Shown here: piece by piece, positions 1 through 64,000 of the stretch
Position numbering within the stretch: the stretch's first letter is position 1
Layout: every line of letters begins with the position of its first letter
Source: a virus
DNA length: 64,000 nucleotides
IMG/VR virus record: IMGVR_UViG_3300002026_000003
Direction: 5' to 3' (one strand)
Program-made: the position numbers and the translations under genes
Notes under the pieces: model-generated
What the model was told of the DNA's origin: nothing
What the model saw: the letters and a program-made list of their open reading frames with translations, nothing else
Database searches by the model: none

Positions 1-183
1 CGGGCTGTAGTTAGTTCTATTCGTAGCGAAAGCCGTCTTGCCTATGGCACAAGTGGTCATGGAGTGGTTGGTTCCACTAGCGCACCGCAAGCAATGGCTA
101 AAGATTATTATGCGCCCTATGGTGGGTATCATCAGGGCATGCAGTTACAGACAGGAAAGGGGTTCTACACATGGTACAAGTAG
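1..183 (+). CDS. hypothetical protein, 3' fragment (start lies upstream of window)
   Basis: Frame 1 is open from base 1 to TAG 181-183 (...YYAPYGGYHQGMQLQTGKGFYTWYK*). Co-oriented with all other genes; next ORF start overlaps by 13 nt. Confidence 0.5.
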   Translation, partial: RAVVSSIRSESRLAYGTSGHGVVGSTSAPQAMAKDYYAPYGGYHQGMQLQTGKGFYTWYK

Positions 184-368
184 AGGATGAAGGGTGGGAG
201 TTTGAATGCGACGATGCTGGTTGTAGTTGCCACGAGGATATTGAGCTACAAAAGAAACGGCATTTTGAGCTTATGGTAGCTGCCCTTGTTCGTATCAAAA
301 ATAAGCAGACGGATGATCCGTGTTATGAGGCGTTCGCTGCGCTAAAGGCTGTAGGGAGGTTGCAATGA
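171..368 (+). CDS. hypothetical small acidic Cys-containing protein (65 aa)
   Basis: ORF track. Stop TGA 366-368 overlaps next ATG 365 (ATGA). Contains CDDAGCSCHED. Confidence 0.55.
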   Translation: MVQVEDEGWEFECDDAGCSCHEDIELQKKRHFELMVAALVRIKNKQTDDPCYEAFAALKAVGRLQ

Positions 369-751
369 GCAATCAAGAGGTTGTCTTTGAGCGGCAGGTT
401 CGCTATGTGGTCTTCAAAATCAAGGATATTCTTGAGTTTGGGGAGGAACGTGATCTTGATATCTTGCGGCAGATAGGTGGGGATATTGCGTACAGGCGTA
501 GATTGGCCGGTAAGCCTATTTTCAATGCTGTAGTAGTCGAGCAGGATTGGCCTGAGTTCGATGTAGTTTGGAAACTGATCGAAGAGCGTATGCTTGGCAG
601 GCAGGAGACTTTGATAGGTGGGCTTAAACCACACAAAGTACGTGACATGGTGAATGAATTACGACTTATGGCCGAGTTCTATTATGACCACCAATCGTTA
701 CGTGAGCGTATATCCCATGTAGTGCACGATTACTTGGAGGGCAAGAAGTGA
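365..751 (+). CDS. hypothetical protein (128 aa)
   Basis: ORF track; ATGA coupling to the upstream ORF; tiles the + strand. Confidence 0.6.
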   Translation: MSNQEVVFERQVRYVVFKIKDILEFGEERDLDILRQIGGDIAYRRRLAGKPIFNAVVVEQDWPEFDVVWKLIEERMLGRQETLIGGLKPHKVRDMVNELRLMAEFYYDHQSLRERISHVVHDYLEGKK

Positions 752-852
752 AAGTAGAGCTATTGCGGTGGGTTATCTACTGTGTAGTTATGTTACCTGT
801 ACTTATTTACCGAGGGATAAAGGAGTGTAGAAATGAAAATGGACGAATGTAG
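748..852 (+). CDS. possible small hydrophobic peptide (34 aa, GTG start)
   Basis: Below the track's size cutoff. GTG 748 overlaps the upstream TGA (GTGA). GGAGGG lies about 7 nt upstream. Translates to VKVELLRWVIYCVVMLPVLIYRGIKECRNENGRM with one TM-like stretch. Confidence 0.3.
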   Translation: MKVELLRWVIYCVVMLPVLIYRGIKECRNENGRM

Positions 853-1306
853 GCCTCGTGATGAGATATTTACTCACGTAGAGGATGATGGCTTGGTGAG
901 GCACATCAATGCGTCAGCTATGTTCCGAGAATCGTCTAGGGCTATGATTCAAGGCGATGCGGAGCTAGTATGTTGCCCAATAGATAGTGAGTTTGTGGAG
1001 TACATACGCGCTAAGCGGGGTGTTGAGCAAGCTAAGCTGGATAGGCTATGTGAACCTTATCTGTCTTTACCTATAGTTGGCGTGTGGATGGATGATGGTT
1101 CATGTCTTACCGTAGATGGGCATCATCGCATGGTGAAATTGCACGAACTAGGGGTGAGTACCTACAAGATTATTATCTATTCAGAGCATATGCTTGCACG
1201 ATATTGCATAGAGGATGTGCCTAGCCATTTCTCAGAGTTTATAGTATCGGAAACTAAGGCTCAGAGGAGTGAAATGGAGAGCCTAGCGTACCTATTAGGG
1301 CAATAG
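833..1306 (+). CDS. ParB-like nuclease domain protein (putative)
   Basis: AAGGAG lies 6 nt upstream of the ATG. TVDGHHRMVKLHELG resembles the DGxHR core of the ParB/Srx fold. Confidence 0.45.
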   Translation: MKMDECRPRDEIFTHVEDDGLVRHINASAMFRESSRAMIQGDAELVCCPIDSEFVEYIRAKRGVEQAKLDRLCEPYLSLPIVGVWMDDGSCLTVDGHHRMVKLHELGVSTYKIIIYSEHMLARYCIEDVPSHFSEFIVSETKAQRSEMESLAYLLGQ

Positions 1307-1388
1307 TTACGTGGTACTTGCGCTCATGCCGTTTGAATTGCTATGATACGGTTTCGCGGTTAAGTTAACTCAGGTAAAGGAGAACGTC

Positions 1389-1856
1389 ATGGACGGAAAC
1401 ACAGTTGGTGAAGACGGCCTCAAAAGGGCCAAGTGGGTAGATTGCAGTACTAACCCTAAGAAGCATGGCGAGTTTGAGGGCCATATCAAGGGCGAACCTA
1501 CTAAGGTAAAACGCTATATGTGGACAGGCCGTCAGTGGATGTTCTGTAAGCCTGCTATGGGTCGTAAAAAGGCTCATTGGTTCCCTAGTATCTTCGGTGA
1601 ACCGGGGGATAAATGGCGCGGTCTGGCAGAAGACCCTAACGCTCCTTTGAGCATCGCTGTTCCGTACCCAGACACTTGCCCAGTTACTGATATTGGTACC
1701 CTCTTCTCTGAGGAAGAGCAAAAAGCTATGGACAAGTATCAGGCAGAGAAAGCCTGTGAATGCACTATCGCAACTAAGCTAGTTGGAGATGGTTGCGAGA
1801 CCTGTAACCCAGAGAAGGCGGAAGAGTTAGCTCAGGAAGTCGATAGTGCAACTTGA
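1389..1856 (+). CDS. hypothetical protein (155 aa)
   Basis: AAGGAG upstream; ORF track; Trp/Lys-rich N-terminal half, acidic C-terminus. Confidence 0.6.
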   Translation: MDGNTVGEDGLKRAKWVDCSTNPKKHGEFEGHIKGEPTKVKRYMWTGRQWMFCKPAMGRKKAHWFPSIFGEPGDKWRGLAEDPNAPLSIAVPYPDTCPVTDIGTLFSEEEQKAMDKYQAEKACECTIATKLVGDGCETCNPEKAEELAQEVDSAT

Positions 1857-2226
1857 GTGGTATGAGCGTAGGCGAACACCTATGCCCGATACCCAGCCTA
1901 CTCTACGAATAGGTAAGTGGGACGTAGGTTTCGTAGGGTACGATTGGACTTCTTTAGCCACTCGTGGTCTTAGGCACGTTGCCTATATATCCCTGCCGGG
2001 AATACCTTGCGAACAGGGCCATTATGGTAGTGTTAAAGAGGCTAAAGAGGTTGTCTATAACGCGGTTAGGTACTGGTTTTACCACTTGGAGCTACGAGGC
2101 GACGAAGATAAGCCTGTACCTAAGCGCGTCACTAGGAGTAGGCCTGTAGAGCCAGTAGGTAGAGTTCGTAGGTCTAGGGTAGCTGAGGAAATTGTACGGG
2201 TGCGCAGGGCACCAAGAACTTTATAG
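1846..2226 (+). CDS. hypothetical protein with Arg-rich C-terminus (126 aa)
   Basis: ORF track; GTG start overlaps the previous ORF by 11 nt, so the start is uncertain. C-terminus is RVRRSRVAEEIVRVRRAPRTL. Confidence 0.5.
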   Translation: MQLEWYERRRTPMPDTQPTLRIGKWDVGFVGYDWTSLATRGLRHVAYISLPGIPCEQGHYGSVKEAKEVVYNAVRYWFYHLELRGDEDKPVPKRVTRSRPVEPVGRVRRSRVAEEIVRVRRAPRTL

Positions 2227-2236
2227 GGAGAACATC

Positions 2237-2485
2237 ATGTCAATTACTGCAAGTGAAGCTAAGAAAATTCGTAAGGTATTCGACGGGCTGAAGGCGCATC
2301 GTACCTCTGTGCAGCAGAACCAGCTTACTTTCTGGAAACAGTACGGGGTAACCCAGAGCGGAGGCTCACGCTACGAGAGTGGGCGAGAGATGGACGCTCC
2401 TCTACGTGCATTAGTAGCCCTGCATGTTAGCGGTAAAGTGGATGATGAGACGCTAGCTAACGCTATGCGGCTAGCTAAATCCTAG
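2237..2485 (+). CDS. putative HTH DNA-binding protein (XRE-like, 82 aa)
   Basis: ATG 2237 is preceded by GGGAG. QLTFWKQYGVTQSGGSRYESGREMDAPLRALVAL resembles an XRE-type helix-turn-helix. The track start at 2192 was rejected because it has no RBS and overlaps the upstream gene. Confidence 0.5.
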   Translation: MSITASEAKKIRKVFDGLKAHRTSVQQNQLTFWKQYGVTQSGGSRYESGREMDAPLRALVALHVSGKVDDETLANAMRLAKS

Positions 2486-2716
2486 TATCTAATACGCTGC
2501 CTACACTTCCCCGTAGTTTAACTTAGCAAAGAAAGGCACAGGGCCAGAGCAACAGTGGACAGTTGGTATTGATTGGGAAAGGTCATACCGACAACTTGAA
2601 AAGTGTGGGCGGCGTACCTCTCGTATGGTGTATAATCACCATCCCTAATGGGCGTAATAAGGCTATATTAGGCGCGTCAGCCGGTAGTAAATAAGTACAA
2701 CCTTAAAGGTGCCGAC

Positions 2717-2953
2717 ATGAAAGTGTATTGGGCCATACAGGGCGCTATAAACGCCATAAGCAGGGAGCATACCGTATATAGAGATGCGTTTCTGCACGTA
2801 CAGAAAGAGGTTATAACGCCAAAGCGGGGCATGAAGATGGGTAGGCCACGGTCTAGGTATTACATAGACGGCGACCCCAGAGAATTCCGTACAGAGGATG
2901 ATATGGTAGCTGCTTTAGAAAAAGAAAATTTGCAATCGATTTCAAAGGAGTAA
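2717..2953 (+). CDS. hypothetical protein (78 aa)
   Basis: ORF track; follows a 231-nt non-coding gap; its C-terminal codons carry motif copy 1. Confidence 0.55.
   Translation: MKVYWAIQGAINAISREHTVYRDAFLHVQKEVITPKRGMKMGRPRSRYYIDGDPREFRTEDDMVAALEKENLQSISKE
2930..2945. repeat. 16-bp palindromic motif, copy 1
   Basis: TTGCAATCGATTTCAA (exact). Last codons of ORF 2717 (LQSISK); abuts AGGAG at 2946-2950. Confidence 0.9.
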
Positions 2954-2957
2954 TAAT

Positions 2958-3119
2958 TTGTGGTATGGACTAAAGGAAGGCAACAGACTTATAGCCGTTA
3001 AATATTTTCGCCATCGTGAACCGGATATATTGGACTTCGGTGTACCTATCGGGATCAAAGCCGCGTACGTTGTAGTAGTTGTGCGCATACGAGAAGTAGG
3101 AACCGCAGTATCGTACTGA
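2958..3119 (+). CDS. possible small protein (53 aa, TTG start)
   Basis: Below the track's size cutoff. AAGGAG 2945-2950 lies 7 nt upstream of TTG 2958. The frame is open to TGA 3117-3119 and exactly fills the 2954-3130 gap. Confidence 0.35.
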   Translation: MWYGLKEGNRLIAVKYFRHREPDILDFGVPIGIKAAYVVVVVRIREVGTAVSY

Positions 3120-3130
3120 AGGAGATACAA

Positions 3131-3565
3131 ATGGCCGCATCATTATTATGTATAGCCCTAACTATATTCATGGAAGCGCGAGGGGAGCCTAAAGCTGGGC
3201 AAGAGGCTGTAGCACACGTAGTTCGCAATAGAGCAGAGATTCGTAATATGACTGAGTGCGAAGTACTTATGGAGAAGGGGCAGTTTTCGTGGAAACCACA
3301 CAAGTATATTCGTACTATACGGGATAAGAAGGGCAAAACTACTCACGTTATACGAGTCGAGTCTCTACCTATAACGAAAAAAGAGTGGGGATCATCTATG
3401 GCTGTAGCCCAAGAGGTGCTACTGAGTACGCAAAACATGCAAAATATAGAGTTTTTTCACGCAAAATACGTCGATCCGGGGTGGAAATCTCGCCTAAAAC
3501 TAGTATTTCGTAGAGGAAATCACGTATTTTACGCCAGAAAAGACCCCATTTTGGCCTCTCTGTAG
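3131..3565 (+). CDS. cell wall hydrolase, SleB/CwlJ-like (Hydrolase_2)
   Basis: LTIFMEARGEPKAGQEAVAHVVRNRAE...EKGQFSW matches the remembered SleB-domain signature (EARGE..G..AV..V..NR...QFS). GGAG upstream. Confidence 0.7.
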   Translation: MAASLLCIALTIFMEARGEPKAGQEAVAHVVRNRAEIRNMTECEVLMEKGQFSWKPHKYIRTIRDKKGKTTHVIRVESLPITKKEWGSSMAVAQEVLLSTQNMQNIEFFHAKYVDPGWKSRLKLVFRRGNHVFYARKDPILASL

Positions 3566-3626
3566 CTACATTTTTGGGCCTATAGGACGTAAAATACAGC
3601 ATATTTTCTACAAAAGGAGCGTAAAA

Positions 3627-4085
3627 ATGACTGATTTTAACGAAAAATACGATAAAAATGACCCAAAAATAGCCACAAAACTAGCGTATGTAGAGGAATT
3701 AAACGCCAGAACGGCGGCTAAAATTGCTAGCTGGCAGGATATGTACGATGAACTGCGCAATATGGGGCGTGGTTATATGGATGATCCTACGAAAGAAACG
3801 GCAGATTTAACCATTCTGGCCTTTATGTCATTCATGCTTGCCCTAGAACAGCTACCTGACGAGGGCGACATAGCAGTAATAGCCAGAAAGATGAACGAAA
3901 TAATGGTTATGCGCACTGACCTTACCGGAGCTACTGTATATGTAGGCGAGGAAGCAGACCAACAACGCGCAACTGCGGCTCTTATGGGCGCAGCAGTGAT
4001 GGCTCAAGTAATAACGGCTCTGAGTCAGCAAGAAGAATCACCCAAAGAGGCCAAGGCTACAACAGTCAAGCCGGTGTTGCACTAA
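3627..4085 (+). CDS. hypothetical protein (152 aa)
   Basis: AAGGAG upstream; ORF track; stop overlaps the next start (TAATG). Confidence 0.6.
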   Translation: MTDFNEKYDKNDPKIATKLAYVEELNARTAAKIASWQDMYDELRNMGRGYMDDPTKETADLTILAFMSFMLALEQLPDEGDIAVIARKMNEIMVMRTDLTGATVYVGEEADQQRATAALMGAAVMAQVITALSQQEESPKEAKATTVKPVLH

Positions 4086-5164
4086 TGGCCGGCAGAGTAC
4101 GCAAGACGCAGATTGATCCTACCACTATTCGACTATCTGAGCATTTTCTACTTAGTGATTTCATGGGTTGTAATTCTGTGTACACTAAAGGCCTAAAAAA
4201 TATATGGGATGGTGACGATGGCAAGCTAGCTGAAGGTACACATCTATGCGCCACGCTACTTGAACCCATACTAAGCACCTATGGCCCCGCCTCCGTTTCG
4301 TATGGGTACATATCGCCAGCCTTGAGTAAGCAAATAGTGACGTACCAAGACCCAGATATGCCGTCATACCATAGGTGGGATAAAGGAGCGGCAGCGGATT
4401 TATGCGTCCATGCGTGGGTTAAACGCAAGGCACCCATATTTTTAGCGCACGAAATAGACCAGACACTAGACTATTCTAGGATGATTACGTACTCTGAGAG
4501 TCCGTTTATATGCCTAGCAACACAAATTTCTGAAGGTAGCTCCCCAAGGAAGGCGTTTTATGAAAATAGGTATTGTGGGAAAAAGGGCGCGAAGCCTCAA
4601 TACATTAGGAAATCTAACAGTAGCAAGGTCAAAGCTAAAGAAGCTGAGACGCTTGTACTTGAATTTGACTGGAAAGGGGCGGGTTATCCTACCTATCATG
4701 GGGGAGGGATACGGCAACTACACCATAATCGTGTATCGCGCTATAGCGTTGTATCCGACTTTCTATATTCAACGTACGCAATACGTGAGGGGGTTGCGAA
4801 TGTACCAGACCTACAACGCTTTGCTGAGCAGTTTAGGCAGGCAGGAGCAACCTATGATTCCCTGCTAGAGAAACTAGACGTACCTAAGCTTAGTATTGTT
4901 CGCGGTTTTGAGTCATTCAGATTTAACGACTACCCGCTTTTTAGCTGGAAGGATAATTTTGCAATTGATTTCAAACCTCCAAGCTACTTATCGGCAAATG
5001 ACATAGCCACCGCAGCACAAGGACTACCTCATGTGGTTTCGGTAGGGGTTGATAACACTACGGGCACCGCTCGTATCATAGGAAAGCCTATACAGCGCGA
5101 GGGAACTACTACAGGTAGAGTATCGGGTAGGGCAAGTCATGCTAGCAATAGGCCAAAAGCGTGA
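4085..5164 (+). CDS. putative peptidase M15A-like protein, tandem domains (359 aa)
   Basis: N-terminal half has LSEHFLLSDF ... SYHRWDKGAAADLCVH (SxHxxGxAxD-like zinc peptidase motif). The C-terminal half repeats the pattern in degenerate form (YSVVSDFLYS ... NFAIDF). Confidence 0.4.
   Translation: MAGRVRKTQIDPTTIRLSEHFLLSDFMGCNSVYTKGLKNIWDGDDGKLAEGTHLCATLLEPILSTYGPASVSYGYISPALSKQIVTYQDPDMPSYHRWDKGAAADLCVHAWVKRKAPIFLAHEIDQTLDYSRMITYSESPFICLATQISEGSSPRKAFYENRYCGKKGAKPQYIRKSNSSKVKAKEAETLVLEFDWKGAGYPTYHGGGIRQLHHNRVSRYSVVSDFLYSTYAIREGVANVPDLQRFAEQFRQAGATYDSLLEKLDVPKLSIVRGFESFRFNDYPLFSWKDNFAIDFKPPSYLSANDIATAAQGLPHVVSVGVDNTTGTARIIGKPIQREGTTTGRVSGRASHASNRPKA
4959..4974. repeat. motif copy 2
   Basis: TTGCAATTGATTTCAA (1 mismatch). 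Inside ORF 4085, read as FAIDFK. Confidence 0.75.
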
Positions 5165-5493
5165 AAGCCTTTTATAACAGAGAGAGAAAATCGTATGGGC
5201 TAGCGTCCTCGTATTTTCCACAGTCAGGATTATGGGTATCTGGCGTGGTTAGTTTGGTAGACGAGGAAGGTAAGGGGTACTGCTACGTGAAGTTTAGCGA
5301 CAGCCTAGTAGAAGCTGTAGGAATGTCGATGCCTTACGGTGTAGGCCCTGAGCATCCTTGTTACCTACGTGTAGTTCACAGGAAGGAACGTGAAGTATGG
5401 AGGGTATACGCTGAGTATTTGTCTGGGGATAAAAAAGTATTATTATGGGAGTCGATAGAAAAACCGGTATGGGTTAAACGAGTAAGGAGATAA
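5161..5493 (+). CDS. hypothetical protein (110 aa)
   Basis: ORF track; GTGA overlap with the upstream gene. Start is uncertain; an in-frame ATG at 5196 is an alternative. Confidence 0.5.
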   Translation: MKAFYNRERKSYGLASSYFPQSGLWVSGVVSLVDEEGKGYCYVKFSDSLVEAVGMSMPYGVGPEHPCYLRVVHRKEREVWRVYAEYLSGDKKVLLWESIEKPVWVKRVRR

Positions 5494-5495
5494 TA

Positions 5496-5861
5496 ATGGT
5501 GCGAGTACGCAGGACTAGGGAAGTAGTAGAAGAGCCACCCACAAGACAACGTAGAGTAAGGAGTAGGGTGATGGTAGAAGAGCAGCAGGAACTAGACCTA
5601 GTAGAATCTGAGGAAGATGACGAAGGGTTGGATATGTCAGACACCCCTGATGCGCCTAGGGAAGGTGAAACAGAGTTTGAGGCGGCAGATCGTATTGAGG
5701 ATAAGTATAGGAAACGCGCCAAGTCACCGTTAAAGGCTATCCGCGCCTTTTGCGTTATTTGCGTAGGGTGTTATCCTAGAGAGGTAGCAAAATGTACTGC
5801 ACCAAAATGTGTGCTATTCCCATTTCGCTTTGGTCGTAACCCATTTCAAAAGAGAGGGTAG
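5496..5861 (+). CDS. hypothetical acidic protein with C-terminal Cys-rich (zinc-ribbon-like) motif
   Basis: AAGGAG upstream. C-terminus is FCVICVGCYPREVAKCTAPKCVLFPFRFGRNP. Confidence 0.6.
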   Translation: MVRVRRTREVVEEPPTRQRRVRSRVMVEEQQELDLVESEEDDEGLDMSDTPDAPREGETEFEAADRIEDKYRKRAKSPLKAIRAFCVICVGCYPREVAKCTAPKCVLFPFRFGRNPFQKRG

Positions 5862-5862
5862 T

Positions 5863-6381
5863 ATGGTTCCGGTTATTGCATTTACTGGCAAGGCTCGTAC
5901 GGGCAAAGATACTGCGGCTGATGTTCTACGAAAGACTTGTGACTACGTACGGTACGGTTTTGCAGACCCTATACGCGATATGTTGCAGGCCCTTCGTATA
6001 GACCACCGTGCCATTGACGATAAAGAGGCACCTATACCGCGTATAGGAAAGTCTCTTCGTGAGTGTATGCAAACACTTGGTACGGAATGGGGAAGGGAGC
6101 TAATACACCCCGACTTATGGGTGATAGTCGCTAGGGATAGAATAGGTGCGCACAGGCTGCGCGGACGCAATGTAGTAATCCCTGACGTTAGGTTTGAGAA
6201 TGAAGCTATCATGGTTAAGTCTATGGGAGGCACAATAGTACGCATAACCAGAGAAGATGTAGAGTCTGTTCGTGAGCATAAGTCAGAAGATGGTATACCG
6301 GATAAGTATGTAGACGTAACCCTCGATAACGATTCATCGATAGAGCAGTTTCTATCTAGAGTAGTTGAATTACCGTACTAG
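5863..6381 (+). CDS. deoxynucleoside monophosphate kinase-like P-loop protein
   Basis: ATG 5863 follows GAGAGGG. IAFTGKARTGKDTAADVL P-loop and overall pattern resemble T5/T4-type phage dNMP kinases. The track start at 5809 was rejected because it overlaps the upstream gene. Confidence 0.55.
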   Translation: MVPVIAFTGKARTGKDTAADVLRKTCDYVRYGFADPIRDMLQALRIDHRAIDDKEAPIPRIGKSLRECMQTLGTEWGRELIHPDLWVIVARDRIGAHRLRGRNVVIPDVRFENEAIMVKSMGGTIVRITREDVESVREHKSEDGIPDKYVDVTLDNDSSIEQFLSRVVELPY

Positions 6382-6385
6382 ATTT

Positions 6386-6401
6386 TTGAAATCGATTACA
6401 A
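6386..6401. repeat. motif copy 3
   Basis: TTGAAATCGATTACAA (1 mismatch). Intergenic, directly abutting the terminator hairpin at 6401-6425. Confidence 0.8.
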
Positions 6402-6425
6402 AGCCCGGTTTTCCGGGCTTTTTTA
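6401..6425 (+). terminator. intrinsic terminator after dNMP kinase gene
   Basis: AAGCCCGG-TTTT-CCGGGCTT, a perfect 8-bp stem followed by TTTTTT. Confidence 0.8.
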
Positions 6426-6432
6426 TTGCCTA

Positions 6433-6460
6433 TTGCTTTTTGTGTTTGCCTTTTTGTGTT
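6433..6460 (+). repeat. tandem direct repeat TTGC(C)TTTTTGTGTT x2
   Basis: ttgctttttgtgtt / ttgcctttttgtgtt. The second unit supplies the -35 of the candidate promoter. Confidence 0.6.
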
Positions 6461-6474
6461 AAAGTAGCTATATT
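6446..6474 (+). promoter_or_regulatory. candidate sigma70-type promoter ahead of the structural module
   Basis: TTGCCT-17 nt-TATATT. Lies between terminator 6401-6425 and GTG 6507. Confidence 0.4.
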
Positions 6475-6506
6475 CACAACGGAACATCCTTTGAGGGATA
6501 TACTAA

Positions 6507-6872
6507 GTGAAAAATGGTAGACTATTTGAAGCCAAAGTAGAGGAAGTACACTCTGGCGATGACTTTATCCTCCTAGTCAATATAGGAGTCGACGGTTTGT
6601 TTAAGCGCACCCGCGTACGGTTGCATGGAGTAGATGCGCCTAACGCCTACAAAGCTAAGCCAGAAACAGAGGCTGGTAGGGTACGCGATGAGGTTAAAAA
6701 GCTAATCGGTAGTAGATGCCTAATTGATTTGGTGTCAGAAGGTAAGGGCGGCTGGATAGTTACCATGACGGTATTCGATGATGACAACCAGCCTATGTGC
6801 CTAAACAATATTTTGCGTGATCGTGGCTATGTATACAGTCCGTCAAAACAAAATCAGGAAGTGGCCGCATGA
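6507..6872 (+). CDS. staphylococcal-nuclease-like (thermonuclease) protein
   Basis: GTG start with GAGGGA upstream. VRLHGVDAPNAYK resembles the SNase RLxGIDAPE motif. Confidence 0.55.
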   Translation: MKNGRLFEAKVEEVHSGDDFILLVNIGVDGLFKRTRVRLHGVDAPNAYKAKPETEAGRVRDEVKKLIGSRCLIDLVSEGKGGWIVTMTVFDDDNQPMCLNNILRDRGYVYSPSKQNQEVAA

Positions 6873-8473
6873 CAACTAAGCATATTCGGCGTGTACGCAT
6901 GCCTAAAGTAGAAGCACGAGTGACCTCCCTTACGTCGACTAGGCGCAGGGCTGATGTTACTAGGCAAGTAGACGTTGATTACTCCAGCAGCGCTATGGGG
7001 TCTACTGCCCCAATAACCCCACCGTATGACACGCTCAGTCTAGTAGGTACGTATGACCAGAGTAATATGCTACGGCAGTGTGTAGCAGCATACGTAACGA
7101 ATATTGCTATGTACGGGTGGGAGATAGTTGCGGCCTCGCAGGATACCCCTATTGATGAAGACGAGCGTTTGGAGTTGCAGTCGTTTATAGACAATGCCAA
7201 CTCTGATGAATCGTTGATGACACTACACGCTAAGGTAGTAGAGGACTATGAGAAGGTCGGCTACGCCTTTCTGGAAATAATACGCGACAAGGCAGGTAGA
7301 GTATCCTTGCTGAGACACGCTAGGGCTACAGTAATAGGGGTATGCCCCAAGAACCCAGAACCAGTACCAATACGCTACGATGTAATGCGCGGTAAGCGAG
7401 CGTCCTTTGTTACTGAGTTAAAGACGTTTCGTCTATATGTGCAGATTTGTGGAGGCAAGAGAACGTATTTCAAGGAGTTTGGCGACCCTAGGGTGCTTAA
7501 CTACGAAACTGGTACATTCTCCACTAAAGATAATCCAGTACCCAATGACAAGGAAGCTACTGAGCTTATCCACTTTAGGCAAAATTCTGAGGATGTATAT
7601 GGTGTTCCACGTTGGATCAACCAGCTTCCTTCTATCCTAGGTAGTCGGGAAGCGGAGGAAGTTAACCTACGCTACTTTGAGGATAACACTGTACCTCCGA
7701 TGATTCTGTCAGTAGCTGGAGGTAGGCTAACTGGTGAGTCTTTCCGTGACCTTAAGAAGCTACTGAATAACCAAGGCATAGGCAAAGAGCGGCAAAACCA
7801 GATAATGCTTATAGAGGCTGTACCTGAGCGCGATAGTCTAGAGGATAAGGGTAACGTACAGCTTAAGGTAGATAAGCTAACTGACTCTAGGCCTAGCGAT
7901 GGTCTATTTAAGGATTACGATGAGGCTAACCAAGCGAAAGTACGATCCTCATTTAGGCTTCCGCCTGTAGCTGTTGGCTTATCTCAGGATGTTACATTCG
8001 CTACGGCAAACGTTTCTGCGTTTATAGCGGAAACACAAGTGTTTGCACCGGCAAGGGCTACCTTTGATGAAGTGTATAACAAGAAGTTTGTTAATCACGC
8101 TGATGGTTTGGCCTTAAAGACAGTACTACTACGTAGCAGGGCACCTGCTATTACTAATCCAGAAACCCTTATAAAGAGCCTAACTGCACTTAATGTAATG
8201 GGCGCGGTAACACCACGGTCAGCTTTGGGTGCTGCTAACAAAATCCTACAGGTAGAACTCCCGCAGTATCCAGAAAAAGGTGAGGAGGGCTATGATGCGT
8301 GGATGGATAAACCTATTATTTTCTCCAGTAAAGGACAATCTGGTAATACGGGCATTGACCCTAGCGGAGCGGGTAATACTCATGAAACTCAGGCGCAAAA
8401 AGATGCAGCTACTAAGGCTCTTGAAGCGTCTGGTTCCGTAGAGCCTCAATCACCGGAGAATGGTCAGCAATGA
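6869..8473 (+). CDS. portal protein
   Basis: 534 aa, first large gene of the head module. Central region (YGWEIV...GYAFLEIIRDKAGRVSLLRH) looks like a PBSX/HK97-type portal. Followed by protease, scaffold and capsid genes. Confidence 0.8.
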   Translation: MTTKHIRRVRMPKVEARVTSLTSTRRRADVTRQVDVDYSSSAMGSTAPITPPYDTLSLVGTYDQSNMLRQCVAAYVTNIAMYGWEIVAASQDTPIDEDERLELQSFIDNANSDESLMTLHAKVVEDYEKVGYAFLEIIRDKAGRVSLLRHARATVIGVCPKNPEPVPIRYDVMRGKRASFVTELKTFRLYVQICGGKRTYFKEFGDPRVLNYETGTFSTKDNPVPNDKEATELIHFRQNSEDVYGVPRWINQLPSILGSREAEEVNLRYFEDNTVPPMILSVAGGRLTGESFRDLKKLLNNQGIGKERQNQIMLIEAVPERDSLEDKGNVQLKVDKLTDSRPSDGLFKDYDEANQAKVRSSFRLPPVAVGLSQDVTFATANVSAFIAETQVFAPARATFDEVYNKKFVNHADGLALKTVLLRSRAPAITNPETLIKSLTALNVMGAVTPRSALGAANKILQVELPQYPEKGEEGYDAWMDKPIIFSSKGQSGNTGIDPSGAGNTHETQAQKDAATKALEASGSVEPQSPENGQQ

Positions 8474-8485
8474 AATCGATTGCAA
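8470..8485. repeat. motif copy 4
   Basis: ATGAAATCGATTGCAA (1 mismatch). Position 1-3 is the protease start codon (MKSIAK). Confidence 0.8.
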
Positions 8486-9075
8486 AGGATGTAAGGCTGC
8501 ACACTCGCTCAGCCCCTGAATGGGAGCGTATCGTAATGGCCGAGGTATTGGTGCCTGATACGCCAAACGTATTCAACGATTACTGGACTAAAGAGAATAT
8601 CAAACAAGCCGCGTATGCTTTCATGCAGCGCGGCTTTGGCATTGATATAGAGCATGATAACGTTGATGTTACGGGGGCGGTGCACGTAGTGGAGTCCTTC
8701 ATTGCCCGTTCTGGTGATCCTGATTTTATAGAGGGGTCATGGGTTATCGGCATGTATATAGCTGATGACGTTATATGGCAAGATATCCTAGATGGAAAAA
8801 TTAACGGCTACTCTTACGAGGCTTTGGTATCGTTTATGTCTGCTACACTGCAAGTACTGGACGACGGTATACGGCAAGGCATCACCGAAGAAGACCCTAT
8901 AGACGGCCACAGTCACATATTTATGGTGATGGTTGACGTAAACAATAGACCCATAGATGGCGGAACCTCCGAGGAAAATGGACATGCGCACACGATCAGT
9001 ACGCACACTATTACTGACGAGGCGGCTGGTCATGTACATCGATATAACCTAGTTACCGGAAAGGATGGAAAATGA
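8470..9075 (+). CDS. prohead protease, XkdF-like (putative)
   Basis: VMAEVLVPDTPNVFNDYWTKENIKQAAYAFMQRGFGIDIEHDN resembles the XkdF/S78_2 family. Sits between portal and scaffold. The start codon is part of motif copy 4. Confidence 0.6.
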   Translation: MKSIAKDVRLHTRSAPEWERIVMAEVLVPDTPNVFNDYWTKENIKQAAYAFMQRGFGIDIEHDNVDVTGAVHVVESFIARSGDPDFIEGSWVIGMYIADDVIWQDILDGKINGYSYEALVSFMSATLQVLDDGIRQGITEEDPIDGHSHIFMVMVDVNNRPIDGGTSEENGHAHTISTHTITDEAAGHVHRYNLVTGKDGK

Positions 9076-10532
9076 GTAAGAGTACAAAAAGGCTGGATGG
9101 CGTTGACGAAATAGTGACAAAACAAGTTGAAGTGAGTAAACTTGTGCAACCAAAGTTCTTGACGCTTACTGAAAAGCCAGCAAATCAGGTAGCGTTCAAG
9201 GTTGTTCGTGATGACAAGGGTGAGGAACCTAATATGACCAAGACAAGTGCCGTGGCTACGGAAGGTCGTCGCCACCGTATCCGCTCCACGAAACGCTCAT
9301 CTCTTCTGTACATTGAGTTTCCAGAGGGCACTACCGCTGATGAAGCTAAGGCGGCTATGGAGGAGTATGGCCTTGAGGATTATGAGCTTGTGCAGGATGG
9401 CGATAAAGTAAAGTGCAAGCGTAGCGATCTTGCCGAAATCCCAGCTAACGCTATTACCGTGCAGATTGGCGAGGGACGTAAAGCTGGCATACTTCGTTCA
9501 GAGGTACCAGTAGCTGAAATGCAAGACACTATGCCGAATATTTCGGTTGTTGCAATCGAATTCAAAAATGAGGTATTCGCAACAACTGAGGCCGTCATGG
9601 CATATTTGACGCGCCACGATATTGACTTCCTAGAAAAAGGAGTCGAAAATACCGACTCATGTATTCGTGTTACCCGTAGCGAGTACGCGGAAGACGCAGA
9701 GCTTCGCCGTGTAGAGGTAGAAACTGGCGTAGTTGCGGTAGTTACTCGTGCTGAAATATCTGATATAGTAGACGCTATTCCGTTTATTGAAGTAGTATCG
9801 GAGTCAGCATACGGTCAGTGGGGTTGGGGTCAACTAGATTTCGGCGCTCGTATGGCGGATGTAGAGTTCTGTGAGTCGGCGGAAGAGGCAACATCTACTC
9901 TGCGTCGCGTGGTGGAAGATATTTTGTTTTACAGTCAGTTGCCTGTTTCGGTACGGAAAGAACTGGTAATTCGGGCTGCGTCTCAATTCTCGGCGTACGT
10001 CGGCTCTTTGCTCGATGCACTCCCCGCGAAAGTAGTTTTACTCAACCGTTCCAATTTGGAAAAACTCAAGGAGCATAGTATGACCCAGAAGACCGAAGTT
10101 ACCGGGGCGGAAGGTCAAATTGCTGAGCGTAAGGACGATGCTACGGCTACGCCGGAAGTTAAGACCGAAGCTACGCAAGATGACAACACGCCAGTTACCC
10201 GCTCGGAATTGAAGAGCATTATTGGTGAGGCCGTGTCCGCTGCTCTCGCTGCCCAAGCTACCCCCGCTAAGGCTGAGGAAACGAAGCGTAGCGATGAGGA
10301 AGTAAAAGACAGCAAGGAAGGTGACAAGGCTGATGGTGAAAGCAATACCCTGAAGGCTGTCGAGGAAGTAGTTACTCGTTCTGTCGGTGGGCTTGCTGAT
10401 GCAGTTAAGACGATTGGTGATCGTTTGACAGCAATCGAAGGGGCCACCACTGTTCGCTCCGATGGAGTGGATAGCGCAACGTCCCAGCCGAAAGACCCGT
10501 TTGTTGGGATTTTTTCCCACGGTCGTAAGTAA
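9072..10532 (+). CDS. scaffolding-like / head accessory protein (486 aa, acidic)
   Basis: Lies between protease and major capsid. Has an acidic, low-complexity, Ala/Glu/Lys-rich C-terminal third. Confidence 0.45.
   Translation: MSKSTKRLDGVDEIVTKQVEVSKLVQPKFLTLTEKPANQVAFKVVRDDKGEEPNMTKTSAVATEGRRHRIRSTKRSSLLYIEFPEGTTADEAKAAMEEYGLEDYELVQDGDKVKCKRSDLAEIPANAITVQIGEGRKAGILRSEVPVAEMQDTMPNISVVAIEFKNEVFATTEAVMAYLTRHDIDFLEKGVENTDSCIRVTRSEYAEDAELRRVEVETGVVAVVTRAEISDIVDAIPFIEVVSESAYGQWGWGQLDFGARMADVEFCESAEEATSTLRRVVEDILFYSQLPVSVRKELVIRAASQFSAYVGSLLDALPAKVVLLNRSNLEKLKEHSMTQKTEVTGAEGQIAERKDDATATPEVKTEATQDDNTPVTRSELKSIIGEAVSAALAAQATPAKAEETKRSDEEVKDSKEGDKADGESNTLKAVEEVVTRSVGGLADAVKTIGDRLTAIEGATTVRSDGVDSATSQPKDPFVGIFSHGRK
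9550..9565. repeat. motif copy 5
   Basis: TTGCAATCGAATTCAA (1 mismatch). Inside ORF 9072, read as VAIEFK. Confidence 0.7.
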
Positions 10533-10573
10533 CTAGCAGTAACCACTTAAATTCTTCAGGAGAAATAAACACC

Positions 10574-11521
10574 ATGCCTACTACCAATAAAGACCTCATT
10601 CAACGTACCGACCTAGCCCTTGCTGATCTGTCAGCTAACGGCGGTTTGCTACAACCGGAACAGTCCAGTGCTTTTATCGACATGATTCTGGATCAACCCA
10701 CGATTCTGAAGCAAGTTCGTCAAGTCCGTATGGGCGCACCGGAGAAGAAGATCAACAAGATCGGCTTCGCTGCCCGCATCCTGAAGGCTGCTACGCAAGT
10801 TGGCGGCGCTAACGATGATGGTACCAATGATCGTTACCTTGCCAAGGCTGACCGTTCCAAGCCGACAACCATGCAGATTACCTTGAACACCAAGGAAGTC
10901 ATTGCTGAAGTTCGTCTGCCGTACGAAGCTCTGGAAGACAACATCGAAGGCCAATCCCTTGAGTCGCACATCATGCGTCTTATCGCGGAACGTGCTGCTA
11001 TCGACTTGGAAGAACTGGCTCTGGCCGGCGATACTGCTTCTCTTGATCCGTACCTTGCCTTGCAAGACGGCTACATGAAGCGTATGACTTCGCATATCGT
11101 GGCTAACGCTGCCGCTGGTTGCAACCCCGCGCTCTTCACCAATGGCCTGCTGGCTATGCCGCAGAAGTACCTGCGTAACCTAAACCAGCTTAAGCACTTT
11201 GTCACCATCGCCAATACCATCAAGTACCGCCAGAACGTTTCGGCTCGTGCTACCGGCTACGGCGATAGCGCTTTGACCCAAAACATCCCGATCTACGCGG
11301 CTGGTGTTTCGGTTGAGGCGGCTCCGATGTTGGCAATTCTGGATAGCGGTAAGCAAGGCTTCCTGACCTTCCCGCAAAACCTGCTCTTCGGCATCCAGCG
11401 TGATATCCGCGTCGAAACCGACAAAGACATTCGCAGCCGTGAGTACATCATCGTTCTGACCGCTCGTGTGGCGCTACAGATCGAAGATGAAGCTGCAACT
11501 GTGAAGTACACCAACATCTAA
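10574..11521 (+). CDS. major capsid protein (HK97 fold family)
   Basis: 315 aa. GGLLQPEQSSAFIDMILDQPTILKQVRQVRM ... EVRLPYEALEDNIEG ... LALAGD is typical of HK97-type capsid proteins. Strong RBS; followed by an intrinsic terminator. Confidence 0.85.
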   Translation: MPTTNKDLIQRTDLALADLSANGGLLQPEQSSAFIDMILDQPTILKQVRQVRMGAPEKKINKIGFAARILKAATQVGGANDDGTNDRYLAKADRSKPTTMQITLNTKEVIAEVRLPYEALEDNIEGQSLESHIMRLIAERAAIDLEELALAGDTASLDPYLALQDGYMKRMTSHIVANAAAGCNPALFTNGLLAMPQKYLRNLNQLKHFVTIANTIKYRQNVSARATGYGDSALTQNIPIYAAGVSVEAAPMLAILDSGKQGFLTFPQNLLFGIQRDIRVETDKDIRSREYIIVLTARVALQIEDEAATVKYTNI

Positions 11522-11532
11522 AGTTGGTCGGT

Positions 11533-11565
11533 AAGGGGAGGGGCTTAACTGCTCCTCCCTTTTTG
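11533..11565 (+). terminator. intrinsic terminator after major capsid gene
   Basis: GGGAGGGGC-TTAACT-GCTCCTCCC (1 mismatch) followed by TTTTT. Confidence 0.75.
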
Positions 11566-11571
11566 GTTTAA

Positions 11572-11587
11572 TTGCAATCGATTTCAA
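11572..11587. repeat. motif copy 6
   Basis: TTGCAATCGATTTCAA (exact). Lies 6 nt after the capsid terminator and 19 nt before ATG 11606. Confidence 0.9.
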
Positions 11588-11605
11588 ACGGTAAAGGAGC
11601 AGTAA

Positions 11606-11863
11606 ATGAAACTAAAGCTAGTAGGTGCTGAGCGCTATATCTCCCCGATGACAGATCATAACCTTGTCGAGAAAGGCAATGTTGTAGAAGTCACTGACGC
11701 TAACGCGGAAGAGATGCTACAAGAAAACTGGAAGGATGCTTTGAACAACGAGCATCCTTTGTGGGTTGAAGCTACTGATGAAGACATGAAGCCTAAAGCT
11801 GCGGCTCGCGTAGCTCGCACCAAGGGCGGCAAGAAGTCTGAAGATAGCGATACCGAAGAGTAA
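11606..11863 (+). CDS. hypothetical small acidic head-module protein (85 aa)
   Basis: AAGGAG upstream; ORF track. Confidence 0.6.
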   Translation: MKLKLVGAERYISPMTDHNLVEKGNVVEVTDANAEEMLQENWKDALNNEHPLWVEATDEDMKPKAAARVARTKGGKKSEDSDTEE

Positions 11864-11885
11864 TTGACGTACTGAAAGGTCTAGC

Positions 11886-12497
11886 ATGCGCTTAGCCACT
11901 CCCGATAACGTACTACTAGCAATGGGTATTGGTAGCAATGCCGGTTCCCTTGAAGGGGCTAGTCGTGCGTTAGACCTTTCGTTTCCTATCATTGAGAATA
12001 CCCTAGAGACTAAGCTAGTAGCAGGCTCAGTGGTAGACTTCTTCAGTGATGTTGGTAAGGCTACTCAGTTTCGCCTATCCAATACTTTTGTAGATACAGA
12101 CTCTCTAGTTATACGACTGTCCGCCACAGGCGATCCTCTCATGGATGAGACCGAAGGCACGATAGTCCCAGAGACTGACTACTTCATAAATACTAATACT
12201 GGTGTGCTAGTTCTACGCAAGCCTATCGTACTAGGGGATCATGTGCTATCCGCCATGTACGATTACGGGTTGCCAGAAACTAACGGTATCCTTGAGGCCC
12301 CTTACTGGCTGCAAGAGACGGCTGTTAGCATGGCTATACTAGTACTTAACACTCACCCATCGTCTCCCGCTAACCGTAAGGACAAGACGGTAGCTAATGT
12401 AGCGGAGGCTTTACTGTCTCTAGCTAGTAAGCTACTTAATGCCTATCGTAGGCCTAGGTTGACGGTAGAGTTTCCAGTACGGTCTATAGCACTGTGA
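11886..12497 (+). CDS. putative head-tail adaptor / head completion protein
   Basis: Assigned by position between the capsid and tail genes only. Confidence 0.3.
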   Translation: MRLATPDNVLLAMGIGSNAGSLEGASRALDLSFPIIENTLETKLVAGSVVDFFSDVGKATQFRLSNTFVDTDSLVIRLSATGDPLMDETEGTIVPETDYFINTNTGVLVLRKPIVLGDHVLSAMYDYGLPETNGILEAPYWLQETAVSMAILVLNTHPSSPANRKDKTVANVAEALLSLASKLLNAYRRPRLTVEFPVRSIAL

Positions 12498-12967
12498 CCA
12501 CAGTAGTAGGTACGCGGGAGCTTGTAAAAAAGCTACAGCGAGTAAATCAAGCTGCCTTAGGGGTAGTAACCTCATCGCAGTTGCAGGATTTACTAGTAGC
12601 TCGCGTACGTGCCAGATTCGATGCAGGGGTTGCTCCTGACGGAAGTCCTTGGCCCGGACTCATGGAAGAGACTATTAAGCGTAAGCGGCGCTCACACTAT
12701 GGCAAGCCGCAAGCACCATTACAGGCTACCGGAAGACTGCGTAAGTCTATAGGCGTAACACAGTCTAATATTGGTATATTAGCCTCTGCTACAGGTTTAG
12801 GTTTTCGTATAGGCATACGAGACGCTAAGGCAGCTAGTTACGGTAGGTTGCATAACTACGGTCTGGGTGGTCAAGAGAAGCGGCAGTTTATAGGTTTGGG
12901 TGCGCTAGACGTACGGTCTGTGCGCGATTTCCTAAACCGAAATTTGAAATCGATTGCAGAGGCGTAA
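12494..12967 (+). CDS. virion morphogenesis protein (Phage_tail_S / Mu G-like, putative)
   Basis: DGSPWPGL...TIKRKRRS...LQATGRLRKSI resembles the phage virion morphogenesis family. C-terminus carries motif copy 7. Confidence 0.5.
   Translation: MTTVVGTRELVKKLQRVNQAALGVVTSSQLQDLLVARVRARFDAGVAPDGSPWPGLMEETIKRKRRSHYGKPQAPLQATGRLRKSIGVTQSNIGILASATGLGFRIGIRDAKAASYGRLHNYGLGGQEKRQFIGLGALDVRSVRDFLNRNLKSIAEA
12944..12959. repeat. motif copy 7
   Basis: TTGAAATCGATTGCAG (1 mismatch). C-terminus of ORF 12494 (LKSIAE), 10 nt before ATG 12969. Confidence 0.8.
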
Positions 12968-12968
12968 T

Positions 12969-13448
12969 ATGCCGACTATTGTTGAATTACAGGATGAACT
13001 TAGTAGCCTAGTGCGGCAGGTTCCGGCGTTCACTGATAGCGGATTCAGTGTATTCGACCTAGTGGACTTCGCAAGTAAGACAGAGCTACAACCTTTCCCT
13101 TTGGTAGGGGTGGGGTACGATGGGTGCGAACCCGTAGACAATAGTAAGGGTAACGCGGCTAATGCAGTAGCTACCGGATCAGGCTCTACTGTATTAGTCA
13201 ATTTTCAGTTTACAATAGTGATAGCTGTACAGTATCATTACGCAAGTCAGGACGATACCAAACCACAGGCATTGAATTTACTTGACGATGTACGTAAACT
13301 GGTATTAGGTTACAAAGGTGTAAATGCAAGGCCGTGGAGGTACGTAGGTGAAAGACCGGATTTATCAGCATCTGATGATGGTCTAGTGTTTTACACACAG
13401 GTATGGCAGACGGCTGTTCCAGTTGTAGGTTCTCTCAATAACCCTTAA
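12969..13448 (+). CDS. putative tail completion / terminator protein
   Basis: ATG 12969 lies just after the upstream TAA, so the track start at 12954 was rejected. Lies directly upstream of the tail tube gene. Confidence 0.35.
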   Translation: MPTIVELQDELSSLVRQVPAFTDSGFSVFDLVDFASKTELQPFPLVGVGYDGCEPVDNSKGNAANAVATGSGSTVLVNFQFTIVIAVQYHYASQDDTKPQALNLLDDVRKLVLGYKGVNARPWRYVGERPDLSASDDGLVFYTQVWQTAVPVVGSLNNP

Positions 13449-13460
13449 GGAGTTTTAAGA

Positions 13461-14210
13461 ATGGCTAACTATTACTATTCCGGCCAAGGTAGCCTGTACA
13501 TCGCTGAGCGTGATGCTACTACTGGTAAGCCGAAAGGTTTTATCCCGGTCGGTAACGTGCCCGAACTTAGCATCGATATCGAAATCACCAAGTTTGAACA
13601 TAAGGAATCGGAGAGCGGCAACCGCCTGCTTGACCTTTCCATCGTCAAAGAGAAAAAAGGTAAATTCAAGTTCAAGCTTGAGAACCTAACTCTGGATAAC
13701 CTAGCTCTTGGCCTGTACGGCGAGAAGGCTACCGTGGCTTTGGGTAACGTTACTGGCGAAAACGTCATTGCGTACAAGGGTAAGAAGCTAGCCCTAGCGC
13801 ATCCTGATGTTTCCTCCATAGTTGTTAAGGATGATGGCGACATCACCACGTACGTACTCGATACTGACTACACTGTTGATGCCAAGAACGGTACCATTAC
13901 CGTTCTAGCTACTTCAGCTATCGTAGAGTTGGATGTACTGCATGTTGCATACTCACATGCTGCCTACACCAATCTGGAAGCCTTTACGTCCGCCGCTTCG
14001 CCTGAGCGCTTCCTGCGCTTTGAAGGCCTTAACACTGTCGATAACAGTACTGTTATTATCGATATGTACCGCGCCTCTTTCGATCCTCTGACCAACTACG
14101 GTCTGATTAACGAAGAACTTGCGGCTGTGGATATGGCTGGTTCGTTGCTTGCCGATTCGCTAGTTACCTCTGGTAGCCAGTTCTTCCGCCAGCGCAACGT
14201 GGCTGCGTAA
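13461..14210 (+). CDS. major tail tube protein
   Basis: 249 aa. AAGGAG upstream; followed by a strong terminator and then the chaperone/tape-measure genes. N-terminus YSGQGSLYIAERD...VGNVPELSIDIE is tube-protein-like. Confidence 0.65.
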   Translation: MANYYYSGQGSLYIAERDATTGKPKGFIPVGNVPELSIDIEITKFEHKESESGNRLLDLSIVKEKKGKFKFKLENLTLDNLALGLYGEKATVALGNVTGENVIAYKGKKLALAHPDVSSIVVKDDGDITTYVLDTDYTVDAKNGTITVLATSAIVELDVLHVAYSHAAYTNLEAFTSAASPERFLRFEGLNTVDNSTVIIDMYRASFDPLTNYGLINEELAAVDMAGSLLADSLVTSGSQFFRQRNVAA

Positions 14211-14233
14211 GCTAGGCTGTAGAAACCAAACCA

Positions 14234-14262
14234 AGAGGCTCCTTTCGAGGGGCCTCTTTTTA
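14234..14262 (+). terminator. intrinsic terminator after major tail tube gene
   Basis: AGAGGCTCC-TTTCGA-GGGGCCTCT (9-bp stem including one G-T pair) followed by TTTTT. Confidence 0.7.
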
Positions 14263-14277
14263 CTTGTGGAGGCTATA

Positions 14278-14469
14278 ATGAAAGTAACGCTCCTTGTCAA
14301 TACTACGATCAATGGTGTATTCTACGAGTCTGGTACTGATGTAGAGGTAACGCCAGAGCAGCACGTAGAGCTAGTAATGCTAGGCTCATGCCGTAGCGAG
14401 ATACAAAGTACCAAGGTGGAAAGTAAACACTCGTCTTCTGGTAACAAATTTTTCAAACAGAAAAGGTGA
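14278..14469 (+). CDS. hypothetical protein (63 aa)
   Basis: ATG 14278 follows GGAGG; the track's GTG start at 14266 is less likely. Confidence 0.5.
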   Translation: MKVTLLVNTTINGVFYESGTDVEVTPEQHVELVMLGSCRSEIQSTKVESKHSSSGNKFFKQKR

Positions 14470-14473
14470 AATA

Positions 14474-14902
14474 ATGAATACGAATCCAGTGGTAGACGCG
14501 CTCGACACAATGGCAGAGCGTGGCAGTATTGTTACGTTGTCGAACGGTAGTGAAGTATCTGTACGAGTATGTAGTGGCCGCGTACTTCCTAAGATACTAC
14601 GCTTTGTATCTACGGTATCTACTGATCTTGGTCTATCGATTAGCGATGCCGAGGGTGTTAAAGAAAAGCTACTGGATAAGGTAGATAACATTGGTTTTAT
14701 TTTGCAATTGATTTCAAAATACACAGACGATATCTTTTGCATAGTGGCAGACCTTACTAGCTTAGGTAAAGTTGACGCAGTTGAAGATTTACCTTTGGAT
14801 GACCTAGCTAAGGTATGTCTACGGGTTGTAGAGGTGAACAAGAATTTTTTTACTCAGAGAGTCCTTCCGGTAGTGCAAGCAGCAGGCGGGACGGCTCTTT
14901 AA
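14474..14902 (+). CDS. tail assembly chaperone (G-like)
   Basis: Lies immediately upstream of the tape measure and contains the slippery run T_TTT_TTT. Confidence 0.7.
   Translation: MNTNPVVDALDTMAERGSIVTLSNGSEVSVRVCSGRVLPKILRFVSTVSTDLGLSISDAEGVKEKLLDKVDNIGFILQLISKYTDDIFCIVADLTSLGKVDAVEDLPLDDLAKVCLRVVEVNKNFFTQRVLPVVQAAGGTAL
14702..14717. repeat. motif copy 8
   Basis: TTGCAATTGATTTCAA (1 mismatch). Inside chaperone G (LQLISK). Confidence 0.75.
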
Positions 14903-15135
14903 GTGGGGATGAAATAGTTGATTCGATATTGGGTCTAGTAGCTGGAGGATTTAATGAGCAAGAGGCCCTAGACATGCCGCTAGACAAAGTTACGCTGTAC
15001 TTAGATGGAGTGACTAGATATAACGCCTATAGACGACAAGAGGCTTTTGCCGACCTTGTAAACGCTATAGGCGTTGCTCTTTCTGGTAAGGGTTTTGACA
15101 AGTACGTAAACGATTTAGGAGTTAAAGATGGCTGA
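14815..15135 (+). CDS. tail assembly chaperone -1 frameshift extension (GT-like; expressed as fusion 14474..14851,14851..15135)
   Basis: Its frame is -1 relative to 14474-14902. The overlap contains T TTT TTT at 14845-14851, positioned as X_XXY_YYZ in the zero frame. Ends with overlap onto the tape measure start. Confidence 0.65.
   Translation: MSTGCRGEQEFFYSESPSGSASSRRDGSLSGDEIVDSILGLVAGGFNEQEALDMPLDKVTLYLDGVTRYNAYRRQEAFADLVNAIGVALSGKGFDKYVNDLGVKDG
14845..14851 (+). other. programmed -1 ribosomal frameshift slippery heptamer
   Basis: TTTTTTT read as AA(T TTT TTT) in the G frame. The -1 frame continues open for 94 further codons. Confidence 0.65.
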
Positions 15136-18100
15136 TCCCGCGACCAGTCTACAGATTACCGTAGAGGCTAAAGACCAAACTACTCACGTACTGAAAGGTA
15201 TTGAGTCTAGTATCATCAGGTTTGTGGGCGCAGTATCGGCTACGCTAGCCTCCATTAGCGTAGTACTATTCCCCATAAAGCAAGCTGCCGACTTCCAGAA
15301 GGAATTGCTGGACGTAGGTAAGACAACTGAATTCTCTACGGAGAAGTTGGATAAGCTTGCCGAAGGGCTGAAGCAAATGTCTTACCGTCTTAATGTATCG
15401 GCGGTGGACTTAGCAAAAGTAGCAGCAGCCGGTGGTCAGTTAGGTCTAGGTAAAGAAGGCGTAGAGGGGCTTCTGCTATACACAGAGGCTACCTCTCGTT
15501 TCTCTTCTGTACTTAACGTAAGTGTGGAAGAGGCCGGCACCGCGATAGGTAAGCTCAGTAACCTATTCGGTATTTCTATACGCGATGCTGAGCGTATCTC
15601 ATCGACCATCAACGAGATATCAAACAACTCTACCGCTAGTGGCGCGGAGCTATTAGACATTATCCAGCGTATAGGTACAGCCGGTGGAACACTTACTCTA
15701 CAGCAATCTGCCGCGCTAGCTGCATACGGTAAGGATTTGGGCCTAACGTCAGAAACCGTAGGCACAACGCTAAACAAGATTTTCCTAGACCTACAGACTA
15801 AAGCCGCTCAGGTGGCCCCGCTAGTAGGCCTACCAGTAAGAGAGTTTGCTGATCTAGTCAAGACAGATGGGGTAGCTGCATTCAAGCTATACATCAACGC
15901 TCTTGAGAAGATGGACAACATAACCCGTAGTACATTGTCTGAGCAGATTACTGGCGGTGGGCGTATTGCTGCGTTTGTTACAGCTACACTTAACGATGCC
16001 TCTACAGGGTTTACGTTGTTGGATAAAGAGCTAGCCAAGACTAATGACGGCTGGCGTACAGGAACCTCCGCTATAAACGAGCAGGCACGAGTATTGTCTG
16101 GACTATGGGCGCAGGTAGAGATTGTAAAGAACGTCTTTCTTGGTATTGCTGAGACAGTAGGTAAGCAGGCCCTTCCGTACCTTACTAAGTTAGCGGAGCA
16201 GATACAGGCATTCGGTAAAGACCCTACAGTTATAGCGTGGTTTGTTGACCTAGGTAATTCAATAGGCGCGTCCATAGCTGGCTTCCTAGAGTTCGCTAAA
16301 TCGCTATCCTCCATGAGTGCCGTAATGGGGCCTGTACTACAGATACTGAGAGTATGGCTGGGTCTCAAGGTTCTAGAGACGCTAATGGGCTGGGGTAAGT
16401 CGCTATACGCCACAGCACAGGCTACAGCCGCTGCTACTACTGGTTGGCTAAACCTAATAACAGTAAATAAGCAGGCCATTCTTACTATGGCCGAGGCCGC
16501 AGCACAGGCCCGTAAAACCAATGCAGAGATAGCTGCGTCAGGAAAGACACCAGATACTAAGGTAAGCGTACTGGGCCAAGCAGCTACTGGGCTATCCGCT
16601 CTATTTAAGCCCTATTGGGATGCTCAAGCCGAGTCATTGAAGACAGAGAAACTACTGAATGATCGTATAGCACAGCGCGATACTATCCTGAAGGGTATAA
16701 CTACTCGCATGCAGGAGATTCAGAGTACTACTAAGGCTCTGGCCCAGCAGGCGTACGATGATGCTATAGCGGCGGGGTCTAGCAAGAAAGCTGCTAATAC
16801 TATAAAGAGAGATGTATCTGTAGCGCTTAAGAAGGAATACGATAGCCTAGACGTTCGTGGAGCTAATCTATTTAACAGCTACGAGACTTCCATAAACAGA
16901 TTAGGTGCCGCGCACCAGAGAGCAGCCGCTAGTGCAGTTGCTATGTCTGGCACTATAGGCGGTATGCTCGCCAGAATAGCGGCGGGAGCTAGGGCAGCGG
17001 CAGTGGCCGTATTTGCCATAGGCGAGTCTTTCTTAGCAGTAGCTTCCCGTATTCTTGGCGTAGTATTTATAGTACAGTTTCTACTAGACATACTTGGTCT
17101 ACTAGACCCAGTACTGAAAGGCCTCAGGTATATCCTAGGAATTCGCACGGAGGAAGAGGCCGCAGCTACTAGGGCAGCGGCTGCTAGGGATAAGGCTTTG
17201 GTGGATGAGCGTAATAGGGCCAAGGAACTAGCTGCGGAGTACGATAAAGTAGCGGTAACGTGGGGTAAAGCGCTCCCTAACGATAGAAGTACTGGACTAG
17301 CAGCAACGGCAGCTAAGCTAGAGATAATCACAGGCAAGATGGCTGATATGGCTTTCTCTGCCGGCGAGTTTACGGCAGGTATCGCTTACTCTGCGTCAGC
17401 AGTACAGACCCTTACGGCGCAACTAGAGCAGGCTAAACGTAAGTACGCGGAGCTACAGAAGAGTAGAGAGACCACCCAAGCAGTCGGTGTGGTTAAGGAG
17501 ACTGTTCTACCTGCCTTGTTTAGCGACATATCTTCCGATAAAGCTAACCGTGAAATAGAAAAAGCGCGGCAAGAAGTCGATAAGCTGGCTACCTCGCTAG
17601 ACTTGGCTAAGAAAGCACAGCAGTACTACACTACTGAGCTAAGCAAAGTCTCTGGCGTAAATACCACTTTGGCTAAGCAGGAGCAGGAGGTTATCGCTCA
17701 GTTAGCAAACGCGTACGATGCTGAGGGCTACTCTATGGTTAAGGCGCTACAGCTAGTAGTGACTAAGCGCAAAGAGTTGGCTGATGCAGAGAAAGAGGAG
17801 GCAGATGCTAGAAGGGCCTCAGAGGCTACTGGGGCTAGCAATGACCAGATTACCGCCTACACCATAGCTGCGTCTAAGGTACGTACGCTTAAGGCCGAGG
17901 TAGATACTCTTGATGCAGCGTACGCCAATATGAAAGGGGAAGCTTCCCTAGCGGCGCTAGCCTTTACCCGTTCTTTAGGAATTGACGAGACTACTGCATC
18001 TATCGAGAAACTGAATAATGTTATCTCTATTTTTGGTGGCATATCAGGTACTACAATACGTGGTATAGAACAGCGTCTAGCGGACGTTACCAAAGAAGCA

Positions 18101-20146
18101 AATACTAGCCAGAAAGCGCTATCTAGTCTGGAACTAGCTAGGACACAGCGTATAAACAACCTGAAGGCTGCGGTACCAGACCCTAATGCTGATAATATAA
18201 AAATAGCAGAGCAGGCCATAACTGCGGAGTTTAATGCGCAGGCGGCGGCTATACGGGCTAAGCTTCAGGCTCAACTAGCTATAAAGTCTAATACGGAACG
18301 TGAGCTAGCTTCCGCAAAATCTCTTGCAGCAGCATACGATAGGGGAGGCACCGCTGTAGCAAAGGCGAAGCAGCAAAGCGCCGCGCTAATGTCTTCTTTC
18401 CTGTCGGATACCGCCACTGTTACCTTCGTTAATAAGCAACTTGAGGCACAGAAGCGGATAGTGGACGGAGCTACATTCCACGCTAAACAGGTAAAGGACG
18501 CGTACGAAGCTGCCACCAAGGAAGTAGCTAAGTCTGTAGAGCAAGTAGCCACTGACATGCAGAGCCTTGTGTCGTACTTTGCTGGACGTAAGCTAACGCT
18601 AAAGCTTGCTGCGTTTGATTCAAACTATGAGCAGGCTAACAAGTTCTTTAACGATATACAGCAAGACCAGCTAGCCGCTGAGAAGAAGCGTCTTGAGACT
18701 CTTGGCCTATCGTCTCAGGAACTTAAGGATCAGACTCGTGCCCTTGAGCAGATGTACGAATGGGCTACAAAGATGCGTCAGTCTGCCCAAGATGAGCAAA
18801 GACAGACTCTAATCCTTAACGATATCCGGGCGCAGATAAATAGCAGCTACAGGGATTCAGTTACTGCACAAGAGAAAGCTACTCAGTTAGCTAAGGAAGC
18901 TAAGGCAGCGGCAACGGCTGGCAATAAAGACCAAGCTATAAGCCTAGGTGAACAGGCTGCTATCGAAGCAGAGAAAGCTAAGGGCGCTACGGAAGAGCTT
19001 ACTGCTAAGGTAAAAGAGTTTAAGGCTGAGGCAGCTAAGCCTGTGAATATACTTGGTGGGGCCAAGTTCTTAGTGGCAGATCAAGAGATTACAGACCTTA
19101 CACAGAAAGCAGCGGAAGCTAGGGTAACTGCGGCTAAAGCAGTATCAAATGCACTAGAGCAAGCATACCAATCAGCTTCTGATGGCCTACAGCGTGAAAA
19201 TGCAGTTATGGCCGCTATGAATACTAAGGTAGAGCAGGCGCAGCAACGTATAGCCTCAGTAATTCAACTAGTGCCAGAGTTGGCTAGGGTACAGGGCTTA
19301 GTAGGCGAGGCTTTACTTAAGCAAGTATCGGGTATCGATGCGGTGTCTTCCAGTTTGCAATCGATTGCAACTCAGGATTTCCGTGGTCTGACAGAGTTCG
19401 GTCAAGTATCTGCGCAGGCTCCAGCGTTCAAGGAGATAGAGCAGTCTATACACAATATGGCGCAAGGTGCGGCTGGTAACTTGGCAGAGATAGCTACTAA
19501 GGCTAAGGAGCTACCGGCAGCACTTAGGGAGATGTATCAAATAACCACAGATCAGCTAGCTAAGGCTGACGCAGCGGCAGCGGCTGATGCGATGCGTAAG
19601 TCAGTGGCAAGCGCCGCTCCTATGACCGGTAAAGTGGAGTTTCCGGGGGCTAGGGACTCTCTTCAACAGTCGTTAGACAATGGCCCACCGCTTAAGGCCA
19701 AGGTTGAGGTCTCATCTACAGGAACTGCTAGCGCCAAGGGCTACGCCACAGGCGGTCATATACAAGGCCCCGGTACTGGCACTAGCGATTCGATATTGGC
19801 ATGGCTATCTAATGGTGAGTTTGTAAATGATGCAAAAACCACTAGCTTCTTTGGCCCAGCATTTTTCTCACTTTTGAAATCGATTGCACACGGCGGTAGA
19901 TCAGCCATGTCAAACTTAGTAGCCTCTTTTGGTGGAGGGCCTAGGATACCGGCGTTTGCTACTGGAGGATATGTAGGTATGGTATCGCAATTCGACCCAG
20001 CTACGGTATCCGGTTCTGGTAAGGAGTTGGACTCTGTTAGAGTAGACCTAGGCGTTGGTGACAGTAGGTATCAGTTAACCACTGAGCGAGATACAGCCAA
20101 GAGTCTAGTTAAAGCGTTGCATAACATAGGCAGGAGCGTACTATGA
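15128..20146 (+). CDS. tape measure protein (1672 aa)
   Basis: Largest ORF; Ala/Gln/Lys-rich coiled-coil character with hydrophobic segments; follows the G/GT pair. Carries motif copies 9 and 10. Confidence 0.85.
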   Translation: MADPATSLQITVEAKDQTTHVLKGIESSIIRFVGAVSATLASISVVLFPIKQAADFQKELLDVGKTTEFSTEKLDKLAEGLKQMSYRLNVSAVDLAKVAAAGGQLGLGKEGVEGLLLYTEATSRFSSVLNVSVEEAGTAIGKLSNLFGISIRDAERISSTINEISNNSTASGAELLDIIQRIGTAGGTLTLQQSAALAAYGKDLGLTSETVGTTLNKIFLDLQTKAAQVAPLVGLPVREFADLVKTDGVAAFKLYINALEKMDNITRSTLSEQITGGGRIAAFVTATLNDASTGFTLLDKELAKTNDGWRTGTSAINEQARVLSGLWAQVEIVKNVFLGIAETVGKQALPYLTKLAEQIQAFGKDPTVIAWFVDLGNSIGASIAGFLEFAKSLSSMSAVMGPVLQILRVWLGLKVLETLMGWGKSLYATAQATAAATTGWLNLITVNKQAILTMAEAAAQARKTNAEIAASGKTPDTKVSVLGQAATGLSALFKPYWDAQAESLKTEKLLNDRIAQRDTILKGITTRMQEIQSTTKALAQQAYDDAIAAGSSKKAANTIKRDVSVALKKEYDSLDVRGANLFNSYETSINRLGAAHQRAAASAVAMSGTIGGMLARIAAGARAAAVAVFAIGESFLAVASRILGVVFIVQFLLDILGLLDPVLKGLRYILGIRTEEEAAATRAAAARDKALVDERNRAKELAAEYDKVAVTWGKALPNDRSTGLAATAAKLEIITGKMADMAFSAGEFTAGIAYSASAVQTLTAQLEQAKRKYAELQKSRETTQAVGVVKETVLPALFSDISSDKANREIEKARQEVDKLATSLDLAKKAQQYYTTELSKVSGVNTTLAKQEQEVIAQLANAYDAEGYSMVKALQLVVTKRKELADAEKEEADARRASEATGASNDQITAYTIAASKVRTLKAEVDTLDAAYANMKGEASLAALAFTRSLGIDETTASIEKLNNVISIFGGISGTTIRGIEQRLADVTKEANTSQKALSSLELARTQRINNLKAAVPDPNADNIKIAEQAITAEFNAQAAAIRAKLQAQLAIKSNTERELASAKSLAAAYDRGGTAVAKAKQQSAALMSSFLSDTATVTFVNKQLEAQKRIVDGATFHAKQVKDAYEAATKEVAKSVEQVATDMQSLVSYFAGRKLTLKLAAFDSNYEQANKFFNDIQQDQLAAEKKRLETLGLSSQELKDQTRALEQMYEWATKMRQSAQDEQRQTLILNDIRAQINSSYRDSVTAQEKATQLAKEAKAAATAGNKDQAISLGEQAAIEAEKAKGATEELTAKVKEFKAEAAKPVNILGGAKFLVADQEITDLTQKAAEARVTAAKAVSNALEQAYQSASDGLQRENAVMAAMNTKVEQAQQRIASVIQLVPELARVQGLVGEALLKQVSGIDAVSSSLQSIATQDFRGLTEFGQVSAQAPAFKEIEQSIHNMAQGAAGNLAEIATKAKELPAALREMYQITTDQLAKADAAAAADAMRKSVASAAPMTGKVEFPGARDSLQQSLDNGPPLKAKVEVSSTGTASAKGYATGGHIQGPGTGTSDSILAWLSNGEFVNDAKTTSFFGPAFFSLLKSIAHGGRSAMSNLVASFGGGPRIPAFATGGYVGMVSQFDPATVSGSGKELDSVRVDLGVGDSRYQLTTERDTAKSLVKALHNIGRSVL
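19355..19370. repeat. motif copy 9
   Basis: TTGCAATCGATTGCAA (exact, perfect palindrome). Inside the tape measure (LQSIAT). Confidence 0.9.
19874..19889. repeat. motif copy 10
   Basis: TTGAAATCGATTGCAC (1 mismatch). Inside the tape measure (LKSIAH). Confidence 0.8.
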
Positions 20147-20526
20147 GTATCGTACTTGATGGGGTTGTGCTTAGTGGCTCTATGCAGTGGGCTGATCGCT
20201 ACGAGCATGCGCCGGTAGAGCAGTCGGTTAAGAGGACTCTAGGCGGCTCTTTGGTAGTGTTCCATGCACCTCTTATCGCGGGAAGGCCCATAACTCTAAT
20301 AGCTACGGAGGATACTGGCTGGCTCACTCTAGAGATGGTGGAGGCTTTGATGAGTAGAGCCTCCGCTCCGGGCGCTTCATATGTATTGACCATACATGAC
20401 TTCACGGCTACTGTTATGTTTAGACATGACGATCCGCCTGCTGTATCATTTGTGCCTCTAACACCTAAAGCGTTAGCGGAACAGACGGACTACTTCACTG
20501 GCACGGCTAAATTTTTTACCATATAA
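20143..20526 (+). CDS. minor tail protein (127 aa)
   Basis: ATGA overlap with the tape measure stop; assigned by position. Confidence 0.5.
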   Translation: MSIVLDGVVLSGSMQWADRYEHAPVEQSVKRTLGGSLVVFHAPLIAGRPITLIATEDTGWLTLEMVEALMSRASAPGASYVLTIHDFTATVMFRHDDPPAVSFVPLTPKALAEQTDYFTGTAKFFTI

Positions 20527-20537
20527 GGAGTAACAAC

Positions 20538-21539
20538 ATGGCTATCACAGCTTCCGAACTAAAGCTATACAAAAGTCAGGGAGTTAGCGCGTCTCCTGCT
20601 GCTAACGGCGGTAGGATATCCGCCACTGAGATTATTAGCTCCGTTGCTAATAACCTATTCCCTGATGTACCGCAGGCCGAGCGTCTTGCCGGCTCCACTA
20701 CGTTACGTAAGTTCTTTTTCAAAAATGCCAATAACGCTAATCTGGCATTGTATAACTCAAAAGTTTTCATCGAGAACTACACCCCCGGTGACGATGCCGT
20801 GTATATGCTTGAGGGAACGCCTGCCGGAATGGAAAGCGAACTTACCGGCACCGAGAAGGTATATGGCGCTAGCAAGCTAGACGCTAGCGTATCTGTGGGC
20901 GCTACTGTTATTACTGTTTTGCTAGAGTCTGCGTCGGTGCAGTTCTTCAAAGCTGGAGACAGTATCCGTATATCCGATAAAGTATCTGTAGATGCGGCTG
21001 GTAATGAAGAGTTCCGCACAATCTCTGGCGCTCCGGGGTATGCTGGTAGTATTGCCACCATAACGCTTAACGCTCCCCTTACGTATGGTTTTGCTGCCGC
21101 AGCTACACGCGTAGCAAACATACTGGCTTTTGGCGATTTGGCCGGAACGGTATCTAACCTAGTAGCTACATCGGCAGGCGGCGGAACGTACGATAACACT
21201 GCACAACCTATTACGGTGCCTAACGTCGCGGGTGTGTACGAGGATTGGACAGTATCATTTACGTCTGCCACTACGTTTTCCGTAGTAGGGGCTAGAGAGG
21301 GGGCTGTCGGGTCAGGCTCCACGCTATCTGACTTCTCGCCTGTCAATCCAGCCACTAGTACTCCGTTCTTTACTATCAAGGCACTAGGCTTTACTGGCTC
21401 TTGGGCTACTGGCAACACGCTAGCTTTCAGAACTACGCCGGCTTCTATACCACTATGGGCTAAGCGTGTAATACCGCCTAATGCCGGGGCTATAACAGGC
21501 AACCGTGCTGTCTTTGGTATAACGGGCGAGACTGCGTAA
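20538..21539 (+). CDS. tail-tip structural protein (333 aa)
   Basis: AAGGAG upstream; ORF track; Ala/Gly/Thr-rich. Confidence 0.5.
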   Translation: MAITASELKLYKSQGVSASPAANGGRISATEIISSVANNLFPDVPQAERLAGSTTLRKFFFKNANNANLALYNSKVFIENYTPGDDAVYMLEGTPAGMESELTGTEKVYGASKLDASVSVGATVITVLLESASVQFFKAGDSIRISDKVSVDAAGNEEFRTISGAPGYAGSIATITLNAPLTYGFAAAATRVANILAFGDLAGTVSNLVATSAGGGTYDNTAQPITVPNVAGVYEDWTVSFTSATTFSVVGAREGAVGSGSTLSDFSPVNPATSTPFFTIKALGFTGSWATGNTLAFRTTPASIPLWAKRVIPPNAGAITGNRAVFGITGETA

Positions 21540-21541
21540 AC

Positions 21542-23077
21542 ATGGTCGATAAGTCTGTACTAACGGCGCAAACTTCAGTAGAGTTTACGCCTGCGGATGG
21601 GGGAGGTAGCGGTTACTCCCCCATCAAGCTAGTGATTGAGATGGATGATAGAAAACATCCAGACCAGACTATGCACGGTACTATGCGGATTCGCCTATAC
21701 CCTGCCGCACCGTATAAAGACCCTTACAATTTCATAGAGTACCTATCTGACGGTACTACGGTTATCCATCAGGCTTCTGGTATGGGCCTGCCACAAGTCG
21801 GCATAGTGGAAACTGTATTTGTGCACCCGTTTGAGCATTGTGGGTATTCGTTTAGGGTAACACAGGGAACGCTAACCAAAACTACAGAGATTCGCTATAG
21901 GTATGTAGAGGGTACGCTTGTGTTTACTGGAGGGCGCGAGTTTGACCTTCCATATCCTGTAGTAGCTGGCCCAGCACCCACCCTAGGATACGCTCCGAGT
22001 ATTGCTGACTCTATAGAGCTTATTAGGGTAGGGCAGTACTTTAACGGCAACGGAGACGATATAACAGCTAGCTTAGTTTTACAGTTTGATGCAGATAAAC
22101 AAAAGCTATTAGCTAGTGACCATGTGTACGGAGAGGTTCACTATAGATTCAGAACTGAGTACGTAATTGCAGACTATGTTCCGTACCAGTATAGCGATAT
22201 GCTAGCCTACTACATACCGAATGACTCAGACTACGGCAGCTTGATAGGCTACCCACCTACTACTACGGTAGACGGTATGAAGAACGGTACTGTGGTATTC
22301 CAAGTACAGATGCCGCCGGCCATAGGGGCTGACTTTGAACTATACAGGGTAGAGTCGGTAGCTATAGTAAATGAGAAGGGTGTATGGGAAAAGCCTAAGG
22401 CTTGGCCTAACGATGGTGTGTATGGAGACATACCGGACAAGATACTAGACACTGCTAGCTCGTATCTTGAGACCTCTAGGGTACATGAAATAGCTACTGT
22501 GTCTATGGTTAATCGCCAGCGCAGTAACGAGTCTACTGCCTCTGTGAAGCTAGAAGCACTACCGACTAATTTTTCTTACGAAGAGAAGAAAAGCAATAAT
22601 GCTAAGGTAGCAGACAGCTACTTGAGGAACGTAAAGAATTTTCCTCTAACCACGATGCGTACTGTACGCTACATAGTACCTGTGGCTATGCCGTATGACG
22701 GCTACCCGCCAAAACAATACGAAGAGAAAGCTTGGATTAAGGCTTTAGTTACACTTCCTAACGGCGACGTAACTAAACAGGCACTATCGCATACCGTATG
22801 GACTAAGTATAAGATAAAGCTCGTAGTAAAAGCTGGCTCTATGCCAACCCCTGCACAGTCAACTCTTGAGCGTAATGCAAAGATAGACCCAGTTACCGGA
22901 ATGCCTGACACTACTTATGATTTTCAAGCCGCATATATAAATGCGGTATTCAGAAGAATGTGGGATGCTATAGATTGGGATACTATCAAAAAGCAGATAG
23001 TTAGCAGATATGATCCTGACGTATACGAAGTCACTTTTGACACTAGTATGCCTACGTCTAATGCCCCTACTTCCTAA
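21542..23077 (+). CDS. tail-tip structural protein (511 aa)
   Basis: ORF track; tightly packed in the tail module. Confidence 0.5.
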   Translation: MVDKSVLTAQTSVEFTPADGGGSGYSPIKLVIEMDDRKHPDQTMHGTMRIRLYPAAPYKDPYNFIEYLSDGTTVIHQASGMGLPQVGIVETVFVHPFEHCGYSFRVTQGTLTKTTEIRYRYVEGTLVFTGGREFDLPYPVVAGPAPTLGYAPSIADSIELIRVGQYFNGNGDDITASLVLQFDADKQKLLASDHVYGEVHYRFRTEYVIADYVPYQYSDMLAYYIPNDSDYGSLIGYPPTTTVDGMKNGTVVFQVQMPPAIGADFELYRVESVAIVNEKGVWEKPKAWPNDGVYGDIPDKILDTASSYLETSRVHEIATVSMVNRQRSNESTASVKLEALPTNFSYEEKKSNNAKVADSYLRNVKNFPLTTMRTVRYIVPVAMPYDGYPPKQYEEKAWIKALVTLPNGDVTKQALSHTVWTKYKIKLVVKAGSMPTPAQSTLERNAKIDPVTGMPDTTYDFQAAYINAVFRRMWDAIDWDTIKKQIVSRYDPDVYEVTFDTSMPTSNAPTS

Positions 23078-23079
23078 TT

Positions 23080-23095
23080 TTGAAATCAATTACAA
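23080..23095. repeat. motif copy 11 (degenerate)
   Basis: TTGAAATCAATTACAA (2 mismatches). Fills the 21-nt intergenic gap before ATG 23099. Confidence 0.6.
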
Positions 23096-23098
23096 ATA

Positions 23099-25204
23099 AT
23101 GCAAAATGCTCTTCTATTTGGCCTCCCTATGGAGAAGGTCAATAAGGCTACTTTAGGAAGTAAAGTATATTATTCAGCTAAGCTAGATGTGCAGATGTAC
23201 GGGGCTGCGTACCCAATAGTGTTTGACTACACTAACTCTACCTACATATCGTTAGAGTTCTACGATGACGATAAAGGGTTTAGGTACTCAAGAATGTATA
23301 TTACTGCATACGCCAAGTATCCAGTAATACCAAAAAAGCCTGTACCTTGGGTAAGTAAACCTAATGACGAAAACGGTACAGGTGGAGACGCGCTAGGCGT
23401 ACACACTAAAGTAGTTATTGGGGAGCCTACGGGTAGTGTAGTTAATCACCCATCTGTAGCCAACGTATTAGTTACCGTAGACGATCCTAACCCTACGTCA
23501 CTATCAGAAACGGGAGGTGATAACCTTACTCAGGCTATATACCTAGCTATACATCCTTGGCTTACCGTAGCTGAATATAATCTAATATCACCACCAGCCA
23601 GAGAGGGTATGGTGGCATTGTTTGGTGATATATCGGGCGGTAATAAAGTTCCGGCTAGGATGTACCGCTCTAGCACCGCGCAGTACCAGACGGTTGTATA
23701 TTCCGGCATATTTTATATGGGCGCTGCCGGTATGAATACCATACTTGAGTCTTCGCTAACCAATTACTTAGTGCCTAAGCGGTACCCTAACGATAGTGAT
23801 ATTCCGCAAGAGATTCCTCCTTTTTACTTCGTCGGTAGCCCAGTGGATGCTGCTAACTATAAGAGCATATGGATTGCTGGTAGGGCAGCGGCTACGGAGC
23901 GAGAGCGCGAGATTGCTTTACTTAACTCCGATAGGGTAGTAGCTGCTATGCAGGCCGGCATGTTGCCTATGGAAGTGGTTAATTCCATATACGACACTAA
24001 GCCATTCTTTTTCGAGGGCGAGCCGTCTAGAAAGCTAACTATAACGGTAAGCGAGCTATCTGTAGAAAATGATCCAGCGGTTACGGGTAATCCTAACCCT
24101 GCGCTTAATCACCCAGCTAGGCCTTATTTCTATACCAGACCCACCATAGTTAAATACATAACGCCGGGTACGTCCGGGTATAACTGGTCTACCGGAGCTA
24201 GGGAAAAGCTAAGTTCCGAGCTTGTAGTTATGGCGAAGATAAAACGTACAGTAACTATTGCTTTTTCTTACGTAGACGGGGTAAACGAAGACACTGGCGA
24301 GGATATAGTAGTCGATAGATCGTATAGCTATGAAGGCTATTTATCTATTGAGCAGTATTTTACTTATTCTGACCAGCGTAATGCGATGCGTACGTCTTAC
24401 CTCTTCGATAATTGGCCTGCCATTGACGAAGACGGCATGTTTCCGTACTTCGGGGATATGGCTTATATAGTCGACTTAATGTACGAACTCAATAGCGTAA
24501 CTGTAGTGCCTACCAACCTATTGTATATTCTGGACATGGCTAGTAAAGCCAAGGCTACGCTTACTGAGGAAAAGGCTATTGCCGATAATGCGCTAGAGGT
24601 AGCTAACGCTAGAGTGCCACAGAACCCATCTGAAATAGCTACGGCGCAAGCTGCCGCTACTCTAGCCCAGACTGCGCTAGATAAAGCCATAGATGTGCAC
24701 TCTACCGTAGTATCTAAACTCCCTGACGCACTAGACGTAGTGGCTAGGGATAAGCTGCTAGTTTCATATAAGTTTGAGCGGTCATTAAATAAAGTAGAGG
24801 ATGCAAGCTACGAGGGCTGCATACTTAATGGTCGCGCTGGTATGGACTACTCGCTAATGAGTGCCAGATTCGTAGATACAACTACGCCGCATACTACAGT
24901 GCAGTTAACGCTTGCTTTAGGTAAGTATCTTGACGTAGCTAGTAGAGACCTAGAGCTTAAGGCTAGGCTAGCCGTAGAGGCGGCTAAAGGTACAGATAAT
25001 GATAGGATAGCTGCCGCCAATGAGGCTAGGGACACGGCGGCTGCGCATAAGACAGACGTAGAGGTACTGATAGCTAAGGCTATAGAATCCCAGAACGCAA
25101 AGGGCGTAGTGAAAGCTACCTACTTACGCGCATCTAAGTTTCCTGCCATACGTGAGTTTTTAGATAGGGTACCGCTGGTGGAGAGGAGTCAGTATGATAT
25201 TTAG
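23099..25204 (+). CDS. tail-tip structural protein (701 aa)
   Basis: ORF track; C-terminal Ala-rich helical region. Confidence 0.5.
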   Translation: MQNALLFGLPMEKVNKATLGSKVYYSAKLDVQMYGAAYPIVFDYTNSTYISLEFYDDDKGFRYSRMYITAYAKYPVIPKKPVPWVSKPNDENGTGGDALGVHTKVVIGEPTGSVVNHPSVANVLVTVDDPNPTSLSETGGDNLTQAIYLAIHPWLTVAEYNLISPPAREGMVALFGDISGGNKVPARMYRSSTAQYQTVVYSGIFYMGAAGMNTILESSLTNYLVPKRYPNDSDIPQEIPPFYFVGSPVDAANYKSIWIAGRAAATEREREIALLNSDRVVAAMQAGMLPMEVVNSIYDTKPFFFEGEPSRKLTITVSELSVENDPAVTGNPNPALNHPARPYFYTRPTIVKYITPGTSGYNWSTGAREKLSSELVVMAKIKRTVTIAFSYVDGVNEDTGEDIVVDRSYSYEGYLSIEQYFTYSDQRNAMRTSYLFDNWPAIDEDGMFPYFGDMAYIVDLMYELNSVTVVPTNLLYILDMASKAKATLTEEKAIADNALEVANARVPQNPSEIATAQAAATLAQTALDKAIDVHSTVVSKLPDALDVVARDKLLVSYKFERSLNKVEDASYEGCILNGRAGMDYSLMSARFVDTTTPHTTVQLTLALGKYLDVASRDLELKARLAVEAAKGTDNDRIAAANEARDTAAAHKTDVEVLIAKAIESQNAKGVVKATYLRASKFPAIREFLDRVPLVERSQYDI

Positions 25205-28200
25205 TCTTAGTCCTAGGATATCAGCGCTTAGTAGCCTGTCTAGGGATGAGTTGTTGGGTATGCTAGCCTCTCTAGACGCAACTATAGCTAGACTACGCAA
25301 CTCCATCGTTGAGGATATCGATCTACCTGCCCTGAAAGCACAGGTGTACGAAACTTTATCTGAGATTACTGGGTACTCCACAGTAACTCTACATGGACTC
25401 TTGGATGGTGATACTTCTTACTCTATACAGCATGCCGTAATAGAGAGTAGGTACAGAAGTGTTCCGTCTATTTTTACTGGTACGTGGGCGGCAAACTTAT
25501 ATATGTTTGCTAACTTTTGCTACTATGCAGAGAAGCCTGAAGCTATAACCACACATATTAAAGATTTGCAGTATGCTTTTTTATCCATATACCTTAGTGG
25601 AGGGTACCCTAGTAGCCTGCTAAATAAAGCTATAGCTGCTAAAAGAGCGTATGAGCGGTACAAACTACAGGTTGGCCCTATCCGGTACGCCTATGTTAGC
25701 TATACGCAACGATCATATACGCTAGAGGGTATTTCGTTTGTAGCCTACAATAGCGGTTACGTTACATCGTACTACAAGGATGGTAGCTACTGGCATAGCA
25801 ATGAGTACTACTCGTATAGCGGAGCTAGAAGTAGCAAGACTATATATTGGTGGGTAAGGAATAGACGATATTTTGAATACAATACTGGCGCTCAAATAGT
25901 ATTCGGGCCATACAACCAGCTAATATACGAGCGTAAGGTAGCCAATGTGTATGACTTGCCTAGCGTATACGACGATTTTGTAGCGGTTTTAGATCAGGGT
26001 TGGCCTGCTTTACCAGCTACGTGTGTACAAGTAGCCATGCACACCGTATCTATAAAGATGTTTGCCTTATCTTGTGTAGGTGACTTTTTTAAGAAGGTAC
26101 TACCAATAAGTAGTGAGTACACTGGCTTAGACGAGGGCACTACTACAGTTACGCGCCAGTTAGTAAATAGGCTGAGCGGTATAGTAGGTAACGTTTACAA
26201 AAGGAAGGTAGGGGAGCAAATTGTATTTGATGTACCTACGGGTAAGTATAGACGGATACACCCAAACGGCACGGTTATATCGAAATACAGCAGGTTAGGA
26301 TATCGTAATATAGCACTCGTGCCTAATGTAGGCCCTACCGGCTACATGCCGTCTACGCCCGGAACACACTGGGAGCTAGACAAATATACCGATTTCAGGG
26401 ATGCCGTAGATTTTATGATTGCCTACCCTACGGTAGCTTATGTGAGCGGCTACTCAAATGTACTAGAGGTTATGGTTCTAAGCAATACCTTAGGTACAGT
26501 AAGCTGCAATGAACATCTTAATGTGCCTAGAGTAGGAACTCTACCTGACGAGAAGTGGTTTTACACTATCGATGCAGGCGTTACTTGGGTAGCTGGTGAC
26601 AGTACGCGACTTATACCTTTACCTTCTGGCAGTTACCCCGTTAAAAGTATCTGGGTGGCGCTAGACTCCTCGTACCTTGAGACTGGAGTAACCATAGGGT
26701 TTAGCCGATACTCCATTGCGTATAACGTTGGTATTGTCACTGCCGGTAATACTAGCATAACTACCCCTCCATCTCTGCCTTACCCACCGTCTACTGGCTA
26801 CACTTCGTTTAGGGATTGGCGGTACGACACGTTTAACGAAGACACTGGTATCTACGAGAGGCTTACTATAGATTCAGCCGGAAGGAATTATTACGACGGT
26901 CTTGAGGCTAGAGGCCTTTTGTGGATGGCTCGCAATACACTATTGCCGTATAAAGCATCTCTAGATAGGTCGATATTAGCCGTGCAGAACCAAGATACTA
27001 GTGTATCTTTCTACGCAGACCATGTGATATATGGAGGGGTGTCTAATGAGTTGCTTGTGGCTATGCAGAACTCAAGTCAGGCTATTGGTAGTCTGATAGC
27101 AGCATCTGATGCGCTAACTAATTCACCCGCATTCCTATCGGTATGGCAGGGGCTTATTGATATAGTAGATAAGTACCATGCGGATAACGTATTTGCAGAA
27201 CCGTCTACCTCAGGTATAACTAACGAAGAGATAATAGCTGCCCTATCTACGGTGGATAGGACGCATACTCACCTATCTGTACTAGCTACGGAGTTTGCTG
27301 CGCTTGACGCTACCACATACGCTCTTAATGTAGCTAGGAATATCGGCTCAGGCCCTTATATTGTAGGCCCACTGACTACCGGTAATTACCCTTACTGGGA
27401 TATACCTACATCCACTAGACTACTCGTTTTTTACGAGTTTCCGTACATATTTGCTAATATGTTTAGTAAATACCTTATGAATGTGCGGGATATACCGGCT
27501 AGGGGTACGATGTTGGAGTACGACTATCTTATAGCTATAGAGAACTTCTCTGCGCTGTATGCCGCCCCGCAGTATTACGAAACTGTGCGAGATATACTAG
27601 ACATTACGGAAGAAGCCAACCCTATAGAGGCTTTGGACGCGGCGCATAGGCAGCTTTTAACTTATGAGTGGATTAAGATCAGGAATACTCTTACCCTTGA
27701 TAGCCCAGAGTACATTATGCACAACGCGTTAGGTACTGTGTTGGAATGTAAGACCTACTCAGTATTGCCCACTAGTGGTCTATATAACCCAATTGACTAC
27801 GCGTTATACGGGCAGTTAGCACAAGGCGATATTGCCGTATGTACTGACTGTATAGCAGACACAGCCAAGGTTATAGCATCGGTAGAGGGGCTAAAGGCAG
27901 CTATGCTAGACCCAGAGCTATATCCAGTGCTACGACAGCATAGGCCGGGAACAGACGGGCTTAACAAGTACATAAACATATACGCTACCTTCGCCTCTAC
28001 CCTAGCCTCTGCTATTTTCTGTAACGATGCTGCTATGGAGGAGGCTGTAGCACACGGTAATATGGTACGTGCCTTGGTTGAGCGGTTTCCTCCAGAGGCC
28101 GTGGCTGCATGGAACCCTATGGGGGACATTGGTACTAAAAGTGGCGTACCTAGGTATCTTGAGTTTTTTAATATATCGTCCATGCTAGAGGCAGTGGCAG

Positions 28201-28751
28201 GTGCGACCTCCTTAGTTAAAGGTAGGCTGACTACGCTACTGGACGCGTATGCTTTATTAGGGATAGACCCATACACGCTACTTCATACTAGCCTACCTAC
28301 TGGCACCATAACTGTGTCTGAGGAGGGTGATGAGATTATGACAGGCATACCTACTATAGACCCAAGTAGCCCATACTACCCATTAGTATTATGGTATACC
28401 GTAGATTGTGTAGCGGTACTCGGAGTAAACTCGTACACAGCTAATGATCCTGACTGCTACTTTGCTTTCTCTAGGGCTGGCGATGCGTACCCTTGCCCTA
28501 CATGGTGGGGGTATAGGTGGGTTGGATTCGGCACACCGTACGTCTACCACTACGGGGATTCAGCTAACTACTTTTACTATATGCTGGTTAGGCCGTACGA
28601 GTACGGATACTTCAAGAAGAGCGCTGCCTACTGGACAGAAAGTGCTTGCTACTACACGTACTTCGTACCTCAGGCTATTGCCTCTGCCAAAGCTAAATTG
28701 CCTGAGCTACTTGCGTCTAGAGCTAGCTTAGCTACGTTTTTAGGGGTATAG
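25194..28751 (+). CDS. large tail-tip / central fibre-like structural protein (1185 aa)
   Basis: ORF track; AGGAG upstream. Second-largest ORF; Tyr-rich. Confidence 0.55.
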   Translation: MIFSLSPRISALSSLSRDELLGMLASLDATIARLRNSIVEDIDLPALKAQVYETLSEITGYSTVTLHGLLDGDTSYSIQHAVIESRYRSVPSIFTGTWAANLYMFANFCYYAEKPEAITTHIKDLQYAFLSIYLSGGYPSSLLNKAIAAKRAYERYKLQVGPIRYAYVSYTQRSYTLEGISFVAYNSGYVTSYYKDGSYWHSNEYYSYSGARSSKTIYWWVRNRRYFEYNTGAQIVFGPYNQLIYERKVANVYDLPSVYDDFVAVLDQGWPALPATCVQVAMHTVSIKMFALSCVGDFFKKVLPISSEYTGLDEGTTTVTRQLVNRLSGIVGNVYKRKVGEQIVFDVPTGKYRRIHPNGTVISKYSRLGYRNIALVPNVGPTGYMPSTPGTHWELDKYTDFRDAVDFMIAYPTVAYVSGYSNVLEVMVLSNTLGTVSCNEHLNVPRVGTLPDEKWFYTIDAGVTWVAGDSTRLIPLPSGSYPVKSIWVALDSSYLETGVTIGFSRYSIAYNVGIVTAGNTSITTPPSLPYPPSTGYTSFRDWRYDTFNEDTGIYERLTIDSAGRNYYDGLEARGLLWMARNTLLPYKASLDRSILAVQNQDTSVSFYADHVIYGGVSNELLVAMQNSSQAIGSLIAASDALTNSPAFLSVWQGLIDIVDKYHADNVFAEPSTSGITNEEIIAALSTVDRTHTHLSVLATEFAALDATTYALNVARNIGSGPYIVGPLTTGNYPYWDIPTSTRLLVFYEFPYIFANMFSKYLMNVRDIPARGTMLEYDYLIAIENFSALYAAPQYYETVRDILDITEEANPIEALDAAHRQLLTYEWIKIRNTLTLDSPEYIMHNALGTVLECKTYSVLPTSGLYNPIDYALYGQLAQGDIAVCTDCIADTAKVIASVEGLKAAMLDPELYPVLRQHRPGTDGLNKYINIYATFASTLASAIFCNDAAMEEAVAHGNMVRALVERFPPEAVAAWNPMGDIGTKSGVPRYLEFFNISSMLEAVAGATSLVKGRLTTLLDAYALLGIDPYTLLHTSLPTGTITVSEEGDEIMTGIPTIDPSSPYYPLVLWYTVDCVAVLGVNSYTANDPDCYFAFSRAGDAYPCPTWWGYRWVGFGTPYVYHYGDSANYFYYMLVRPYEYGYFKKSAAYWTESACYYTYFVPQAIASAKAKLPELLASRASLATFLGV

Positions 28752-28752
28752 A

Positions 28753-30360
28753 ATGGCTACCAACTACCAAGAGCTAGAACAAGAAATACGTGATGCTAAG
28801 TCTTTTGTATCTGCTAGCCAAGCTACGGCTACTGCACTTAAATCTTCTCTTGCTACAACCAGTGCTAGCGTAGCAGAAAGTTTGGTGACTAGTGAGGCTA
28901 GTATATTGTCTGCATACTCTAGTGAAAATGTAGCAAGAGACGCTGTTAAGAATAAGTTTATAGCCTACAAAGAGACTAGTGTATTTGCGGCTACGCTACT
29001 AGACAACATATTTGCCGAAGCTGGAGTACTAATAGATACGCTAGCAGGAAAAGTAGCAGACTCGCTAGTGGGTAGGTATAGGCTCCACGAGCAACGCAAT
29101 AAGCAGGTAAAAACACTTAGCAGGTTAGCTAGAGCTACCTACATCGTAGACCTGTACGCTAAACTACTAGAACAGTACGATAGGTTACTGAGTGCTATGA
29201 GCGAGCATTCGTCTATGGTAGGTAGCGAGTTCGCTAATAAACTTAGTGAGGAGGTCATTAAGTCAGATAACCTAATAGTGGCGTGGAATGATACCAAAAA
29301 GAACGAATACGATAGTGCTACCTTAGTATATAAGTCAGGAATGGTGGCGTACGTATTAGGATTACGTAAGGATACGTTTTACTGGCCTAGACCTACTGAC
29401 GAGAGGGTACGTAGCAGGGAGGATAATATAGCTAACCTTCACAATGCACAAAAAACATACGCTCCTGCTTGCGGATTGCTTAACTATAAAAGATTTCCGT
29501 ATAAGCGTTTTGTCGATGGAGAGACAGTAACGTTCACCCCTATATTTACTAAGCAAAAAGCATTACCTGACGCAGTTCCTCCTGTACTGGAGAAGGATTG
29601 GGGTATATGCGTACGCACTGTAACTCCGTATATAAACCCACTAGAGAGTACTCTAGAGTCTGAGGCTAAGTATATATTTAACATAAAGTACGATGGGTAC
29701 CTAGACGCATTTAGTATAACGTCGTGGGATGATATAGGTATTCCAGCTACCGATAGCGAACCTGCTCAGTACCCTAAACTAACCTATAGCAGGCACGTAC
29801 CTAGAGCTATGGTTAGCTATTCAAAGGCCCCATTTAGTAAAGTAGGACAGGCTTTTAGCATTCAAAAAACTGGAATACCTATACCAGAGACAGTACTTCC
29901 TGCCGATATTAACGCTCCTGTGTACGGTGAGTACACTAACGATATAGTACTGAGCTACATGCAGCAGTCAATGCTAGAGGAGGTGCCTAATCCGCCCACT
30001 AACGTAGTTGGTACGGTAGTTGGTAGTGGTCAAGTATCGGTAGCATTTACGCCTCCAGCGGTAAACGTGGGCGGTAGAATACCTGTCGGATATAAAGTTA
30101 TTTCGTACCCTGAGGGAATAGAGGCCACAGGCCTTAGAAGCCCTGTATTGGTTAGGGAGCTTCCCAATGGAAAAACATACGTATTCAGGGTAATGACTGA
30201 CAACAATAGATGGTACAGCCGAGCCTCAGACCCTAGTGAGCCAGTTCTTCTACTGTCTACACAAACGGACGAATCTAAGGCACTTGAAGATAATAAGAGT
30301 AAGTTAGATGTATTTCGGGCTACTAGGTCTACTGAGCTAGCCAGAAGGGCAGCTTTGTAG
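28753..30360 (+). CDS. structural protein with C-terminal fibronectin type III-like domain (535 aa)
   Basis: PPTNVVGTVVGSGQVSVAFTPP...GYKVISYPEG...GKTYVFRVMTDNNRWYSRASDPSEPV (about nt 29986-30250) fits the FN3 pattern. Confidence 0.55.
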   Translation: MATNYQELEQEIRDAKSFVSASQATATALKSSLATTSASVAESLVTSEASILSAYSSENVARDAVKNKFIAYKETSVFAATLLDNIFAEAGVLIDTLAGKVADSLVGRYRLHEQRNKQVKTLSRLARATYIVDLYAKLLEQYDRLLSAMSEHSSMVGSEFANKLSEEVIKSDNLIVAWNDTKKNEYDSATLVYKSGMVAYVLGLRKDTFYWPRPTDERVRSREDNIANLHNAQKTYAPACGLLNYKRFPYKRFVDGETVTFTPIFTKQKALPDAVPPVLEKDWGICVRTVTPYINPLESTLESEAKYIFNIKYDGYLDAFSITSWDDIGIPATDSEPAQYPKLTYSRHVPRAMVSYSKAPFSKVGQAFSIQKTGIPIPETVLPADINAPVYGEYTNDIVLSYMQQSMLEEVPNPPTNVVGTVVGSGQVSVAFTPPAVNVGGRIPVGYKVISYPEGIEATGLRSPVLVRELPNGKTYVFRVMTDNNRWYSRASDPSEPVLLLSTQTDESKALEDNKSKLDVFRATRSTELARRAAL

Positions 30361-30361
30361 T

Positions 30362-30377
30362 TTGCAATCGATTGCAA
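30362..30377. repeat. motif copy 12
   Basis: TTGCAATCGATTGCAA (exact). Starts 2 nt after stop 30360; followed by an extra half-site TTGCAA at 30382-30387. Confidence 0.9.
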
Positions 30378-30381
30378 TTTG

Positions 30382-30410
30382 TTGCAAATACCCAGATGCT
30401 GCTGTATAGT
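30382..30410 (+). promoter_or_regulatory. candidate sigma70-type promoter
   Basis: TTGCAA-17 nt-TATAGT. The -35 is an extra half-site of the palindromic motif immediately after copy 12. Confidence 0.4.
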
Positions 30411-30433
30411 TTATCAACCTAAAGGAGAGACTT

Positions 30434-30898
30434 ATGACCACCTCTATTTCCCTGTATAACCACACACGTAGGCTAGTTGCTTCTGGCGCAGTAGATTTAG
30501 ATAGCGATAGCATAAAGGCAATTCTAGTAACTTCGGCGTATGTCTTCGACGCTAACCACGTTATGTACACTACACCGAAAGCTTTTGAGCTTCCTTCCGG
30601 CGCAGGCTACACAGCCGGTGGCCTAGACCTTACTGGACTATCTACTATCGGGGTTGGGGCTAACGCTAAGCTAGTAGCGGATAACCTAGTATGGCCGCTA
30701 CTCACTGGTACATTTAGGGCGGCAATATTGTATGACGATACTTACGACAGACCAGAGCCTGTCTATGGATCACCTGTATCCGATTACAGGGCCATACTAG
30801 CGTACATACTGCTAGACACAACGCCAGCAGATGTTGTTGTTAATAATACGGACTACAGCATACAGTGGAATCCTGCCGGCATACTTACGTTTAGTTAA
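30434..30898 (+). CDS. hypothetical virion protein (154 aa)
   Basis: AAGGAG upstream; a candidate sigma70-type promoter lies upstream. Confidence 0.55.
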   Translation: MTTSISLYNHTRRLVASGAVDLDSDSIKAILVTSAYVFDANHVMYTTPKAFELPSGAGYTAGGLDLTGLSTIGVGANAKLVADNLVWPLLTGTFRAAILYDDTYDRPEPVYGSPVSDYRAILAYILLDTTPADVVVNNTDYSIQWNPAGILTFS

Positions 30899-30903
30899 CG
30901 GCC

Positions 30904-33084
30904 ATGCCTTACCTAGTTCCGTTTGGTGGGTCAGTAAACGTAGAAGTATCAGAGGGTGGTGTATATGCGCCACCTAACGGAGGCTCAGTTGGTGTAGAGC
31001 TAGCCGACTCTGGATTAAATGTAGTAGCCTACGTTTCTGACTTACCAAATATATACATAAGTGCCAAGACACCTAAGGTAGTCGTAGGGCACACGTTACC
31101 GGCTGCGCTAGTCACCATAACGCCGCAGGTACCGTTTGCTGGTAGGGTATTGGCGGTATCAGGCCCCGCAGAGGTTCTGATAGGCACATTACCGGCCACC
31201 ACACGTAAGGCAAATACGGCGGATAGTGCTAGCGTACTAGTAGGTACCGTAGCCCCGGTAACACTATCAGGCAAGATAACCTCTGTAAAAGAGTCGCCGG
31301 TAGTAAGCGTAGAGGCCCATAACCCTACGCACATGATACTGTTGCGGGTAGCTAGGTCTATCAAGTACACGGCGCATACGAATACCGTAGATTCCGTAAT
31401 AGACACGGTAATAGCTGCACATGCACCAACCCAATTGATACCCATAAAGCTGTCTTTTAGTACCAAGTACACTATATGGGCGGTGGCCTACGGTCAAGGG
31501 GTTATCAGATACTCCTTCTCGTTAGCAAAGAGCCTTAGTACTAGGTACGATATACGTAGAAGTATTTATGGATCGCTTGGAGTTGTGTATTCTGTATCTA
31601 CTACGGATAGCATAAGCAGAGGCATTGCCGTAGTTTATTCTGTGCAACTATGCGTAGGTTTTTCTACACCGTATAACGTACTTACCAATCAGCCTGTATC
31701 ATCAGCTACCAGAGTAGTGTACTCGCTACGCGACTCAGTTAGCGCTGGTATATCTGCGGCTTACTCGGTGGTAGATAGTGCCATCGTAGTACGTCAGTCT
31801 GTGTCTACACCGTACTCGTACTTGAGTCATGTAGGGGCGCAGTACGCAGCTACATATTCTTATGCCTCAGAGATACGCACTAGCAAAGCTATCAACTACC
31901 GGTTAGCCTCTGATGTAGCCCAAGGAATAGCTGTAGACTACGCAGTGCTAGACCACAATAAGGTAGCCAAGCAGTTTAGGGCAATATGGTCTGCACCAGC
32001 CAACGGTAGCGTAGCTATATCATCCTCCGTGTATATAGATATTCGTGGCAGCAGAGTTGATATTCTTGAGGGTGATATATCCGTAGCCGAAGGCGAGTAT
32101 GCGTGGTCTGGCAACTTTGTACTATCCGGTGTAGAGGACTACGCCAAGTTTAGGAAGCTTGATGAAATATCTGTGGTCTTCTACGCAGAGACATTCAAAA
32201 TGGTAGTAGTAGGCAAGGAGATGTCTAGAACCTCGCCAGCCTCTATTTCCTGTAGGTTGATATGCTCTAGCCCCACGGTATTACTAGCAGCACCCTCAGC
32301 GAAGACTGTAGATATTTTGTGGGAAGAGGATGTACTGGCTACTGACGCTGTAGCAGACGTAGTAGGTGGATATCCTGTACCGGTAGTGTGGGACGCTATT
32401 GATTGGCTAATACCAAAATTTAGGTTAGCCTTTTCTAAGACAAGCCCAATAGACGTTATAGACACACTATCGTCCGCCATTGGGTGTATGCCAGTACCTG
32501 AGCCGGATGGCTCCTTAGTAGTGCGTAAGAAGTATCCTATTTCCGTACCAGACTACGCATCTGCTACTCCTGTGCATGTCCTTGGTGAGGCGTTTGATAT
32601 ATTCACTGCCTCTGAGGATTTCGCCATACCTGAGGTATATAACAAATTTAGAATACGTGATGCGGATAATACTGACAGCGATATACTTGAGTGGATACCT
32701 GATGAGGGTAATACCTATTCTGGAATAATTCGTGCGTATCCCTTCCCTTGGCGTGAAGTCAACCTTGTACACACAGGGGCAATAAGCGTATCGATAGTCT
32801 ACCCGCCAACAGAAACTATTGAGGAATACACAGAGCTAGTGGAGATATATGAGGGTAAGGGTAGTACCCAGCACCCCATATTTGACCTACTTGGTGTTAC
32901 GTGGGAGGCTACCGATCTGCATGGGTTAGCCTTTACTCAGTACTCTTCTGATGTATCTGTAACAGGCGATGTGTATAATGGTCTTGTGTATCTACGCTAT
33001 GCTTCCAAGAGTGTAGATTTTAGGGTTAGTTCTTCTGAGGGCAAACCCGTACAATTCCTATTAGAGTCAAGCCCAATAACGTAA
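30904..33084 (+). CDS. large structural protein with internal short repeats (726 aa)
   Basis: ORF track. Region of about aa 190-345 carries reiterated ...VVYS / AAYS / ATYS units. Confidence 0.55.
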   Translation: MPYLVPFGGSVNVEVSEGGVYAPPNGGSVGVELADSGLNVVAYVSDLPNIYISAKTPKVVVGHTLPAALVTITPQVPFAGRVLAVSGPAEVLIGTLPATTRKANTADSASVLVGTVAPVTLSGKITSVKESPVVSVEAHNPTHMILLRVARSIKYTAHTNTVDSVIDTVIAAHAPTQLIPIKLSFSTKYTIWAVAYGQGVIRYSFSLAKSLSTRYDIRRSIYGSLGVVYSVSTTDSISRGIAVVYSVQLCVGFSTPYNVLTNQPVSSATRVVYSLRDSVSAGISAAYSVVDSAIVVRQSVSTPYSYLSHVGAQYAATYSYASEIRTSKAINYRLASDVAQGIAVDYAVLDHNKVAKQFRAIWSAPANGSVAISSSVYIDIRGSRVDILEGDISVAEGEYAWSGNFVLSGVEDYAKFRKLDEISVVFYAETFKMVVVGKEMSRTSPASISCRLICSSPTVLLAAPSAKTVDILWEEDVLATDAVADVVGGYPVPVVWDAIDWLIPKFRLAFSKTSPIDVIDTLSSAIGCMPVPEPDGSLVVRKKYPISVPDYASATPVHVLGEAFDIFTASEDFAIPEVYNKFRIRDADNTDSDILEWIPDEGNTYSGIIRAYPFPWREVNLVHTGAISVSIVYPPTETIEEYTELVEIYEGKGSTQHPIFDLLGVTWEATDLHGLAFTQYSSDVSVTGDVYNGLVYLRYASKSVDFRVSSSEGKPVQFLLESSPIT

Positions 33085-33099
33085 TTAGGAGCAGCTATT

Positions 33100-33648
33100 A
33101 TGGCAACACCGTCTATCATAACGTCACACGTTGTTGTTGAGTTTGGTGATCCCTCAGCCGCAGCAAATGCCATTTTAGAGGTAGATGATCGACCGGCAGG
33201 GCTTAATGGCGGTAAGACTTCTTTCTATCCGGGCGATAACGTAGGCCTGCTGCTTTTCATACCTGAAGGGTACGCAGTTACTGGATACTACACTACCGCA
33301 GGCAGCATAGCCCCGCTAGGTTCTTCCACGAAAGACGTAGAGCTTTTCCCTGAATTCCCTAACGAGGATACGGCTACGTTAAACTACCCAATGCCTCTGG
33401 CTATCACTAGTTCTTTCATAGGTAACGTACCTAGCGGAACTACCCTTTCTAGGACTAGTGAGAATACTGTACAACTATCCGCTAGGCCTATAGACGCTAT
33501 TACCGGAAAACCAATACCGGAATATAGACTAGCTGTAGCTAAAGTGAACTATGCTTCCGTATGCGGACAGTATCGACTAGAGAGCGTACCTGTCGGCGTT
33601 AGTAAAGTAATGGTTCTATTTGTCATCAGTAAGGTAATTACTCCGTGA
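33100..33648 (+). CDS. hypothetical structural protein (182 aa)
   Basis: AGGAG upstream; ORF track. Confidence 0.55.
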   Translation: MATPSIITSHVVVEFGDPSAAANAILEVDDRPAGLNGGKTSFYPGDNVGLLLFIPEGYAVTGYYTTAGSIAPLGSSTKDVELFPEFPNEDTATLNYPMPLAITSSFIGNVPSGTTLSRTSENTVQLSARPIDAITGKPIPEYRLAVAKVNYASVCGQYRLESVPVGVSKVMVLFVISKVITP

Positions 33649-33956
33649 TAGACATAATCGTACTCCGCCATGCTGGAGATAAGCCGGGGGAGGATATAGT
33701 AGACTCCCTCCTATCTACACTAGAGGCTGCTCTAGCTAGGGGAGCGTACGAGTTGGATAAGTACGATGATGGTCAACAGCCTGTCACGCTATCCATAACA
33801 TACCGTCCTAATGTGCGCCTTGGTCAGCTAGTAGAAGTACACGATTCTTTACAAGGACGTAGTTACCGTGGCAAGATAACTAGTGTGTCACACCGCATAA
33901 GTCGCGGAGAGGCTACTACCACAGTAGATATTCTAAAAGGTGCGGAGTACTTCTAA
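33645..33956 (+). CDS. hypothetical protein (103 aa)
   Basis: GTGA overlap with the upstream stop. Confidence 0.5.
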   Translation: MIDIIVLRHAGDKPGEDIVDSLLSTLEAALARGAYELDKYDDGQQPVTLSITYRPNVRLGQLVEVHDSLQGRSYRGKITSVSHRISRGEATTTVDILKGAEYF

Positions 33957-34189
33957 TGGGAAGCCATCTTATAGAGCTTAAAAAGCTACTTAACACCCGT
34001 AGGGTAAGCGAGGGTAGGGTAGTTGGTAGTACCGCGTCAACTGTATCACTAGCTACGTCTAGGGGTGTTGTTTCTGTGCCGAATGCGTCAGGCGGCAAGT
34101 ACACGGAAGGGCAAGCTGTTACTTTACGTAATGGGTCTATATCTGTGGCTAGGGCAGAGCCTTACGATATACCTACTTTTATAATTTGA
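33956..34189 (+). CDS. hypothetical protein (77 aa)
   Basis: TAATG coupling to the upstream ORF. Its TGA stop (34187-34189) lies inside motif copy 13. Confidence 0.5.
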   Translation: MGSHLIELKKLLNTRRVSEGRVVGSTASTVSLATSRGVVSVPNASGGKYTEGQAVTLRNGSISVARAEPYDIPTFII

Positions 34190-34201
34190 AATCGATTGCA
34201 A
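34186..34201. repeat. motif copy 13
   Basis: TTGAAATCGATTGCAA (exact). Positions 2-4 form the TGA stop of ORF 33956. AGGAG and ATG 34214 follow. Confidence 0.9.
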
Positions 34202-34213
34202 TAGGAGAATAGC

Positions 34214-35449
34214 ATGACCGTACATCTATATCGCTCTACACAAAAAGACGCTCCCGTTCTAGCGGGTCAGGCGGGTAGCTTGATAGCCTTGCTAAAAGCT
34301 TGCCTAGTTAACGGGTATGGGTCTACATCTGTAGCATCCATTACGCGTAACGCTACCGTAGCTACTGTAGAGTGTCTAGATCATGGGTTCTCCGAGGGAG
34401 ACGTAGCGGTTATTGCAGGGGCAGACCAGAGCGGTTTTAACGGTACTGTTGTAGTAGCTACCGTACCAAACACACACAGTTTTACTTATGCTGTAGTGGA
34501 TACGCTACCTGCGGCGGCTACTGGCGTTGCTATTACCGCTAAACGCGCACCGGCAGGTTGGATTAACATAGCCAATAGCACTAATAGAGAATACTTCCGT
34601 ATAGCGGGTGGGGCCTACATGGATGTAGACGATAGCGGTGTTAGTACGGGCCTCTATACCGTAGCCGATGTAAAAGGCTGGAGGGAACTAGGAACCCAGT
34701 ACGGCTCGTATATGGATTTTCCGCGCACTACCAAAGTAGGCTTTATTAAGTCAGCTACGGAAGATGCTACTGCTAGAGAATGGGTGATTGTAGCCAGCGA
34801 TACGATGCTGTATTTCTGGGTTAACTATAACAGTGACGCTAACGGACTAGGCGGTAAGTTGCATACTTTTGGGTACACTAAAGGTGATGCACTAGTTACT
34901 CCCTCCACAGGCCTACACCCTTGCATAATTGCTGGTAACGCGTGGAATGGCGTAGCTTTCTTACCTAACGACGCAACGTATAACTACAGTGGAGACCTAT
35001 ACGAAAATATATACCAGACGCTAGGTGAAGGAAAGCACCTAGATGTTGTAGTAGCGCTGAATACTATGACTGTAGCTACTGGTAAGTGTGGCCTAATTAG
35101 TGATTGGTCTAAGACCAATAACCAGCGTAGCTTAGGTTTTCCTTCTGGTGGATACCCACAAGAACCCGTTACTGGTAACTGGATGAAGCAACGACTAGCT
35201 CCGGTATTTGTGTATGACATAAACGATACTGGAGTATGGACTAACATACGCGGTGTACTTCCGGGATTCTGGAACCCAATAACTAACATAGATATAACTA
35301 ACGGCTCTGTATTCGGGGAAAGTATCGGTGGAGTACCGACAGTTCCTGCGCGTAGGTTTATCTTCCTACGTCTATCCCCGTCATCCAATGAGCCTACGCG
35401 TGTTGGCGGCGTAGTTCTAGAGTATAGCGATACGTGGCCTACAGTCTGA
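34214..35449 (+). CDS. paralog family member 1 (YRS..APVL..GSLI.LL.ACLVNGYG ... SDTW), putative receptor-binding/tail protein
   Basis: N-terminus MTVHLYRSTQKDAPVLAGQAGSLIALLKACLVNGYG and C-terminus LEYSDTWPTV are shared with ORFs 45418, 46583 and 47547. Confidence 0.6.
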   Translation: MTVHLYRSTQKDAPVLAGQAGSLIALLKACLVNGYGSTSVASITRNATVATVECLDHGFSEGDVAVIAGADQSGFNGTVVVATVPNTHSFTYAVVDTLPAAATGVAITAKRAPAGWINIANSTNREYFRIAGGAYMDVDDSGVSTGLYTVADVKGWRELGTQYGSYMDFPRTTKVGFIKSATEDATAREWVIVASDTMLYFWVNYNSDANGLGGKLHTFGYTKGDALVTPSTGLHPCIIAGNAWNGVAFLPNDATYNYSGDLYENIYQTLGEGKHLDVVVALNTMTVATGKCGLISDWSKTNNQRSLGFPSGGYPQEPVTGNWMKQRLAPVFVYDINDTGVWTNIRGVLPGFWNPITNIDITNGSVFGESIGGVPTVPARRFIFLRLSPSSNEPTRVGGVVLEYSDTWPTV

Positions 35450-35462
35450 TAGGTAGATAGAC

Positions 35463-36599
35463 ATGACGGTACTAGTCTTACTACATGGCGATAGCCTAGC
35501 GGATGATGGGCCGCAGGTACATACGGTAACATCCACCCGCGACGAGGCTACTACGTGCTCCTCAGCGCAATCTGTATTCGCGGGTGGAAAGTCTTTCTAC
35601 TTTCCTACCCCTACACATACTCACTATGTTGAGGTAGACACTAGTGAGGATAACGATCACGATCTATACCACCAAGACGGCACTCTACTTACGCTAGAGT
35701 GCCGCATATACCCTATAGCTTTTTCCTCTACTAGGTCTTCTATAATTGACTTAGGGTACGCCCCTGTTGCTGATGGGTGGGCACTATTCCTAGACCCTGC
35801 CGGTCAGGTAATGGCTATAGCTAGCGGATACGAAGCTTACACCGGGGTATACGTAACCCTTAATGAATGGACAGCCATAAAAGTTAGTTTTGGTACGGGT
35901 GATGGCGCTATATCGGTAGCTGTTGGCGGCAACCTAGTGGCGTTTAGCCCCGGTGCTAACTACTACGAGGTGGTATCTGACGCATACGACCCTTATAAGC
36001 TGCGTATAGGTAACTCAAGATCAGCGGGTACGTCTACGTGCTTCCAAGGGTACATTGACGAGATACGCATATCGTTAGATGAAAATGCTATAGATGAGTC
36101 AGACCCCGCTACATGGGCGGTGGCTACTGAGCCTTTTGCTGCGGTATCGCCCTCCGCGCTATTCCCTATATTAGATTTTATATGGCAGCCGGTATTTTTT
36201 GATACAGAGTTTCCGCCGGTATCCGCAGCTAGAGATATATCTGCATTGGTTACTACTGACATACCCAGCTACGATGCTACGCCCCTACACGATGCTACTT
36301 TGCGTAGGCGTATAGTATTAGGTATGGATGGCCTACCTGATGTAACAATACCCGTAAATGGAGTAATTAGTGGGGTAGTCACCAAGCAGGCCGCGCCAGT
36401 GCCTAATGCCGTAGTGCAGCTATATAGTATGCGTAATAGACAGTTAGAGGCAGTAGTAACAGCGGACACATACGGCGCATACACGTTCCTAGAGTTAAAT
36501 ACTCAGGATAAGTACATGGTAGTGGTTATCGATCCAGACGTTACTGCTACTGGATACGGAGCAAAGGCGCTACCTGACATACAACCAATAACCCTATAA
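35463..36599 (+). CDS. LamG-like (concanavalin-type) protein with C-terminal carboxypeptidase-regulatory-like beta-sandwich
   Basis: GYIDEIRISLDE is typical of Laminin_G_3. C-terminus VISGVVTKQAAPVPNAVVQLYSMRN...YGAYTFLEL...YMVVVID resembles the C-termini of ORFs 44917 and 48568. Confidence 0.45.
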   Translation: MTVLVLLHGDSLADDGPQVHTVTSTRDEATTCSSAQSVFAGGKSFYFPTPTHTHYVEVDTSEDNDHDLYHQDGTLLTLECRIYPIAFSSTRSSIIDLGYAPVADGWALFLDPAGQVMAIASGYEAYTGVYVTLNEWTAIKVSFGTGDGAISVAVGGNLVAFSPGANYYEVVSDAYDPYKLRIGNSRSAGTSTCFQGYIDEIRISLDENAIDESDPATWAVATEPFAAVSPSALFPILDFIWQPVFFDTEFPPVSAARDISALVTTDIPSYDATPLHDATLRRRIVLGMDGLPDVTIPVNGVISGVVTKQAAPVPNAVVQLYSMRNRQLEAVVTADTYGAYTFLELNTQDKYMVVVIDPDVTATGYGAKALPDIQPITL

Positions 36600-36610
36600 A
36601 GGATTGCATA

Positions 36611-36862
36611 ATGGATACGTGCGACACTTGTAAATACTCAGCTATGGAGAATATAGCTACCGTACCCTCACAGTTTCGTGAGTCTCCTATCGAGGTAGTA
36701 CGCGTGTGTAGAAAGAACCCTCCACAGTTACCCCCTGCCATATTTAGCGATCAGCGAGTAACTAGTATGCAGTCACTTAGCCCTAGCATATTCTCCGTAC
36801 ATAGAGCCACTTTTCCTGTAGTACGTAACGATATGTCGTGCGGTAGTTACGAAAAGGCATAG
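36611..36862 (+). CDS. small Cys-motif protein (83 aa)
   Basis: CDTCKY...VCRKNPP...FPVVRNDMSCGSYE resembles a recurring small phage/alphaproteobacterial Cys-motif family, recalled from memory. Confidence 0.45.
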   Translation: MDTCDTCKYSAMENIATVPSQFRESPIEVVRVCRKNPPQLPPAIFSDQRVTSMQSLSPSIFSVHRATFPVVRNDMSCGSYEKA

Positions 36863-36868
36863 CTAGCC

Positions 36869-36897
36869 TTGATCTGTGTTATGTAGTTCTGTATCAT
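36869..36897 (+). promoter_or_regulatory. candidate sigma70-type promoter
   Basis: TTGATC-17 nt-TATCAT, in the 59-nt gap before ATG 36922. Confidence 0.3.
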
Positions 36898-36921
36898 CCA
36901 CGTATATATAGAGGCATAGAG

Positions 36922-37521
36922 ATGGCTACCAAAAAAGCAAACATAGAGATACGCAAGGGCGAGACGTACACAAATACCCTACGGTGGGAGGCACCGCCGT
37001 ATCTGTATCGTCCTATTACTGCGATACTACAGTCTGCGCCTATCCGCATAACAGCGCCCGTACATGGCTTATTGCAGGGTTGGCGAGTAGCTATTGAGTC
37101 TGTCAAAGGGACGGTGCAGGCTAACACCAAGGATGTAAATAACCTAGACGCATGGCCTCGTGTAACGGTAATAGATGCAGATACGGTAGAGCTAAACGAG
37201 ATTAACTCTCTTGAGTACTCCCCGTATATCTCTGGCGGCGTAATTAAATTTAATACCCCGGTAGACCTAGCCGGTTTCACTGCTAGGATGTCAATACGTG
37301 ATAAGCTAGATGGAGTAGAGATAATACTACTAACTACGGCTAACGGTAGGATCATCATAGATAATGCCACCAAGTCCATAGCCCTAGCTATACCCGCCGA
37401 CGTAACGGCGGCAGTTACCCAGAAAAAAGGTGTATACGACATAGAGTTAATATCAAGTGGCGGTCTTGTCTACAGGCTGGCCGAAGGCAGCGTATCTTTC
37501 AGTAAAGAAGTTACTACATAA
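36922..37521 (+). CDS. hypothetical structural protein (199 aa), possibly BppU-N/Ig-like
   Basis: ORF track; a candidate promoter lies upstream. The family guess is weak. Confidence 0.45.
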   Translation: MATKKANIEIRKGETYTNTLRWEAPPYLYRPITAILQSAPIRITAPVHGLLQGWRVAIESVKGTVQANTKDVNNLDAWPRVTVIDADTVELNEINSLEYSPYISGGVIKFNTPVDLAGFTARMSIRDKLDGVEIILLTTANGRIIIDNATKSIALAIPADVTAAVTQKKGVYDIELISSGGLVYRLAEGSVSFSKEVTT

Positions 37522-37531
37522 GGAAATAATC

Positions 37532-37945
37532 ATGGCTATCATGCGTACCTCAGTTGCAGTAAAAAACGCTGCTTTGCAATCGATTGCAACTTTGATTGAT
37601 GCCGGCACAGGCCCCGGCTATATGGAGTTCTATACTGCTCCTATGCCAGCCACTGTGGCTACTGCCGTTAGTACCCAGACTAAGCTAGGCACGTTGACGT
37701 TTGCTGATCCCTGCGGAGCCGTAGCCTCAGGTGTGCTTACATTTTCACCTATTACTCGTGATGATTCAGCGGACGTAAGCGGAGCAGCGGCTTGGGTTCG
37801 GTGCTTCGATAGCGCGGGTGTTGCTCATACCGATCTAGACGTTACCGTTACCGGTGGAGGCGGTTCCGTGCAGCTAAACGCTGTGGACATAGTAGCGGGT
37901 GGCCCGATTGAAATATCTGCGATGACCATTGGCGTAGCGGCGTAA
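37532..37945 (+). CDS. hypothetical structural protein (137 aa)
   Basis: ATG 37532 follows AAGGAA and comes after the upstream TAA, so the track start at 37457 was rejected. Codons 15-19 carry motif copy 14. Confidence 0.5.
   Translation: MAIMRTSVAVKNAALQSIATLIDAGTGPGYMEFYTAPMPATVATAVSTQTKLGTLTFADPCGAVASGVLTFSPITRDDSADVSGAAAWVRCFDSAGVAHTDLDVTVTGGGGSVQLNAVDIVAGGPIEISAMTIGVAA
37574..37589. repeat. motif copy 14
   Basis: TTGCAATCGATTGCAA (exact). Codons 15-19 of ORF 37532 (LQSIAT). Confidence 0.9.
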
Positions 37946-37946
37946 C

Positions 37947-39515
37947 ATGGCCTATAACGCTCCCTCAGCTAATGAGGTAGCGTTACGACTAACCAACGGG
38001 GGCTATACAGCACCCAGCAGCGACTCAGTGCAGCTAGTAATATCGGACGATGCTTCGTCTGGTATATCTGGCATGTGTGCTGCGTCGCTGCAATTTACTT
38101 GCGGGGCTACGGGCAAGCTCGCAGTAACTGGCTACAGTAGCGCTACACTGAGTCTATCCGGTACAACTCACGCTAATCGTGGGCTTGTAGGGCAGGTAGC
38201 CTCTAGTCTATTGCTATTCGCTAACGCGGAGGGGCTATCCCTACCTGCTTCGTTTGATGTATTCGGTACAGCTTCCTACTATCTGGAGTTCATAGCTACA
38301 GCTATGGGTCGCGTAGTAAGAGTGGCAGATGTAGTACTAAATTTCACTAGTCCGTATGTAGTGCCAGATAGTGCAGGGTTAGTATTGAACTTCGGTACCG
38401 GAGTAGTTACTACAACGGCCTTAGCTACTGCATCCTTTGAATTTATTGCCACGGCTACTGGGTACTTACCACCTACAGCACAAGTAGTAGGCGGAATAGA
38501 TTTTTCAGCTAGCGCTACTGGTCGTATTGTATCTAGAGGCGCTGTATCCTGCGCGTTGGCTATATCTTCTAGTGCTCTAGGCAAAGTAGTATATAAAGGC
38601 GCAGCATCTTCGCTAGTATCTTTGTACGCAACTGCCTATGGGGCAGAGGTATACGCGGCTAGTGCAGACCCAAGTATAGCGTTTACTGCGCAAGCTACTG
38701 GTAGCTCCATCCGCGCAGGGGCTGTGGCTGCTAGTATGCTACTACAGGCTAGCGTTACTGCCACTCATGGCTACTCAAGCCACGCTGCGCCTAACCTTTC
38801 TTTCTACGCTAATGCAGCAGGGCATAGCTCCAGACCGGCTATAGTAGGCTCTTCGTTAGGTAGCCTATCCTTCTTCGCAACCTCTGCCGGTAAAGTAGCT
38901 AGTAAGGGCACTGTAGCAGGTACTTTATCGCTAGTATCGCTAGTCGTTGGCGGATCAGCAGGGGCCGCTAGGGTAGTTGGTAGTCTATCATTCTATGCTG
39001 TAGCTAGCGGACGTAAGGTAATAGCCGGCGTAGTAGCACCGACGATACGCTTTGTGTCAGCGGCAGCAGGCATAGGCAGGGCCGGCGCGGTAGGTGGAGG
39101 TGTAGTAGCATACATATCGTTGTACGCTCAATCTCAAGCTAGAGTAGCTACTACAGGCTCAGCTTCTGCTACTTTAGCTTTTGGTAGTCAGGCTTCTGGA
39201 GAGATGGCTGTATCGGGTCTAATACATGCCAATCTAGTTTTGCAATCGATTGCATTCTCTACGCATGCTAGGGTATGTACTGCTCAGGCAGCAATCTCTT
39301 TATATAGCAATGTAGTTGGTGTGTTGCCTCCTTATTGGGCTATTGACCTAGATAGGTCTATGCCTATTTTCATTAGTAACCCTGAGCTACTAGTGTATAG
39401 AAATGACGATATAGAATACTTCTACACTCTGGAGAATAGTGAGTCGTTCGAGTACACTACGCCTAGAGTGATGTTTATACGAAGTGCGTTAGAGGATTTG
39501 TATGTCATCAATTAG
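37947..39515 (+). CDS. repeat-rich Ala/Ser/Gly structural protein (522 aa), beta-helix/fibre-like
   Basis: More than a dozen reiterations of an approximately 20-aa unit (...F.A.A.G...R.GAV...L...). Confidence 0.55.
   Translation: MAYNAPSANEVALRLTNGGYTAPSSDSVQLVISDDASSGISGMCAASLQFTCGATGKLAVTGYSSATLSLSGTTHANRGLVGQVASSLLLFANAEGLSLPASFDVFGTASYYLEFIATAMGRVVRVADVVLNFTSPYVVPDSAGLVLNFGTGVVTTTALATASFEFIATATGYLPPTAQVVGGIDFSASATGRIVSRGAVSCALAISSSALGKVVYKGAASSLVSLYATAYGAEVYAASADPSIAFTAQATGSSIRAGAVAASMLLQASVTATHGYSSHAAPNLSFYANAAGHSSRPAIVGSSLGSLSFFATSAGKVASKGTVAGTLSLVSLVVGGSAGAARVVGSLSFYAVASGRKVIAGVVAPTIRFVSAAAGIGRAGAVGGGVVAYISLYAQSQARVATTGSASATLAFGSQASGEMAVSGLIHANLVLQSIAFSTHARVCTAQAAISLYSNVVGVLPPYWAIDLDRSMPIFISNPELLVYRNDDIEYFYTLENSESFEYTTPRVMFIRSALEDLYVIN
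39240..39255. repeat. motif copy 15
   Basis: TTGCAATCGATTGCAT (1 mismatch). Inside ORF 37947 (LQSIAF). Confidence 0.8.
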
Positions 39516-39924
39516 GCCGGATATCGTTGTATTTAACGGTACCACACACATAATCTCCGCAGGTGCTATAGGGCCTCCCGGCCCCAAGGGAGACCCCGGA
39601 GAGGCTGGCGTACACGTACGCCAGAGCGCAGCTTTGCTAGCGGCGGGTCAAGCGTACAGTATAGACTCTATTCCAGCCAATACCATACGTGCGGTTAAGT
39701 GGCTAGTGTCTATGGAGTCTGTGGACGGTAGGACACACCAATACGAAGTAGCGGCGCATATGGGTATAGCAGAGCCTGCCTACGTAAAGTATGCTGTGCT
39801 AGGGCAGAAGCTTGCTGTATCCATTACGGTAGCCTCGGTTGCTGGTGATATGCACTTATCGGTACAGAATAATGAACCGGTATCTGTATCTATTTCGGTA
39901 CTACGTTTTGGTATGACTAGATGA
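39502..39924 (+). CDS. short collagen-like-motif protein (140 aa)
   Basis: GPPGPKGDPGEAG Gly-X-Y run near the N-terminus. Confidence 0.5.
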   Translation: MSSIRPDIVVFNGTTHIISAGAIGPPGPKGDPGEAGVHVRQSAALLAAGQAYSIDSIPANTIRAVKWLVSMESVDGRTHQYEVAAHMGIAEPAYVKYAVLGQKLAVSITVASVAGDMHLSVQNNEPVSVSISVLRFGMTR

Positions 39925-40118
39925 ACGTAATAGAGGTTAAACAGCTAGGTCTAGCTGCGTACATAAAGGTTAGCGGTGCGGAACTTGTGGGTGTACATGA
40001 GGGTGTATTCACTTTCCTTTCGCTGAAAAGTGTGTCAGAATGGCGCATAGATTACGTCAATTCTTGCTGCCAGAAACACGACTCAGCGGTATGCGAGCTT
40101 CGTAGGTACTTAAAGTAG
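39921..40118 (+). CDS. hypothetical protein (65 aa)
   Basis: ATGA overlap; ORF track. Confidence 0.45.
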   Translation: MNVIEVKQLGLAAYIKVSGAELVGVHEGVFTFLSLKSVSEWRIDYVNSCCQKHDSAVCELRRYLK

Positions 40119-40146
40119 TAACGAAACCTGTGCTTTGGGATTATTT

Positions 40147-40162
40147 TTGAAATCGATTGCAA
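40147..40162. repeat. motif copy 16
   Basis: TTGAAATCGATTGCAA (exact). Intergenic, 23 nt before fibre ATG 40185. Confidence 0.9.
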
Positions 40163-40184
40163 CTAACCATAAAGGATTTATATC

Positions 40185-41750
40185 ATGGCACAAGACCTAT
40201 TCCGCGTAGAAGTTGGCTTTGCTGACGACAACGTTCACTACCTATCTGGCGCTGGCGCACCGTCTGGCGGTCGCGCTGATGACGCGCCAATCGGATCGCG
40301 TTGGAGTAATACCACTAACGGCGATGCTTACACTAAGACAGGCGCAACCGCTTGGACGAAGCTTGCAGTTGGTGGCGATATGTCCTCGCTGCAAACTCAG
40401 GTCAATGACCTATCCACAGAAGTAGATAACATCGAAGCCGGTGTTGGTCTAAATACGGACGGTACGTATACCGCCCCTGTTGGCTCAAACTACCTAGGCG
40501 CGGCTACTACGGTAAAGGCTGGTCTTGTTGCTCTGGATGGGCAGCTAAAGACAACCACCGACAACCTCGGCACGTTGACTACTGACTTTGGTAACTACCA
40601 GACCTCGCAAGACTTGCGTGATGATGGTCAAGATATAGCCATAGCGGGTAAGGTATCGAAGACAGGCGACACTCTATCCGGTAGCTTGGCCTTTGGCGGT
40701 ACTGGTACTGTTACAGGCCTAGCCGCGCCAGTTAACCCCGATGACGCCGCCACTAAGAACTACGTAGATAACAAAGTAGTTGGCCTATCTTGGCAACCGC
40801 CTGTTGGTGGCATTGGCGCAACCAATCCGGCTACCTGCGCTATTGGTGATCGTTTCATCAATACCACGGATGACAAGGTTTACACCGCTACTGGTGTAAA
40901 TGATTGGGGTGCCGGCGTAGCTCCCGATGATGGCTGGGCTACATTCGATAAGTCTACCGAAACTGGGTATAACTTTAACGGCACTGACTGGGTTCAATTT
41001 ACGGGTGGCGGTGCCATAGCTGCCGGTATTGGCCTAGCAATGACGGGCAACCAGCTAGATATTAACCTTGGTGCTGGTATTGCGCAGTTGCCGTCTGACG
41101 AAGTTGGTATTGACGTTCATGTGAATGGCGCGTTGATGCTTACTGTCGATAACGCCAGTGAGTCTACGGATACCGCCGCTCAATTGTCTGTTCGACTTGA
41201 TGGCACTACGCTAACCAAAGGCCCCGGCGGTCTTAAGCTAAGCGCTCCGTGGCAGCTAGCAATCACCGACAATACGGCAGCTATCGCACAAGAGACTATT
41301 GATCGTGGTATTTCGGAAGGCGTATTGGTAGGTCGCCTAGACAACCACGATACTGATATTCTCCTACTGCAAGATACCGTTAATAACTTCGCTCATGTCA
41401 AGAAGAACGGTACAGTAGCTGGCGGGGCCACTGGAGTTATAGACCATCAGCTTCTTGATAACGTGTATGTTGTCAATTATCTGGTATACGTCCGTGATAC
41501 TACCAATGGTCGTGTAACGGTAATGGAGATTCTGGCAACCCATAACGGTACTGAAACTACTGCCGCTACCCAGTGTGACTTCACTAGTTTTGCTAAGCTG
41601 AAAGTTGGCGGCACCTTGGCAGGCCTATCGGTGTCCGTAGCTTTGGTGGGTAGTACTTTGGGCGCTCAGCATCTTGACGTTGTAATCGGCGCAACTAACA
41701 ACATTGTTACCCGCATTGTTGGTAAGTTTGTTGAGACTGAGTACGCATAA
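40185..41750 (+). CDS. tail fibre protein (521 aa)
   Basis: N-terminus FRVEVGFADDNVHYLSGAGAPSG...WSNTTNGDAYTKTG and LVALDGQL are fibre-like. Motif copy 16 and an RBS lie upstream. Confidence 0.6.
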   Translation: MAQDLFRVEVGFADDNVHYLSGAGAPSGGRADDAPIGSRWSNTTNGDAYTKTGATAWTKLAVGGDMSSLQTQVNDLSTEVDNIEAGVGLNTDGTYTAPVGSNYLGAATTVKAGLVALDGQLKTTTDNLGTLTTDFGNYQTSQDLRDDGQDIAIAGKVSKTGDTLSGSLAFGGTGTVTGLAAPVNPDDAATKNYVDNKVVGLSWQPPVGGIGATNPATCAIGDRFINTTDDKVYTATGVNDWGAGVAPDDGWATFDKSTETGYNFNGTDWVQFTGGGAIAAGIGLAMTGNQLDINLGAGIAQLPSDEVGIDVHVNGALMLTVDNASESTDTAAQLSVRLDGTTLTKGPGGLKLSAPWQLAITDNTAAIAQETIDRGISEGVLVGRLDNHDTDILLLQDTVNNFAHVKKNGTVAGGATGVIDHQLLDNVYVVNYLVYVRDTTNGRVTVMEILATHNGTETTAATQCDFTSFAKLKVGGTLAGLSVSVALVGSTLGAQHLDVVIGATNNIVTRIVGKFVETEYA

Positions 41751-42031
41751 TGTTTGTACTACAGGATGCCTTTGAGGTTGATGGCCTCCTGCTGGGAGGG
41801 GTGGCGGCTATATTCACCGCTACCTCTACCCCACAAACAAATGACTATCCTGAGGCTCCTGTGGGGTCTCAGTGCATAGTGCCTGAGGAAGGTGTATATA
41901 CAAAATACTCAGACGGCACATGGAGACGGTCAGTTGATTCAGCAGTAGAGCTTGAAGAACTCGTGCTATACCGTAACGGGGAGCCTGAGTGCTGCTTCTT
42001 TGCGGATAGTGTTGCCAAAGTGAGGGTATGA
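41750..42031 (+). CDS. hypothetical protein (93 aa), possible fibre accessory
   Basis: TAATG coupling between the two fibre genes. Confidence 0.45.
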   Translation: MFVLQDAFEVDGLLLGGVAAIFTATSTPQTNDYPEAPVGSQCIVPEEGVYTKYSDGTWRRSVDSAVELEELVLYRNGEPECCFFADSVAKVRV

Positions 42032-44094
42032 TGCTCCATCAAAATGCGCCTTTAGGTCAGATTCACGTTCCTTATAACTGGAAGTTCGCAGATGCGGCAA
42101 CGCGTTTAGCCTACACGTTTGTTCCTGCGGATGCTGGTAAGTTTGCATTGCAAGATAGCGATGCCTCTCTGTGGCTAGTAACAGATGCCTTGAATACCAC
42201 CCGCATGAGTGGAATGCCTACGGCTGGTGACGTTGGGGCAGAGCCTGCCGGTGCGGTAGCTGCTCATGAGGCGTTGCTTGATCCCCACCCACAATACACG
42301 ACGGCAGGGGAAGTAACTACTATTGTTGAGTGGCCTATCGCCCAGCATACTGCTTTGCCTAACCCGCACAATACCGGAATCTCAAATATTGCTGGACTAC
42401 AAACAGCTTTGGATGGAAAAGCGCCAACATCACATTTCCATAACCAAAGTGAAGTAACTGGGTTAGTAGCCGCTCTTGGTACAAAAGCAAACGCCACTGA
42501 CGTATATACCAAAGCACAGGTTGATACTTCGTTATCCACTAAGGCCAATGTGGGCGCATCCTACACTAAGGCTGAAGAGGATGTATTGTTAGGCGGAAAA
42601 ACAGATACAGGGCATTTGCACACAATTGCAAATGTAACCGGACTCCAAACGTCACTTGACGCGAAGGCCAATGCCTCTGAGGTATATACCCAGACGCAAA
42701 CAGACACTCTACTAGGTACGAAGGCGAACACCTCCCATACCCATTCAATTGCCAATGTCACAGGTCTTCAAACGGCTCTTGATGGTAAGACAGATACTGG
42801 TCACGGTCATGCAATTACTGATGTAACCAACCTGCAAACAACTCTTGATGGGAAGGCGAATACGGCTGATGTCTATACACAGACTCAAGTCAATACCGCG
42901 CTGGCATTAAAGGCAGATGCGACGGCTGTATATACAAAGAGTGAGACGGACACCCGTATTCAAGCAGTGATTGATTTGGCTCCTGCTGCTCTGGATACCT
43001 TGAATGAAATCGCGGCTGCATTGGGAGATGATCCGAACTTTGCCACCACGATGACCACGCAGTTTGGTTTGAAGGCAGACAAGTCGGATACCTATACCAA
43101 AGCTCAAGTAGATACAAGTCTTGCTGGTAAGGCTGACTCATCACACGTGCATTCAATTGCAAATGTGACTAACCTACAAACGTCATTGGATGCCAAGGCA
43201 AATCAGGCTACGACTTATACCAAGCCAGAAGTTGATACAGCACTGACAGCCAAGGCAAACCAAGCAACTACCTATACCAAAACGGAGGTAGATACTGCTC
43301 TGTCTGGTAAGGCTGCTACGGTGCATACTCACACCATTGCAAACGTAACGGGTCTCCAGACAGCCTTGGACGGTAAAGCAGCAACTGCCCACTCCCATGC
43401 AATTGCTGATACCACCGGACTACAAACTGCCCTAGACGGCAAGGCAGCTACGAGCCATGTGCATACAATTGCAAACGTCACAGGCTTGCAAACTGCTCTG
43501 GATGGAAAGACCAATACAGGCCACACGCATACTCCAGCAGAGGCAGGAGCAGACCCAGTAGGTACGGCAGCGGCGGCTGTAGCAGCACACGTAGCCGCAG
43601 CAGACCCTCACCCTACTTACCTGACCCAAGCTGAAGGTGATGCAAGGTATGCTCAGTCAAGTGGGGAGTTGGCCGTATTAGCTTCTAACTTTACTACGAC
43701 CTCCAACACCCTTCAAAGCACTGGTCTTGCTGTAGCACTTGCAGCTAATACACACTATGAGATTGATGGATTTTTCATTTGCCAATCGTCAGCTACCAAT
43801 AACGGTCTTGGTGTGGGATTCAATGGCCCTGCTGGGTACCTCCATGCCGCGTTTAGCATGACTGTGCCCACCTCAGCCACTGCTGCTATTACGATGAATA
43901 GTGAGGGGTACTTGGATAGCTTGTCTTCAACTTCTTCGATGGCAGCGAACACAGACTTCTTAGTACAGGTAAAAGGTATCGTAGTCACTGGGGCTACTGC
44001 CGGTAATCTCACTGCTTACCTACGTTCTGAGTTGAGCGGTAGCACAGCGCGTATGATGGATCATTCAATGTTGAAGGCGAGGGAAGTAGCATGA
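42028..44094 (+). CDS. tail fibre protein with HxH / IANVTGLQTALDGKA tandem repeats (688 aa)
   Basis: About 13 reiterations of YTK.EVDT.L..KA.....H.H.IANVTGLQTALDGK, flanked by AAH....DPHPQY motifs. Confidence 0.75.
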   Translation: MMLHQNAPLGQIHVPYNWKFADAATRLAYTFVPADAGKFALQDSDASLWLVTDALNTTRMSGMPTAGDVGAEPAGAVAAHEALLDPHPQYTTAGEVTTIVEWPIAQHTALPNPHNTGISNIAGLQTALDGKAPTSHFHNQSEVTGLVAALGTKANATDVYTKAQVDTSLSTKANVGASYTKAEEDVLLGGKTDTGHLHTIANVTGLQTSLDAKANASEVYTQTQTDTLLGTKANTSHTHSIANVTGLQTALDGKTDTGHGHAITDVTNLQTTLDGKANTADVYTQTQVNTALALKADATAVYTKSETDTRIQAVIDLAPAALDTLNEIAAALGDDPNFATTMTTQFGLKADKSDTYTKAQVDTSLAGKADSSHVHSIANVTNLQTSLDAKANQATTYTKPEVDTALTAKANQATTYTKTEVDTALSGKAATVHTHTIANVTGLQTALDGKAATAHSHAIADTTGLQTALDGKAATSHVHTIANVTGLQTALDGKTNTGHTHTPAEAGADPVGTAAAAVAAHVAAADPHPTYLTQAEGDARYAQSSGELAVLASNFTTTSNTLQSTGLAVALAANTHYEIDGFFICQSSATNNGLGVGFNGPAGYLHAAFSMTVPTSATAAITMNSEGYLDSLSSTSSMAANTDFLVQVKGIVVTGATAGNLTAYLRSELSGSTARMMDHSMLKAREVA
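42376..43536 (+). repeat. in-frame tandem peptide repeats within the fibre gene
   Basis: Repeated DNA such as cacacaattgcaaatgtaaccggactccaaacg and catacaattgcaaacgtcacaggcttgcaaact encodes the H.H.IANVTGLQT units. Confidence 0.8.
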
Positions 44095-44468
44095 AACTAG
44101 ATAACATGCTGGCTCATATTGATGCCAAGGCTGGTGCAGTACGTGGATGCTATATCACGATTGCCCCCGGACAGGAGGCTACGTACATTATGAAGGCTAC
44201 TCAAGCAAGAGCGTTTTCGATGGCGGGTTTCGTTGGTATTATTCCCGGCCTTATACAAGCGGAGATGAGTGCTACTAACCAAGGGGCTGAAGTAGTTGTA
44301 GCCCGTATTCTTGGGGAGGAGGCACAGTGGGCAAAGTTGGCAGGAGCTATAGAGAATATTCGTAGGTCTGCCAAACAATCGTTGCTGTCTTCTACTCTTG
44401 ACGAAGCTGCCAAGGACGAAGTATACGATCAGGCTATTAGACAACTAACTGCGTTGATGCCTAAATGA
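44091..44468 (+). CDS. hypothetical protein (125 aa), possible fibre assembly factor
   Basis: ATGA overlap with the fibre gene stop. Confidence 0.45.
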   Translation: MKLDNMLAHIDAKAGAVRGCYITIAPGQEATYIMKATQARAFSMAGFVGIIPGLIQAEMSATNQGAEVVVARILGEEAQWAKLAGAIENIRRSAKQSLLSSTLDEAAKDEVYDQAIRQLTALMPK

Positions 44469-44890
44469 GACTAGCTTTCTACAAGGGCCGTACTCGGCTA
44501 TTCAATAGGGCCGTGTCTTGGTGGACGCATGGCCCGTACTCTCATACAGAGCTAATACTTGGCAATGAGATGGACGGCACTCTGGTATGTGCGTCATCTA
44601 GCTGTGTGGATGGAGGTGTGCGCTTTAAGAACATGGCGCTAGATGACAACCATTGGGATGTTATGGAAATACGCGGAGATTCCTTAGCTGCGTATAACTG
44701 GTTTATGGCTCATACAGGCTTACCTTACGATGTTCTAGGCTTAGCTGGTTTTGTAGGTCGTAGAGGTCTTGACGATAAGAATAAATGGTTTTGTTCTGAG
44801 GCTTGCGCAGCCGCTTTAGGTATGGAAGAGCCGTGGCGGTATGATCCTAATACGCTGTATGTAGTCGCTAAGCAGTTTTTGCAGATTTGA
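44465..44890 (+). CDS. putative permuted papain-like (YiiX/C92, NlpC/P60-related) hydrolase
   Basis: GPYSHTELIL ... KWFCSEACAAALG gives His-then-Cys order, as in permuted NlpC/P60 enzymes. Its TGA stop lies inside motif copy 17. Confidence 0.4.
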   Translation: MRLAFYKGRTRLFNRAVSWWTHGPYSHTELILGNEMDGTLVCASSSCVDGGVRFKNMALDDNHWDVMEIRGDSLAAYNWFMAHTGLPYDVLGLAGFVGRRGLDDKNKWFCSEACAAALGMEEPWRYDPNTLYVVAKQFLQI

Positions 44891-44902
44891 AATCGATTGC
44901 AA
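44887..44902. repeat. motif copy 17
   Basis: TTGAAATCGATTGCAA (exact). Positions 2-4 form the TGA stop of ORF 44465. GGAGG and ATG 44917 follow. Confidence 0.9.
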
Positions 44903-44916
44903 ACCGGAGGTAGCTC

Positions 44917-45408
44917 ATGGCTGATCTAGGTAACATAGGCGTAGGTTCTACCTCTACAGGAAAAGCCGCCACCATAGTAGCTACTGGCGGGGTAAAGAAG
45001 ATACGGGACATGCTTAGGTCTGTCCTATACGTAGGAGGCGCTACTAACCGTACTAGACACCACTCGTATGTAGTAAGCAACTCTGGGGTAATTAACCGCG
45101 CAATACTTGGTTTACGTAAGCTTCCAGACTACTTACCTGCCGGGGTTAGTACCTTATCAGCGGACTTAAGTGGTAGCATTTTTGGGGTAGTTAAAGTAGA
45201 GGGCGTAGCTACTGCCGGAAGAATAGTTAGACTATATGCCAGACCGAATGGTAAACTGGTAAAAGAAACAGTGTCAGAGGTTAATGGAGAATTTACTGTA
45301 ATAGACTTATACGTAGGTATGACCTACTACGTTATTGCTTTAGACGATGACGGCGGCGCAGACTATAACGCTGTTATATTCGATAAACTTGTACCAACAG
45401 TTAGCTAA
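44917..45408 (+). CDS. small protein with carboxypeptidase-regulatory-like beta-sandwich (163 aa)
   Basis: SGSIFGVVKVEGVATAGRIVRLYARPNGKLVKE...GEFTVIDL...YYVIALDDDGGADYNAVIFDKLVP parallels the C-termini of ORFs 35463 and 48568. Confidence 0.5.
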   Translation: MADLGNIGVGSTSTGKAATIVATGGVKKIRDMLRSVLYVGGATNRTRHHSYVVSNSGVINRAILGLRKLPDYLPAGVSTLSADLSGSIFGVVKVEGVATAGRIVRLYARPNGKLVKETVSEVNGEFTVIDLYVGMTYYVIALDDDGGADYNAVIFDKLVPTVS

Positions 45409-45417
45409 GGAGTAGCC

Positions 45418-46572
45418 ATGACTAGTGTCAAAATATACCGTTCCTCTGACGTAGGGGCACCTGTACTAGGTAACATAGCAGGGTCGCTCATCGGAGTATT
45501 GGATGCCTGCTTGGTTAACGGCTTTGCTGACAGGCAGGTAACCAGCATATCTAGGATTGGCTCAGTGGCTACCGCTACACTAGCGGGTCATGGCTACCAT
45601 AAATTCGATACTGTATTGGTATCCGGGGCCACGCAGACTGAGTATAACGGCACAGTGAAGGTAACAGAAGCTACTGCCGATACTTTCTCCTACGCTATAG
45701 TAGGTACGCCAACTACTCCGGCTACAGGCACGATCAACGCTAAAAAACCCGGCGCTGGTTGGACTAAAGAATTTACCGGAACCAATAAAGCTGCTTATCG
45801 AATGGGGCCGGGATCGAACCTACATTACCTCCGCGTAGATGATACTGGACTAACATCGGCAGAATGTAGAGGCTACGAATCTATGAGTAGTGTCGACGCA
45901 GGCACTGCCGCATTCCCTACTACAACGCAAATGAATGTTAGCTATTGGTGGAAGGCTGATGCAGCGGCGCGTGATTGGATGGTAATAGCGACAGATCGTA
46001 TCCTTTACTATTGGCATGACTACAGTAATACGCAATCCTCTAGGTATCTGTGGATGTTTGGTCAGATACGCGCATACAAAGCGGATGATGCTTTTGGTTC
46101 TGTTATGTTCTCCACTAACCAGCCAAACGCTAGCTATAGTTACTACTACCCTTGTACCGTAGAGTCGCATGTAGGCACCACTGGCAGCTTTAGGTTTTTG
46201 GCTAGGACATATAACCAGAGCGGTAGCTCTGTGCCCCTAGGGTTTATGGGAGACTACAGTAAAATGCGTGGTACGACGTACATAGGTCACGATTCACCTA
46301 CGACCTATGGCATACAGTACCCTCACGGCCCTGACGCAGGATTGTACGTTACCCCACTGTACATTACCGAGAACCCCGGCACTCCTGTAATACGCGGGGA
46401 GATGCCCGGACTATGGTGCCCACTACACTATGCCTCTGCTTTTAACCACGGTGATGTTTTCGGCGGCACAGGGGATATGGCAGGTAAGTACTTTATGATT
46501 GCGCACGTATTCACTACGTCTAGCCAAAAGGGCGCGTTTGCCATTGAGCTTTCGGATACTTGGGCTACTTAA
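45418..46572 (+). CDS. paralog family member 2
   Basis: N-terminus VKIYRSSDVGAPVLGNIAGSLIGVLDACLVNGFA; C-terminus IELSDTWAT. Confidence 0.6.
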   Translation: MTSVKIYRSSDVGAPVLGNIAGSLIGVLDACLVNGFADRQVTSISRIGSVATATLAGHGYHKFDTVLVSGATQTEYNGTVKVTEATADTFSYAIVGTPTTPATGTINAKKPGAGWTKEFTGTNKAAYRMGPGSNLHYLRVDDTGLTSAECRGYESMSSVDAGTAAFPTTTQMNVSYWWKADAAARDWMVIATDRILYYWHDYSNTQSSRYLWMFGQIRAYKADDAFGSVMFSTNQPNASYSYYYPCTVESHVGTTGSFRFLARTYNQSGSSVPLGFMGDYSKMRGTTYIGHDSPTTYGIQYPHGPDAGLYVTPLYITENPGTPVIRGEMPGLWCPLHYASAFNHGDVFGGTGDMAGKYFMIAHVFTTSSQKGAFAIELSDTWAT

Positions 46573-46582
46573 TAGGTGACGT

Positions 46583-47545
46583 ATGGCTAAGACAGTTCGT
46601 GTATTGCGCAGCACAGACGCTAGCGCCCCAGTTCTTACCGGTACTACTGGGTCGCTAATAGCGCTTCTTGATGCTTGCTTAGTGAATGGGTACGGTAGTT
46701 CTACGCCTCTTGGGTGGACTAAGCCGTATAGCGGCACAAACCTCGCGGCCTACCGTATGAGTACCGTAGAGGGCAGTGGAGCATATCTACGCGTTGATGA
46801 CTCCTTAACCTCTACTAATGCTGTGTATACTAGGCTAGCTGGCTACACCACCATGACGGCTATATCTACTGGTTCTGATATGTTTCCAGTAATGGCAAAC
46901 TACATGGGCTTGCGCAAGTCTAATAGCGCAGATAGTGTAGCTAGGCCTTGGGTAGTGATAGGTGACGAAGCTAGGTTCTATCTGCTGATACAGAACGGAG
47001 ACTCGGCGGGGGCTACTATATGGGATTGCTCTTTCTTTGGTGATATTGAATCTTACATAGCTAATGATGCCTACAAAGCTATGCTGGTTTGTAGGTATAG
47101 CACTAGTGGAACTTTCCCTACCTATACTGATAACCAGATACACTACATGCAGCACTATACGTGGAATAGTGTATCGTCTAGGCAAATGGCTCGCAACCAC
47201 GCGGGAGCCGCCACACCAATATATGTGGGTGCGCACACAGACTCGTTTAAGTGCGGCGCTAGTAACTACAACGCATGGTATGCTGGAGCAGGCGGGTACT
47301 TAGCGTACCCTAACGTAGCTGGTAATAGCCTATTCATGGCCCCTGTATGGATACACCAAAGTACAACTACTCCGTATGTAGTTAGAGGTCACCAACCCGG
47401 AATGTGGTGCCCCGGCCATAATAGGCCTTTGGCTAATAACGAGACCTTTACTGGGTCTGGCGCTTTAGCAGGCAAGACTTTTGAAGCATTCCACTTACAC
47501 TCCAGCGGCGAGATAATTCTAGAAACTTCTAATACGTGGGGCTAA
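46583..47545 (+). CDS. paralog family member 3
   Basis: N-terminus VRVLRSTDASAPVLTGTTGSLIALLDACLVNGYGS; C-terminus LETSNTWG. Confidence 0.6.
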   Translation: MAKTVRVLRSTDASAPVLTGTTGSLIALLDACLVNGYGSSTPLGWTKPYSGTNLAAYRMSTVEGSGAYLRVDDSLTSTNAVYTRLAGYTTMTAISTGSDMFPVMANYMGLRKSNSADSVARPWVVIGDEARFYLLIQNGDSAGATIWDCSFFGDIESYIANDAYKAMLVCRYSTSGTFPTYTDNQIHYMQHYTWNSVSSRQMARNHAGAATPIYVGAHTDSFKCGASNYNAWYAGAGGYLAYPNVAGNSLFMAPVWIHQSTTTPYVVRGHQPGMWCPGHNRPLANNETFTGSGALAGKTFEAFHLHSSGEIILETSNTWG

Positions 47546-47546
47546 T

Positions 47547-48563
47547 ATGACTGTACGAGTCTATCGATCTACTGACGTAGGCGCTCCGTCAATTGACCTA
47601 TCCATAGGGTCAATAATAACGCTATTGGATGCCTGCTTAGTTAATGGTTACGGAAGTAAGGCTGCTCTTGGCTGGACTAAGCAATTCTCCGGTACCAACA
47701 AGGCAGTATACTTGCAAGGTACTGGCGGTGCAGGTAACGCTCTTAGAGTAGTTGACGATGTAGTTAATCAGGTAGGTGGGGGAGTAACTACTGCATGTAA
47801 GCTGCATGGCGTACGTGGCGCATTGACAGTAGATACCTACAAGGGTAGGTTTGGCGATAGCGTAGGCTGCTTCATCACGAAGCCGGAGACTACGGGAGGT
47901 GGAGGATGGGTTCTAATCGGTAACGAATACTCGTTCTACCTATGCACTAAACGTGCTGGTTGGGGCAATGGATGGAGCATAGGCTATTTTGGTGATTGTT
48001 CCTCTTATGCTAGTGATCCCGCTACTGATATAGGGAAGACTATATTCTCTTTCCCTACAGCGCAGACTACTGTAGGTAGTCCACCTCCGTCTAACTATGA
48101 TGGGGTTATCGGCTTTATAAGCAGTGGCTCAGGTAACTCAGGCAGCCCCGGCACTAGACTAGCTGGTGACGTAGGCGGTATATATACAGACGCTAACGGG
48201 TACGGCGGGGTAATGATTAACTTCGCGCTAGCTATGGGGTACCTTAAAGACACTATACTGTACCCAAGTCGTGTAAGTAATGGGCTAGTATGCTCGCCAG
48301 TAATGGTAGTAATTCCTAGTAGCAGCGTACTAACTCAACCTGCTGGCTACCAAGGAGATACAGAAATACGTGGAGTTATCCCCGGAAGGTATATCCCACT
48401 GCACCACTCGTCTAAGTTTACCCCAGAGCCGCAAAAGCAGTTTACCTTTACCTCTGGGGAGATGGCGGGTAAGACTCTAGAAGCTTTTTACTCATGGGAT
48501 TACTCTACCTCTGCGCAGGGTAATACTAACTTAGTGCTATTAGAAGTATCAGATACTTGGTGA
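47547..48563 (+). CDS. paralog family member 4
   Basis: N-terminus VRVYRSTDVGAPSIDLSIGSIITLLDACLVNGYGS; C-terminus LLEVSDTW. Confidence 0.6.
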   Translation: MTVRVYRSTDVGAPSIDLSIGSIITLLDACLVNGYGSKAALGWTKQFSGTNKAVYLQGTGGAGNALRVVDDVVNQVGGGVTTACKLHGVRGALTVDTYKGRFGDSVGCFITKPETTGGGGWVLIGNEYSFYLCTKRAGWGNGWSIGYFGDCSSYASDPATDIGKTIFSFPTAQTTVGSPPPSNYDGVIGFISSGSGNSGSPGTRLAGDVGGIYTDANGYGGVMINFALAMGYLKDTILYPSRVSNGLVCSPVMVVIPSSSVLTQPAGYQGDTEIRGVIPGRYIPLHHSSKFTPEPQKQFTFTSGEMAGKTLEAFYSWDYSTSAQGNTNLVLLEVSDTW

Positions 48564-48567
48564 TGCT

Positions 48568-48987
48568 ATGCCTCAAGTCTACCCGCTGCAAAACGCACAG
48601 CGATACCTAGGTAATTCTCTAGCCGATGACACGACTGCTATATGTGTTTTGCAATCGATTGCAACTAGAGACAGCCAGCACGGCCTAGAGACTCGTGGGT
48701 TACTATTACCTTCTCCACAAAAGGTAGGAGGCTCTGCTTTACCGGGGCTAGTAGTTAACCACATTAGCGGTACCGTATCCGAAGGGTTATCGCCAGTAGC
48801 TAGGGTTGTAAGGGCGTACCGCCGTAGTGATGGTGCTTTGGTAGGTACTACAGTAAGTGTGGCCGGCACAGGGGCGTTTAGTATGCCTATCTACGGTACG
48901 CCTGAAGAGGTTACAGTGGTAGCTTTTGACGACGCCTCTGGCTTATCGTACAATGCTGCCATAGCTGATAAAGTGATACCCGCATAA
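48568..48987 (+). CDS. small protein with carboxypeptidase-regulatory-like beta-sandwich (139 aa)
   Basis: ISGTVSEGLSPVARVVRAYRRSDGALVG...GAFSMPIYG...VTVVAFDDASGLSYNAAIADKVIPA. Carries motif copy 18. Confidence 0.5.
   Translation: MPQVYPLQNAQRYLGNSLADDTTAICVLQSIATRDSQHGLETRGLLLPSPQKVGGSALPGLVVNHISGTVSEGLSPVARVVRAYRRSDGALVGTTVSVAGTGAFSMPIYGTPEEVTVVAFDDASGLSYNAAIADKVIPA
48649..48664. repeat. motif copy 18
   Basis: TTGCAATCGATTGCAA (exact). Codons 28-32 of ORF 48568 (LQSIAT). Confidence 0.9.
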
Positions 48988-49003
48988 CTACTTTGGATAA
49001 ATC

Positions 49004-49372
49004 ATGGCGCAACCTAACGATACAGTATGGAATGGAGTAGACCGTAGGGATAGTGGAATTCCTGTGCACGATACGTCACCCATGCCAAAGACAGTAACTA
49101 TAGAGATGGTGTACGGATTACTACGTGACCATATCAAGCAGGAGCGTGAATGGCGCGACGATATATCGAAAGCTTTTCCGGTAGACCGGCATGGAGAGCC
49201 TGATTACTCAGGGCATGGTGATTACCATACAAAGCTTATTGACCGCGCAGCAAAGGCTGAAGGTGCAAAAGAGCGGCTAATCGAAAAAGTAGCAGGAGGC
49301 TCTATATGGGCTTTACTAATTTTCATAGGCACAGCGGCACTAGCCTACCTGAAAGACCACATACTGAAATGA
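49004..49372 (+). CDS. membrane-anchored protein with a single C-terminal TM (122 aa), lysis-cassette associated
   Basis: C-terminal GGSIWALLIFIGTAALAYL is a TM segment. First gene of the lysis region. Confidence 0.45.
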   Translation: MAQPNDTVWNGVDRRDSGIPVHDTSPMPKTVTIEMVYGLLRDHIKQEREWRDDISKAFPVDRHGEPDYSGHGDYHTKLIDRAAKAEGAKERLIEKVAGGSIWALLIFIGTAALAYLKDHILK

Positions 49373-49851
49373 AATACGTATGCTCTCATTTTTCTTTGCG
49401 CAGGGCACTACTTAGATGGGATAGCGTAACTGCTCTACTTACGCTAGCCATACTAGTTACCCTAACCCTTGGGTACAGAACCAAGTACCCGCCAGAGGTT
49501 CCTTTCCACGACATATATGCACAGGCTACCGCCTACAGAATAGATGATGTTACAGTCGTAGAGTACGACAGAACCTTCTCTGTAGATTATGACTTTACTG
49601 GAATAGTAACTAGGTTGGTGGAGTGTGAAGGTATTCGTACATTCGATATAGCTGGTATATCCCGCATATTTAAGCAGGGGCAGCACACGACACAACGCAC
49701 CTTCTCTGTTCCGTTTAGGTACCCAGAGGATACTGAATGTAAACTACGCACATTCATAGCATGGCAACCGATGGGTTCATTTAGGGAATCTGTGCACGAG
49801 ATAGTTGCAGTAGATTTCAAAGTTATAGTAGCACCAACCGAGAGGAAGTAA
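49369..49851 (+). CDS. N-terminally anchored membrane protein (160 aa)
   Basis: ATGA overlap at 49369-49372, so the track start at 49306 was rejected. TM segment SVTALLTLAILVTLTLGY. Confidence 0.5.
   Translation: MKYVCSHFSLRRALLRWDSVTALLTLAILVTLTLGYRTKYPPEVPFHDIYAQATAYRIDDVTVVEYDRTFSVDYDFTGIVTRLVECEGIRTFDIAGISRIFKQGQHTTQRTFSVPFRYPEDTECKLRTFIAWQPMGSFRESVHEIVAVDFKVIVAPTERK
49805..49820. repeat. motif copy 19 (degenerate)
   Basis: TTGCAGTAGATTTCAA (2 mismatches). Read as VAVDFK, 34 nt upstream of the holin-like start. Confidence 0.5.
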
Positions 49852-49853
49852 AA

Positions 49854-50141
49854 ATGAAACGCATGTATCGTGACCTTATAGTTATAGCCATTCTACTAGG
49901 CATGGGTGGTTATTTGCTTTGGGTTGACTCCGCTAATATAGTGATTATACAGGCTTTGGTTATAGGTATGTTTATGGTGGCCGGTACCCACTTGACAAGG
50001 CGTTTGCTGCTACCGCAAATAGATTTGCAATTGGTTGCAAATAAAGCATCGATAGAGCCTATCGGGGCAGCAATAGTATTCGCGGCTATCTTGCTGTTCC
50101 TTGTTTCGGTTATGTGGCTTGGCATATCAGTGTTAAAGTAA
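49854..50141 (+). CDS. holin-like protein (95 aa, about 3 TM segments)
   Basis: Three hydrophobic stretches (VIAILLGMGGYLLWV; IIQALVIGMFMVAG; AAIVFAAILLFLVSVMWLGI). Lies upstream of the endolysin. Confidence 0.55.
   Translation: MKRMYRDLIVIAILLGMGGYLLWVDSANIVIIQALVIGMFMVAGTHLTRRLLLPQIDLQLVANKASIEPIGAAIVFAAILLFLVSVMWLGISVLK
50025..50040. repeat. motif copy 20 (degenerate)
   Basis: TTGCAATTGGTTGCAA (2 mismatches). Inside the holin-like ORF (LQLVAN). Confidence 0.55.
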
Positions 50142-50329
50142 TGGAACGATATGCCTCCCGCAAGTTCATACTTGCGTTAATAACATTGCTAGTAAGTACA
50201 TGGGTGCTATTTGAGCATCTATTAGATGCTTCTGCATTTAAGGCAATTGTTATCGGTACGGTAGGTGCTTACATTATGGGCAACGTGACACAGAAGGTAG
50301 TAGATAAGAAAGACCAAAGTGACAGTTGA
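50141..50329 (+). CDS. second small membrane protein (62 aa, 2 TM), holin/antiholin-like
   Basis: TAATG overlap, so the track start at 50114 was rejected. TM segments FILALITLLVSTWVLF and AIVIGTVGAYIMG. Confidence 0.5.
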   Translation: MERYASRKFILALITLLVSTWVLFEHLLDASAFKAIVIGTVGAYIMGNVTQKVVDKKDQSDS

Positions 50330-50942
50330 TCTACCACCAAACGCGCAGATACATTTACCCGTACTAGTAGCTGAGGTTAAGCAGTATTGGCCTACGGCTC
50401 CGTTGAAGTCTTCCTTTGCTGGTCAAGTGGAGCAAGAAACGTGTATATCGCTAAAGCACAAAAAGTGTTGGTCGCCTTATGCGGAGTTGAAAACGGCAAG
50501 GGAATACGGATTCGGGTTAGGCCAGATAACTGTGACTGCATCTTTCGACAACTTCAAAGGGGCCAGAAAGTTAGATTCTTCTCTGAAGGATTGGACATGG
50601 GGGAACAGATACAACGCACAGTATCAGCTACGAACTTTAGTTTTGATGGATAGATTTAATTATGCAAAATTCAATTGGGCACTGGATAACCATGAACGAA
50701 TGGCTTTTTCTCTTGCTGCCTATAACGGCGGCATTGGGGGCGTACTGTCTGATCGTAGGGTATGTTCTACTGTCGAAGGATGCGATACGTCGAGATGGTT
50801 CGGCAACGTCGAACATACTTCCAAGAAATTAAAGAAACCTGTAAGCGGGTATGGTAAGAGCTTCTTTGAGATAAATAGGGAGTACGTATTCAATATACTG
50901 AATGTACGCCGCGCAAAATACGAGACCTACTTACATGATTAG
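50319..50942 (+). CDS. endolysin, lytic transglycosylase (SLT-like)
   Basis: QVEQETC (catalytic Glu region), GFGLGQIT and SLAAYNGGIGGV (AYNxG) match the SLT-domain signature. Confidence 0.65.
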   Translation: MTVDLPPNAQIHLPVLVAEVKQYWPTAPLKSSFAGQVEQETCISLKHKKCWSPYAELKTAREYGFGLGQITVTASFDNFKGARKLDSSLKDWTWGNRYNAQYQLRTLVLMDRFNYAKFNWALDNHERMAFSLAAYNGGIGGVLSDRRVCSTVEGCDTSRWFGNVEHTSKKLKKPVSGYGKSFFEINREYVFNILNVRRAKYETYLHD

Positions 50943-51324
50943 CAAAGATCAGTTTAGCCACTACCTTATTGGTGATAGTGCTATAGATAACAGTCACTGG
51001 GCATTACTTACGTTACTGGACTCTATTGCGCAGATAACTAACAGAGAAGCGCTTGTACTAGCGTCAGAGTCAGTATTGGCTGATTGGGCGATGCACATGG
51101 TTTATGAAGAAATACTTATGCGTAAAGTGCGCTTTCCTTACGCGCATGTGCATGCTGAGGAACATAATAGGATGCTTGATAACCTACGAGACTTACACGA
51201 GGAAGCCCTAGTGAAGTCAGAATACACAGCTACTACTCACGCTAAGAGAATGCTTGATATGGTGCTTGCCCACATAGACCATTACGACATGCAGTTTCGT
51301 CCTTATCTAATCGGGGGTACATAA
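50935..51324 (+). CDS. hemerythrin-like metal-binding protein (129 aa)
   Basis: AIDNSHWALLTLLDSI; MHMVYEEILMRKVRFPYAHVHAEEHNRMLDNL; LAHIDHYD. These reproduce the H / HxxxE / HxxxH / HxxxxD spacing of bacteriohemerythrins. ATG 50935 overlaps the endolysin stop. Confidence 0.6.
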   Translation: MISKDQFSHYLIGDSAIDNSHWALLTLLDSIAQITNREALVLASESVLADWAMHMVYEEILMRKVRFPYAHVHAEEHNRMLDNLRDLHEEALVKSEYTATTHAKRMLDMVLAHIDHYDMQFRPYLIGGT

Positions 51325-51325
51325 T

Positions 51326-51754
51326 ATGTTTGGTTTGCTCAGCATTAAGGAAAAGGTATTGGCAGGCTCCACGGCAGTACTACTCATACTGCTAGCTGGT
51401 ATGTGGCTATACCACACGACAACAATACACCTACTCAATTCGCAGCTAGAGGAAGTGCAGCAAGAGGCTGGTACCCTACGCGTAGATAAGGCATCTCTGG
51501 AGGCACAGAAAGCCCAATTAACGGCTACGTTAACCGCGCAGAATAAGGCTATTAGCGACTTGCTTACTGCGCAGGAAGCCTCGTCTAGGCAAGCACAAGC
51601 AGCAGTAGAGAAAGCCAAGCTTGAGGCGGCAAAGTGGAAGAAGCTATACGACGATATCTTCAACTCCCCTAAACCAGTAGCCGATGACTGCCAAGCCTTC
51701 AGCATACAACTTGATAAATACATCAGCGTACGTAAATCGGAGAGTATGAAATGA
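51326..51754 (+). CDS. i-spanin (Rz-like)
   Basis: N-terminal TM (STAVLLILLAGMWLY) followed by a long coiled-coil. Lies immediately upstream of a lipoprotein ORF. Confidence 0.7.
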   Translation: MFGLLSIKEKVLAGSTAVLLILLAGMWLYHTTTIHLLNSQLEEVQQEAGTLRVDKASLEAQKAQLTATLTAQNKAISDLLTAQEASSRQAQAAVEKAKLEAAKWKKLYDDIFNSPKPVADDCQAFSIQLDKYISVRKSESMK

Positions 51755-52044
51755 GACAGATACTGCTTGCCGTGTTAGCTTTCTTCATCGCCACTGGGTT
51801 TACAGCCTGCGAAAAGAAATGCGATCCTATTACTGTAGTGCAGGAGGTTAAGATTCCTGTGCCGGTTAAGTGCAAAATGACCTTACCAGTTGCGCCTATT
51901 AGCCCCATCAGCAATATACAACTAGGTGATACTTACTACCTTAAAGCTATGGCTCTTATGAAGGAGAACGAGCAGTACCGTAGATACTCTGAAGAGCTAG
52001 AAGCTGCGGCCACTGCATGTATTGAATCGCCCTTAGTACCTTGA
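51751..52044 (+). CDS. o-spanin (Rz1-like lipoprotein)
   Basis: Signal peptide plus lipobox-like FTAC (MRQILLAVLAFFIATGFTAC). ATGA overlap with the i-spanin. Confidence 0.6.
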   Translation: MRQILLAVLAFFIATGFTACEKKCDPITVVQEVKIPVPVKCKMTLPVAPISPISNIQLGDTYYLKAMALMKENEQYRRYSEELEAAATACIESPLVP

Positions 52045-52050
52045 TATAAT
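52022..52050 (+). promoter_or_regulatory. candidate sigma70-type promoter at the end of the o-spanin gene
   Basis: TTGAAT-17 nt-TATAAT (perfect -10). Confidence 0.45.
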
Positions 52051-52092
52051 ACTAGCGCAGTACCCTTTAACTCTACGAAAGGATGGTGATCT

Positions 52093-52149
52093 GTGGCTTG
52101 TAAGACCGGCGGTAAAGGTAAAGGAAAAGGCGGGGGCGGAAAGAAGTAA
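52093..52149 (+). CDS. possible 18-aa Gly/Lys-rich micropeptide (GTG start)
   Basis: gtg gct tgt aag acc ggc ggt aaa ggt aaa gga aaa ggc ggg ggc gga aag aag taa. AAGGATGG upstream. Lies inside the promoter-to-terminator unit. Confidence 0.2.
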   Translation: MACKTGGKGKGKGGGGKK

Positions 52150-52196
52150 AGCTAACGCTGACTGAACCTTGCTAGTTCACGTTCTGAAGTAAGATA

Positions 52197-52234
52197 ATAG
52201 CCCTAGGGATTAGTCTCTAGGGCTATTTGTTTTT
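52197..52234 (+). terminator. intrinsic terminator upstream of ligase gene
   Basis: ATAGCCCTAG-GGATTAGTCT-CTAGGGCTAT, a perfect 10-bp stem followed by TTGTTTTT. Confidence 0.8.
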
Positions 52235-52248
52235 GCAATCGATTTCAA
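52233..52248. repeat. motif copy 21
   Basis: TTGCAATCGATTTCAA (exact). Its first TT is the end of the terminator T-run. AGGAGG and GTG 52263 follow. Confidence 0.9.
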
Positions 52249-52262
52249 TTTAGGAGGTACCG

Positions 52263-53189
52263 GTGAAACCTATAAAAGAAGTAGTAATTAGGCCGATGCT
52301 TGCGCACTCTGAGCCTATAAATCCAGCAACGTACCCAATTCCGCCTAGCGGCGTATGGGTATCCCCAAAATTAGATGGGGTGCGGTGCATGCAGATGGCT
52401 TGCGAATCAAAGAGCAGGAAGCTGCTTAACATCCCAAATTTATTTGTGCAGAAAATGCTAGCTAATCCTGATCTGGATGGATTAGACGGAGAGTTAGTTG
52501 TAGGGCTACCAACGGCCCCTAACTGCATAAACGTAACTACGTCAGGAGTTATGACCATAGCAGGCTATCCTGACTTTACCTACTATGTATTTGATATATG
52601 GGATAAGCCTAGTCTAGGGTTTCGTAGGAGATACGCAGAGATAAAGCACAGGGTTGCAAACCTTAAGCGTCGTGGTTTTCCTGTAGCTCTAGTGCCTCAA
52701 ACACTTTGTTTTACTAACGAGGAAGCTGAGGCCGCCATAGGTGCCTTCTATGAGGCTGGCTACGAGGGTGGTATTGTACGTAGCTACAATGATCGTTATA
52801 AGTACAATCGATCAACACTCAATGAAGGGTATCTACTGAAGGTAAAGGAGTCGGTAGATGCAGAGGCACGTATCGTGGACTTCATAGAGATGAACCATAA
52901 CGACAATGAGGCCACAGTAAATGAACTTGGCCTAACCAAACGATCTACCCATAAGGATAATAAGCGTGGGGCAGGTACTCTAGGTCGTATGGTGGGTATT
53001 GACCTAGTTACAGGTGATGAGATAAAAATAGGCCCCGGCAAGATGACGGCAGAGGAAAAGCTGCACGTATGGATGAACAAAGAACTGTATCGAAATAAGA
53101 TATCGAAGTATCGGTACGGTAAGCATGGAGTAAAGGATAAGCCGCGTTTCCCAAGACATATTGTGTGGCGCGACCCTATCGACGTGTGA
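52263..53189 (+). CDS. ATP-dependent DNA ligase
   Basis: GTG start after AGGAGG. Motif I SPKLDGVRC (KxDG), LDGELV, YYVFDI, EGGIVR and LLKVK match nucleotidyltransferase motifs I, III, IIIa, IV and V. Confidence 0.85.
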   Translation: MKPIKEVVIRPMLAHSEPINPATYPIPPSGVWVSPKLDGVRCMQMACESKSRKLLNIPNLFVQKMLANPDLDGLDGELVVGLPTAPNCINVTTSGVMTIAGYPDFTYYVFDIWDKPSLGFRRRYAEIKHRVANLKRRGFPVALVPQTLCFTNEEAEAAIGAFYEAGYEGGIVRSYNDRYKYNRSTLNEGYLLKVKESVDAEARIVDFIEMNHNDNEATVNELGLTKRSTHKDNKRGAGTLGRMVGIDLVTGDEIKIGPGKMTAEEKLHVWMNKELYRNKISKYRYGKHGVKDKPRFPRHIVWRDPIDV

Positions 53190-53195
53190 TATAGT
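53187..53195 (+). promoter_or_regulatory. candidate extended -10 promoter element
   Basis: TGATATAGT (TGnTATAgT) overlapping the ligase stop codon. No convincing -35. Confidence 0.25.
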
Positions 53196-53276
53196 ACTAC
53201 CAGTTTCACAGGGCGCAAGACGGAAAGACAACACCCTGTACTTAGCCCGCAAGGGTATTTTTACAGGAGCGATACC

Positions 53277-53528
53277 ATGAGTGAATTAGGTGCAGTTGTA
53301 GCAAAGATGGTGTGTAACACGATGGAGACTCACGAGTATTCCCACAACTACTCGCAGCGCAAAGTAAGGCTAGGAGCAGTGTGCGGTAATAGTGGTGAGA
53401 ACGCAGCCTTTACTAAGGCTACCCCTTCGGGTGAATGCTGGATGCAGATTGACGCAAGCGCCCCGGCAGCGGCCTTCTTCATACCGGGAAAGAAGTACTA
53501 TGTAACTTTTACTGAAGCACCTGACTGA
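53277..53528 (+). CDS. hypothetical protein (83 aa)
   Basis: AGGAG upstream; followed by a terminator. Confidence 0.55.
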   Translation: MSELGAVVAKMVCNTMETHEYSHNYSQRKVRLGAVCGNSGENAAFTKATPSGECWMQIDASAPAAAFFIPGKKYYVTFTEAPD

Positions 53529-53561
53529 CGGTTGACCCGTAGTAACCTGAAGTAGCACAAT

Positions 53562-53600
53562 GGCCCTTGGAATTCGTTTCGAGGGCCTTTTTGTTTTTTT
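53562..53600 (+). terminator. intrinsic terminator upstream of AAA+ gene cluster
   Basis: GGCCCTTG...CGAGGGCC stem followed by TTTTTGTTTTTTT. Confidence 0.75.
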
Positions 53601-53614
53601 GCAATCGATTTCAA
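53599..53614. repeat. motif copy 22
   Basis: TTGCAATCGATTTCAA (exact). Its first TT is the end of the terminator T-run; 71 nt before ATG 53685. Confidence 0.9.
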
Positions 53615-53684
53615 ATACGTAGCTGGTTCTTTCGCCCGACAGGTAGCGGCGTTAGAATGGTCGAAATTTCAAAAGGAGTAAAAC

Positions 53685-55340
53685 ATGGACATAACTAGCA
53701 GTCACGCACAACGCCATTCTGAAAGAGACTTTTCAGTGAAGTTCTCCACGTACGTAGATTCGGGGGCAGGGATCATCCATGTGCGCACCAATGAGATAAT
53801 CCGCGCATCTATTGCCGTACGTACTCAGGCCATTCTGGATAACGGAACGGTCAAGGAGTGGGATGTAGTTAATGGTTTCCGTACCTACACCAAGGATAAT
53901 GTAGATAACGTACTGATTGCAGGCGATGCCAATATTGACATTGGCTCTGCCTTCTCTTCCCCGTTGGATCAGTTGCGCAATTCATCCAGCGAGGATGGTG
54001 TGTTTTACTTCGTCTATGTAAATCCCCATGTATTCATGGAGAACAACCCGACACTGACACAATTGCTTATTACCTATAGCCATGCACTACCATCCAAGAA
54101 TGTAATTGTGGTATTGATTACTCCAGATGCACCATTACCTACTGAGGTAGATGCGAATATCCTCTCTATCCATTTTGAGCCACCCGGACTAGGTGAGTTG
54201 AAGGACGCGCTCAGCGGTATCCTAGACGGGGTTAGCGGAGACTTTGAGGATGGAGTGGACATGGACGAAGCTGCCGTAGAGAAAGTATGCTACGTTGGCG
54301 CAGGTATGACTAAGAACCACTTTGAGATGTATGCTGCTTTGTCTATAGTAGAGGCGGGTCGCGCTGGCAAGGATTCAGTCAATGTCGATGACCTTATCAA
54401 AGGCGTATCGATAGGCAAGACTGATGTAGTCAACTCCAACGATATCTTAGAACTGTATCCCTCCACCGATATCAATAACGTAGGCGGTCTGGAGAACTTG
54501 AAGGATTGGGTACAGAAACGGCGTAGCTGCTACTCGGATGCGGCTAAGGACTTTGGTATTGAGCCACCTAAGGGAGTGGTCTTGGTAGGCCCTCCCGGTA
54601 CTGGCAAGAGTCTTATCGCCAAGGCTATCTCATCTGAGCTTGGGGTTCCTCTAGTACGTCTAGACTTTGGGCGGGTATTCAACTCGCTGGTAGGGGCCTC
54701 AGAGCAACGCATGAGAACGGCGCTGAAGATGGTAGAGATGATGAGTCCTTGCGTACTATTCTGCGACGAGATAGACAAGGGTCTAGGCGGCATTGGCGGT
54801 AGCGGGGATAGCGGTACCAGCAACAGGGTACTAGGCTCGTTCCTTACTTGGCTACAGGACTGCCAGCATCCAGTATTTGTCATGGTAACTGCCAACAACG
54901 TAACAGGACTTCCGCCAGAGATGCTTCGCCGTGGCCGCTTTGATGCTATCTTCTCTACGTCTTTGCCTAACTCTAAAGACAGGCGCGAGGTACTACGCAT
55001 CCATCTGAAGTTGCGTAAGCGTAAGCTGGAGAGCTTTAATAAGGACGACGTTAATGAGATTGTTAATCTCTCTGAAGGATATGTACCCGCAGAGATTGAA
55101 TCTGCCGTAAAGGATGCTCTGGTTGACGCGTACAATGCGGACGAAGAGATGGGTATGCAGCATGTCAAGAAAGCATTACTGTCTATGGTTCCGTTGTCTA
55201 AGGCCTTCGCTAGACAGATTCAGGAAATGAATGAGTGGGCAAAAGCAAACGCAACGCCGGCAGGCATCGACTCAAGTTCTGCTACAGAGACAAAGGTAGC
55301 AAATGCTCGGCGTGTCAGTACTAGGAGCAGGGCGAGATAA
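53685..55340 (+). CDS. AAA+ ATPase (classic AAA, Ycf46/FtsH-like module)
   Basis: GVVLVGPPGTGKSLIAKA (Walker A), VLFCDEIDK (Walker B), TANNVTGLPPEMLRRGRFD (SRH/Arg fingers). Confidence 0.85.
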   Translation: MDITSSHAQRHSERDFSVKFSTYVDSGAGIIHVRTNEIIRASIAVRTQAILDNGTVKEWDVVNGFRTYTKDNVDNVLIAGDANIDIGSAFSSPLDQLRNSSSEDGVFYFVYVNPHVFMENNPTLTQLLITYSHALPSKNVIVVLITPDAPLPTEVDANILSIHFEPPGLGELKDALSGILDGVSGDFEDGVDMDEAAVEKVCYVGAGMTKNHFEMYAALSIVEAGRAGKDSVNVDDLIKGVSIGKTDVVNSNDILELYPSTDINNVGGLENLKDWVQKRRSCYSDAAKDFGIEPPKGVVLVGPPGTGKSLIAKAISSELGVPLVRLDFGRVFNSLVGASEQRMRTALKMVEMMSPCVLFCDEIDKGLGGIGGSGDSGTSNRVLGSFLTWLQDCQHPVFVMVTANNVTGLPPEMLRRGRFDAIFSTSLPNSKDRREVLRIHLKLRKRKLESFNKDDVNEIVNLSEGYVPAEIESAVKDALVDAYNADEEMGMQHVKKALLSMVPLSKAFARQIQEMNEWAKANATPAGIDSSSATETKVANARRVSTRSRAR

Positions 55341-55350
55341 GGAGGCAAAA

Positions 55351-55366
55351 ATGCAATCGATTGCAA
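55351..55366. repeat. motif copy 23
   Basis: ATGCAATCGATTGCAA (1 mismatch). Position 1-3 is the start codon (MQSIAI). Confidence 0.8.
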
Positions 55367-55959
55367 TTGGTTATGGCAAAGTGACTTTCTCTACGGCATC
55401 CGCGACACTCGCGGGTTTCGTAGTGGAGGCCCCTTTCATCCGCACACTAACGTCAAAGAAGCTGCCTAAGATAGGCGGCACTATGCGTATCCCGGTAAGC
55501 AGCCATCCTGAGATTGATGGTTGGTTGTTTCAGGACACGGTACATGCACCTGACGGCACTATCGTTATGGTGCAGATGCAGTACAAGTACAGAGGTTCTG
55601 GTTTGCGGGATGGGGCTATATTCGTACGTACCCGTACTGAGGGTAGCGGATTGTTGATTGCGGCTAAACTACCAAGTGATCCGCGCTCTACTATGGGTAC
55701 TAATAGGCATCCGCTATTCGCAGGGTGGGGCGATATTATGACGGTAGAAGAACTAGCTAAGTGCGGTATTGAGCCTCCCAAGAATTTTATCAGCGCATTC
55801 ATGGAGCCTGAGGAAATCGATGAGTGCTTTGACATAACGGTTACCAGACCCCCAGTATCACTACCTCCCTTGGAAGAGACCAGAGTTTCATCAAGTGGGG
55901 AAGAAGTGACGATACGGATAACCCGTACTCAGCGTAGAATGCGTATTCGTAGGACGTAG
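55351..55959 (+). CDS. hypothetical protein (202 aa)
   Basis: ATG 55351 follows AAGGAGG, so the track start at 55303 was rejected. The start codon and first 5 codons (MQSIAI) are motif copy 23. Confidence 0.6.
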   Translation: MQSIAIGYGKVTFSTASATLAGFVVEAPFIRTLTSKKLPKIGGTMRIPVSSHPEIDGWLFQDTVHAPDGTIVMVQMQYKYRGSGLRDGAIFVRTRTEGSGLLIAAKLPSDPRSTMGTNRHPLFAGWGDIMTVEELAKCGIEPPKNFISAFMEPEEIDECFDITVTRPPVSLPPLEETRVSSSGEEVTIRITRTQRRMRIRRT

Positions 55960-55960
55960 A

Positions 55961-55998
55961 CATACAGATTTGACAAAGAAATCTATATGTGCGATAAT
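55961..55998 (+). promoter_or_regulatory. strong sigma70-type promoter upstream of DUF1257/DUF2997 genes
   Basis: TTGACA (55970-55975)-17 nt-GATAAT (55993-55998). About 28 nt are near-identical to the element at 63344-63381. Confidence 0.6.
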
Positions 55999-56028
55999 AC
56001 CTAGTGCGGTAATTTTAAGGAGAGGCAT

Positions 56029-56475
56029 ATGAGCCATACTACAGAAGTGAATGATATCGTATTCTCTGATATCGAAGCGTTGAAAGCAGCAGTGAATGAA
56101 CTTAACACTAGAGGAGTTAAGTGCAGTCTAGTTAAGGGCGGCACCCCACGCGCTTACTACCAGAACCAGCAAGGTATGGGCGCTGCGGATTACACGCTTC
56201 AGTTGGCTGACTCCCCGTACGATATTGGTTTCTATCGGGACAACGCTAAGAAAGGCCTTGTAGCCCGTACTGATCTTTTCATGGGTCACGTATCACGGTT
56301 ACTTGGTGCGCAAGGCCAGACCGGGGAGAAAGCAGAACAGGCAGCACTAGGTAAGCTTTACCAGACCTACGCAATTCATGCCGCTACGCGTAAAGCAGTG
56401 CAGCAGGGTATGTCAGTAAAGCGGGTGAATAATTCGGACGGTAGCGTACGTCTTGTGGTTGGGGGTATTCGATAA
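56029..56475 (+). CDS. DUF1257-like protein
   Basis: MSHTTEVNDIVFSDIEALKAAVNELN...YDIGFYRD follows the remembered DUF1257 pattern (MSH..I...I.D...L..AL..L ... YDIGF). Confidence 0.55.
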   Translation: MSHTTEVNDIVFSDIEALKAAVNELNTRGVKCSLVKGGTPRAYYQNQQGMGAADYTLQLADSPYDIGFYRDNAKKGLVARTDLFMGHVSRLLGAQGQTGEKAEQAALGKLYQTYAIHAATRKAVQQGMSVKRVNNSDGSVRLVVGGIR

Positions 56476-56675
56476 TGGCTAAGCAGATCGTAATTGATAT
56501 TACCCCTGCCGGATCGGTAAAGGTAGATGCTCAGGGGTTCAATGGAGTTGGGTGTGACAAGGCCACTGAGATGATCGAGATTGCCATCGGTGGGGCTGGC
56601 GTAAAGAAGAAGACTAAGAAGCCTGAGTACTACGCACCGGCAGGACAAAAGGCATCCAATAAACTAGCGTTTTAA
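56475..56675 (+). CDS. DUF2997-like protein
   Basis: KQIVIDITPAGSVKVDAQGFNGVGCDKATEMIEIAIG follows the remembered DUF2997 pattern. TAATG coupling to the DUF1257-like gene. Confidence 0.55.
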   Translation: MAKQIVIDITPAGSVKVDAQGFNGVGCDKATEMIEIAIGGAGVKKKTKKPEYYAPAGQKASNKLAF

Positions 56676-56685
56676 GGGGTATAAC

Positions 56686-57081
56686 ATGGGCGAACTGGTC
56701 ATAGCTTTTGAGGTTGATGGTAGGCTGGAGGCGTTGCACTTAGACAAGTTTGATCTTGGCTTCCTTGGTGCTAAAAGTATTGCTAGGCAGTCAAGCATTG
56801 TCTGGAATGAGATGGCCCAGAATTGGGCTATACATTACCACGCTGGCGAGGAACGGGTTATGCACGAAAACCTAGACGGCTTCTCTGGGTATGATGAAGC
56901 GCGTGAGTTTGAGGTGCTATGGCTTAACAACTGTAGGCTGTATCAAGTAACCCCGGAAAGCTACCTAGGCCTTATGTACGCCGGCTACCTACGGTATGGT
57001 GATAAAACAGAGTGCTTCACCCTACCTGACGGTTCTTGTATAGGCGAAGCTTGCATGCACTGCGTTACCCATAAGACGTAG
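56686..57081 (+). CDS. hypothetical protein with C-terminal Cys cluster (131 aa)
   Basis: ORF track. C-terminus is CFTLPDGSCIGEACMHCVTHK. Confidence 0.55.
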   Translation: MGELVIAFEVDGRLEALHLDKFDLGFLGAKSIARQSSIVWNEMAQNWAIHYHAGEERVMHENLDGFSGYDEAREFEVLWLNNCRLYQVTPESYLGLMYAGYLRYGDKTECFTLPDGSCIGEACMHCVTHKT

Positions 57082-57084
57082 TGC

Positions 57085-57120
57085 AAAAAAATCCCCACCG
57101 AGATTTCTCTCAAGGTGGGG
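57085..57120 (-). terminator. hairpin that reads as an intrinsic terminator only on the minus strand
   Basis: AAAAAAAT-CCCCACC-(14 nt)-GGTGGGG. On the minus strand the 7-bp GC stem is followed by ATTTTTTT. No T-run follows it on the + strand. Confidence 0.3.
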
Positions 57121-57177
57121 TAATAGGGAGGAGGACTTGCAAGCAGTAGTGTATAACATAACCGGGGTACTTGCAAC

Positions 57178-58614
57178 ATGGCATCATTTGCGTATCAGGT
57201 AGAAGAAAAGAAAAAACGTGGTAGACCAGCAAAACGAATAGATAAACGGGTACGTAGCTATAAAGACATAGTAGCGGCACTGCCGCCAGAAGTAGGGAGC
57301 AAGCTGGTATTCAGTAGGGAAGTATTCGTCAAGTCATATGATCTGACGAAATGGTTGCGCGTATATGGCTTAGGGGTACTGAACCCGCAGGAGTTCTTGC
57401 TATTGCACTTCATATTCTCCCGCACTCTGCATTACGGAAAGCTAGCAGAGATGATTACGAAGGATCATTTTCTTCGTGGAGTATGGAGCGGCGATGAAGT
57501 TGTCTGCATGCCAATACGCACAAACCCAAACACACTGTACAAAACCATACGCAGTCTAGAAGAAAAAGGACTGATAACGGTAACCCCGATCCACCTACAG
57601 GGCCGTGACTTGCCCACTTTGTACGAAATTGCAATCGATTTCATTTTAGGTTTGCGTCCTAGTGAGGAATATATGAGCAAGCTTCGACAGCCCAAAGTAA
57701 AGAAAACTGCCGATGTTGTAGATTTTGAGGCCTTTAGGGCAGCAAAAATGGGCCTAATTGGTGGTACCAATTCGTACCACCTAGACGACAAACAGGTGGT
57801 ACCAATTCGTACCACAAATATAAGTAATATAAAAACAGAAGATAATAAAGTATTAGTTGCGTCGGCTTCGCCTAGCAACGAAGTCGCTTTGCGAGTGCGT
57901 AGAAAACCAAGAGCATCAAGCGGTTTTGAAATTGATTGCAATGCAAGTGCGCGAGATGTAATCAATCTTACTATCGAACGCAGTACTGCGAAGCGAGAGG
58001 CTAAGGTAGTACGGGCAGCGCAGGGAAGCGCGGTAGCGCTAGCTGATCTTAACGCTACTTGGAAGAAAGCCATGATTGCTGAATTCGGTACATGCACCGT
58101 TGCGGGGCTTACAGTTAAAGAGTTTGGCATGTTCAAGAGAATAGTAAAGACGCACGAGATAGCTTGCACATGGCTGGAGTTCTTTACTTGGGTAATTGGT
58201 AACTGGACACGCATAAACCGCGAGAGTCGTGAGTTCAACGAGTACAGGAAGAAAAAGAGTGGAGAATGGTCTATGAAGCAGGAGGACATGGTATTTCTAG
58301 GGAGCGAAGTACCTGACCTATTTATGACCATCAAAAACTTTGGAAAGCTTATTAAGCGCTATTCACAGCATTCGCTAGGTGTAGTAGTAGCTGGTAAGCG
58401 CGAAGATACTGAGGAAGTTAAACAGCTACGGCAGGAGCTAGCCTCTGCGCGTAAGGAGGCATCAACTAGCCAGCACCTACTAAGAAAGGCTATGACTGCG
58501 CGAGAGGAAAAGCCTGTAGCTAGAGTTGCGCCTAAGGTAAAGGCTAGAATAGTAAATCCAGACGTAGATACGTTCTTTGATGAACCTACGGAAACTTTGC
58601 CGAGGTGGAAATGA
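57178..58614 (+). CDS. putative replication initiator (winged-helix, O/DnaD-like)
   Basis: Basic N-terminus KKKRGRPAKR. LLLHFIFSRTLHYGK...NTLYKTIRSLEEKGLITV is winged-helix-like. Lies upstream of the helicase and contains iterons, an AT-rich tract and two motif copies. No obvious SD before the ATG. Confidence 0.5.
   Translation: MASFAYQVEEKKKRGRPAKRIDKRVRSYKDIVAALPPEVGSKLVFSREVFVKSYDLTKWLRVYGLGVLNPQEFLLLHFIFSRTLHYGKLAEMITKDHFLRGVWSGDEVVCMPIRTNPNTLYKTIRSLEEKGLITVTPIHLQGRDLPTLYEIAIDFILGLRPSEEYMSKLRQPKVKKTADVVDFEAFRAAKMGLIGGTNSYHLDDKQVVPIRTTNISNIKTEDNKVLVASASPSNEVALRVRRKPRASSGFEIDCNASARDVINLTIERSTAKREAKVVRAAQGSAVALADLNATWKKAMIAEFGTCTVAGLTVKEFGMFKRIVKTHEIACTWLEFFTWVIGNWTRINRESREFNEYRKKKSGEWSMKQEDMVFLGSEVPDLFMTIKNFGKLIKRYSQHSLGVVVAGKREDTEEVKQLRQELASARKEASTSQHLLRKAMTAREEKPVARVAPKVKARIVNPDVDTFFDEPTETLPRWK
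57629..57644. repeat. motif copy 24
   Basis: TTGCAATCGATTTCAT (1 mismatch). Inside the initiator gene (EIAIDFI), 116 nt upstream of iteron 1. Confidence 0.8.
57760..57780 (+). repeat. iteron 1 (21-bp perfect direct repeat)
   Basis: GGTGGTACCAATTCGTACCAC, containing GGTAC-N6-GTACC inverted arms. Confidence 0.85.
57795..57815 (+). repeat. iteron 2 (21-bp perfect direct repeat)
   Basis: Identical GGTGGTACCAATTCGTACCAC 35 nt downstream of iteron 1, so it is translated in a different frame. Confidence 0.85.
57816..57856 (+). other. AT-rich tract adjacent to iterons (candidate DNA-unwinding element)
   Basis: aaatataagtaatataaaaacagaagataataaagtattag. Much more AT-rich than the surrounding coding sequence. 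Confidence 0.5.
57926..57941. repeat. motif copy 25
   Basis: TTGAAATTGATTGCAA (1 mismatch). Inside the initiator gene (FEIDCN), about 70 nt downstream of the AT-rich tract. Confidence 0.75.
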
Positions 58615-59174
58615 GCAACGATCTTATAGTACAGCAACTCCGCAATGCGGGGATACCTAGCGAAGCTCTAAAGACCACGCTTCCTAAAGAGGGGCTGGTA
58701 GAGATGCGTGAGTACGTAGACACTGAGGCGTACAAAGAGAAGAGGATTGTGCATATACATGCTTCTTCTACTAGGACTACCCAGTACGTCGAGAAAGCTG
58801 AGCTTGCTTTCTATCTGCTAGCTAAGGAACTTGCCCTCATGGGTGAGGACGTATATTGCTGCGACCTAGTGGATATACACACCGCACTATTTAAGGAGAC
58901 TGACGAGGCGTACGCTATTGCTAGTAGGGTGTATGACAAGTCTTCTGGCTTTATAGCGATAAGGCATTTCCATGATAGGGGAGGTAGGGTGGATCAGTTT
59001 ATGACACCCTACGAGATTGCTTACTTTACCTCGTGGCTGATTAGGCGCTATCAAGACGGGGCAGGGTTCATACTACTAGGTGCATCACCAATAATGGATG
59101 CTATTGATTGGTGGCCGGCATCCTTCATGGGGTACTTGCGTAGTAGGTCATTAGCTTTTGAGGTGAGAAAATGA
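58611..59174 (+). CDS. hypothetical replication-module protein (187 aa), possible helicase loader
   Basis: ATGA overlap at 58611-58614, so the track's GTG start at 58605 is less likely. Assigned by position between initiator and helicase only. Confidence 0.45.
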   Translation: MSNDLIVQQLRNAGIPSEALKTTLPKEGLVEMREYVDTEAYKEKRIVHIHASSTRTTQYVEKAELAFYLLAKELALMGEDVYCCDLVDIHTALFKETDEAYAIASRVYDKSSGFIAIRHFHDRGGRVDQFMTPYEIAYFTSWLIRRYQDGAGFILLGASPIMDAIDWWPASFMGYLRSRSLAFEVRK

Positions 59175-60451
59175 GCGATGGGTTAAAGCTACTAGGGGCG
59201 ATAATAGATACAGGCAGCGTACATACGCTACGTGATCTACAGGAAGAAATATTCATCGAAGAGGAAGTAGCGCTGTATGCGATGATGCGTAGGCACTATC
59301 GCAGATACGGGCAGATACCTGCCATAGCGACGGTAGAAGAGGAACTAGGTATTACGATACCTGAGGCCCCAGAGACCGTAGATTATTACATAAAGAGGGT
59401 ACATGACCGGCGTCTATACAGTGTCATAAGAGAGAAGTTTAATTCACTGAAAGAAAGCCTGCGAGACTTCGACATGGATAGGTCGAAGGATTTGATTGAC
59501 GAGATGCGCCTAGCTACTCGTGTAAATCACAGTAACTCAGACATACGTTCCTTAAGCGAGGCCTCTGTAGACGTACTACGCGAGTACGACTATGCCCACG
59601 AAAACCCCGGTGTGTCTGGCGTACCTACGGGATGGGTTAGATTCGATAACCGAGTAGGTGGGTACCAGCCGGGGGATTTAGTATCGTGGGTGGCTAGACC
59701 TAACATGGGTAAGACGTACATCATGCTGAAGCAGGCATCGGCGGCTTGGCAGTTTGGGTATAGTGTATTGGTAGTAACTATGGAGATGACTATCGAACAG
59801 ATAGCTAGACGAGTGAATGCCATACAGGCTGGTCTTAATCCAGACTTTATCAGGAAGGGTACTCTATCGCAGTATGCCCGTAACCGCTTACAAAACTATG
59901 TCGATACGATGGTGGGGGCTGAAAGATTCAAGATGTTCTCAGGTGGCCTACGTAAGAAGGTTAGCGACATAGAGGTACTTATTCAGGAGTACAACCCAGA
60001 CATAGTATTTATTGATGGCGTGTACATGATGCAACCTGAGTCGAAGAGAGCAACGTCGAAGGTAGAGAAGGTCTCTGAAGTCTATGACGAGCTTAAGAAG
60101 CTAACGCTAGCGCACAACATACCTGTAGTAGTAACCACACAGTTTAACCGTACGGCAGGAAAGAAAGGTAAGGAAGGGTCACTAGAGAACATAGCCTTCA
60201 GTGACGCTATCTCTACACACAGTTCACTAGTAATATCGCTCAGAGAAGGGGAAGGATCAGACCTCATAAAGAAAACTCAGCGCATAGCTACGTTTCTTAA
60301 AGGACGCGAGGGTGAGGAGGGAGACTTCAAGCTGCACTATAGTTTCTCGCCTATCAACTTCGATGAGGTATTCAATCCAGAAACTGATAGCGAAAACGGA
60401 GATGGGATAATAATACAGCAGACACAAAGAAACGTAGACTTCACTGTTTAA
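59171..60451 (+). CDS. replicative DNA helicase (DnaB-like)
   Basis: SGVPTGW..FD...GG..PGDLV.W.ARPNMGKTYIMLKQA (Walker A), IVFIDGVYMM (Walker B-like), VVTTQFNR. Confidence 0.8.
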   Translation: MSDGLKLLGAIIDTGSVHTLRDLQEEIFIEEEVALYAMMRRHYRRYGQIPAIATVEEELGITIPEAPETVDYYIKRVHDRRLYSVIREKFNSLKESLRDFDMDRSKDLIDEMRLATRVNHSNSDIRSLSEASVDVLREYDYAHENPGVSGVPTGWVRFDNRVGGYQPGDLVSWVARPNMGKTYIMLKQASAAWQFGYSVLVVTMEMTIEQIARRVNAIQAGLNPDFIRKGTLSQYARNRLQNYVDTMVGAERFKMFSGGLRKKVSDIEVLIQEYNPDIVFIDGVYMMQPESKRATSKVEKVSEVYDELKKLTLAHNIPVVVTTQFNRTAGKKGKEGSLENIAFSDAISTHSSLVISLREGEGSDLIKKTQRIATFLKGREGEEGDFKLHYSFSPINFDEVFNPETDSENGDGIIIQQTQRNVDFTV

Positions 60452-60467
60452 TTGAAATCGATTTCAA
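60452..60467. repeat. motif copy 26
   Basis: TTGAAATCGATTTCAA (exact, perfect palindrome of the A/T type). Intergenic; AAGGAG and ATG 60480 follow. Confidence 0.9.
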
Positions 60468-60479
60468 AAAGGAGCTTGT

Positions 60480-60668
60480 ATGTCTTTTAACACACACTTA
60501 CTCAGCATGGAAGAGGTATGGTTTGCTAGAGAGCATCCATACGATATCAAGGTAGTTGGTGTAAAAAAGTTGGTTGCTGAAATAGAGGATATGGAAGACG
60601 CGCTGAAGGATAAGCATGACCAGCTTAAGGTGGCAGTAGGTGAAATGACTACAAGGATGAAAAAATGA
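60480..60668 (+). CDS. hypothetical protein (62 aa)
   Basis: AAGGAG upstream, preceded by motif copy 26. ATGA overlap with the polymerase start. Confidence 0.5.
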   Translation: MSFNTHLLSMEEVWFAREHPYDIKVVGVKKLVAEIEDMEDALKDKHDQLKVAVGEMTTRMKK

Positions 60669-63343
60669 TAGACAAGAAACACTGTCTTGGTTGCCCGTTA
60701 GATGGGATATCGGCACCATCTGCTACAAAAGGCAATACCAAGGCTAAGTTTATGGTGGTTGTTGATACACCAAGTAGTTTTAACGCGGCCAAAGGTAGAT
60801 TACTGTCGGAGCGGTCTAGCGGGGTGTTTGCAGAACACATGGACGCCGCTGGTTTTGATACTAGTGAGTTTTCGTTTGTGCCACAAGTCAGATGCCCACA
60901 CGACGCAGACCAGATTACTACCAAGGAAGTACGTGAGATTCAGAAACATTGTCGTGAGCATTTCTTGGACGATGTTTTTGAGCAGAAGCCTGAAATGATT
61001 ATCCCTATCGGTGCAGAGCCAGCTAGGCAGGTATTCGGTAGGGCAGTAAAGATAACCAAAGTTCGCGGAGTGGCTGAGTTCAACGAAGAACACTCGTGCA
61101 TGGTGATGGCTTTACTAAACCCCGGACAGGTGGTTATGTACCCACAGCATGCGCCTATATTCGCGGCAGACTGCCAGACCCTACGTAGAGTAGTTGATAG
61201 TGGTTATGACGTACTGGCTGCGGGTAATGCGCTACTAGGTGACTACGAGTACATAGACGATCTAGAGTTTCTGATAGAGCAAGAACCTTCCCTACTATTC
61301 TTCGATACTGAGAATACTAGTCTTGAGTATTTCAAGAAAGGCCCAGACGATGCTAGGGAATACGACCCTAAGAGACATGGTAAGGAATTCAACCCAAGTG
61401 CAGCTATTCTTACTATGCAGTTCTGTATTGAGCCGGGGAAGGCATACATGCTGGTATGGGATCACCCAGAGAAACCTATAGCCATGCGCAAGAAGCGTAA
61501 GCTGGTAGAGCAGTTAGGTAGGCTATTGTGCAATCCTAAAACTAGAGTTCTTGGGCAGAACCTGAAATACGATAACAACTACCTGTTTGAGCAAACCGGT
61601 GTGCGCTTCAAGATAGGTGGCGATACTCTTATGCTCGCTGCCCTCCTAGACGAGAACATGATAAGCAAGAGTCAGGATGTACTGGTTAAGCATTACGTAC
61701 CGGAGATGGCTGGGTATGCAGATGCGTTCAACGCTTCTGTAGATAAGTCTAGAATGTGGGAGGTTCCTCTAGCCAAGCTTATAGGCTACGGCTGCGGCGA
61801 CGTAGACTCAGGCTACATGCTGTATAAGGCAATGTTCAAGGAGATGCGTAAGGATGACCGGCTTATTGAACACTACCGCAGGGTATCACTGCCGGGGCTT
61901 AACACATTCGCGGCGGTAGAGACTAGCGGCATACATATTGACCAGCAGGCCTTATCTGACTTTGAAGCACTCATGGAAGTATCTGTTGCTCAGCAAGAGG
62001 CAGACCTACTAGAGCAGGTACCTAAATCAATCAAGCGTAAGCACATAGATAAGGGACTGAAGTTTAGTCGGTCAGACTTTGTACTGGATATATTATTCAG
62101 GCACAAGGATGGATTCAGGCTACGCCCGAAGGTATATACAGCCAAGACGGCAAAGCTGCCTGCGGATAAGCGGGTGCCTAGTACATCGTCTAAAGACCAC
62201 CTACCGTACTTTTTCGATGACTGTCCTTTTACCTTGCAGCTTTCCCAGTATGTGAAAGACTCTAGGTTGCTTGGTACCAACATCAAGGGATTCCAGAACA
62301 AGTATATCCATGATGGTTTGGTGAGGCCCGTATATAGCCTATGGACTACCGTTACCGGCAGGTCATCATCTGAGAACCCTAACGGGCAGAACTTCCCCAA
62401 GAGAGGCCCTAACGCTACTGCATACCGGAGAATCTTCGTACCACCTCCGGGTTATTACGTACTGGAGGCGGACTTGTCTCAAGCAGAGCTACGTATTGCG
62501 GCGGATATGGCTAGTGATAGGACTATGCTTGGTATCTACCAGCAAAAGGGCGATATCCATACAGCCACGGCATTGATTACGATGGGTACTGATATGGAGC
62601 ATTTTAAGTTGTTGCCCAAGGCTGAGCAAAAATCTGCGAGACAGAAGGCCAAGGCTGTTAACTTTGGTTTCATTTACGGCATGGGCTGGAGAAAGTTTAT
62701 CGGCTATGCTAAGACGCAGTATGGCGTGGAGTTTACGGAGCTAGAGGCGCAACGGATACGCACTGCGTTCTTTGAGAAGTACCACGGATTGCCTGCATGG
62801 CACGATTCAACTAGAGAGGCGGCACACAGGGACGGTATGGTTCGTTCCTACTCTGGGCGGATACGTCACCTACCTATGATTCATTCTGAGGATCAAGGCG
62901 TAGAGTCGGAAGCAGGCCGGCAGGCTATCAATAGCCCTGTGCAGGAGTTTGCTTCATCGCTAGGCATCATGGCTATCGGTAGGCTGCATGACGAGATAGA
63001 CCCTGAGTACCTAGCACCCATAGCGTTCGTACATGACGCTATCTACTGCTACGTACCAGCTAAGTACCTTGAGTGGGGAGCCAAGACGTTGAAGCGATAC
63101 ATGGAGAGTAACCCCCTAGAAGAGTGGTTTAACCTACGCATGAAATGCCCCATCATTGCTGATGTTAGCTTTGGTCTTAACTTTGGTGACACTAACGAGA
63201 TGGAGGGGTTATCTCTGGATGAGCCTTATGACTTCGGCAGGTTCTATGATGTTGAGCAGCAGACCGGTGTAGAGGTACCTAAGCAGAGAACACCACCCAA
63301 TAGGGGCTTACGCAAGACAGACCCGTATGGGCTACCTGTTTAG
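60665..63343 (+). CDS. family A DNA polymerase with N-terminal uracil-DNA-glycosylase-like domain and 3'-5' exonuclease
   Basis: N-terminus CLGCPL...AKFMVVVDTPS resembles a UDG family-4 fold. Exo motifs: FFDTENTSLE, NLKYDNNYL, YGCGDVD. Pol motifs: A LEADLSQAELRIAA, B RQKAKAVNFGFIYGMG, C FVHDAIY. Confidence 0.85.
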   Translation: MIDKKHCLGCPLDGISAPSATKGNTKAKFMVVVDTPSSFNAAKGRLLSERSSGVFAEHMDAAGFDTSEFSFVPQVRCPHDADQITTKEVREIQKHCREHFLDDVFEQKPEMIIPIGAEPARQVFGRAVKITKVRGVAEFNEEHSCMVMALLNPGQVVMYPQHAPIFAADCQTLRRVVDSGYDVLAAGNALLGDYEYIDDLEFLIEQEPSLLFFDTENTSLEYFKKGPDDAREYDPKRHGKEFNPSAAILTMQFCIEPGKAYMLVWDHPEKPIAMRKKRKLVEQLGRLLCNPKTRVLGQNLKYDNNYLFEQTGVRFKIGGDTLMLAALLDENMISKSQDVLVKHYVPEMAGYADAFNASVDKSRMWEVPLAKLIGYGCGDVDSGYMLYKAMFKEMRKDDRLIEHYRRVSLPGLNTFAAVETSGIHIDQQALSDFEALMEVSVAQQEADLLEQVPKSIKRKHIDKGLKFSRSDFVLDILFRHKDGFRLRPKVYTAKTAKLPADKRVPSTSSKDHLPYFFDDCPFTLQLSQYVKDSRLLGTNIKGFQNKYIHDGLVRPVYSLWTTVTGRSSSENPNGQNFPKRGPNATAYRRIFVPPPGYYVLEADLSQAELRIAADMASDRTMLGIYQQKGDIHTATALITMGTDMEHFKLLPKAEQKSARQKAKAVNFGFIYGMGWRKFIGYAKTQYGVEFTELEAQRIRTAFFEKYHGLPAWHDSTREAAHRDGMVRSYSGRIRHLPMIHSEDQGVESEAGRQAINSPVQEFASSLGIMAIGRLHDEIDPEYLAPIAFVHDAIYCYVPAKYLEWGAKTLKRYMESNPLEEWFNLRMKCPIIADVSFGLNFGDTNEMEGLSLDEPYDFGRFYDVEQQTGVEVPKQRTPPNRGLRKTDPYGLPV

Positions 63344-63381
63344 GCATAAAGCTTGACAAAGAAAGCTATAGGGCGTAAGAT
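63344..63381 (+). promoter_or_regulatory. sigma70-type promoter, paralog of 55961-55998
   Basis: TTGACA (63353-63358)-17 nt-TAAGAT. Shares CATAnAGnTTGACAAAGAAAnCTATAnG with the other copy. Confidence 0.5.
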
Positions 63382-63422
63382 GTTCTTAGTTTATATCGTC
63401 GCATATACGAAAGGAGACAGCT

Positions 63423-63869
63423 ATGGCTGATCGCATTAGGCGGGTACGTACCGCAATACCAGAAACAAAAAAAGGGCCAACAGTGGCTCAGACAAAAGTC
63501 ATGCAAGAGAATTTGAAATCGATTGCACAATGGCAACGTGAAGCGGAGCAGCTTCGTAAGAATATGGCCGAGGCGGAAGCAGACCTGTTCGCAGATATGA
63601 TTCGGTTTGATGTGATTCATCTGAATGGGGCAGACGGAGATTGCTGGGCTGACATTACACAGTCGGCTGGCAAAGCCACAAACCTGATCGACCCTAAGGG
63701 GTTGCGCGGGTTGCTTAAGAACGATGCCGACTACTACGCTTGTGTTAGCGTATCGGTCACCAAAACAAAAGAGTTTCTTTCTGGTAAAGAACTTGAGTCA
63801 ATCACCACGCATATCCCCGGAAAGGTGGGAGATAAGAAGCTGAAAATCACTAAGGATGATGAAAAGTAA
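63423..63869 (+). CDS. hypothetical protein (148 aa)
   Basis: AAGGAG upstream; a sigma70-like promoter lies upstream. Carries motif copy 27. Confidence 0.55.
   Translation: MADRIRRVRTAIPETKKGPTVAQTKVMQENLKSIAQWQREAEQLRKNMAEAEADLFADMIRFDVIHLNGADGDCWADITQSAGKATNLIDPKGLRGLLKNDADYYACVSVSVTKTKEFLSGKELESITTHIPGKVGDKKLKITKDDEK
63513..63528. repeat. motif copy 27
   Basis: TTGAAATCGATTGCAC (1 mismatch). Codons 31-35 of ORF 63423 (LKSIAQ). Confidence 0.8.
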
Positions 63870-64000
63870 TGGATCGTCAGGCTATCAAGGAGATGCTGCG
63901 TGAGGTGCTTGGGCCTAACGTAGAGCTAGTAGATCACCCTAAGTGGGTTGGTCTACGGTGCCCATTAGCCCCTTGGACGCACGAGCATGGAGCGGATACT
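63869..64000 (+). CDS. hypothetical protein, 5' fragment (possibly primase-type zinc-binding N-terminus)
   Basis: TAATG coupling; open to the window end. CPLAPWTHEHGADT is loosely reminiscent of primase zinc-finger N-termini; this is a weak call. Confidence 0.4.
   Translation, partial: MDRQAIKEMLREVLGPNVELVDHPKWVGLRCPLAPWTHEHGADT

Follow-up and report, generated by a model that had tools for sequence, protein, structure and literature searches.

Several tailed phages, including K1-5, SP6, CBA120 and G7C, mount several receptor-binding proteins on one adaptor, in dual or branched tailspike systems whose tailspikes or fibres are trimeric, with an N-terminal adaptor and C-terminal enzymatic or binding domains. 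In the siphophage baseplate of Pseudomonas phage JBD30 (PDB 8RK3/8RK5), the globular subunits gp47 and gp48 stack into lateral, pilus-binding tail fibres, in an assembly of three gp47-gp48 heterodimers that embraces the type IV pilus (Valentova et al. 2024, PMC11445458). Homologs of these proteins affect host range, changes in which map to a gp48-like gene in phages M6 and JM2 (PMC11577772). Named relatives in the sequence family considered here are Salvo gp40, DLP4 BIT20_009, DLP5 gp028, FoX4 gp36 and RS138 ORF49, which are annotated as 'tail assembly protein' (a label that derives from Xylella phage Salvo) or as hypothetical. FoX4 gp36 has been detected in purified virions by LC-MS/MS (4 peptides, 24% coverage), and gp37, encoded beside it, is missing from the virion protein list (PMC9746216).

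The locus described here lies in a window of 64,000 nucleotides, the whole stretch of DNA analysed, from a tailed phage of about 100 kb that has four copies of a gene referred to as P (P1-P4) and three copies of a beta-sandwich (BS) module (Table 1). All seven ORFs of the cassette (P1-P4, the P1 partner at 35463, BS-a and BS-b) are intact, tightly packed and preceded by a Shine-Dalgarno-like sequence, and their composition is that of the neighbouring genes; the lysis genes come after BS-b. The second copy of the motif TTGAAATCGATTGCAA heads the second cluster (BS-a/P2/P3/P4/BS-b), and in one relative, L003, the motif occupies the intergenic gaps that immediately precede P and follow BS.

Table 1. 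Features of the P-BS cassette and associated genes in the window
Feature	Coordinates	Strand	Description
phrog_6128 relative	20538..21539	+	333 aa, directly after tape-measure gene; E 1.9e-47
16-nt near-palindrome TTGAAATCGATTGCAA	34186..34201		ends 13 nt before P1 start codon
P1	34214..35449	+	411 aa, beta-barrel insert, canonical family slot of tail module
LamG-like + BS partner of P1	35463..36599	+	378 aa; BS module C-terminal
phrog_3758 ('virion structural protein') homolog	37532..37945	+	137 aa; E 4e-29
16-nt motif TTGAAATCGATTGCAA, second copy	44887..44902		ends 15 nt before BS-a start codon
BS-a	44917..45408	+	163 aa; BS module is C-terminal ~80 aa; unusually upstream of a P gene
P2	45418..46572	+	384 aa, beta-barrel insert, opens tandem trio
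P3	46583..47545	+	320 aa, short form without insert
P4	47547..48563	+	338 aa, short form, most divergent paralog
BS-b	48568..48987	+	139 aa, usual BS slot downstream of P array

An earlier note on this DNA had proposed that the four P proteins are homologous paralogs with conserved ends and a variable centre, and the alignments agree on both counts. The proteins can be aligned end to end, with 43 invariant columns and 25-33% identity in the four-way alignment, and BLASTP E-values lie far beyond chance (P1-P2, 2e-44; P2-P3, 5e-29; P3-P4, 1e-30; P1-P3, 1e-11; P2-P4, 1e-8; P1-P4, 4e-8). Averaged over pairs, column identity is 50-67% in columns 1-40 of the alignment and 43-52% in the C-terminal blocks, against 12-31% for columns 161-380. 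The motifs that had been given for these ends are present but slightly idealised, with K replacing D in LLDAC and the AGK.F block absent in P1, and L replacing Y in YRS in P3. At this level of identity the duplications are ancient rather than recent. P1, P2 and P3 each have their closest relatives in other genomes and not in their own, P3 being nearest to Salvo gp40, FoX4 gp36 (E 9e-50, 35% identity) and one Mu-like phage copy, and 43% identical to P0108; P4, within the set of family members compared, is nearest to P3 (32% identity, E 5e-33).

P1 and P2 match phrog_9998 (E 3.5e-46 and 4e-81) and P3 and P4 match phrog_9600 (E 1.9e-56 and 1e-31), which places them in PHROG 9998/9600/19312, a large and uncharacterised family of phage proteins that has no Pfam entry and to which about 8,000 50%-identity clusters match. 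The five named isolate proteins belong to this same true sequence family (E down to 4e-81). Searches of the cassette genes against defence models (PADLOC) and NCBIfam gave no matches. The extra segment of about 70 aa previously noted in P1 and P2 is confirmed. It spans alignment columns 42-114, has no counterpart in P3 and P4 and is a small beta-barrel; in P1 it matches Pfam End_beta_barrel at E 7e-4, below the curated cut-off. The same domain is found in cyanophage fibres, baseplate gp6/J-like proteins and a PA14-bearing giant protein, and occurs 19 times in one protein of 4,855 aa, alongside E1_FCCH, PA14 and LTD domains.

The BS modules are likewise homologous, as had been claimed: BS-a matches BS-b at E 8e-13 and the C-terminus of the 35463 protein at E 2e-7, and since BS-b and 35463 match directly at E 0.059 only, their homology is transitive via BS-a. 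The 35463 protein is indeed LamG-like (Laminin_G_3, 31.4 bits, above the 27.6 cut-off), and its score against CarboxypepD_reg (26.4 bits) is under the Pfam cut-off of 32.3. In the AlphaFold2 model of BS-a, residues 76-155 form seven strands (pLDDT 76-83) and the N-terminal 75 aa are unconfident; Foldseek returned generic transthyretin/CnaB/MG/FN3-like sandwiches only (best E 5.5e-3). Salvo gp39 and FoX4 gp37 ('tail fiber protein') share the architecture of 35463 and its slot directly after P, with BS homology at E 8e-8 for the former and E 4e-5 (hhalign) for the latter, the LamG match of Salvo gp39 being sub-threshold; DLP5 gp029 ('tail fiber protein') is likened to 35463 by gene position alone. 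Beyond a protein of this type, the window encodes two BS proteins that stand alone, and one of these precedes a P gene.

The regularity of this pairing was apparent from a survey of 84 other loci (85 with the window), 76 of which are informative in having room downstream of P. The gene after P carries a BS module in at least 56 of these 76, at the C-terminal end in 53 of the 56 partner genes, many of which encode 98-166 aa and about half 250-934 aa. The small BS proteins do flank the tandem array, as the earlier note held, but they are not simply brackets, the BS gene being a regular downstream neighbour of P. As the BS gene is the regular partner, P1 and 35463 therefore constitute a canonical pair, in the manner of Salvo gp40 and gp39 or FoX4 gp36 and gp37, and the BS-a/P2/P3/P4/BS-b cluster is an extra array. 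The isolate relatives have P in the same tail-module slot with a BS-bearing gene next; the window differs from them in its four P genes and three BS modules and in a further cluster that lies 9.5 kb downstream from the canonical pair.

In Salvo, DLP4, DLP5, FoX4, RS138 and metagenomic loci alike, P is always found in a tail module, downstream of the tape-measure and hub genes, and the typical block runs tape measure, phrog_6128, P, BS, phrog_3758. Homologs of phrog_6128 are present in 55 of the 84 loci, typically stopping right before the P gene, and those of phrog_3758 in 46, just downstream of P-BS; the N- and C-terminal domains of the 20538 protein correspond to the ends of the phrog_6128 protein of about 1,200 aa that directly precedes P in most related loci. 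The P-BS pair travels as a unit; one Mu-like phage has it between its portal and Mu-F genes.

Two to three tandem P copies occur in 13 of the 84 other loci, in layouts that include P-BS-P-BS and PPP with three BS genes, and the isolate genomes looked at have one copy each. Four copies are found in the window only, the maximum among the 85 loci, so that the number singled out earlier as unusual is unusual in degree, not in kind. Tandem copies are 33-52% identical in every multi-copy locus and hence old, as expected for subfunctionalised partners. The set of genes found here is most likely an exceptionally large version of a common two-gene cassette, and not a system of a new kind.

The AlphaFold2 model of P2 is a compact single domain (pLDDT 89.5, pTM 0.91) whose best solved Foldseek match is 8rk3_G (E 5e-6, probability 1.00, TM 0.59 by target), followed by 8rk3_K (E 6e-5, probability 1.00, TM 0.52 by target); TM-scores of 0.45-0.59 for this model are moderate. 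The structural check suggested in the earlier note thereby led to the JBD30 tail-fibre subunits, and not to an enzyme or non-structural fold. The two matched baseplate chains, of 305 and 317 residues, were assigned by length to gp48 (307 aa) and gp47 (318 aa), both in 8rk3/8rk5. Like these proteins, P is a compact beta-rich protein of about 300 aa with diverged paralogs encoded side by side. Unlike them, it lies after the hub rather than after the tape-measure gene, has a regular BS partner and may contain an inserted beta-barrel. Convincing sequence homology is also lacking, the comparison of P with the gp47/gp48 families by hhalign being weak (E 1e-3 to 0.06, probability at most 19%), whereas the gp47 and gp48 families match each other at 96% probability (E 1e-9). 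In Salvo P coexists with gp47/gp48 homologs, and in FoX4 with two candidate ones (gp29/gp30); P is therefore not a simple replacement of gp47/gp48. Heterodimers and pilus binding are features of JBD30 gp47/gp48 that P may share by analogy.

P1-P4 very probably belong to the tail tip of the virion and take part in adsorption, and the cassette is most likely host-attachment hardware; virion detection of FoX4 gp36, the JBD30-like fold and the tail-module position all support the earlier view of them as adsorption-related tail proteins. On balance it is somewhat probable that they are structural subunits of distal tail (baseplate or tail-tip) appendages with the gp47/gp48 fold, co-assembling or distinct, and BS-partnered.

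It is rather unlikely that they are instead interchangeable receptor-binding proteins, seated by a shared N-terminus on one baseplate site and recognising different receptors to give a multi-receptor host range. Conservation is highest at the N-terminus and the centre is variable, P genes occupy the distal end of the tail module, the usual place of such proteins, and in many loci directly follow a single large tail-tip protein, and the closer kin of P1-P3 in other genomes are compatible with module exchange. The K1-5, SP6, CBA120 and G7C systems resemble the locus in that several proteins related to adsorption are encoded in a cluster and share a conserved attachment region but vary elsewhere; no similarity to P was found in them except for the inserted barrel, and P differs as a compact single-domain subunit conserved at both ends. 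The P2 model is one domain, not an anchor plus a fibre, and conservation of the C-terminus makes internal loops the variable part, so that the conserved blocks, previously taken for a common baseplate anchor, would on this model be fold core or subunit interface rather than a detachable adaptor. In addition, the only solved analogue, JBD30 gp47/gp48, has co-assembling paralogs, the four co-oriented and tightly packed P genes give no sign of alternative expression, and a search of related phages for cassette shuffling found no close relative with a swapped array. Co-assembly into one fibre would be an equally good reading of the tandem paralogs as interchangeability; as most genomes have one P copy, hetero-oligomerisation cannot be a general rule.

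More doubtful still is a division of roles in which P is a stable virion component and the BS proteins are non-virion assembly or chaperone factors, like tail-fibre assembly proteins. The FoX4 gp37 partner could be such a factor, given its absence where gp36 was detected, and the position directly downstream of P, the small size of many partners and the predicted disorder of the N-terminal half of BS-a are in keeping with it. However, a protein's failure to appear in a single mass-spectrometry list is weak evidence, the larger half of the partners contain LamG or Ig-like domains of the kind usual in exposed structural proteins, and transthyretin/CnaB-like sandwiches are common as structural decoration folds.

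An enzymatic role, for example as a tail-borne surface-polymer or cell-wall hydrolase rather than an adhesin or fibre subunit, is very improbable: the JBD30 authors report a classification of gp47 in the nitrilase hydrolase superfamily and the insert resembles an endosialidase beta-barrel, but a Pfam search of gp47 gave no match, Pfam, NCBIfam and PDB sequence searches of P match no enzyme, and the endosialidase likeness (TM 0.17 for the whole protein) covers only the non-catalytic barrel, which P3 and P4 lack. Least probable of all is a non-structural role, whether as 'tail assembly proteins' or as accessory (moron) genes with no relation to the virion, a reading prompted by that label in Salvo and PHROG 9600 and by the moron-like place of the Mu-like copy, since the label looks generic (the Salvo record gives it to eight consecutive genes) with no experiment found behind it, FoX4 gp36 is present in virions, the fold matches virion proteins and no defence family is matched.

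If P1-P4 are appendage subunits, the conserved N-terminal strand-helix (..GSLIALLDACLVNGYG) and C-terminal strands would build the core of the fold and make the contacts with other subunits or the baseplate, and the divergent central loops would form an exposed ligand-binding surface, to which the lectin-like barrel of P1 and P2 would add. Each P gene or array would pair with a cognate partner encoded alongside, whose C-terminal beta-sandwich would be the constant, presumably docking, element and whose variable N-terminus would be the payload (nothing, LamG, Ig-like, or up to about 850 aa). P1 and 35463 would represent the ancestral canonical pair and the BS-a/P2/P3/P4/BS-b cluster an additional old array ending the tail operon. 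By analogy with gp47 and gp48, the tandem paralogs would most likely co-assemble into hetero-oligomers, or else form several distinct appendages; if so, such hetero-oligomeric or multiple appendages would widen or strengthen adsorption.

The safest statement about the four paralogous proteins encoded in the window (P1 to P4, Table) is that they are structural components of the tail tip, belonging to a large, unstudied family (here termed P) with a conserved partner. The partner carries a beta-sandwich module of about 80 aa (BS), which is present in ORFs 44917 (BS-a) and 48568 (BS-b) and ends ORF 35463, and the window represents the largest expansion of the P and BS set so far seen. All seven ORFs were found intact, as described in the earlier note, each with a Shine-Dalgarno-like sequence before it. 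They are separated by gaps of -1 to 26 nt (13 nt between P1 and 35463), and their GC and GC3 equal those of the adjacent tail genes. The long ORFs of the window all lie on the plus strand in a siphovirus-type late region, where the tail-tip genes take up about 29 kb 3' of the tape measure and the lysis block starts at about 49.0 kb. The contig that encodes P2 in the protein database measures 102,004 bases, which puts the phage at about 100 kb.

Coordinates of features in the window
Feature	Position	Strand	Profile match
Portal	6869	+	
Major capsid protein	10574	+	
Major tail protein with Ig-like domain	13461	+	
Tape-measure protein, 1,672 aa	15128-20146	+	
333-aa protein	20538-21539		both ends of phrog_6128 protein
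P1	34214-35449	+	phrog_9998, E 3.5e-46
140-aa ORF	39502-39924		no PHROG match
Terminator-like hairpin	39987-40012		
Fibre-like protein, 688 aa	42028-44094		Pfam PTR, E 5e-51
141-aa protein	44465-44890		phrog_1128, E 6e-39
P2	45418-46572	+	phrog_9998, E 4.1e-81
P3	46583-47545	+	phrog_9600, E 1.9e-56
P4	47547-48563	+	phrog_9600, E 9.9e-32
Lysis block	49004-52044		

No tRNAs were found in the window, a megablast comparison of the 15-kb region with 50,697 phage records gave no match, and nothing in a promoter and terminator scan exceeded the shuffled background. Residues 1532-1622 (approximately) of the tape measure match the endolysin family phrog_971 (E 7e-11), a sequence likeness that suggests a cell-wall-degrading domain at its C-terminal segment. 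ORF 39502 has a short collagen-like Gly-X-Y stretch (GPPGPKGDPGEAG) close to its N-terminus, and the hairpin and a 16-nt palindrome lie 3' of it, before fibre gene 40185. The fibre-like protein contains at least seven "phage tail repeat" units, and in the DNA these show as diverged direct repeats, often 66 nt apart and 62-75% identical. Homologs of the 141-aa protein (46-57% identical) occur in otherwise unrelated viral contigs, one of 322 kb; a gene of similar size in L003, a related 101-kb contig, matches Peptidase_C93 and has no detectable BLAST similarity to it. The lysis block follows the array and comprises two small membrane-protein-like ORFs (49004 and 49854), an endolysin-like protein of 207 aa (50319), to which many metagenomic relatives are 50-74% identical, and spanin-like ORFs 51326 and 51751, the latter with a lipobox-like LAVLAFFIATGFTAC.

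The four paralogs can be aligned over their whole length, 43 columns being invariant, and every pair is linked by BLASTP, most strongly P1 and P2 (E 2e-44) and most weakly P1 and P4 (E 4e-8). The earlier description of conserved termini around a variable centre is borne out: mean pairwise identity is 50-67% in the first 40 columns and 43-52% in two C-terminal blocks, against 12-31% in the centre, and the extra insert of P1 and P2 spans about 70 alignment columns. Amino-acid identity among the four is 25-33%, at which synonymous sites are saturated, and no close orthologs were found. P1, P2, and P3 each resemble some protein from another genome more than they resemble any paralog in the window; P2 shares 43% identity with the family protein P0002, and P3 shares 43% with a copy in a Mu-like phage and 38% with gp40 of phage Salvo. 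Among the family members compared, P4 is nearest to P3.

The three BS copies are likewise homologous, 44917 matching 48568 (E 8e-13) and the C-terminus of 35463 (E 2e-7); the direct match between 48568 and 35463 reaches just E 0.059. Residues 73-203 of 35463 match Laminin_G_3 (PF13385) at 31.4 bits, above the gathering cut-off of 27.6. The likeness of BS to a carboxypeptidase-regulatory domain that had been noticed earlier is fair as a fold class, but does not extend to family membership, as 35463 scores 26.4 bits against CarboxypepD_reg (PF13620), under the cut-off of 32.3, and 44917 and 48568 do not match it. A model of BS-a, built on a 4-sequence alignment, has useful confidence for residues 76-155 alone; these form seven strands (pLDDT 76-83) and resemble generic transthyretin, CnaB, macroglobulin (MG), and FN3 sandwiches (best E 5.5e-3).

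In the window, a BS-bearing gene follows both P1 (35463) and P4 (48568). The generality of this pairing was assessed by scanning ORFs with P and BS HMMs in 80 viral-contig loci carrying the family, together with isolates and metagenomic contigs, giving 84 loci besides the window. Among the 76 with room after the last P gene, the next gene was BS-bearing in 56, and the module was C-terminal in 53 of these 56. The true fraction is higher, since the BS HMM, made from three sequences, misses Salvo gp39, which BLAST ties in at E 8e-8. Partner lengths are bimodal, at about 100-166 aa (the module alone) and about 320-455 aa, with a few up to 934 aa; Salvo gp39 (350 aa) and 35463 (378 aa) belong to the longer class and combine LamG with BS. 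The commonest neighbourhood order is tape measure, a phrog_6128 protein of about 1,200 aa, P, the BS partner, and phrog_3758 ("virion structural protein"), an order kept in Ralstonia phage RS138 (ORF46-51) with one additional small ORF. The phrog_6128 and phrog_3758 proteins, whose homologs in the window are 20538 and 37532, are found in 55/84 and 46/84 loci, respectively. From this conserved neighbourhood, P1 and 35463 can be recognized as the canonical pair. ORF 20538 matches both ends of the longer phrog_6128 protein (e.g., L070 6342-9968 and RS138 ORF48), whose gene lies immediately 5' of P in most related loci, and it seems that in the lineage of the window, L003, and the related locus L041 this protein lost its middle, and that several extra tail genes now part it from P.

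A P gene (303 aa) and a BS gene (140 aa) also occur at 10001-11331 of a 46-kb Mu-like phage contig (L086; Logan SRR15167834), between the Portal_Mu and Phage_Mu_F genes, which is inside the head-gene block and outside the tail module. The 140-aa protein is assigned to BS by hhalign (probability 97.7%), and this placement indicates that the pair moves as a unit.

A single P gene is the rule (71 loci); 10 loci have two, 3 have three, and the window alone has four, as counted within flanks of 10 kb, so that distant extra copies may be missed. Multi-copy arrangements include P-BS-P-BS (L041), three P genes followed by three BS-bearing genes (L020), two P genes with two BS genes (L023), and elsewhere two or three P genes with one partner. 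The one clear relative of the window, L003, has a single P and BS pair in the same place as P1 and 35463, and its P is nearer to P2 (41%) than to P1 (31%). Searches anchored on P4, the endolysin, and 44465 found no close relative with a second cluster or with such an array, whether similar or shuffled: metagenome searches with P4 returned nothing, 75 endolysin-anchored metagenome loci had no P or BS gene near the endolysin relatives, and 9 loci anchored on 44465 share that gene alone. Where a locus has several copies, they are old throughout (33-52% identical); together with the closer foreign relatives of P1, P2, and P3, this means that the array did not arise by recent tandem duplication and has either been maintained for a long time or been put together by exchange.

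The 16-nt palindrome (TTGCAATCGATTGCAA, variant TTGAAATCGATTGCAA) occurs at about 24-29 sites in the window, e.g., at 11572, 19355, 30362, 34186, 37574, 40147, 44887, 48649, 52233, 53599, and 60452. It is far commoner than chance predicts (52 strand matches with up to 2 mismatches, against 0.02 expected), and about half of its sites are intergenic. Five sites end 13-23 nt 5' of a start codon, among them those of P1, fibre gene 40185, and BS-a. It is also present in L003 (6 sites) and in loci L099 and L100; in L003, it occurs in intergenic positions just 5' of P and just 3' of BS. The palindrome may serve as an operator or a late-promoter element, or may mark a module boundary.

Sequence comparisons of P2, P3, and a 36-sequence profile with PDB sequences gave no meaningful match. 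An AlphaFold2 model of P2 built on the 36-sequence alignment is compact and confident (pLDDT 89.5, pTM 0.91). A brief strand and a helix form its N-terminus, a small barrel is inserted at residues 43-110 (approximately), and a large beta-rich body makes up the rest. In a Foldseek comparison, as the earlier note had proposed, the top PDB matches were baseplate chains of Pseudomonas phage JBD30, and fibre or tailspike proteins matched solely through the barrel. The best match was 8rk3_G (305 residues, all aligned; E 5e-6, TM 0.59 by target), followed by 8rk3_K (317 residues; E 6e-5, TM 0.52 by target); by chain length these are the tail-fibre subunits gp48 (307 aa) and gp47 (318 aa), both of which occur in 8RK3/8RK5. 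Predicted viral structures (BFVD) similar to the model include a homolog from Acidovorax phage ACP17 (TM 0.81) and, at 12-14% identity, FoX4 and Burkholderia phage KL1 "virion structural protein" entries. In JBD30, three gp47-gp48 heterodimers stack in each of three lateral "bent-arm" fibres, so that a virion contains nine copies of either protein; the fibres are attached to proteins of the distal tail and the upper baseplate and wrap around the type IV pilus (PMC11445458). Host-range variants of phages M6 and JM2 map to a gp48-like gene (PMC11577772).

Profile comparison links the families weakly. The P family aligns by hhalign with the gp48 family at E 1.3e-3 (probability 19%) and with gp47 at E 0.03-0.06, the same core segment being aligned every time, whereas calibration of gp47 against gp48 gives 96% probability and E 1e-9. 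P is therefore taken to share the fold of gp47 and gp48 and may be remotely homologous to them, but no membership in their families is claimed. An N-terminal "...NG[WY]G" resemblance of P to gp47 and gp48, noticed by eye, was set aside when a profile test of the strand and helix alone found nothing. No other gp47- or gp48-like protein was found by hhalign among window ORFs 20538, 21542, 23099, 33100, 36922, and 37947. The genomic positions also differ: in JBD30 the two genes come right after the tape measure, whereas the window has its P genes 14 kb and 25 kb 3' of the tape measure, after hub-like genes. Salvo encodes a clear gp47 homolog just after its tape measure (E 1e-15) besides its own P gene, and FoX4 has two proteins of about 34 kDa at the gp47/gp48 position besides P. 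Thus, P is a separate component and not the local version of gp47/gp48. The predicted fold of P is that of a JBD30-type globular fibre subunit, in a different family, at another genomic position, and with a regular partner.

The endosialidase and ubiquitin E1 matches of the P2 model are confined to the inserted barrel, which Pfam relates in P1 and P2 to E1_FCCH and End_beta_barrel; the P1 insert scores 20 bits against the latter (PF12195), under the gathering cut-off of 35. The barrel insert is an autonomous repeat. It is repeated 19 times in a 4,855-aa protein (P0154), beside PA14, Lamin-tail (LTD), CotH, and Big_12 domains, and seven times in a protein of 627 aa (P0183).

A structural role for P, which by the earlier note would be refuted if the proteins were absent from virions, is supported indirectly, through a homolog. 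FoX4 gp36, 35% identical to P3 (E 9e-50), was detected in purified particles by LC-MS/MS (4 unique peptides, 24.2% coverage; PMC9746216 Table 1). The gene after it encodes gp37, which ends in a BS module (hhalign E 4e-5) and, by its likeness to Salvo gp39 in size and position, begins with a putatively LamG-like domain; gp37 is not among the virion proteins listed (PMC9746216 Table 1).

Participation of P1 to P4 in adsorption is probable. The earlier note viewed them as interchangeable receptor-binding proteins at a common baseplate site; their structural nature stands, but a detachable N-terminal anchor is disfavoured by the compact fold and the conservation of both ends. Old paralogs lying side by side would fit co-assembly, as in gp47/gp48, but most carriers have a single copy, so homo-oligomers must work too. 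By analogy with gp47/gp48, the four may be subunits that assemble and act together, the other view being that they act separately. BS looks like a docking element, since it stays constant at the C-terminus of partners that otherwise differ; that its small versions are chaperones is a live alternative. A classical trimeric tail fibre or receptor-binding protein was rejected on the compactness of the P2 monomer model and the conservation of both termini.

A broader proposal, which we consider rather unlikely, is that P and BS form a self-contained mobile adhesion cassette that plugs into unrelated tails and builds fibres of stacked globular subunits, the four P and three BS of the window making up a programmable hetero-oligomeric appendage. 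The tails served would include JBD30-like baseplates, compact tips of the tape-measure/phrog_6128/P/BS type, siphoviruses of about 100 kb, the Mu-like phage, and the 156-kb ACP17. In the window, subunit order would equal gene order (BS-P2-P3-P4-BS), presenting several distinct binding surfaces. If true, this would be a second general fibre architecture as opposed to trimeric shafts, with JBD30 gp47/gp48 the only solved example so far.

The P family is very large and lacks a Pfam model. HMMER searches of 1.84 billion cluster representatives (50% identity) returned 7,991 proteins at E <= 1e-3 and 2,099 at E <= 1e-30; the insert domain by itself accounts for some of the weaker matches. P1 to P4 all match phrog_19312 as well, and have no above-threshold Pfam, NCBIfam, or PADLOC match. 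By tblastn, 64-67 phage records carry P, almost all with one matching place each. The label "tail assembly protein" of phrog_9600 is misleading: it stands on eight consecutive genes of the Salvo record, from which the authors of phage DLP4 took it over, and no experiment supporting it and no functional study of the family were found. P-carrying sequenced phages include those of Xanthomonas, Stenotrophomonas, Xylella, Ralstonia, Pseudomonas, Acidovorax, and Rhizobium; their hosts thus comprise both plant pathogens (Xylella, Xanthomonas, Ralstonia, and Acidovorax) and clinical Stenotrophomonas and Pseudomonas, and some of these phages serve, or have been suggested, as biocontrol and therapeutic agents. 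The fold link to JBD30, source of the only pilus-binding fibre subunit so far solved, the regular beta-sandwich partner, and the conserved tail-tip block together provide a testable hypothesis that P is a host-range determinant, and the four-copy phage offers a natural test of paralogs co-assembling versus acting separately.

Follow-up and report, generated by a model that had tools for sequence, protein, structure and literature searches.

A phage gene block around an AAA+, probably protein-remodelling, ATPase and DUF1257/Ycf35 and DUF2997 proteins, with a core that recurs in bacterial plasmids

We focus here on a block of five genes carried by a 64-kb stretch of viral DNA, the whole of which is termed the window. 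An earlier note on this DNA had described, at 53685-57081, an AAA+ ATPase gene followed by a small gene, by a DUF1257-like and DUF2997-like pair and by the gene of a Cys-cluster protein. This block is real: the ORF check of the window found all five ORFs on the plus strand at the coordinates given to them, and the ORFs and their Pfam matches bear the observation out (Table 1). The note's broader interpretation holds for the DUF and AAA calls, for the link to a Ycf46-like AAA and for the regulation in two units, while its Cys-cluster label is not supported and its preference for a non-core role is not favoured. At its 3' end, before a gene encoding a 478-aa HTH-like protein, the block is bounded by a hairpin that follows an A-run and is not followed by a T-run; the terminator scan did not call it as a plus-strand terminator.

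Table 1. Genes and signals of the block (positions in the window; strand left as a dot where none applies)
Feature	Position	Strand	Remarks
Intrinsic terminator	53562..53597	+	GGCCCT...AGGGCC hairpin 53562-53587 and T-run; closes upstream ligase/p83 unit
Palindromic phage-wide motif TTGCAATCGATTTCAA	53599..53614	.	70 nt upstream of AAA start
AAA+ ATPase, 551 aa	53685..55340	+	Pfam AAA, motifs; PHROG 8638 over full length
ORF2, 202 aa	55351..55959	+	no Pfam family
Sigma70-type promoter	55970..55998	+	TTGACA-17-(TG)GATAAT; in 69-nt gap before DUF1257
DUF1257/Ycf35-family protein, 148 aa	56029..56475	+	Pfam PF06868
DUF2997 protein, 66 aa	56475..56675	+	Pfam PF11211; coupled to DUF1257 by TAATG overlap
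ORF5, 131 aa, acidic	56686..57081	+	PHROG 38408; no Pfam family
GC-rich hairpin CCCCACC/GGTGGGG	57093..57120	.	14-nt loop; 3' of ORF5; read directly from sequence

The product of the first gene is indeed a classic AAA protein, as had been claimed from its Walker A/B motifs and second region of homology (SRH). The Pfam match (PF00004, E 3.8e-29) covers residues 298-424, and all the motifs are intact, namely Walker A (GPPGTGKS, 302-309), Walker B (VLFCDEID, 357-364), sensor-1 (TAN, 402-404) and an SRH with two Arg fingers (PEMLRRGRFD, 411-420); both Walker motifs are kept in 16/16 aligned orthologues. AAA_lid_3 aligns at residues 455-488, with 21.5 bits, under the cutoff of 27.2. Pore loop 1 reads NSLVG, with a Leu in place of the aromatic residue: [LI]VG is the form shared by the window subclade and the plasmid homologues, and the canonical SK[WFY][VI]G is that of the SM1-type orthologues. 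The large non-ATPase N-domain was also found, as a family-specific domain (1-~260, net charge -18) that is acidic in all orthologues (-5 to -22) and whose profile has no relative in Pfam or the PDB. After it come a single AAA module of the classical type (~285-500), a C-terminal helix that is conserved (501-526) and, at 541-551, a tail rich in Arg; neither a ClpB-type middle domain nor a second AAA ring was detected with Pfam and NCBIfam. In one relative (L004), the Walker A loop itself (GPPG/C...HN/TGKS) is the exact insertion site of an HNH-bearing intein, and 11 of the 120 AAA homologues listed are ~850 aa long, several of them with Intein or HNH Pfam domains.

The second gene was called mechanically from 55303, but we favour the start at 55351 because the ribosome-binding site AAGGAGG, which overlaps the AAA stop codon, lies 5 nt before this ATG and the homologues begin with MQSI. 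ORF2 has no Pfam family and resembles no solved structure. Its folded part (1-~170) is rich in beta structure and is joined by a flexible linker to a C-terminal RRMRIRR peptide that is invariant in 23 homologues (model pLDDT 87, with low confidence for the last 30 residues). Such a basic C-tail is found in only 3 of the 77 ORFs of the window, two of which are the AAA gene and ORF2, and a peptide of this type also closes the products of the extra genes that other phages have inserted 3' of ORF2.

The HMM searches proposed for the DUF pair gave scores above the gathering cutoffs for both proteins. For DUF1257, the match reaches 28.2 bits (cutoff 22.2), with residues 42-143 on positions 18-103 of a 103-position model, and most of its homologues carry the precomputed Pfam flag; it has 679 representative relatives. 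Its N-terminus, MSHTT, is near-invariant among 120 phage homologues, while 5 of the 6 aligned plasmid homologues have MSHF, so that MSH is common to phage and plasmid copies. The AF2 model is confident (pLDDT 90.7) and has no fold match in the PDB. DUF2997 scores 40.0 bits (cutoff 24.1) over the entire model (1-47 of 47) and shows the motifs G-x-G-C-x-x-A-T, with one invariant Cys, and KKPE[FY]; the former is also present in seven plasmid homologues. The TAATG overlap through which the two genes were said to be translationally coupled is there in the sequence.

ORF5 has a conserved core of ~105 aa (FDLGFLG...WLNxCR), followed in the window by four Cys encoded at 57013-57063. The cluster had been described as CxxxxxxCxxxxCxxC, and the four Cys are present, although the first spacing is x7 and not x6 (C110-x7-C118-x4-C123-x2-C126). 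This tail is lineage-specific: it is missing in 16 of the 17 orthologues, including phages whose AAA is ~80% identical, and the closest relative (L023) alone keeps three Cys and a His (C-x7-C-x4-C-x-H). Because of this absence, the Cys cluster is not a defining feature of ORF5 and the label of Cys-cluster protein is not supported. A metal or Fe-S identity was likewise rejected, as the four ligands are not conserved among the orthologues and ORF5 has no ferredoxin, rubredoxin or zinc-ribbon match in Pfam.

The regulatory signals that had been pointed out are also confirmed. The entry of the block (53562-53614) consists of a hairpin, a T-run and a palindrome, and an equivalent hairpin and T-run lie 5' of the AAA gene in L004, L008, L010, L014-L016 and L019-L021, and a related palindrome in most relatives. 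The palindrome is abundant in the window, with 20 exact AATCGATT cores and 44 strand matches to its 10-mer for 2.2 expected. A second copy (55352-55366) covers the start of ORF2, so that the start codon at 55351 is embedded in the motif, as claimed. The promoter before DUF1257 deserves to be called strong: with its TG extension, it is the sole 11/12 match in the 64-kb window, for 0.41 per strand expected in shuffles, whereas sigma70-like matches overall are not enriched (7 found for 7.2 expected). It is kept as cTTGACAAAGAA...TATAAT-like in L023, L021, L010/11, L006, L008 and L338C. Thus, the idea of a differential regulation of the two halves is upheld by the recurrence, in relatives, of the terminator and palindrome and of a promoter of the TTGACAAAGAA type 5' of DUF1257. 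The block would then form two transcription units, AAA-ORF2 after the terminator and palindrome, and DUF1257-DUF2997-ORF5 from the sigma70-type promoter.

The order AAA, ORF2, DUF1257, DUF2997, ORF5 is kept in ~25 distinct related phage loci, which include Pseudomonas Samunavirus, Rhizobium L338C, Rhodobacter RcTiptonus, Aeromonas HJ05 and many uncultured contigs, down to 33% AAA identity. The AAA, DUF1257, DUF2997 and ORF5 genes were found in the same order in every locus sampled, and ORF2 in all except RcTiptonus, which has a positional counterpart instead. The location is also fixed, in the early/replication region, away from the structural genes and directly upstream of the HTH-like, initiator-like 478-aa gene, DnaB and PolA. 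Within one phage lineage, however, a fixed order may be a matter of simple inheritance. Of 8 plasmids examined, 6 (from Geminocystis, Pseudanabaena, the Nitrospirota MAG Ca. Manganitrophus and Planktothrix, and two from Nostoc) carry a full-length AAA homologue with DUF1257 and DUF2997 genes within 3 kb. The association of the DUF pair with a Ycf46-like AAA that the earlier note had put forward is therefore borne out, in every sampled phage of the lineage and in cyanobacterial and Nitrospirota plasmids. The AAA of the window and those of the Nostoc, Geminocystis and Planktothrix plasmids share a common build (an N-domain of ~250 aa, the AAA module and the C-terminal helix), and in BLASTP the N-domain of the window matches Geminocystis (E 8e-10) comparably to the phage orthologue of RcTiptonus (6.6e-8). 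The core of the block is an AAA+, probably protein-remodelling, ATPase with a DUF1257/Ycf35 and a DUF2997 protein, which recurs in a large-phage lineage and in bacterial plasmids, while ORF2 and ORF5 are additions by this phage lineage only.

This neighbourhood bears directly on whether the AAA-ORF2 genes and a DUF1257-DUF2997-ORF5 unit of small proteins, which might for instance be linked to redox or metals, are merely two unrelated neighbours, which we consider improbable. The separate, conserved promoter and the variable genes, including homing endonucleases, that relatives carry in the ORF2-DUF1257 and DUF1257-DUF2997 intervals would also fit two independent modules. So would the 4-Cys tail of the window's ORF5 and the DUF2997-ycf35-fed7 cluster of cyanobacterial chromosomes, where the pair goes with the ferredoxin Fed7 and no AAA (PMC4284462). 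In addition, the ATPase exists without DUF1257 in Bacillus and Treponema plasmids and in mycobacteriophage Corndog, which also counts against a common machine. However, the Cys tail is not conserved, and the AAA gene adjoins both DUF genes in the ~25 phage loci and in 6/8 plasmid loci, in different phyla and with gene orders that differ among them. This adjacency is hard to explain otherwise, and we therefore favour a functional link between the AAA and the DUF proteins.

What such a linked set does is a separate matter, and the earlier note had preferred an anti-defence or accessory role over a core one. In this scenario, which we hold to be rather unlikely, the incoming phage or plasmid would turn the AAA+ unfoldase, together with its small partners, against host proteins and take these apart, with defence complexes and effectors of protease or toxin type as candidate targets, and the ATPase might be an IetA/SgiA-like neutraliser. 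The trio is indeed carried by mobile elements, phages and plasmids alike, and its plasmid neighbours are often of toxin-antitoxin or defence type (zeta toxin, RloB with an ATP-binding protein, an AbiEii-like AAA_21 ATPase, PIN, Fic and JAB), a setting that suits a role in conflict no less than one in replication. In the relative L025, an Acb2/Tad1-hairpin gene is found two genes 5' of the AAA gene, a strong host-type promoter is present in the block, and the ATPase scores on IetA models (PADLOC 5.5e-25; NCBIfam IteA). But the IteA score, 72.9 bits for a cutoff of 510, is below the CDC48, FtsH and PAN scores of the same protein, no effector partner, S8 protease or other, is present, and the four small proteins have no PADLOC match. 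Anti-defence genes are usually patchy in their distribution, whereas this block is in every member of the lineage, at a fixed site, and the P-loop of some orthologues carries an intein. It is this universal presence, together with the P-loop intein, that makes us favour a core rather than a dispensable accessory function.

Our preferred reading, in which we have about as much confidence as doubt, is that the block encodes a core, early-expressed AAA+ protein-remodelling machine of mobile elements with dedicated small cofactors. The ATPase, a single-ring classical AAA+, is predicted to assemble into a hexamer that would take hold of client proteins and unfold them or pull them apart, and its acidic N-domain to select clients or cofactors. 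DUF1257 and DUF2997 would be its conserved partners, most likely as a small heteromeric cofactor, a regulator or a dedicated client. ORF2 is built like an adaptor, and its Arg-rich C-terminal peptide might bind to the acidic N-domain. As for the target, we would think first of the replication-initiation complex of the element itself (initiator, loader, DnaB), whose genes come immediately after the block. A comparable reliance on the host DnaK-GrpE, ClpA or ClpX is seen in lambda, P1, Mu and RK2, although no replication loader is known in the classical AAA clade. Against the machine itself, one must consider that DUF1257, ORF2 and the N-domain have no structural relative and thus provide no independent functional anchor.

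A less specific version, a disaggregase or foldase that would help phage proteins to fold and assemble in the burst with no particular client, seems very improbable to us. It would suit the classical AAA unfoldase features and the Pseudanabaena plasmid, where the AAA and DUF genes are in a tightly spaced same-strand run with those of GrpE and an Hsp70-family protein, an arrangement that we also count in favour of the preferred reading. The dedicated and conserved small partners argue instead for specificity, the genes are not among the structural ones, and neither of the ClpB-type hallmarks is present in the ATPase.

We found no precedent among structures or in the literature, but the parts of the block can be compared with known systems. 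The closest sequences to the AAA module are those of CDC48, VAT, PAN and FtsH (VAT 3e-61 in the PDB), with which it shares Walker A/B, sensor-1, the SRH with two Arg fingers and AAA_lid_3. It differs from them by its single module, its unrelated N-domain and the lack of a protease domain and of an HbYX tail. Membership in CDC48 was rejected on that single module, on a TIGR01243 score of 119 bits for a cutoff of 802.65, and on the absence of a double-psi-barrel N-domain match in PDB and Pfam. IetAS/SgiAT, which associates an AAA ATPase with a subtilisin-like protease, is borne by mobile elements (PMC10954446) as the present block is, and the AAA module of the window scores on IetA models. IetA, however, is ~370 aa long and does not have the N-domain of the window, and the partner genes differ; given the low IteA score and no protease among the neighbours, IetA/IetS (SgiAT) membership was rejected as well.

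The likeness to ClpX-SspB is one of working only. Both have one AAA+ ring with a separate N-domain, and both SspB and ORF2 have a folded body from which a flexible linker leads to a short, conserved peptide of docking type at the C-terminus. The tail of SspB docks on ClpX; that of ORF2 may do so on its ATPase. Nevertheless, the AAA of the window belongs to the classical clade and not to HCLR, it has no peptidase partner, and ORF2 is similar to SspB neither in sequence nor in fold.

The last comparison is with the Ycf proteins. Ycf46 carries the motif YPIIYI-T-EE-R. As Pfam and NCBIfam contain no Ycf46 model, the likeness of the AAA to it consists of a label at the COG level, 'SpoVK/Ycf46/Vps4 family' (COG0464), given by JGI to its homologues, and of the N-domain homology with cyanobacterial plasmids. 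Ycf46 has been connected with KaiC and with responses to stress and CO2 (bioRxiv 10.1101/2025.07.21.665879), roles without an obvious phage counterpart. In red algae, ycf35 and ycf46 both belong to a set of four plastid genes that are present or absent according to marine versus freshwater habitat (PMC5940233), which we count in favour of a link between the two families. The phage DUF1257 proteins form a peripheral subfamily (17-38 bits on Pfam, ~148 aa, with the N-terminal third outside the model), and the reported neighbour of chromosomal ycf35 is fed7, not an AAA gene (PMC4284462). DUF1257 and DUF2997 have long been unexplained, and a tractable phage with this block could reveal their function. 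Both proteins of the window pass the Pfam thresholds, and the near-invariant MSH with which its DUF1257 begins is also the conserved N-terminal motif of Ycf35 (PMC13060386).

The block described in the earlier note is a real and strictly conserved module, and its core, the trio formed by the AAA, DUF1257 and DUF2997 genes, is common to phages and plasmids; both statements are solid. The five co-oriented ORFs lie exactly where they had been placed, each behind a Shine-Dalgarno sequence. The first product is a classical AAA protein with Walker A and B motifs and a second region of homology, as claimed, and the DUF1257 and DUF2997 assignments are borne out by Pfam. The TAATG overlap proposed to couple the translation of these two genes is present. 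The start of ORF2 at 55351 is favored over the mechanical ORF start at 55303 because of its ribosome-binding site and of the N-termini of its homologues. The cysteine cluster of ORF5 exists, but its spacing is Cx7Cx4Cx2C and not the one first given. ORF2 and ORF5 match no Pfam family, the four small proteins have no match in the PADLOC and NCBIfam libraries, and the AAA protein (over its full length), DUF2997 and ORF5 fall in PHROGs families of unknown function. In published phage genomes (three annotated genomes and Aeromonas phage HJ05), the genes of the block are labelled hypothetical. In Pseudomonas phage SM1, the annotated start of the DUF1257 gene gp29 is internal: the conserved MSHTS N-terminus starts 63 nt upstream, overlapping the end of gp28.

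Coordinates of the features of the block and of related loci (window where no carrier is named; the five genes of the block on the + strand)
Feature	Carrier	Position	Detail
AAA+ ATPase gene		53685-55340	551 aa
AAA domain		residues 298-424	Pfam E 3.8e-29
Walker A; Walker B		residues 302-309; 357-364	sequence motifs
Sensor-1; second region of homology		residues 402-404; 411-420	sequence motifs; two arginines in the latter
ORF2		55351-55959	202 aa
DUF1257 (Ycf35 family)		56029-56475	148 aa; 28.2 bits, cutoff 22.2
DUF2997		56475-56675	66 aa; 40.0 bits, cutoff 24.1; model covered whole
ORF5		56686-57081	131 aa
Terminator hairpin		53562-53587
Palindromic motif before AAA gene		53599-53614
Predicted sigma70 promoter		55970-55998	TTGACA-17-GATAAT
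Palindrome sites (examples)		2932, 11574, 19357, 30364, 37576, 39242, 48651, 52235, 53599, 55352, 57631, 60454, 63515
UDG-DNA_pol_A polymerase		~60.7 kb onward
UDG-DNA_pol_A polymerase	L022	11363 onward
DUF1257 gene gp29	SM1 (L001, KU245542)	9166-9609	annotated start 9229
AAA gene with intein	L004 (IMGVR_UViG_3300043399_000487)	244-2712	intein ~290 aa
NUMOD4-HNH gene	L004; L005	3899-4432; 4359-4883
Extended ORF5 orthologue	L023 (Logan SRR11476867 contig)	7334-8422	362 aa
Acb2/Tad1-hairpin gene	L025 (GCA_044343285.1 contig)	3993-4199	68 aa; Pfam E 6.6e-13
Trio cluster	Pseudanabaena galeata pPg_01 (L031)	129.8-138.0 kb	GrpE, Hsp70-family, DUF1257, AAA_21 ATPase, hypothetical, DUF2997, AAA, WD40 (734 aa)
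Trio	Nostoc PCC 7120 pCC7120alpha; Nostoc ATCC 53789		DUF1257-DUF2997-(small gene)-AAA
Trio	Planktothrix plasmid; Geminocystis pGM3709_04 (L029)		DUF1257 and DUF2997 within 3 kb of AAA
Trio	Ca. Manganitrophus (Nitrospirota) plasmid		AAA-DUF1257-DUF2997
AAA and DUF2997 only	Bacillus cereus plasmid (L033)		radical-SAM/Fer4_12 gene at 2912-3553
AAA, neither DUF gene	Treponema plasmid (L030)		radical-SAM/Fer4_12 gene at 4339-4947

A megablast search of 50,697 phage records with the block as query returned no near-identical phage; the contig of the window is also present in a public sequencing run, and the complete genome of the phage measures about 102 kb. Full-length relatives of the ATPase, at 33-43% identity, are carried by phages of Pseudomonas (Samunavirus SM1, PaMx31, PA_L9), Rhizobium (L338C, RHph_I4, P11VFA), Agrobacterium (JP1), Aeromonas (HJ05) and Rhodobacter (RcTiptonus, RcDurkin). 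We compared the phage loci of three annotated genomes, 18 IMG/VR contigs, four further metagenome contigs, HJ05 and a 109-kb Rhizobium 'plasmid'. In every one of them, the order AAA, ORF2, DUF1257, DUF2997, ORF5 is identical, and ORF5 is followed by a ~470-aa gene with weak HTH matches, a ~190-aa gene, DnaB and PolA. Profile HMMs recovered ORF5 in all phage loci, including gp65 of RcTiptonus, and ORF2 in all but RcTiptonus, which has a positional counterpart. Some lineages carry variable genes between ORF2 and DUF1257, and in two loci a NUMOD4-HNH homing endonuclease gene splits DUF1257 from DUF2997 and so breaks the translational coupling seen elsewhere. The Rhizobium element ('plasmid p7' of R. 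bangladeshense, NZ_CP071625.1, circular, 109,431 bp) has the gene order and size of L338C and carries tail fibre, lysozyme, AAA module, DnaB and DNA polymerase genes; it looks like an L338C-like phage genome, or a phage-plasmid, that was submitted under the name of a plasmid. In the window and in L022, L023 and L025, the DNA polymerase A encoded after DnaB has an N-terminal UDG-family domain (Pfam UDG and DNA_pol_A, precomputed annotation).

A viral scan with a single DUF1257 protein gave no match. A phage-type DUF1257 profile reached 679 representative clusters (E below 1e-3) among 1.84 billion proteins, and the tail of this search still consisted of phage-type proteins with weak Pfam scores; ten of the 150 best clusters were looked up, and each lay on a contig shorter than 90 kb. 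No relative was found in GTDB (one genome per species) with the phage-type DUF1257 patterns used, and therefore no prophage copies were detected.

The fixed position of the block, just ahead of the initiator-like gene, DnaB and PolA, and its universal presence in this phage lineage, argue that its target could be the element's own replication initiation. There is precedent for this, since the replication of lambda, P1, Mu and RK2 needs chaperone remodelling by host DnaK or Clp. An intein in the ATPase points in the same direction: in one metagenomic relative, L004, the Walker A loop of the AAA gene is split exactly, at GPPG|C...HN|TGKS, by an intein that contains an HNH domain. Among the matches listed, 11 of 120 AAA homologues are ~850 aa long, several of them with Pfam matches to Intein or HNH. 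Inteins are retained at conserved sites in proteins indispensable to the element, mostly those of DNA metabolism.

The distribution outside phages alters the picture most: full-length homologues of the ATPase were also found by tblastn against 72,556 plasmids. The N-terminal domain of the window's protein (N-domain), taken alone, matches the Geminocystis protein with an E-value of 8e-10 and those of Pseudanabaena, Bacillus, Treponema and Manganitrophus with 1e-7 to 2e-4, a range that matches that of the phage orthologue RcTiptonus. Of the eight plasmids examined, six have DUF1257 and DUF2997 genes within 3 kb of the ATPase (record annotation and our own HMMs), so that the association of this pair with a Ycf46-like AAA that the note had mentioned holds there as well as in every phage locus compared. 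Phage and plasmid copies have in common the MSH N-terminus and YD[IV]GF of DUF1257, and the GxGCxxAT and PE[YA] of DUF2997. As the plasmids examined carry no counterpart of ORF2 or ORF5, the conserved core is the trio, whose mobile carriers belong at least to the Pseudomonadota (phages), Cyanobacteriota and Nitrospirota. On the Bacillus and Treponema plasmids, a ~200-aa radical-SAM/Fer4_12 protein is encoded upstream of AAA and may represent an alternative partner set for AAA homologues without DUF1257. Neither DUF gene was found among the neighbors of the Corndog AAA gene. On cyanobacterial chromosomes, a DUF2997-ycf35-fed7 cluster has been reported (PMC4284462), and ycf35 and ycf46 both belong to a set of four plastid genes that, in red algae, are present or absent according to marine versus freshwater habitat (PMC5940233).

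The plasmid neighborhoods bear on both possible targets. The Pseudanabaena cluster is a tightly spaced same-strand run, and its Hsp70-GrpE co-operon favors replication initiation. The distribution of the trio on mobile elements, and the toxin-antitoxin and defence-type neighbors on plasmids, favor a target that could lie in host takeover or counter-defence, as does an Acb2/Tad1-type gene near the block in one relative. The latter gene, in L025, encodes a hairpin protein of the anti-CBASS/anti-Thoeris sponge type two genes upstream of AAA, a slot occupied in the window by an unrelated 83-aa gene. On the Pseudanabaena and Geminocystis plasmids, an AAA_15/AAA_21 (AbiEii/OLD-like) ATPase lies inside or beside the DUF1257-DUF2997-AAA cluster, accompanied by a small partner or a RloB-family protein.

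The ATPase has a single AAA module, nearest to VAT/CDC48 D2, PAN and FtsH, with scores far below every family cutoff; its resemblance to IetA is generic AAA similarity. Neither Pfam nor the PDB yielded a relative of its N-domain of ~260 residues, even when 14 sequences were combined in a profile, and a Pfam search of 14 N-domains gave no match. A degenerate second AAA domain was considered and set aside (hhalign of the N-domain against the AAA module, probability 3.6%). In pore loop 1, SM1-type orthologues have SK[WFY][VI]G, the subclade of the window has NSLVG, and homologues on plasmids have [LI]VG. Every orthologue has an acidic N-domain, with a net charge between -5 and -22. Basic C-terminal tails are found in 3 of the 77 + strand ORFs of the window, and the adjacent AAA and ORF2 account for two of them. 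In relatives, an end peptide of the [RK]R[VMIL]x[IVL][RK][RK] type is found on AAA (e.g., ARRVSTRSRAR or TRVMRRTRRGA), on ORF2 and on extra proteins inserted after ORF2 (RKVNLRKRRT, RRLKLRRDRK, KRTITINKRR, and KRVINLSTRRKK in RcTiptonus gp66). This combination of basic tails and acidic N-domain suggests that adaptors or clients dock on the ATPase through peptides, which would work comparably to the ClpX-SspB pair.

ORF2 has 23 close homologues, every one metagenomic; its AlphaFold model is a confident beta-rich domain (pLDDT 87) with 30 low-confidence residues at the end, and its extreme C-terminus, RRMRIRR, is invariant. Foldseek found no PDB relative for this model (best E 0.036, TM at most 0.32), and in BFVD the sole matches were the SM1 orthologue (TM 0.88, 25% identity) and two unnamed phage proteins. 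The DUF1257 model (pLDDT 90.7, beta-alpha-beta4-alpha3-beta2) has no fold match in the PDB either (best E 0.09, TM at most 0.32). Confident predicted models without PDB relatives suggest that both are unexplored folds. Profiles of DUF1257, ORF2 and the N-domain retrieved nothing significant from PDB sequences; HydE matches (E 0.04, ~43 residues covered) were not significant. A RecA-like match of DUF1257 (3cmu/3cmt, E 1.6e-7) was rejected as an artefact because it sums weak 6-12-bit matches over six fused RecA copies and spans artificial linkers. DUF2997 has a single invariant cysteine and a basic KKPE[FY] segment. ORF5 has a conserved acidic core of ~105 aa, and its four-cysteine tail is absent in 16 of 17 orthologues; the closest relative, L023, partly keeps it (C-x7-C-x4-C-x-H). 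There, ORF5 is extended, and the added part opens with an N-methylation motif of the prepilin type (GFTLIEVAIVLAIL; N_methyl in Pfam, 23.7 bits); this part would be pilin-like and either a fusion to ORF5 or the product of read-through from it.

The regulatory features that had been read in the block were also recovered. A terminator hairpin followed by the palindromic motif precedes the AAA gene, as in most relatives, and the motif recurs over the start codon of ORF2. The internal promoter predicted before DUF1257 is the sole sigma70-type site in the 64 kb of the window to score 11/12 (0.41 expected per strand); sigma70-like matches overall are not enriched. By sequence comparison, the site is conserved as cTTGACAAAGAA, followed after 17-18 nt by a -10 hexamer: it is 12/12 in L023 and L021 and also found in L010/11, L006, L008 and L338C, while in L013-L015 and L019 a palindrome, TGCAATCAATTGCA, stands in its place directly before the DUF1257 RBS. 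The recurrence of both the promoter-like site and the terminator/palindrome in relatives supports the proposed two-unit architecture. Such a host-type promoter is a further point for host takeover or counter-defence. The 16-bp palindrome, TTG[C/A]AATCGATT[G/T]CAA (TTGCAATCGATTGCAA), is over-represented ~20-fold in the window, with 20 exact cores. These typically lie 10-25 nt ahead of a start codon and, in many cases, immediately behind a terminator; distant relatives have related palindromes (TGCAATCAATTGCA) at the corresponding positions. The palindrome is probably the operator or RNA element of a phage-wide regulator.

We consider that there is about an even chance that the block encodes an AAA+ protein-remodelling machine, with DUF1257 and DUF2997 acting as dedicated partners and ORF2 docking on the ATPase by its tail as an adaptor or client. 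A broader and clearly more tentative proposal is that the Ycf46-like AAA, DUF1257 and DUF2997 form an undescribed, self-contained three-component remodelling system, spread across phyla by phages and plasmids, of which Ycf46, Ycf35 and DUF2997 would be the chromosomal and plastid descendants. It would act at establishment, either activating the element's replication-initiation complex without host chaperones or dismantling host proteins, and in DUF1257-DUF2997 it would have an AAA+ cofactor of a new type, whose fold would be absent from solved structures. Ycf35 (DUF1257), DUF2997 and Ycf46 are conserved in cyanobacteria and algal plastids; as the earlier note had it, no paper that we found gives DUF1257 or DUF2997 a biochemical function, nor Ycf46. 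Our literature search on these families in phages and on the named phages returned no functional study and no description of the trio as a system. Rated as an AAA+ unfoldase with adaptors, the module stands a fair chance of proving to be a separate system of wide occurrence. As the trio travels as a unit in culturable Pseudomonas, Rhizobium, Aeromonas and Rhodobacter phages and on plasmids of several phyla, it offers a compact, genetically tractable system for finding clients and the roles of the small proteins. Should its role lie in host takeover or counter-defence, it would represent a new class of weapons built on an unfoldase; should it lie in replication initiation, the element would encode its own replacement for the remodelling that lambda, P1, Mu and RK2 obtain from host DnaK or Clp.

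What the first reader, a model, noticed from the sequence alone, without database searches (positions are those of the whole stretch)
57629..57941. Candidate replication origin inside the initiator gene: two perfect 21-bp iterons, an AT-rich tract and flanking palindromic motifs
GGTGGTACCAATTCGTACCAC occurs twice (57760-57780 and 57795-57815) with a 35-bp period. Because 35 is not a multiple of 3, the identical DNA is translated in two different frames (GGTNSYH versus VVPIRTT). Conservation is therefore at the DNA level, not the protein level. Each iteron contains inverted arms GGTAC-N6-GTACC. Immediately downstream is a roughly 40-bp strongly AT-rich tract (57816-57856). The arrangement is bracketed by motif copies 24 (57629) and 25 (57926). 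These are the only pair of motif copies within about 300 bp of each other, and both are in the rarer +2 coding frame. Iterons plus an AT-rich unwinding element inside the initiator's own coding sequence is the classical arrangement of phage lambda ori within gene O.
Basis: partly seen in the sequence, partly recalled or inferred. Interest (0 to 1): 0.75.

Follow-up and report, generated by a model that had tools for sequence, protein, structure and literature searches.

The report
Phage replication origin inside initiator gene
This is very probably the phage's replication origin, built like the classic phage lambda origin and sitting inside the gene for its own initiator protein; it is a well-supported new example of a known design, not a new kind of element.

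Summary

- **The element.** Two identical 21-bp units (57760-57780 and 57795-57815) lie 35 bp apart. Each is an 18/20 palindrome and is unique in the window. The lowest-GC, least stable 40-mer of the whole 64 kb (57816-57855, 12.5% GC) follows directly.
- **Relatives.** In 13 of 14 related phage genomes (protein identity 26-60%, including Pseudomonas phage SM1) the homologous gene has the same layout at the same position, but with different repeat sequences. The fourteenth is a degenerate version.
- **DNA-level selection.** Synonymous-codon identity is 0.74 across this stretch and 0.42 in the rest of the gene. The encoded peptide is a predicted disordered linker.
- **The protein.** The host ORF has no direct Pfam or PHROG hit. 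It is nevertheless a divergent lambda-O-like initiator, shown by a winged-helix N-domain, an hhalign match to the O signature, and distant relatives that hit Phage_rep_O and "replication initiation O-like" families.
- **Specificity.** Residues at the predicted recognition helix change together with the repeat half-site.
- **Control.** The same scan recovers the annotated origin in lambda.

No experiment exists. Verdict: new member of a known kind, moderate interest.

The parts
57178..58614 (+). Gene for the 478-aa replication initiator, a divergent lambda-O-like protein. It has a winged-helix N-domain (aa ~26-170), a disordered linker (aa ~190-253), a helical C-domain (aa ~258-442), and an acidic tail ending ...DTFF..E..LPRWK.
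   Evidence: ORF. No direct family hit. AF2 domains. Fold matches to O-like, replisome-organizer and wHTH proteins. hhalign to lambda O aa 35-76. Distant relatives hit PF04492 and O-like PHROGs.
57629..57644 (.). Upstream flanking copy of the dispersed 16-bp palindrome (TTGCAATCGATTTCAT), about 150 bp left of the iteron pair.
   Evidence: ATT GCA ATC GAT TTC is fixed at all synonymous sites in 6 genomes while neighbouring codons vary; synonymous identity is 0.725 against 0.424. It is absent in L009, L010 and L011.
57760..57781 (.). Iteron 1, a dyad-symmetric unit: GGTGGTAC-CAATTC-GTACCACC.
57795..57815 (.). Iteron 2, identical to iteron 1 over 21 bp, with centres exactly 35.0 bp apart.
   Evidence: The same 35.0-bp centre spacing occurs in 7 genomes with different half-sites.
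57816..57856 (.). AT-rich tract, A-rich on the top strand; candidate DNA unwinding element. It ends in the conserved block GAAGATAATAAAG.
   Evidence: Lowest-GC and least stable 40-mer of the 64-kb window. It is the GC minimum of the gene in all homologs. Conserved DNA block.
57856..57879 (.). GC-rich imperfect palindrome GTTGC-N14-GCAAC at the right edge of the AT tract.
   Evidence: The sequence is conserved across relatives, with variant stems in L007 and L011. It is energetically weak: dG -3 to -8 kcal/mol, z +0.3 to -2.9. Role uncertain.
57926..57941 (.). Downstream flanking copy of the dispersed palindrome (TTGAAATTGATTGCAA), about 145 bp right of the iteron pair.
   Evidence: It is positionally conserved in essentially all relatives, including SM1 (TGCAAGCGTTTGCA, 130 bp after its iterons). 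Synonymous identity 0.754.
58605..59174 (+). Conserved 189-aa ORF between the initiator and the helicase; a candidate helicase loader by position only.
   Evidence: Present in all relatives. No family hit.
59171..60451 (+). DnaB-like replicative helicase.
   Evidence: PF03796 6.5e-31 and phrog_19 8.6e-59.
60665..63343 (+). UDG-domain/family A DNA polymerase.
   Evidence: PF00476 1.4e-59 and phrog_17 8.8e-115.

Best explanation
The span 57629-57941 is a lambda-type, theta-mode replication origin embedded in the linker-coding part of the phage's own initiator gene. All mechanism steps below are inferred. (1) The 478-aa protein is made, and dimers of its N-terminal winged-helix domain bind the two identical 20-bp dyads, which are held exactly 35 bp apart. 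(2) This small nucleoprotein complex, together with negative supercoiling, melts the directly adjacent 40-bp tract of 12.5% GC. (3) The C-terminal helical domain and acidic tail recruit the phage DnaB-like helicase encoded two genes downstream, possibly through the conserved 189-aa ORF acting as loader. (4) The phage primase and family A polymerase then take over. What the sequence data show is narrower: the repeats, the AT tract, a GC-rich imperfect palindrome and two flanking 16-bp palindromes are DNA-level conserved elements overlaid on a poorly conserved, disordered protein linker.
For: The element matches the description exactly and is unique in the window. The AT tract is the least stable 40-mer in 64 kb. 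In all 12 homologous genes first examined, the longest local direct repeat lies at aa ~170-206 and the gene's GC minimum follows directly. Periods are 35 (seven genomes), 26, 25, 24, 24 and 22, so 10 of the 12 are not multiples of 3. Of two out-of-sample genomes, one fits fully (period 25) and one is degenerate. The units are dyads whose arms change together between lineages, while the two copies within each genome stay identical. Synonymous-codon identity is 0.74 in the core and 0.42 elsewhere, and none of 307 other blocks of equal size exceeds 0.52. The encoded peptide is disordered, with pLDDT about 30. The protein is O-like. Residues at the N-cap of the predicted recognition helix track the half-site: NPN with GGTAC, GPS with GGTTC, xRD/E with GGTGTC, ERT with CTGCA and S(T/A)HT with GTGCA. 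This holds across lineages that are not each other's closest relatives. In the complete SM1 genome the iteron is unique and its AT tract is in the lowest 0.04% of windows. As a positive control, the same scan finds the annotated iterons, AT tract and palindrome of lambda. Two iterons plus the AT tract are the minimal lambda fragment competent for unwinding (PMC7466680). SPP1 oriL is likewise embedded in its organizer gene, upstream of the loader and helicase genes (PMC5737612).
Against: There are no experimental data of any kind. Direct Pfam and PHROG scans of the ORF are below threshold, and hhalign to lambda O has only 33% probability. One relative, L013, has only an imperfect repeat with no dyad. 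The region can also fold strongly as RNA or single-stranded DNA. Cumulative GC skew shows no inflection here, although none is expected in a genome whose genes almost all lie on one strand. The window covers 64 kb of a 102-kb contig, so a second origin elsewhere cannot be excluded. Binding of the dyads by this protein is inferred from covariation in a small sample with no phylogenetic correction.
Confidence: 0.8

Rival explanations
1. It is a transcriptional control site and not an origin. A dimeric regulator, possibly the ORF's own product acting in autoregulation, would bind two palindromic operators, and the AT tract would be an internal promoter for the downstream helicase and polymerase genes.
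For: Palindromic sites in pairs are typical operators. The dispersed palindromes flanking the region sit elsewhere at gene junctions, often just after terminator-like hairpins and just before ribosome-binding sites, as promoter or operator sites would.
Against: No sigma-70-like promoter is found in 57000-58700, where shuffles give 2.2. The site is in the middle of a gene that overlaps the next ORF. The dyad occurs nowhere else in the window or in SM1, whereas regulators usually have several targets. The layout and the protein family match a known origin class.
Confidence: 0.07
2. It is an RNA or single-strand structural element in the initiator mRNA, for example hairpins that pause ribosomes or control mRNA stability, and not a duplex DNA binding site.
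For: The region folds at -27.8 kcal/mol with z = -4.5, and the arms of each unit covary between lineages.
Against: The predicted fold pairs copy 1 with copy 2, and the asymmetric centres mismatch. Those centres are kept in direct, not inverted, orientation in every genome: CAATTC/CAATTC, GAAACC/GAAACC, CAAATG/CAAATG, AAAC/AAAT. An RNA hairpin would not require two identical copies within each genome at a fixed 35-bp spacing. Arm mismatches show no G-U wobble bias. There is no Rfam family match. It does not explain the extreme AT tract or the O-like host protein.
Confidence: 0.05
3. It is another kind of DNA site served by repeats plus AT-rich DNA, such as a partition centromere, a packaging site or a recombination site.
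For: Such sites also use short repeats next to AT-rich DNA. SM1 encodes a ParB-like protein.
Against: It is embedded in an O-like initiator gene directly upstream of the helicase and polymerase genes, not near terminase, integrase or par genes. The half-site covaries with the initiator's own DNA-binding domain.
Confidence: 0.05
4. It is a neutral accident: a slipped-strand duplication in a tolerant, disordered linker, with low GC arising from Lys/Asn/Ile-rich composition.
For: The peptide is disordered and poorly conserved, so it would tolerate insertions.
Against: A 35-bp duplication would break the reading frame. The units are palindromes. Position and spacing are conserved while the sequence changes. 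Synonymous sites are strongly constrained.
Confidence: 0.02

Closest known systems
Phage lambda ori within gene O (and lambdoid/Stx phage origins)
   Same: The origin lies in the middle of the initiator's own coding sequence. The iterons are 18-20-bp imperfect inverted repeats with periods that are not multiples of 3. An AT-rich, A-rich-top-strand tract starts directly after the last iteron, and a palindrome follows (PMC7466680). The initiator has an N-terminal DNA-binding domain with the R-T-Y-G-x-x-K...I-T..Q signature and two domains joined by a linker. Two iterons plus the AT tract suffice for unwinding in lambda (PMC7466680).
   Different: There are only two iterons (lambda 4, Stx phages 6), and they are spaced 35 bp centre to centre instead of 20-24 bp. 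The iteron sequences are unrelated. The protein is 478 aa against 299 aa, falls below the Pfam threshold, and has a different, larger C-domain. The helicase is phage-encoded instead of host DnaB recruited via P. Two copies of a genome-wide 16-bp palindrome flank the origin, with no known lambda counterpart.
Bacillus phage SPP1 oriL within gene 38 (G38P-G39P-G40P)
   Same: The origin is embedded in the replisome-organizer gene. A small number of repeat boxes are bound by the organizer next to an AT-rich DUE. The gene order is organizer, small protein, DnaB-type helicase (PMC5737612).
   Different: There is no detectable similarity to the G38P family (PF09524) at reportable thresholds. No second origin (an oriR equivalent) was found in the window or in SM1. 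ORF189 has no similarity to known loaders.
Iteron-plasmid origins (RepA/RepE/pi type)
   Same: A winged-helix initiator binds direct repeats next to an AT-rich DUE (general knowledge; review PMC4980987 was listed but not read).
   Different: Plasmid iterons lie outside the rep gene, are usually not dyads, and are bound by monomers. No Rep_3-type match was found.

Membership tests
lambda-type origin embedded in the initiator gene | The element lies inside the coding sequence of the replication initiator. | tested here: met
   The element is at codons 151-255 of ORF 57178-58614. The ORF is assigned to the O-like initiators.
lambda-type origin embedded in the initiator gene | Two or more iterons, each an imperfect inverted repeat of about 18-20 bp. 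| tested here: met
   Two identical 21-bp units, each 18/20 palindromic.
lambda-type origin embedded in the initiator gene | An AT-rich unwinding tract directly adjacent to the iterons. | tested here: met
   57816-57855 starts 1 nt after iteron 2 and is the lowest-GC, least stable 40-mer in 64 kb. It is conserved in all 14 genomes.
lambda-type origin embedded in the initiator gene | A palindrome on the far side of the AT tract (as in lambda). | tested here: inconclusive
   GTTGC...GCAAC is conserved in sequence, but its folding energy is not consistently better than shuffles.
lambda-type origin embedded in the initiator gene | The initiator protein binds the iterons. | not testable with these tools
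   Indirect support only: recognition-helix residues covary with the half-site.
lambda-type origin embedded in the initiator gene | Replication actually initiates here. | not testable with these tools
   This needs marker-frequency analysis, 2D gels or a plasmid replication assay.
Phage_rep_O (PF04492) / O-like initiator proteins | A match to the family model at its curated threshold. | tested here: not met
   No hit at E <= 0.01. Only 5 of 17 members match, at E >= 0.035. No PHROG hit.
Phage_rep_O (PF04492) / O-like initiator proteins | An N-terminal winged-helix domain alignable with the lambda O signature segment. | tested here: met
   hhalign aligns aa 58-99 with O aa 35-76, pairwise E 4.7e-4 but probability 33%. 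The wHTH fold appears. BFVD matches labelled GpO N-terminal (2.7e-4) and replication protein O (4.7e-3) are.
Phage_rep_O (PF04492) / O-like initiator proteins | Linked to recognised members through intermediate sequences. | tested here: met
   The profile search finds 1263 relatives. Of 100 distant ones, 13 hit PF04492 (best 9.1e-17) and many hit 'replication initiation O-like' PHROGs (phrog_678: 19 members, 1e-21).
SPP1 G38P-type replisome organizer (PF09524) | Sequence membership in the family. | tested here: not met
   No PF09524 hit. Only weak fold matches to proteins carrying that C-terminal domain (E about 0.04).
SPP1 G38P-type replisome organizer (PF09524) | Gene order of organizer (containing the ori), loader, then DnaB-type helicase. 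| tested here: inconclusive
   The order ORF478, ORF189, DnaB is conserved, but ORF189 has no detectable loader similarity.

The most novel reading that the evidence does not exclude
The origin is a composite module. Besides the iterons and unwinding tract, it carries two copies of a genome-wide gene-junction palindrome (TTGMAATCGATTKCAA; TGCAARCGYTTGCA in SM1), conserved about 150 bp on either side of the iterons and under synonymous constraint. Elsewhere this palindrome sits between terminators or stop codons and the next gene's ribosome-binding site. It may therefore be the binding site or promoter element of a phage-encoded global factor. Its conserved placement around the origin would then hard-wire origin firing to that factor or to local transcription. 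That would be a built-in counterpart of lambda's 'transcriptional activation' of ori, which has not been described for lambda or SPP1.
Probability: 0.2. Interest if true: 0.6.

Novelty: new member of a known kind. Interest (0 to 1): 0.4.

Why it matters
The finding assigns a function to a conserved 'hypothetical protein', which some GenBank records mislabel as 'holin'. It also predicts the replication origin for an uncharacterised phage clade. That clade includes the Samunavirus phages of Pseudomonas aeruginosa, which appear in host-range and cocktail-design studies, and a set of metagenomic relatives. The family offers a natural series of initiator and iteron pairs: at least six half-site types with matching changes at the recognition helix, and a fixed 35-bp geometry. 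This could be used to study how origin specificity evolves when the site is also coding sequence. It does not change how origins are understood.

Tried and rejected
- Megablast of the region against the phage collection found nothing.
- A protein-pattern scan of IMG/VR found no relative.
- Two scans of GTDB genomes, one by protein profile and one by exact 56-mer, found nothing, so the host remains unknown.
- The source accession JFJP01 is not mentioned in the paper library.
- Direct Pfam, PHROG, NCBIfam and PDB sequence searches of the ORF gave only sub-threshold wHTH hints.
- The PDB fold search gave only weak wHTH matches.
- ORF189 could not be assigned.
- GC skew is uninformative because it rises monotonically.
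- The post-AT-tract stem was tested as a hairpin and is not convincingly stable, so I list it as a conserved sequence block only.
- I considered and rejected neutral duplication, an RNA hairpin, and a sigma-70 promoter.
- I looked for a fixed-distance promoter element beside the dispersed palindrome and found none.

Full report
**Observation.** The window contains GGTGGTACCAATTCGTACCAC twice, at 57760-57780 and 57795-57815, 35 bp apart. No other copy with up to 3 mismatches exists in the 64 kb, and shuffles give none. Each unit is a near-perfect 20-bp palindrome, GTGGTAC-N6-GTACCAC, with 18 of 20 positions symmetric. The two copies are translated in different frames, as GGTNSYH and VVPIRTT. 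One nucleotide after the second copy begins 57816-57855. At 12.5% GC it is the lowest-GC 40-mer of the entire window (next lowest 20%), and it is the least stable by nearest-neighbour energy, even though it is coding sequence. The 'motif copies' at 57629 and 57926 are 2-mismatch copies of a dispersed 16-bp palindrome, TTGCAATCGATTGCAA, which has 30 copies at up to 3 mismatches against 0.1 expected. Both lie at codon offset 1. The only correction is that they are the closest pair only at up to 2 mismatches.

**Context.** The element lies in ORF 57178-58614 (478 aa). A conserved 189-aa ORF follows, then a DnaB-like helicase and a UDG/family A polymerase. The nearest catalogued phages are the Pseudomonas aeruginosa Samunavirus group (SM1, PaMx31). 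Identity is 26% for this ORF and 49% for the polymerase, with the same gene order. The exact protein is recorded on a 102-kb contig of WGS record JFJP01. The host could not be identified.

**Comparative test.** I collected the DNA of 13 further homologs: SM1 and 12 metagenomic contigs, with 34-60% protein identity. In every one of the first 12 genes (window included), the longest short-range exact direct repeat lies at the homologous position (aa ~170-206). The gene's 40-nt GC minimum follows immediately. The repeat sequences differ between lineages, and 10 of the 12 periods are not multiples of 3.

| Genome | Repeat | Period (bp) |
|---|---|---|
| Window | GGTGGTACCAATTCGTACCAC | 35 |
| L003 | AGATGGTACGAAACCGTACCAT | 35 |
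| L011 | AGGGTGGTATCAAATGACACCACA | 35 |
| L004 | GAGTTGGATGGTGTCAAA | 35 |
| L009 | GGGGGTACTGCATAAAT | 24 |
| SM1 | TCCAAAATTTGGCACAC | 22 |

The BLASTP alignment places the SM1 and window repeats at corresponding residues. Of the two out-of-sample genomes, L014 fits completely: GTGCAA-GG-TTGCAC twice, period 25. L013 is degenerate: a 12/13 repeat with no dyad, but still a 35-bp period and followed by the GC minimum. In the seven genomes of the window's subgroup the two dyads are exactly 35.0 bp apart centre to centre, although the half-sites differ (GGTAC, GGTTC, GGTGTC). In the complete SM1 genome the iteron occurs nowhere else, and its AT tract is in the lowest 0.04% of windows.

**DNA-level selection.** I back-translated the protein alignment to codons and scored codon identity among pairs with the same amino acid. 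The value is 0.42 over most of the gene and 0.74 over window aa 184-235, where amino-acid identity is lowest. None of 307 other 75-column blocks exceeds 0.52. A nucleotide alignment shows three conserved blocks after the repeats: the AT tract ending in GAAGATAATGAAG, then TAGTTGC...GCAACGAA, then the 16-bp palindrome. Both flanking palindromes are also constrained at synonymous sites (0.72-0.75). For example, ATT GCA ATC GAT TTC is fixed in six genomes while the adjacent Pro, Thr and Glu codons vary. The AF2 model places all of this in a disordered linker (aa 190-253, pLDDT about 30) between a confident N-terminal alpha/beta domain (aa 26-170) and a helical C-domain. The GTTGC/GCAAC stem is not convincingly stable as a hairpin, so I treat it as a conserved block of unknown role.

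**The protein.**
- Sequence and profile searches against PDB and Pfam give only weak winged-helix hints, plus Phage_rep_O at E >= 0.035 in 5 of 17 members.
- Foldseek against PDB gives weak wHTH matches, including DnaD-N and RTP.
- Foldseek against viral models gives significant matches (to 1e-12), including proteins labelled lambda GpO N-terminal, replication protein O, replisome organizer and replication initiator.
- hhalign aligns aa 58-99 with lambda O aa 35-76, across the signature L..EF.VL.FI..RT..YGK..E.IT..QF (pairwise E 4.7e-4, probability 33%).
- An exhaustive profile search finds 1263 relatives. Of 100 distant ones, 13 hit PF04492 (best 9.1e-17) and many hit PHROGs annotated 'replication initiation O-like'.

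The ORF is therefore a divergent member of the O-like initiator superfamily, even though it fails the direct Pfam threshold.

**Link between protein and site.** Residues aligned to window positions 113-118, at the N-terminal end of the predicted recognition helix, track the half-site.

| Residues | Half-site | Genomes |
|---|---|---|
| NPN | GGTAC | window, L003 |
| GPS | GGTTC | L005 |
| x-R-D/E | GGTGTC | L002, L004, L006, and L011 (which is only 30-36% identical to the others) |
| ERT | CTGCA | L009, L010 |
| S(T/A)HT | GTGCA | L008, L014 |

The window and L003 are no closer overall (63%) than the window is to the GGTGTC group (62-63%). This suggests that the protein reads its own internal repeats. 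The sample is small and has no phylogenetic correction.

**Controls and rivals.**
- The same scan on lambda gene O returns the annotated iterons as the longest local repeats. Their periods (20, 23, 44 and 67) are not multiples of 3, and each is a TCCCTC...GAGGGA dyad. The GC minimum starts 3 nt after iteron 4, and a palindrome follows.
- No sigma-70-like promoter and no Rfam family explains the region.
- The region can fold strongly as RNA. However, the fold pairs copy 1 with copy 2, and the asymmetric centres are kept in direct orientation in every genome. That pattern fits oriented protein sites and not a hairpin.
- A neutral 35-bp duplication would break the reading frame and would not give palindromes, conserved spacing or synonymous constraint.

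**Comparison with known systems.** The layout matches ori-lambda: it lies in the middle of O, its iterons are 19-bp imperfect inverted repeats, an AT-rich tract is adjacent, and two iterons plus the AT tract are sufficient for unwinding (PMC7466680). It also matches SPP1 oriL, which is embedded in gene 38, has AB boxes plus a DUE, and is followed by loader and helicase genes (PMC5737612). The differences here are:
- two iterons at 35-bp spacing
- unrelated iteron sequences
- a larger, sub-threshold initiator
- a phage-encoded helicase
- two flanking copies of a genome-wide palindrome

I found nothing published on origins in this phage group.

**Verdict.** It is nearly certain that this is a functional DNA element overlaid on coding sequence. 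That it is the replication origin bound by the product of its host gene is the best explanation, at about 0.8 confidence. It is a new member of a known kind, of moderate interest.

Noticed in passing
whole window (e.g. 2930, 11572, 19355, 30362, 34186, 37574, 44887, 48649, 52233, 53599, 60452); SM1 genome L015/L016: A dispersed 16-bp palindrome, TTGMAATCGATTKCAA, has 30 copies at up to 3 mismatches. It has no conserved flanking context. Most copies sit at gene junctions. Some overlap or directly follow the upstream stop codon. Some follow terminator-like hairpins (11572, 52233, 53599). Some lie 0-5 nt before an AGGAG ribosome-binding site or supply the start codon (8470, 55351). Arm mismatches are not compensated, so it looks like a duplex site for a dimeric protein. 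SM1 has its own version, TGCAARCGYTTGCA (~33 copies, the most frequent 10-mers in its genome), often 1-2 nt after annotated stop codons. Function unknown.
   Followed up: partly
whole window: Restriction-site avoidance is extreme. Twenty-five of the 64 palindromic hexamers are completely absent, including every one containing GATC, plus CTGCAG, CAGCTG, CCATGG and ATGCAT, each expected 4-15 times. This suggests a host rich in restriction systems.
   Followed up: no
57208-57243 (aa 11-22 of the initiator): The N-terminus carries KKKRGRPAKRIDKR, a weak AT-hook match (Pfam AT_hook E 0.22). The RGR(P/T)A core is conserved in the four closest homologs. An AT-hook could contact the AT-rich tract, but this was not tested.
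   Followed up: no
58555-58611 (C-terminal tail of the initiator): A nearly invariant tail, IVNP..DTFF.D.D..LPEWK, follows a variable low-confidence segment. It looks like a short docking peptide, perhaps for the helicase or loader.
   Followed up: no
58605-59174: A conserved ORF of about 188 aa always lies between the initiator and the DnaB-like helicase in all relatives, including SM1 gp035. It has no detectable family. By position it is a candidate helicase loader.
   Followed up: partly
57130-57142 and 57164-57176: GGAGGACTTGCAA and GGGGTACTTGCAA are repeated 34 bp apart just upstream of the initiator start codon (D11). ACTTGCAA occurs only 3 times in the window. This may be a control site for the initiator gene.
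   Followed up: no
L001 6531-6573 (SM1 record ~29516-29558): The SM1 AT tract contains two perfect small hairpin-forming palindromes, AGAGATAC-TAC-GTATCTCT and CATCTTC-TAAA-GAAGATG. Its first iteron is bracketed by GAGGGGG/CCCCCTC.
   Followed up: no
GenBank records OQ383211, OL473897, OL622073, OL343755: The homolog of this initiator is annotated 'holin' and the polymerase 'putative phosphoesterase' in several deposited Samunavirus genomes. Both are probably annotation errors.
   Followed up: no
53685-56675 and relatives L002-L014: A conserved block lies upstream of the replication genes: an AAA+ ATPase (phrog_8638), a DUF1257 protein and a DUF2997 protein. Some relatives have HNH/NUMOD4 homing-endonuclease genes inserted there (L004, L009).
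   Followed up: no
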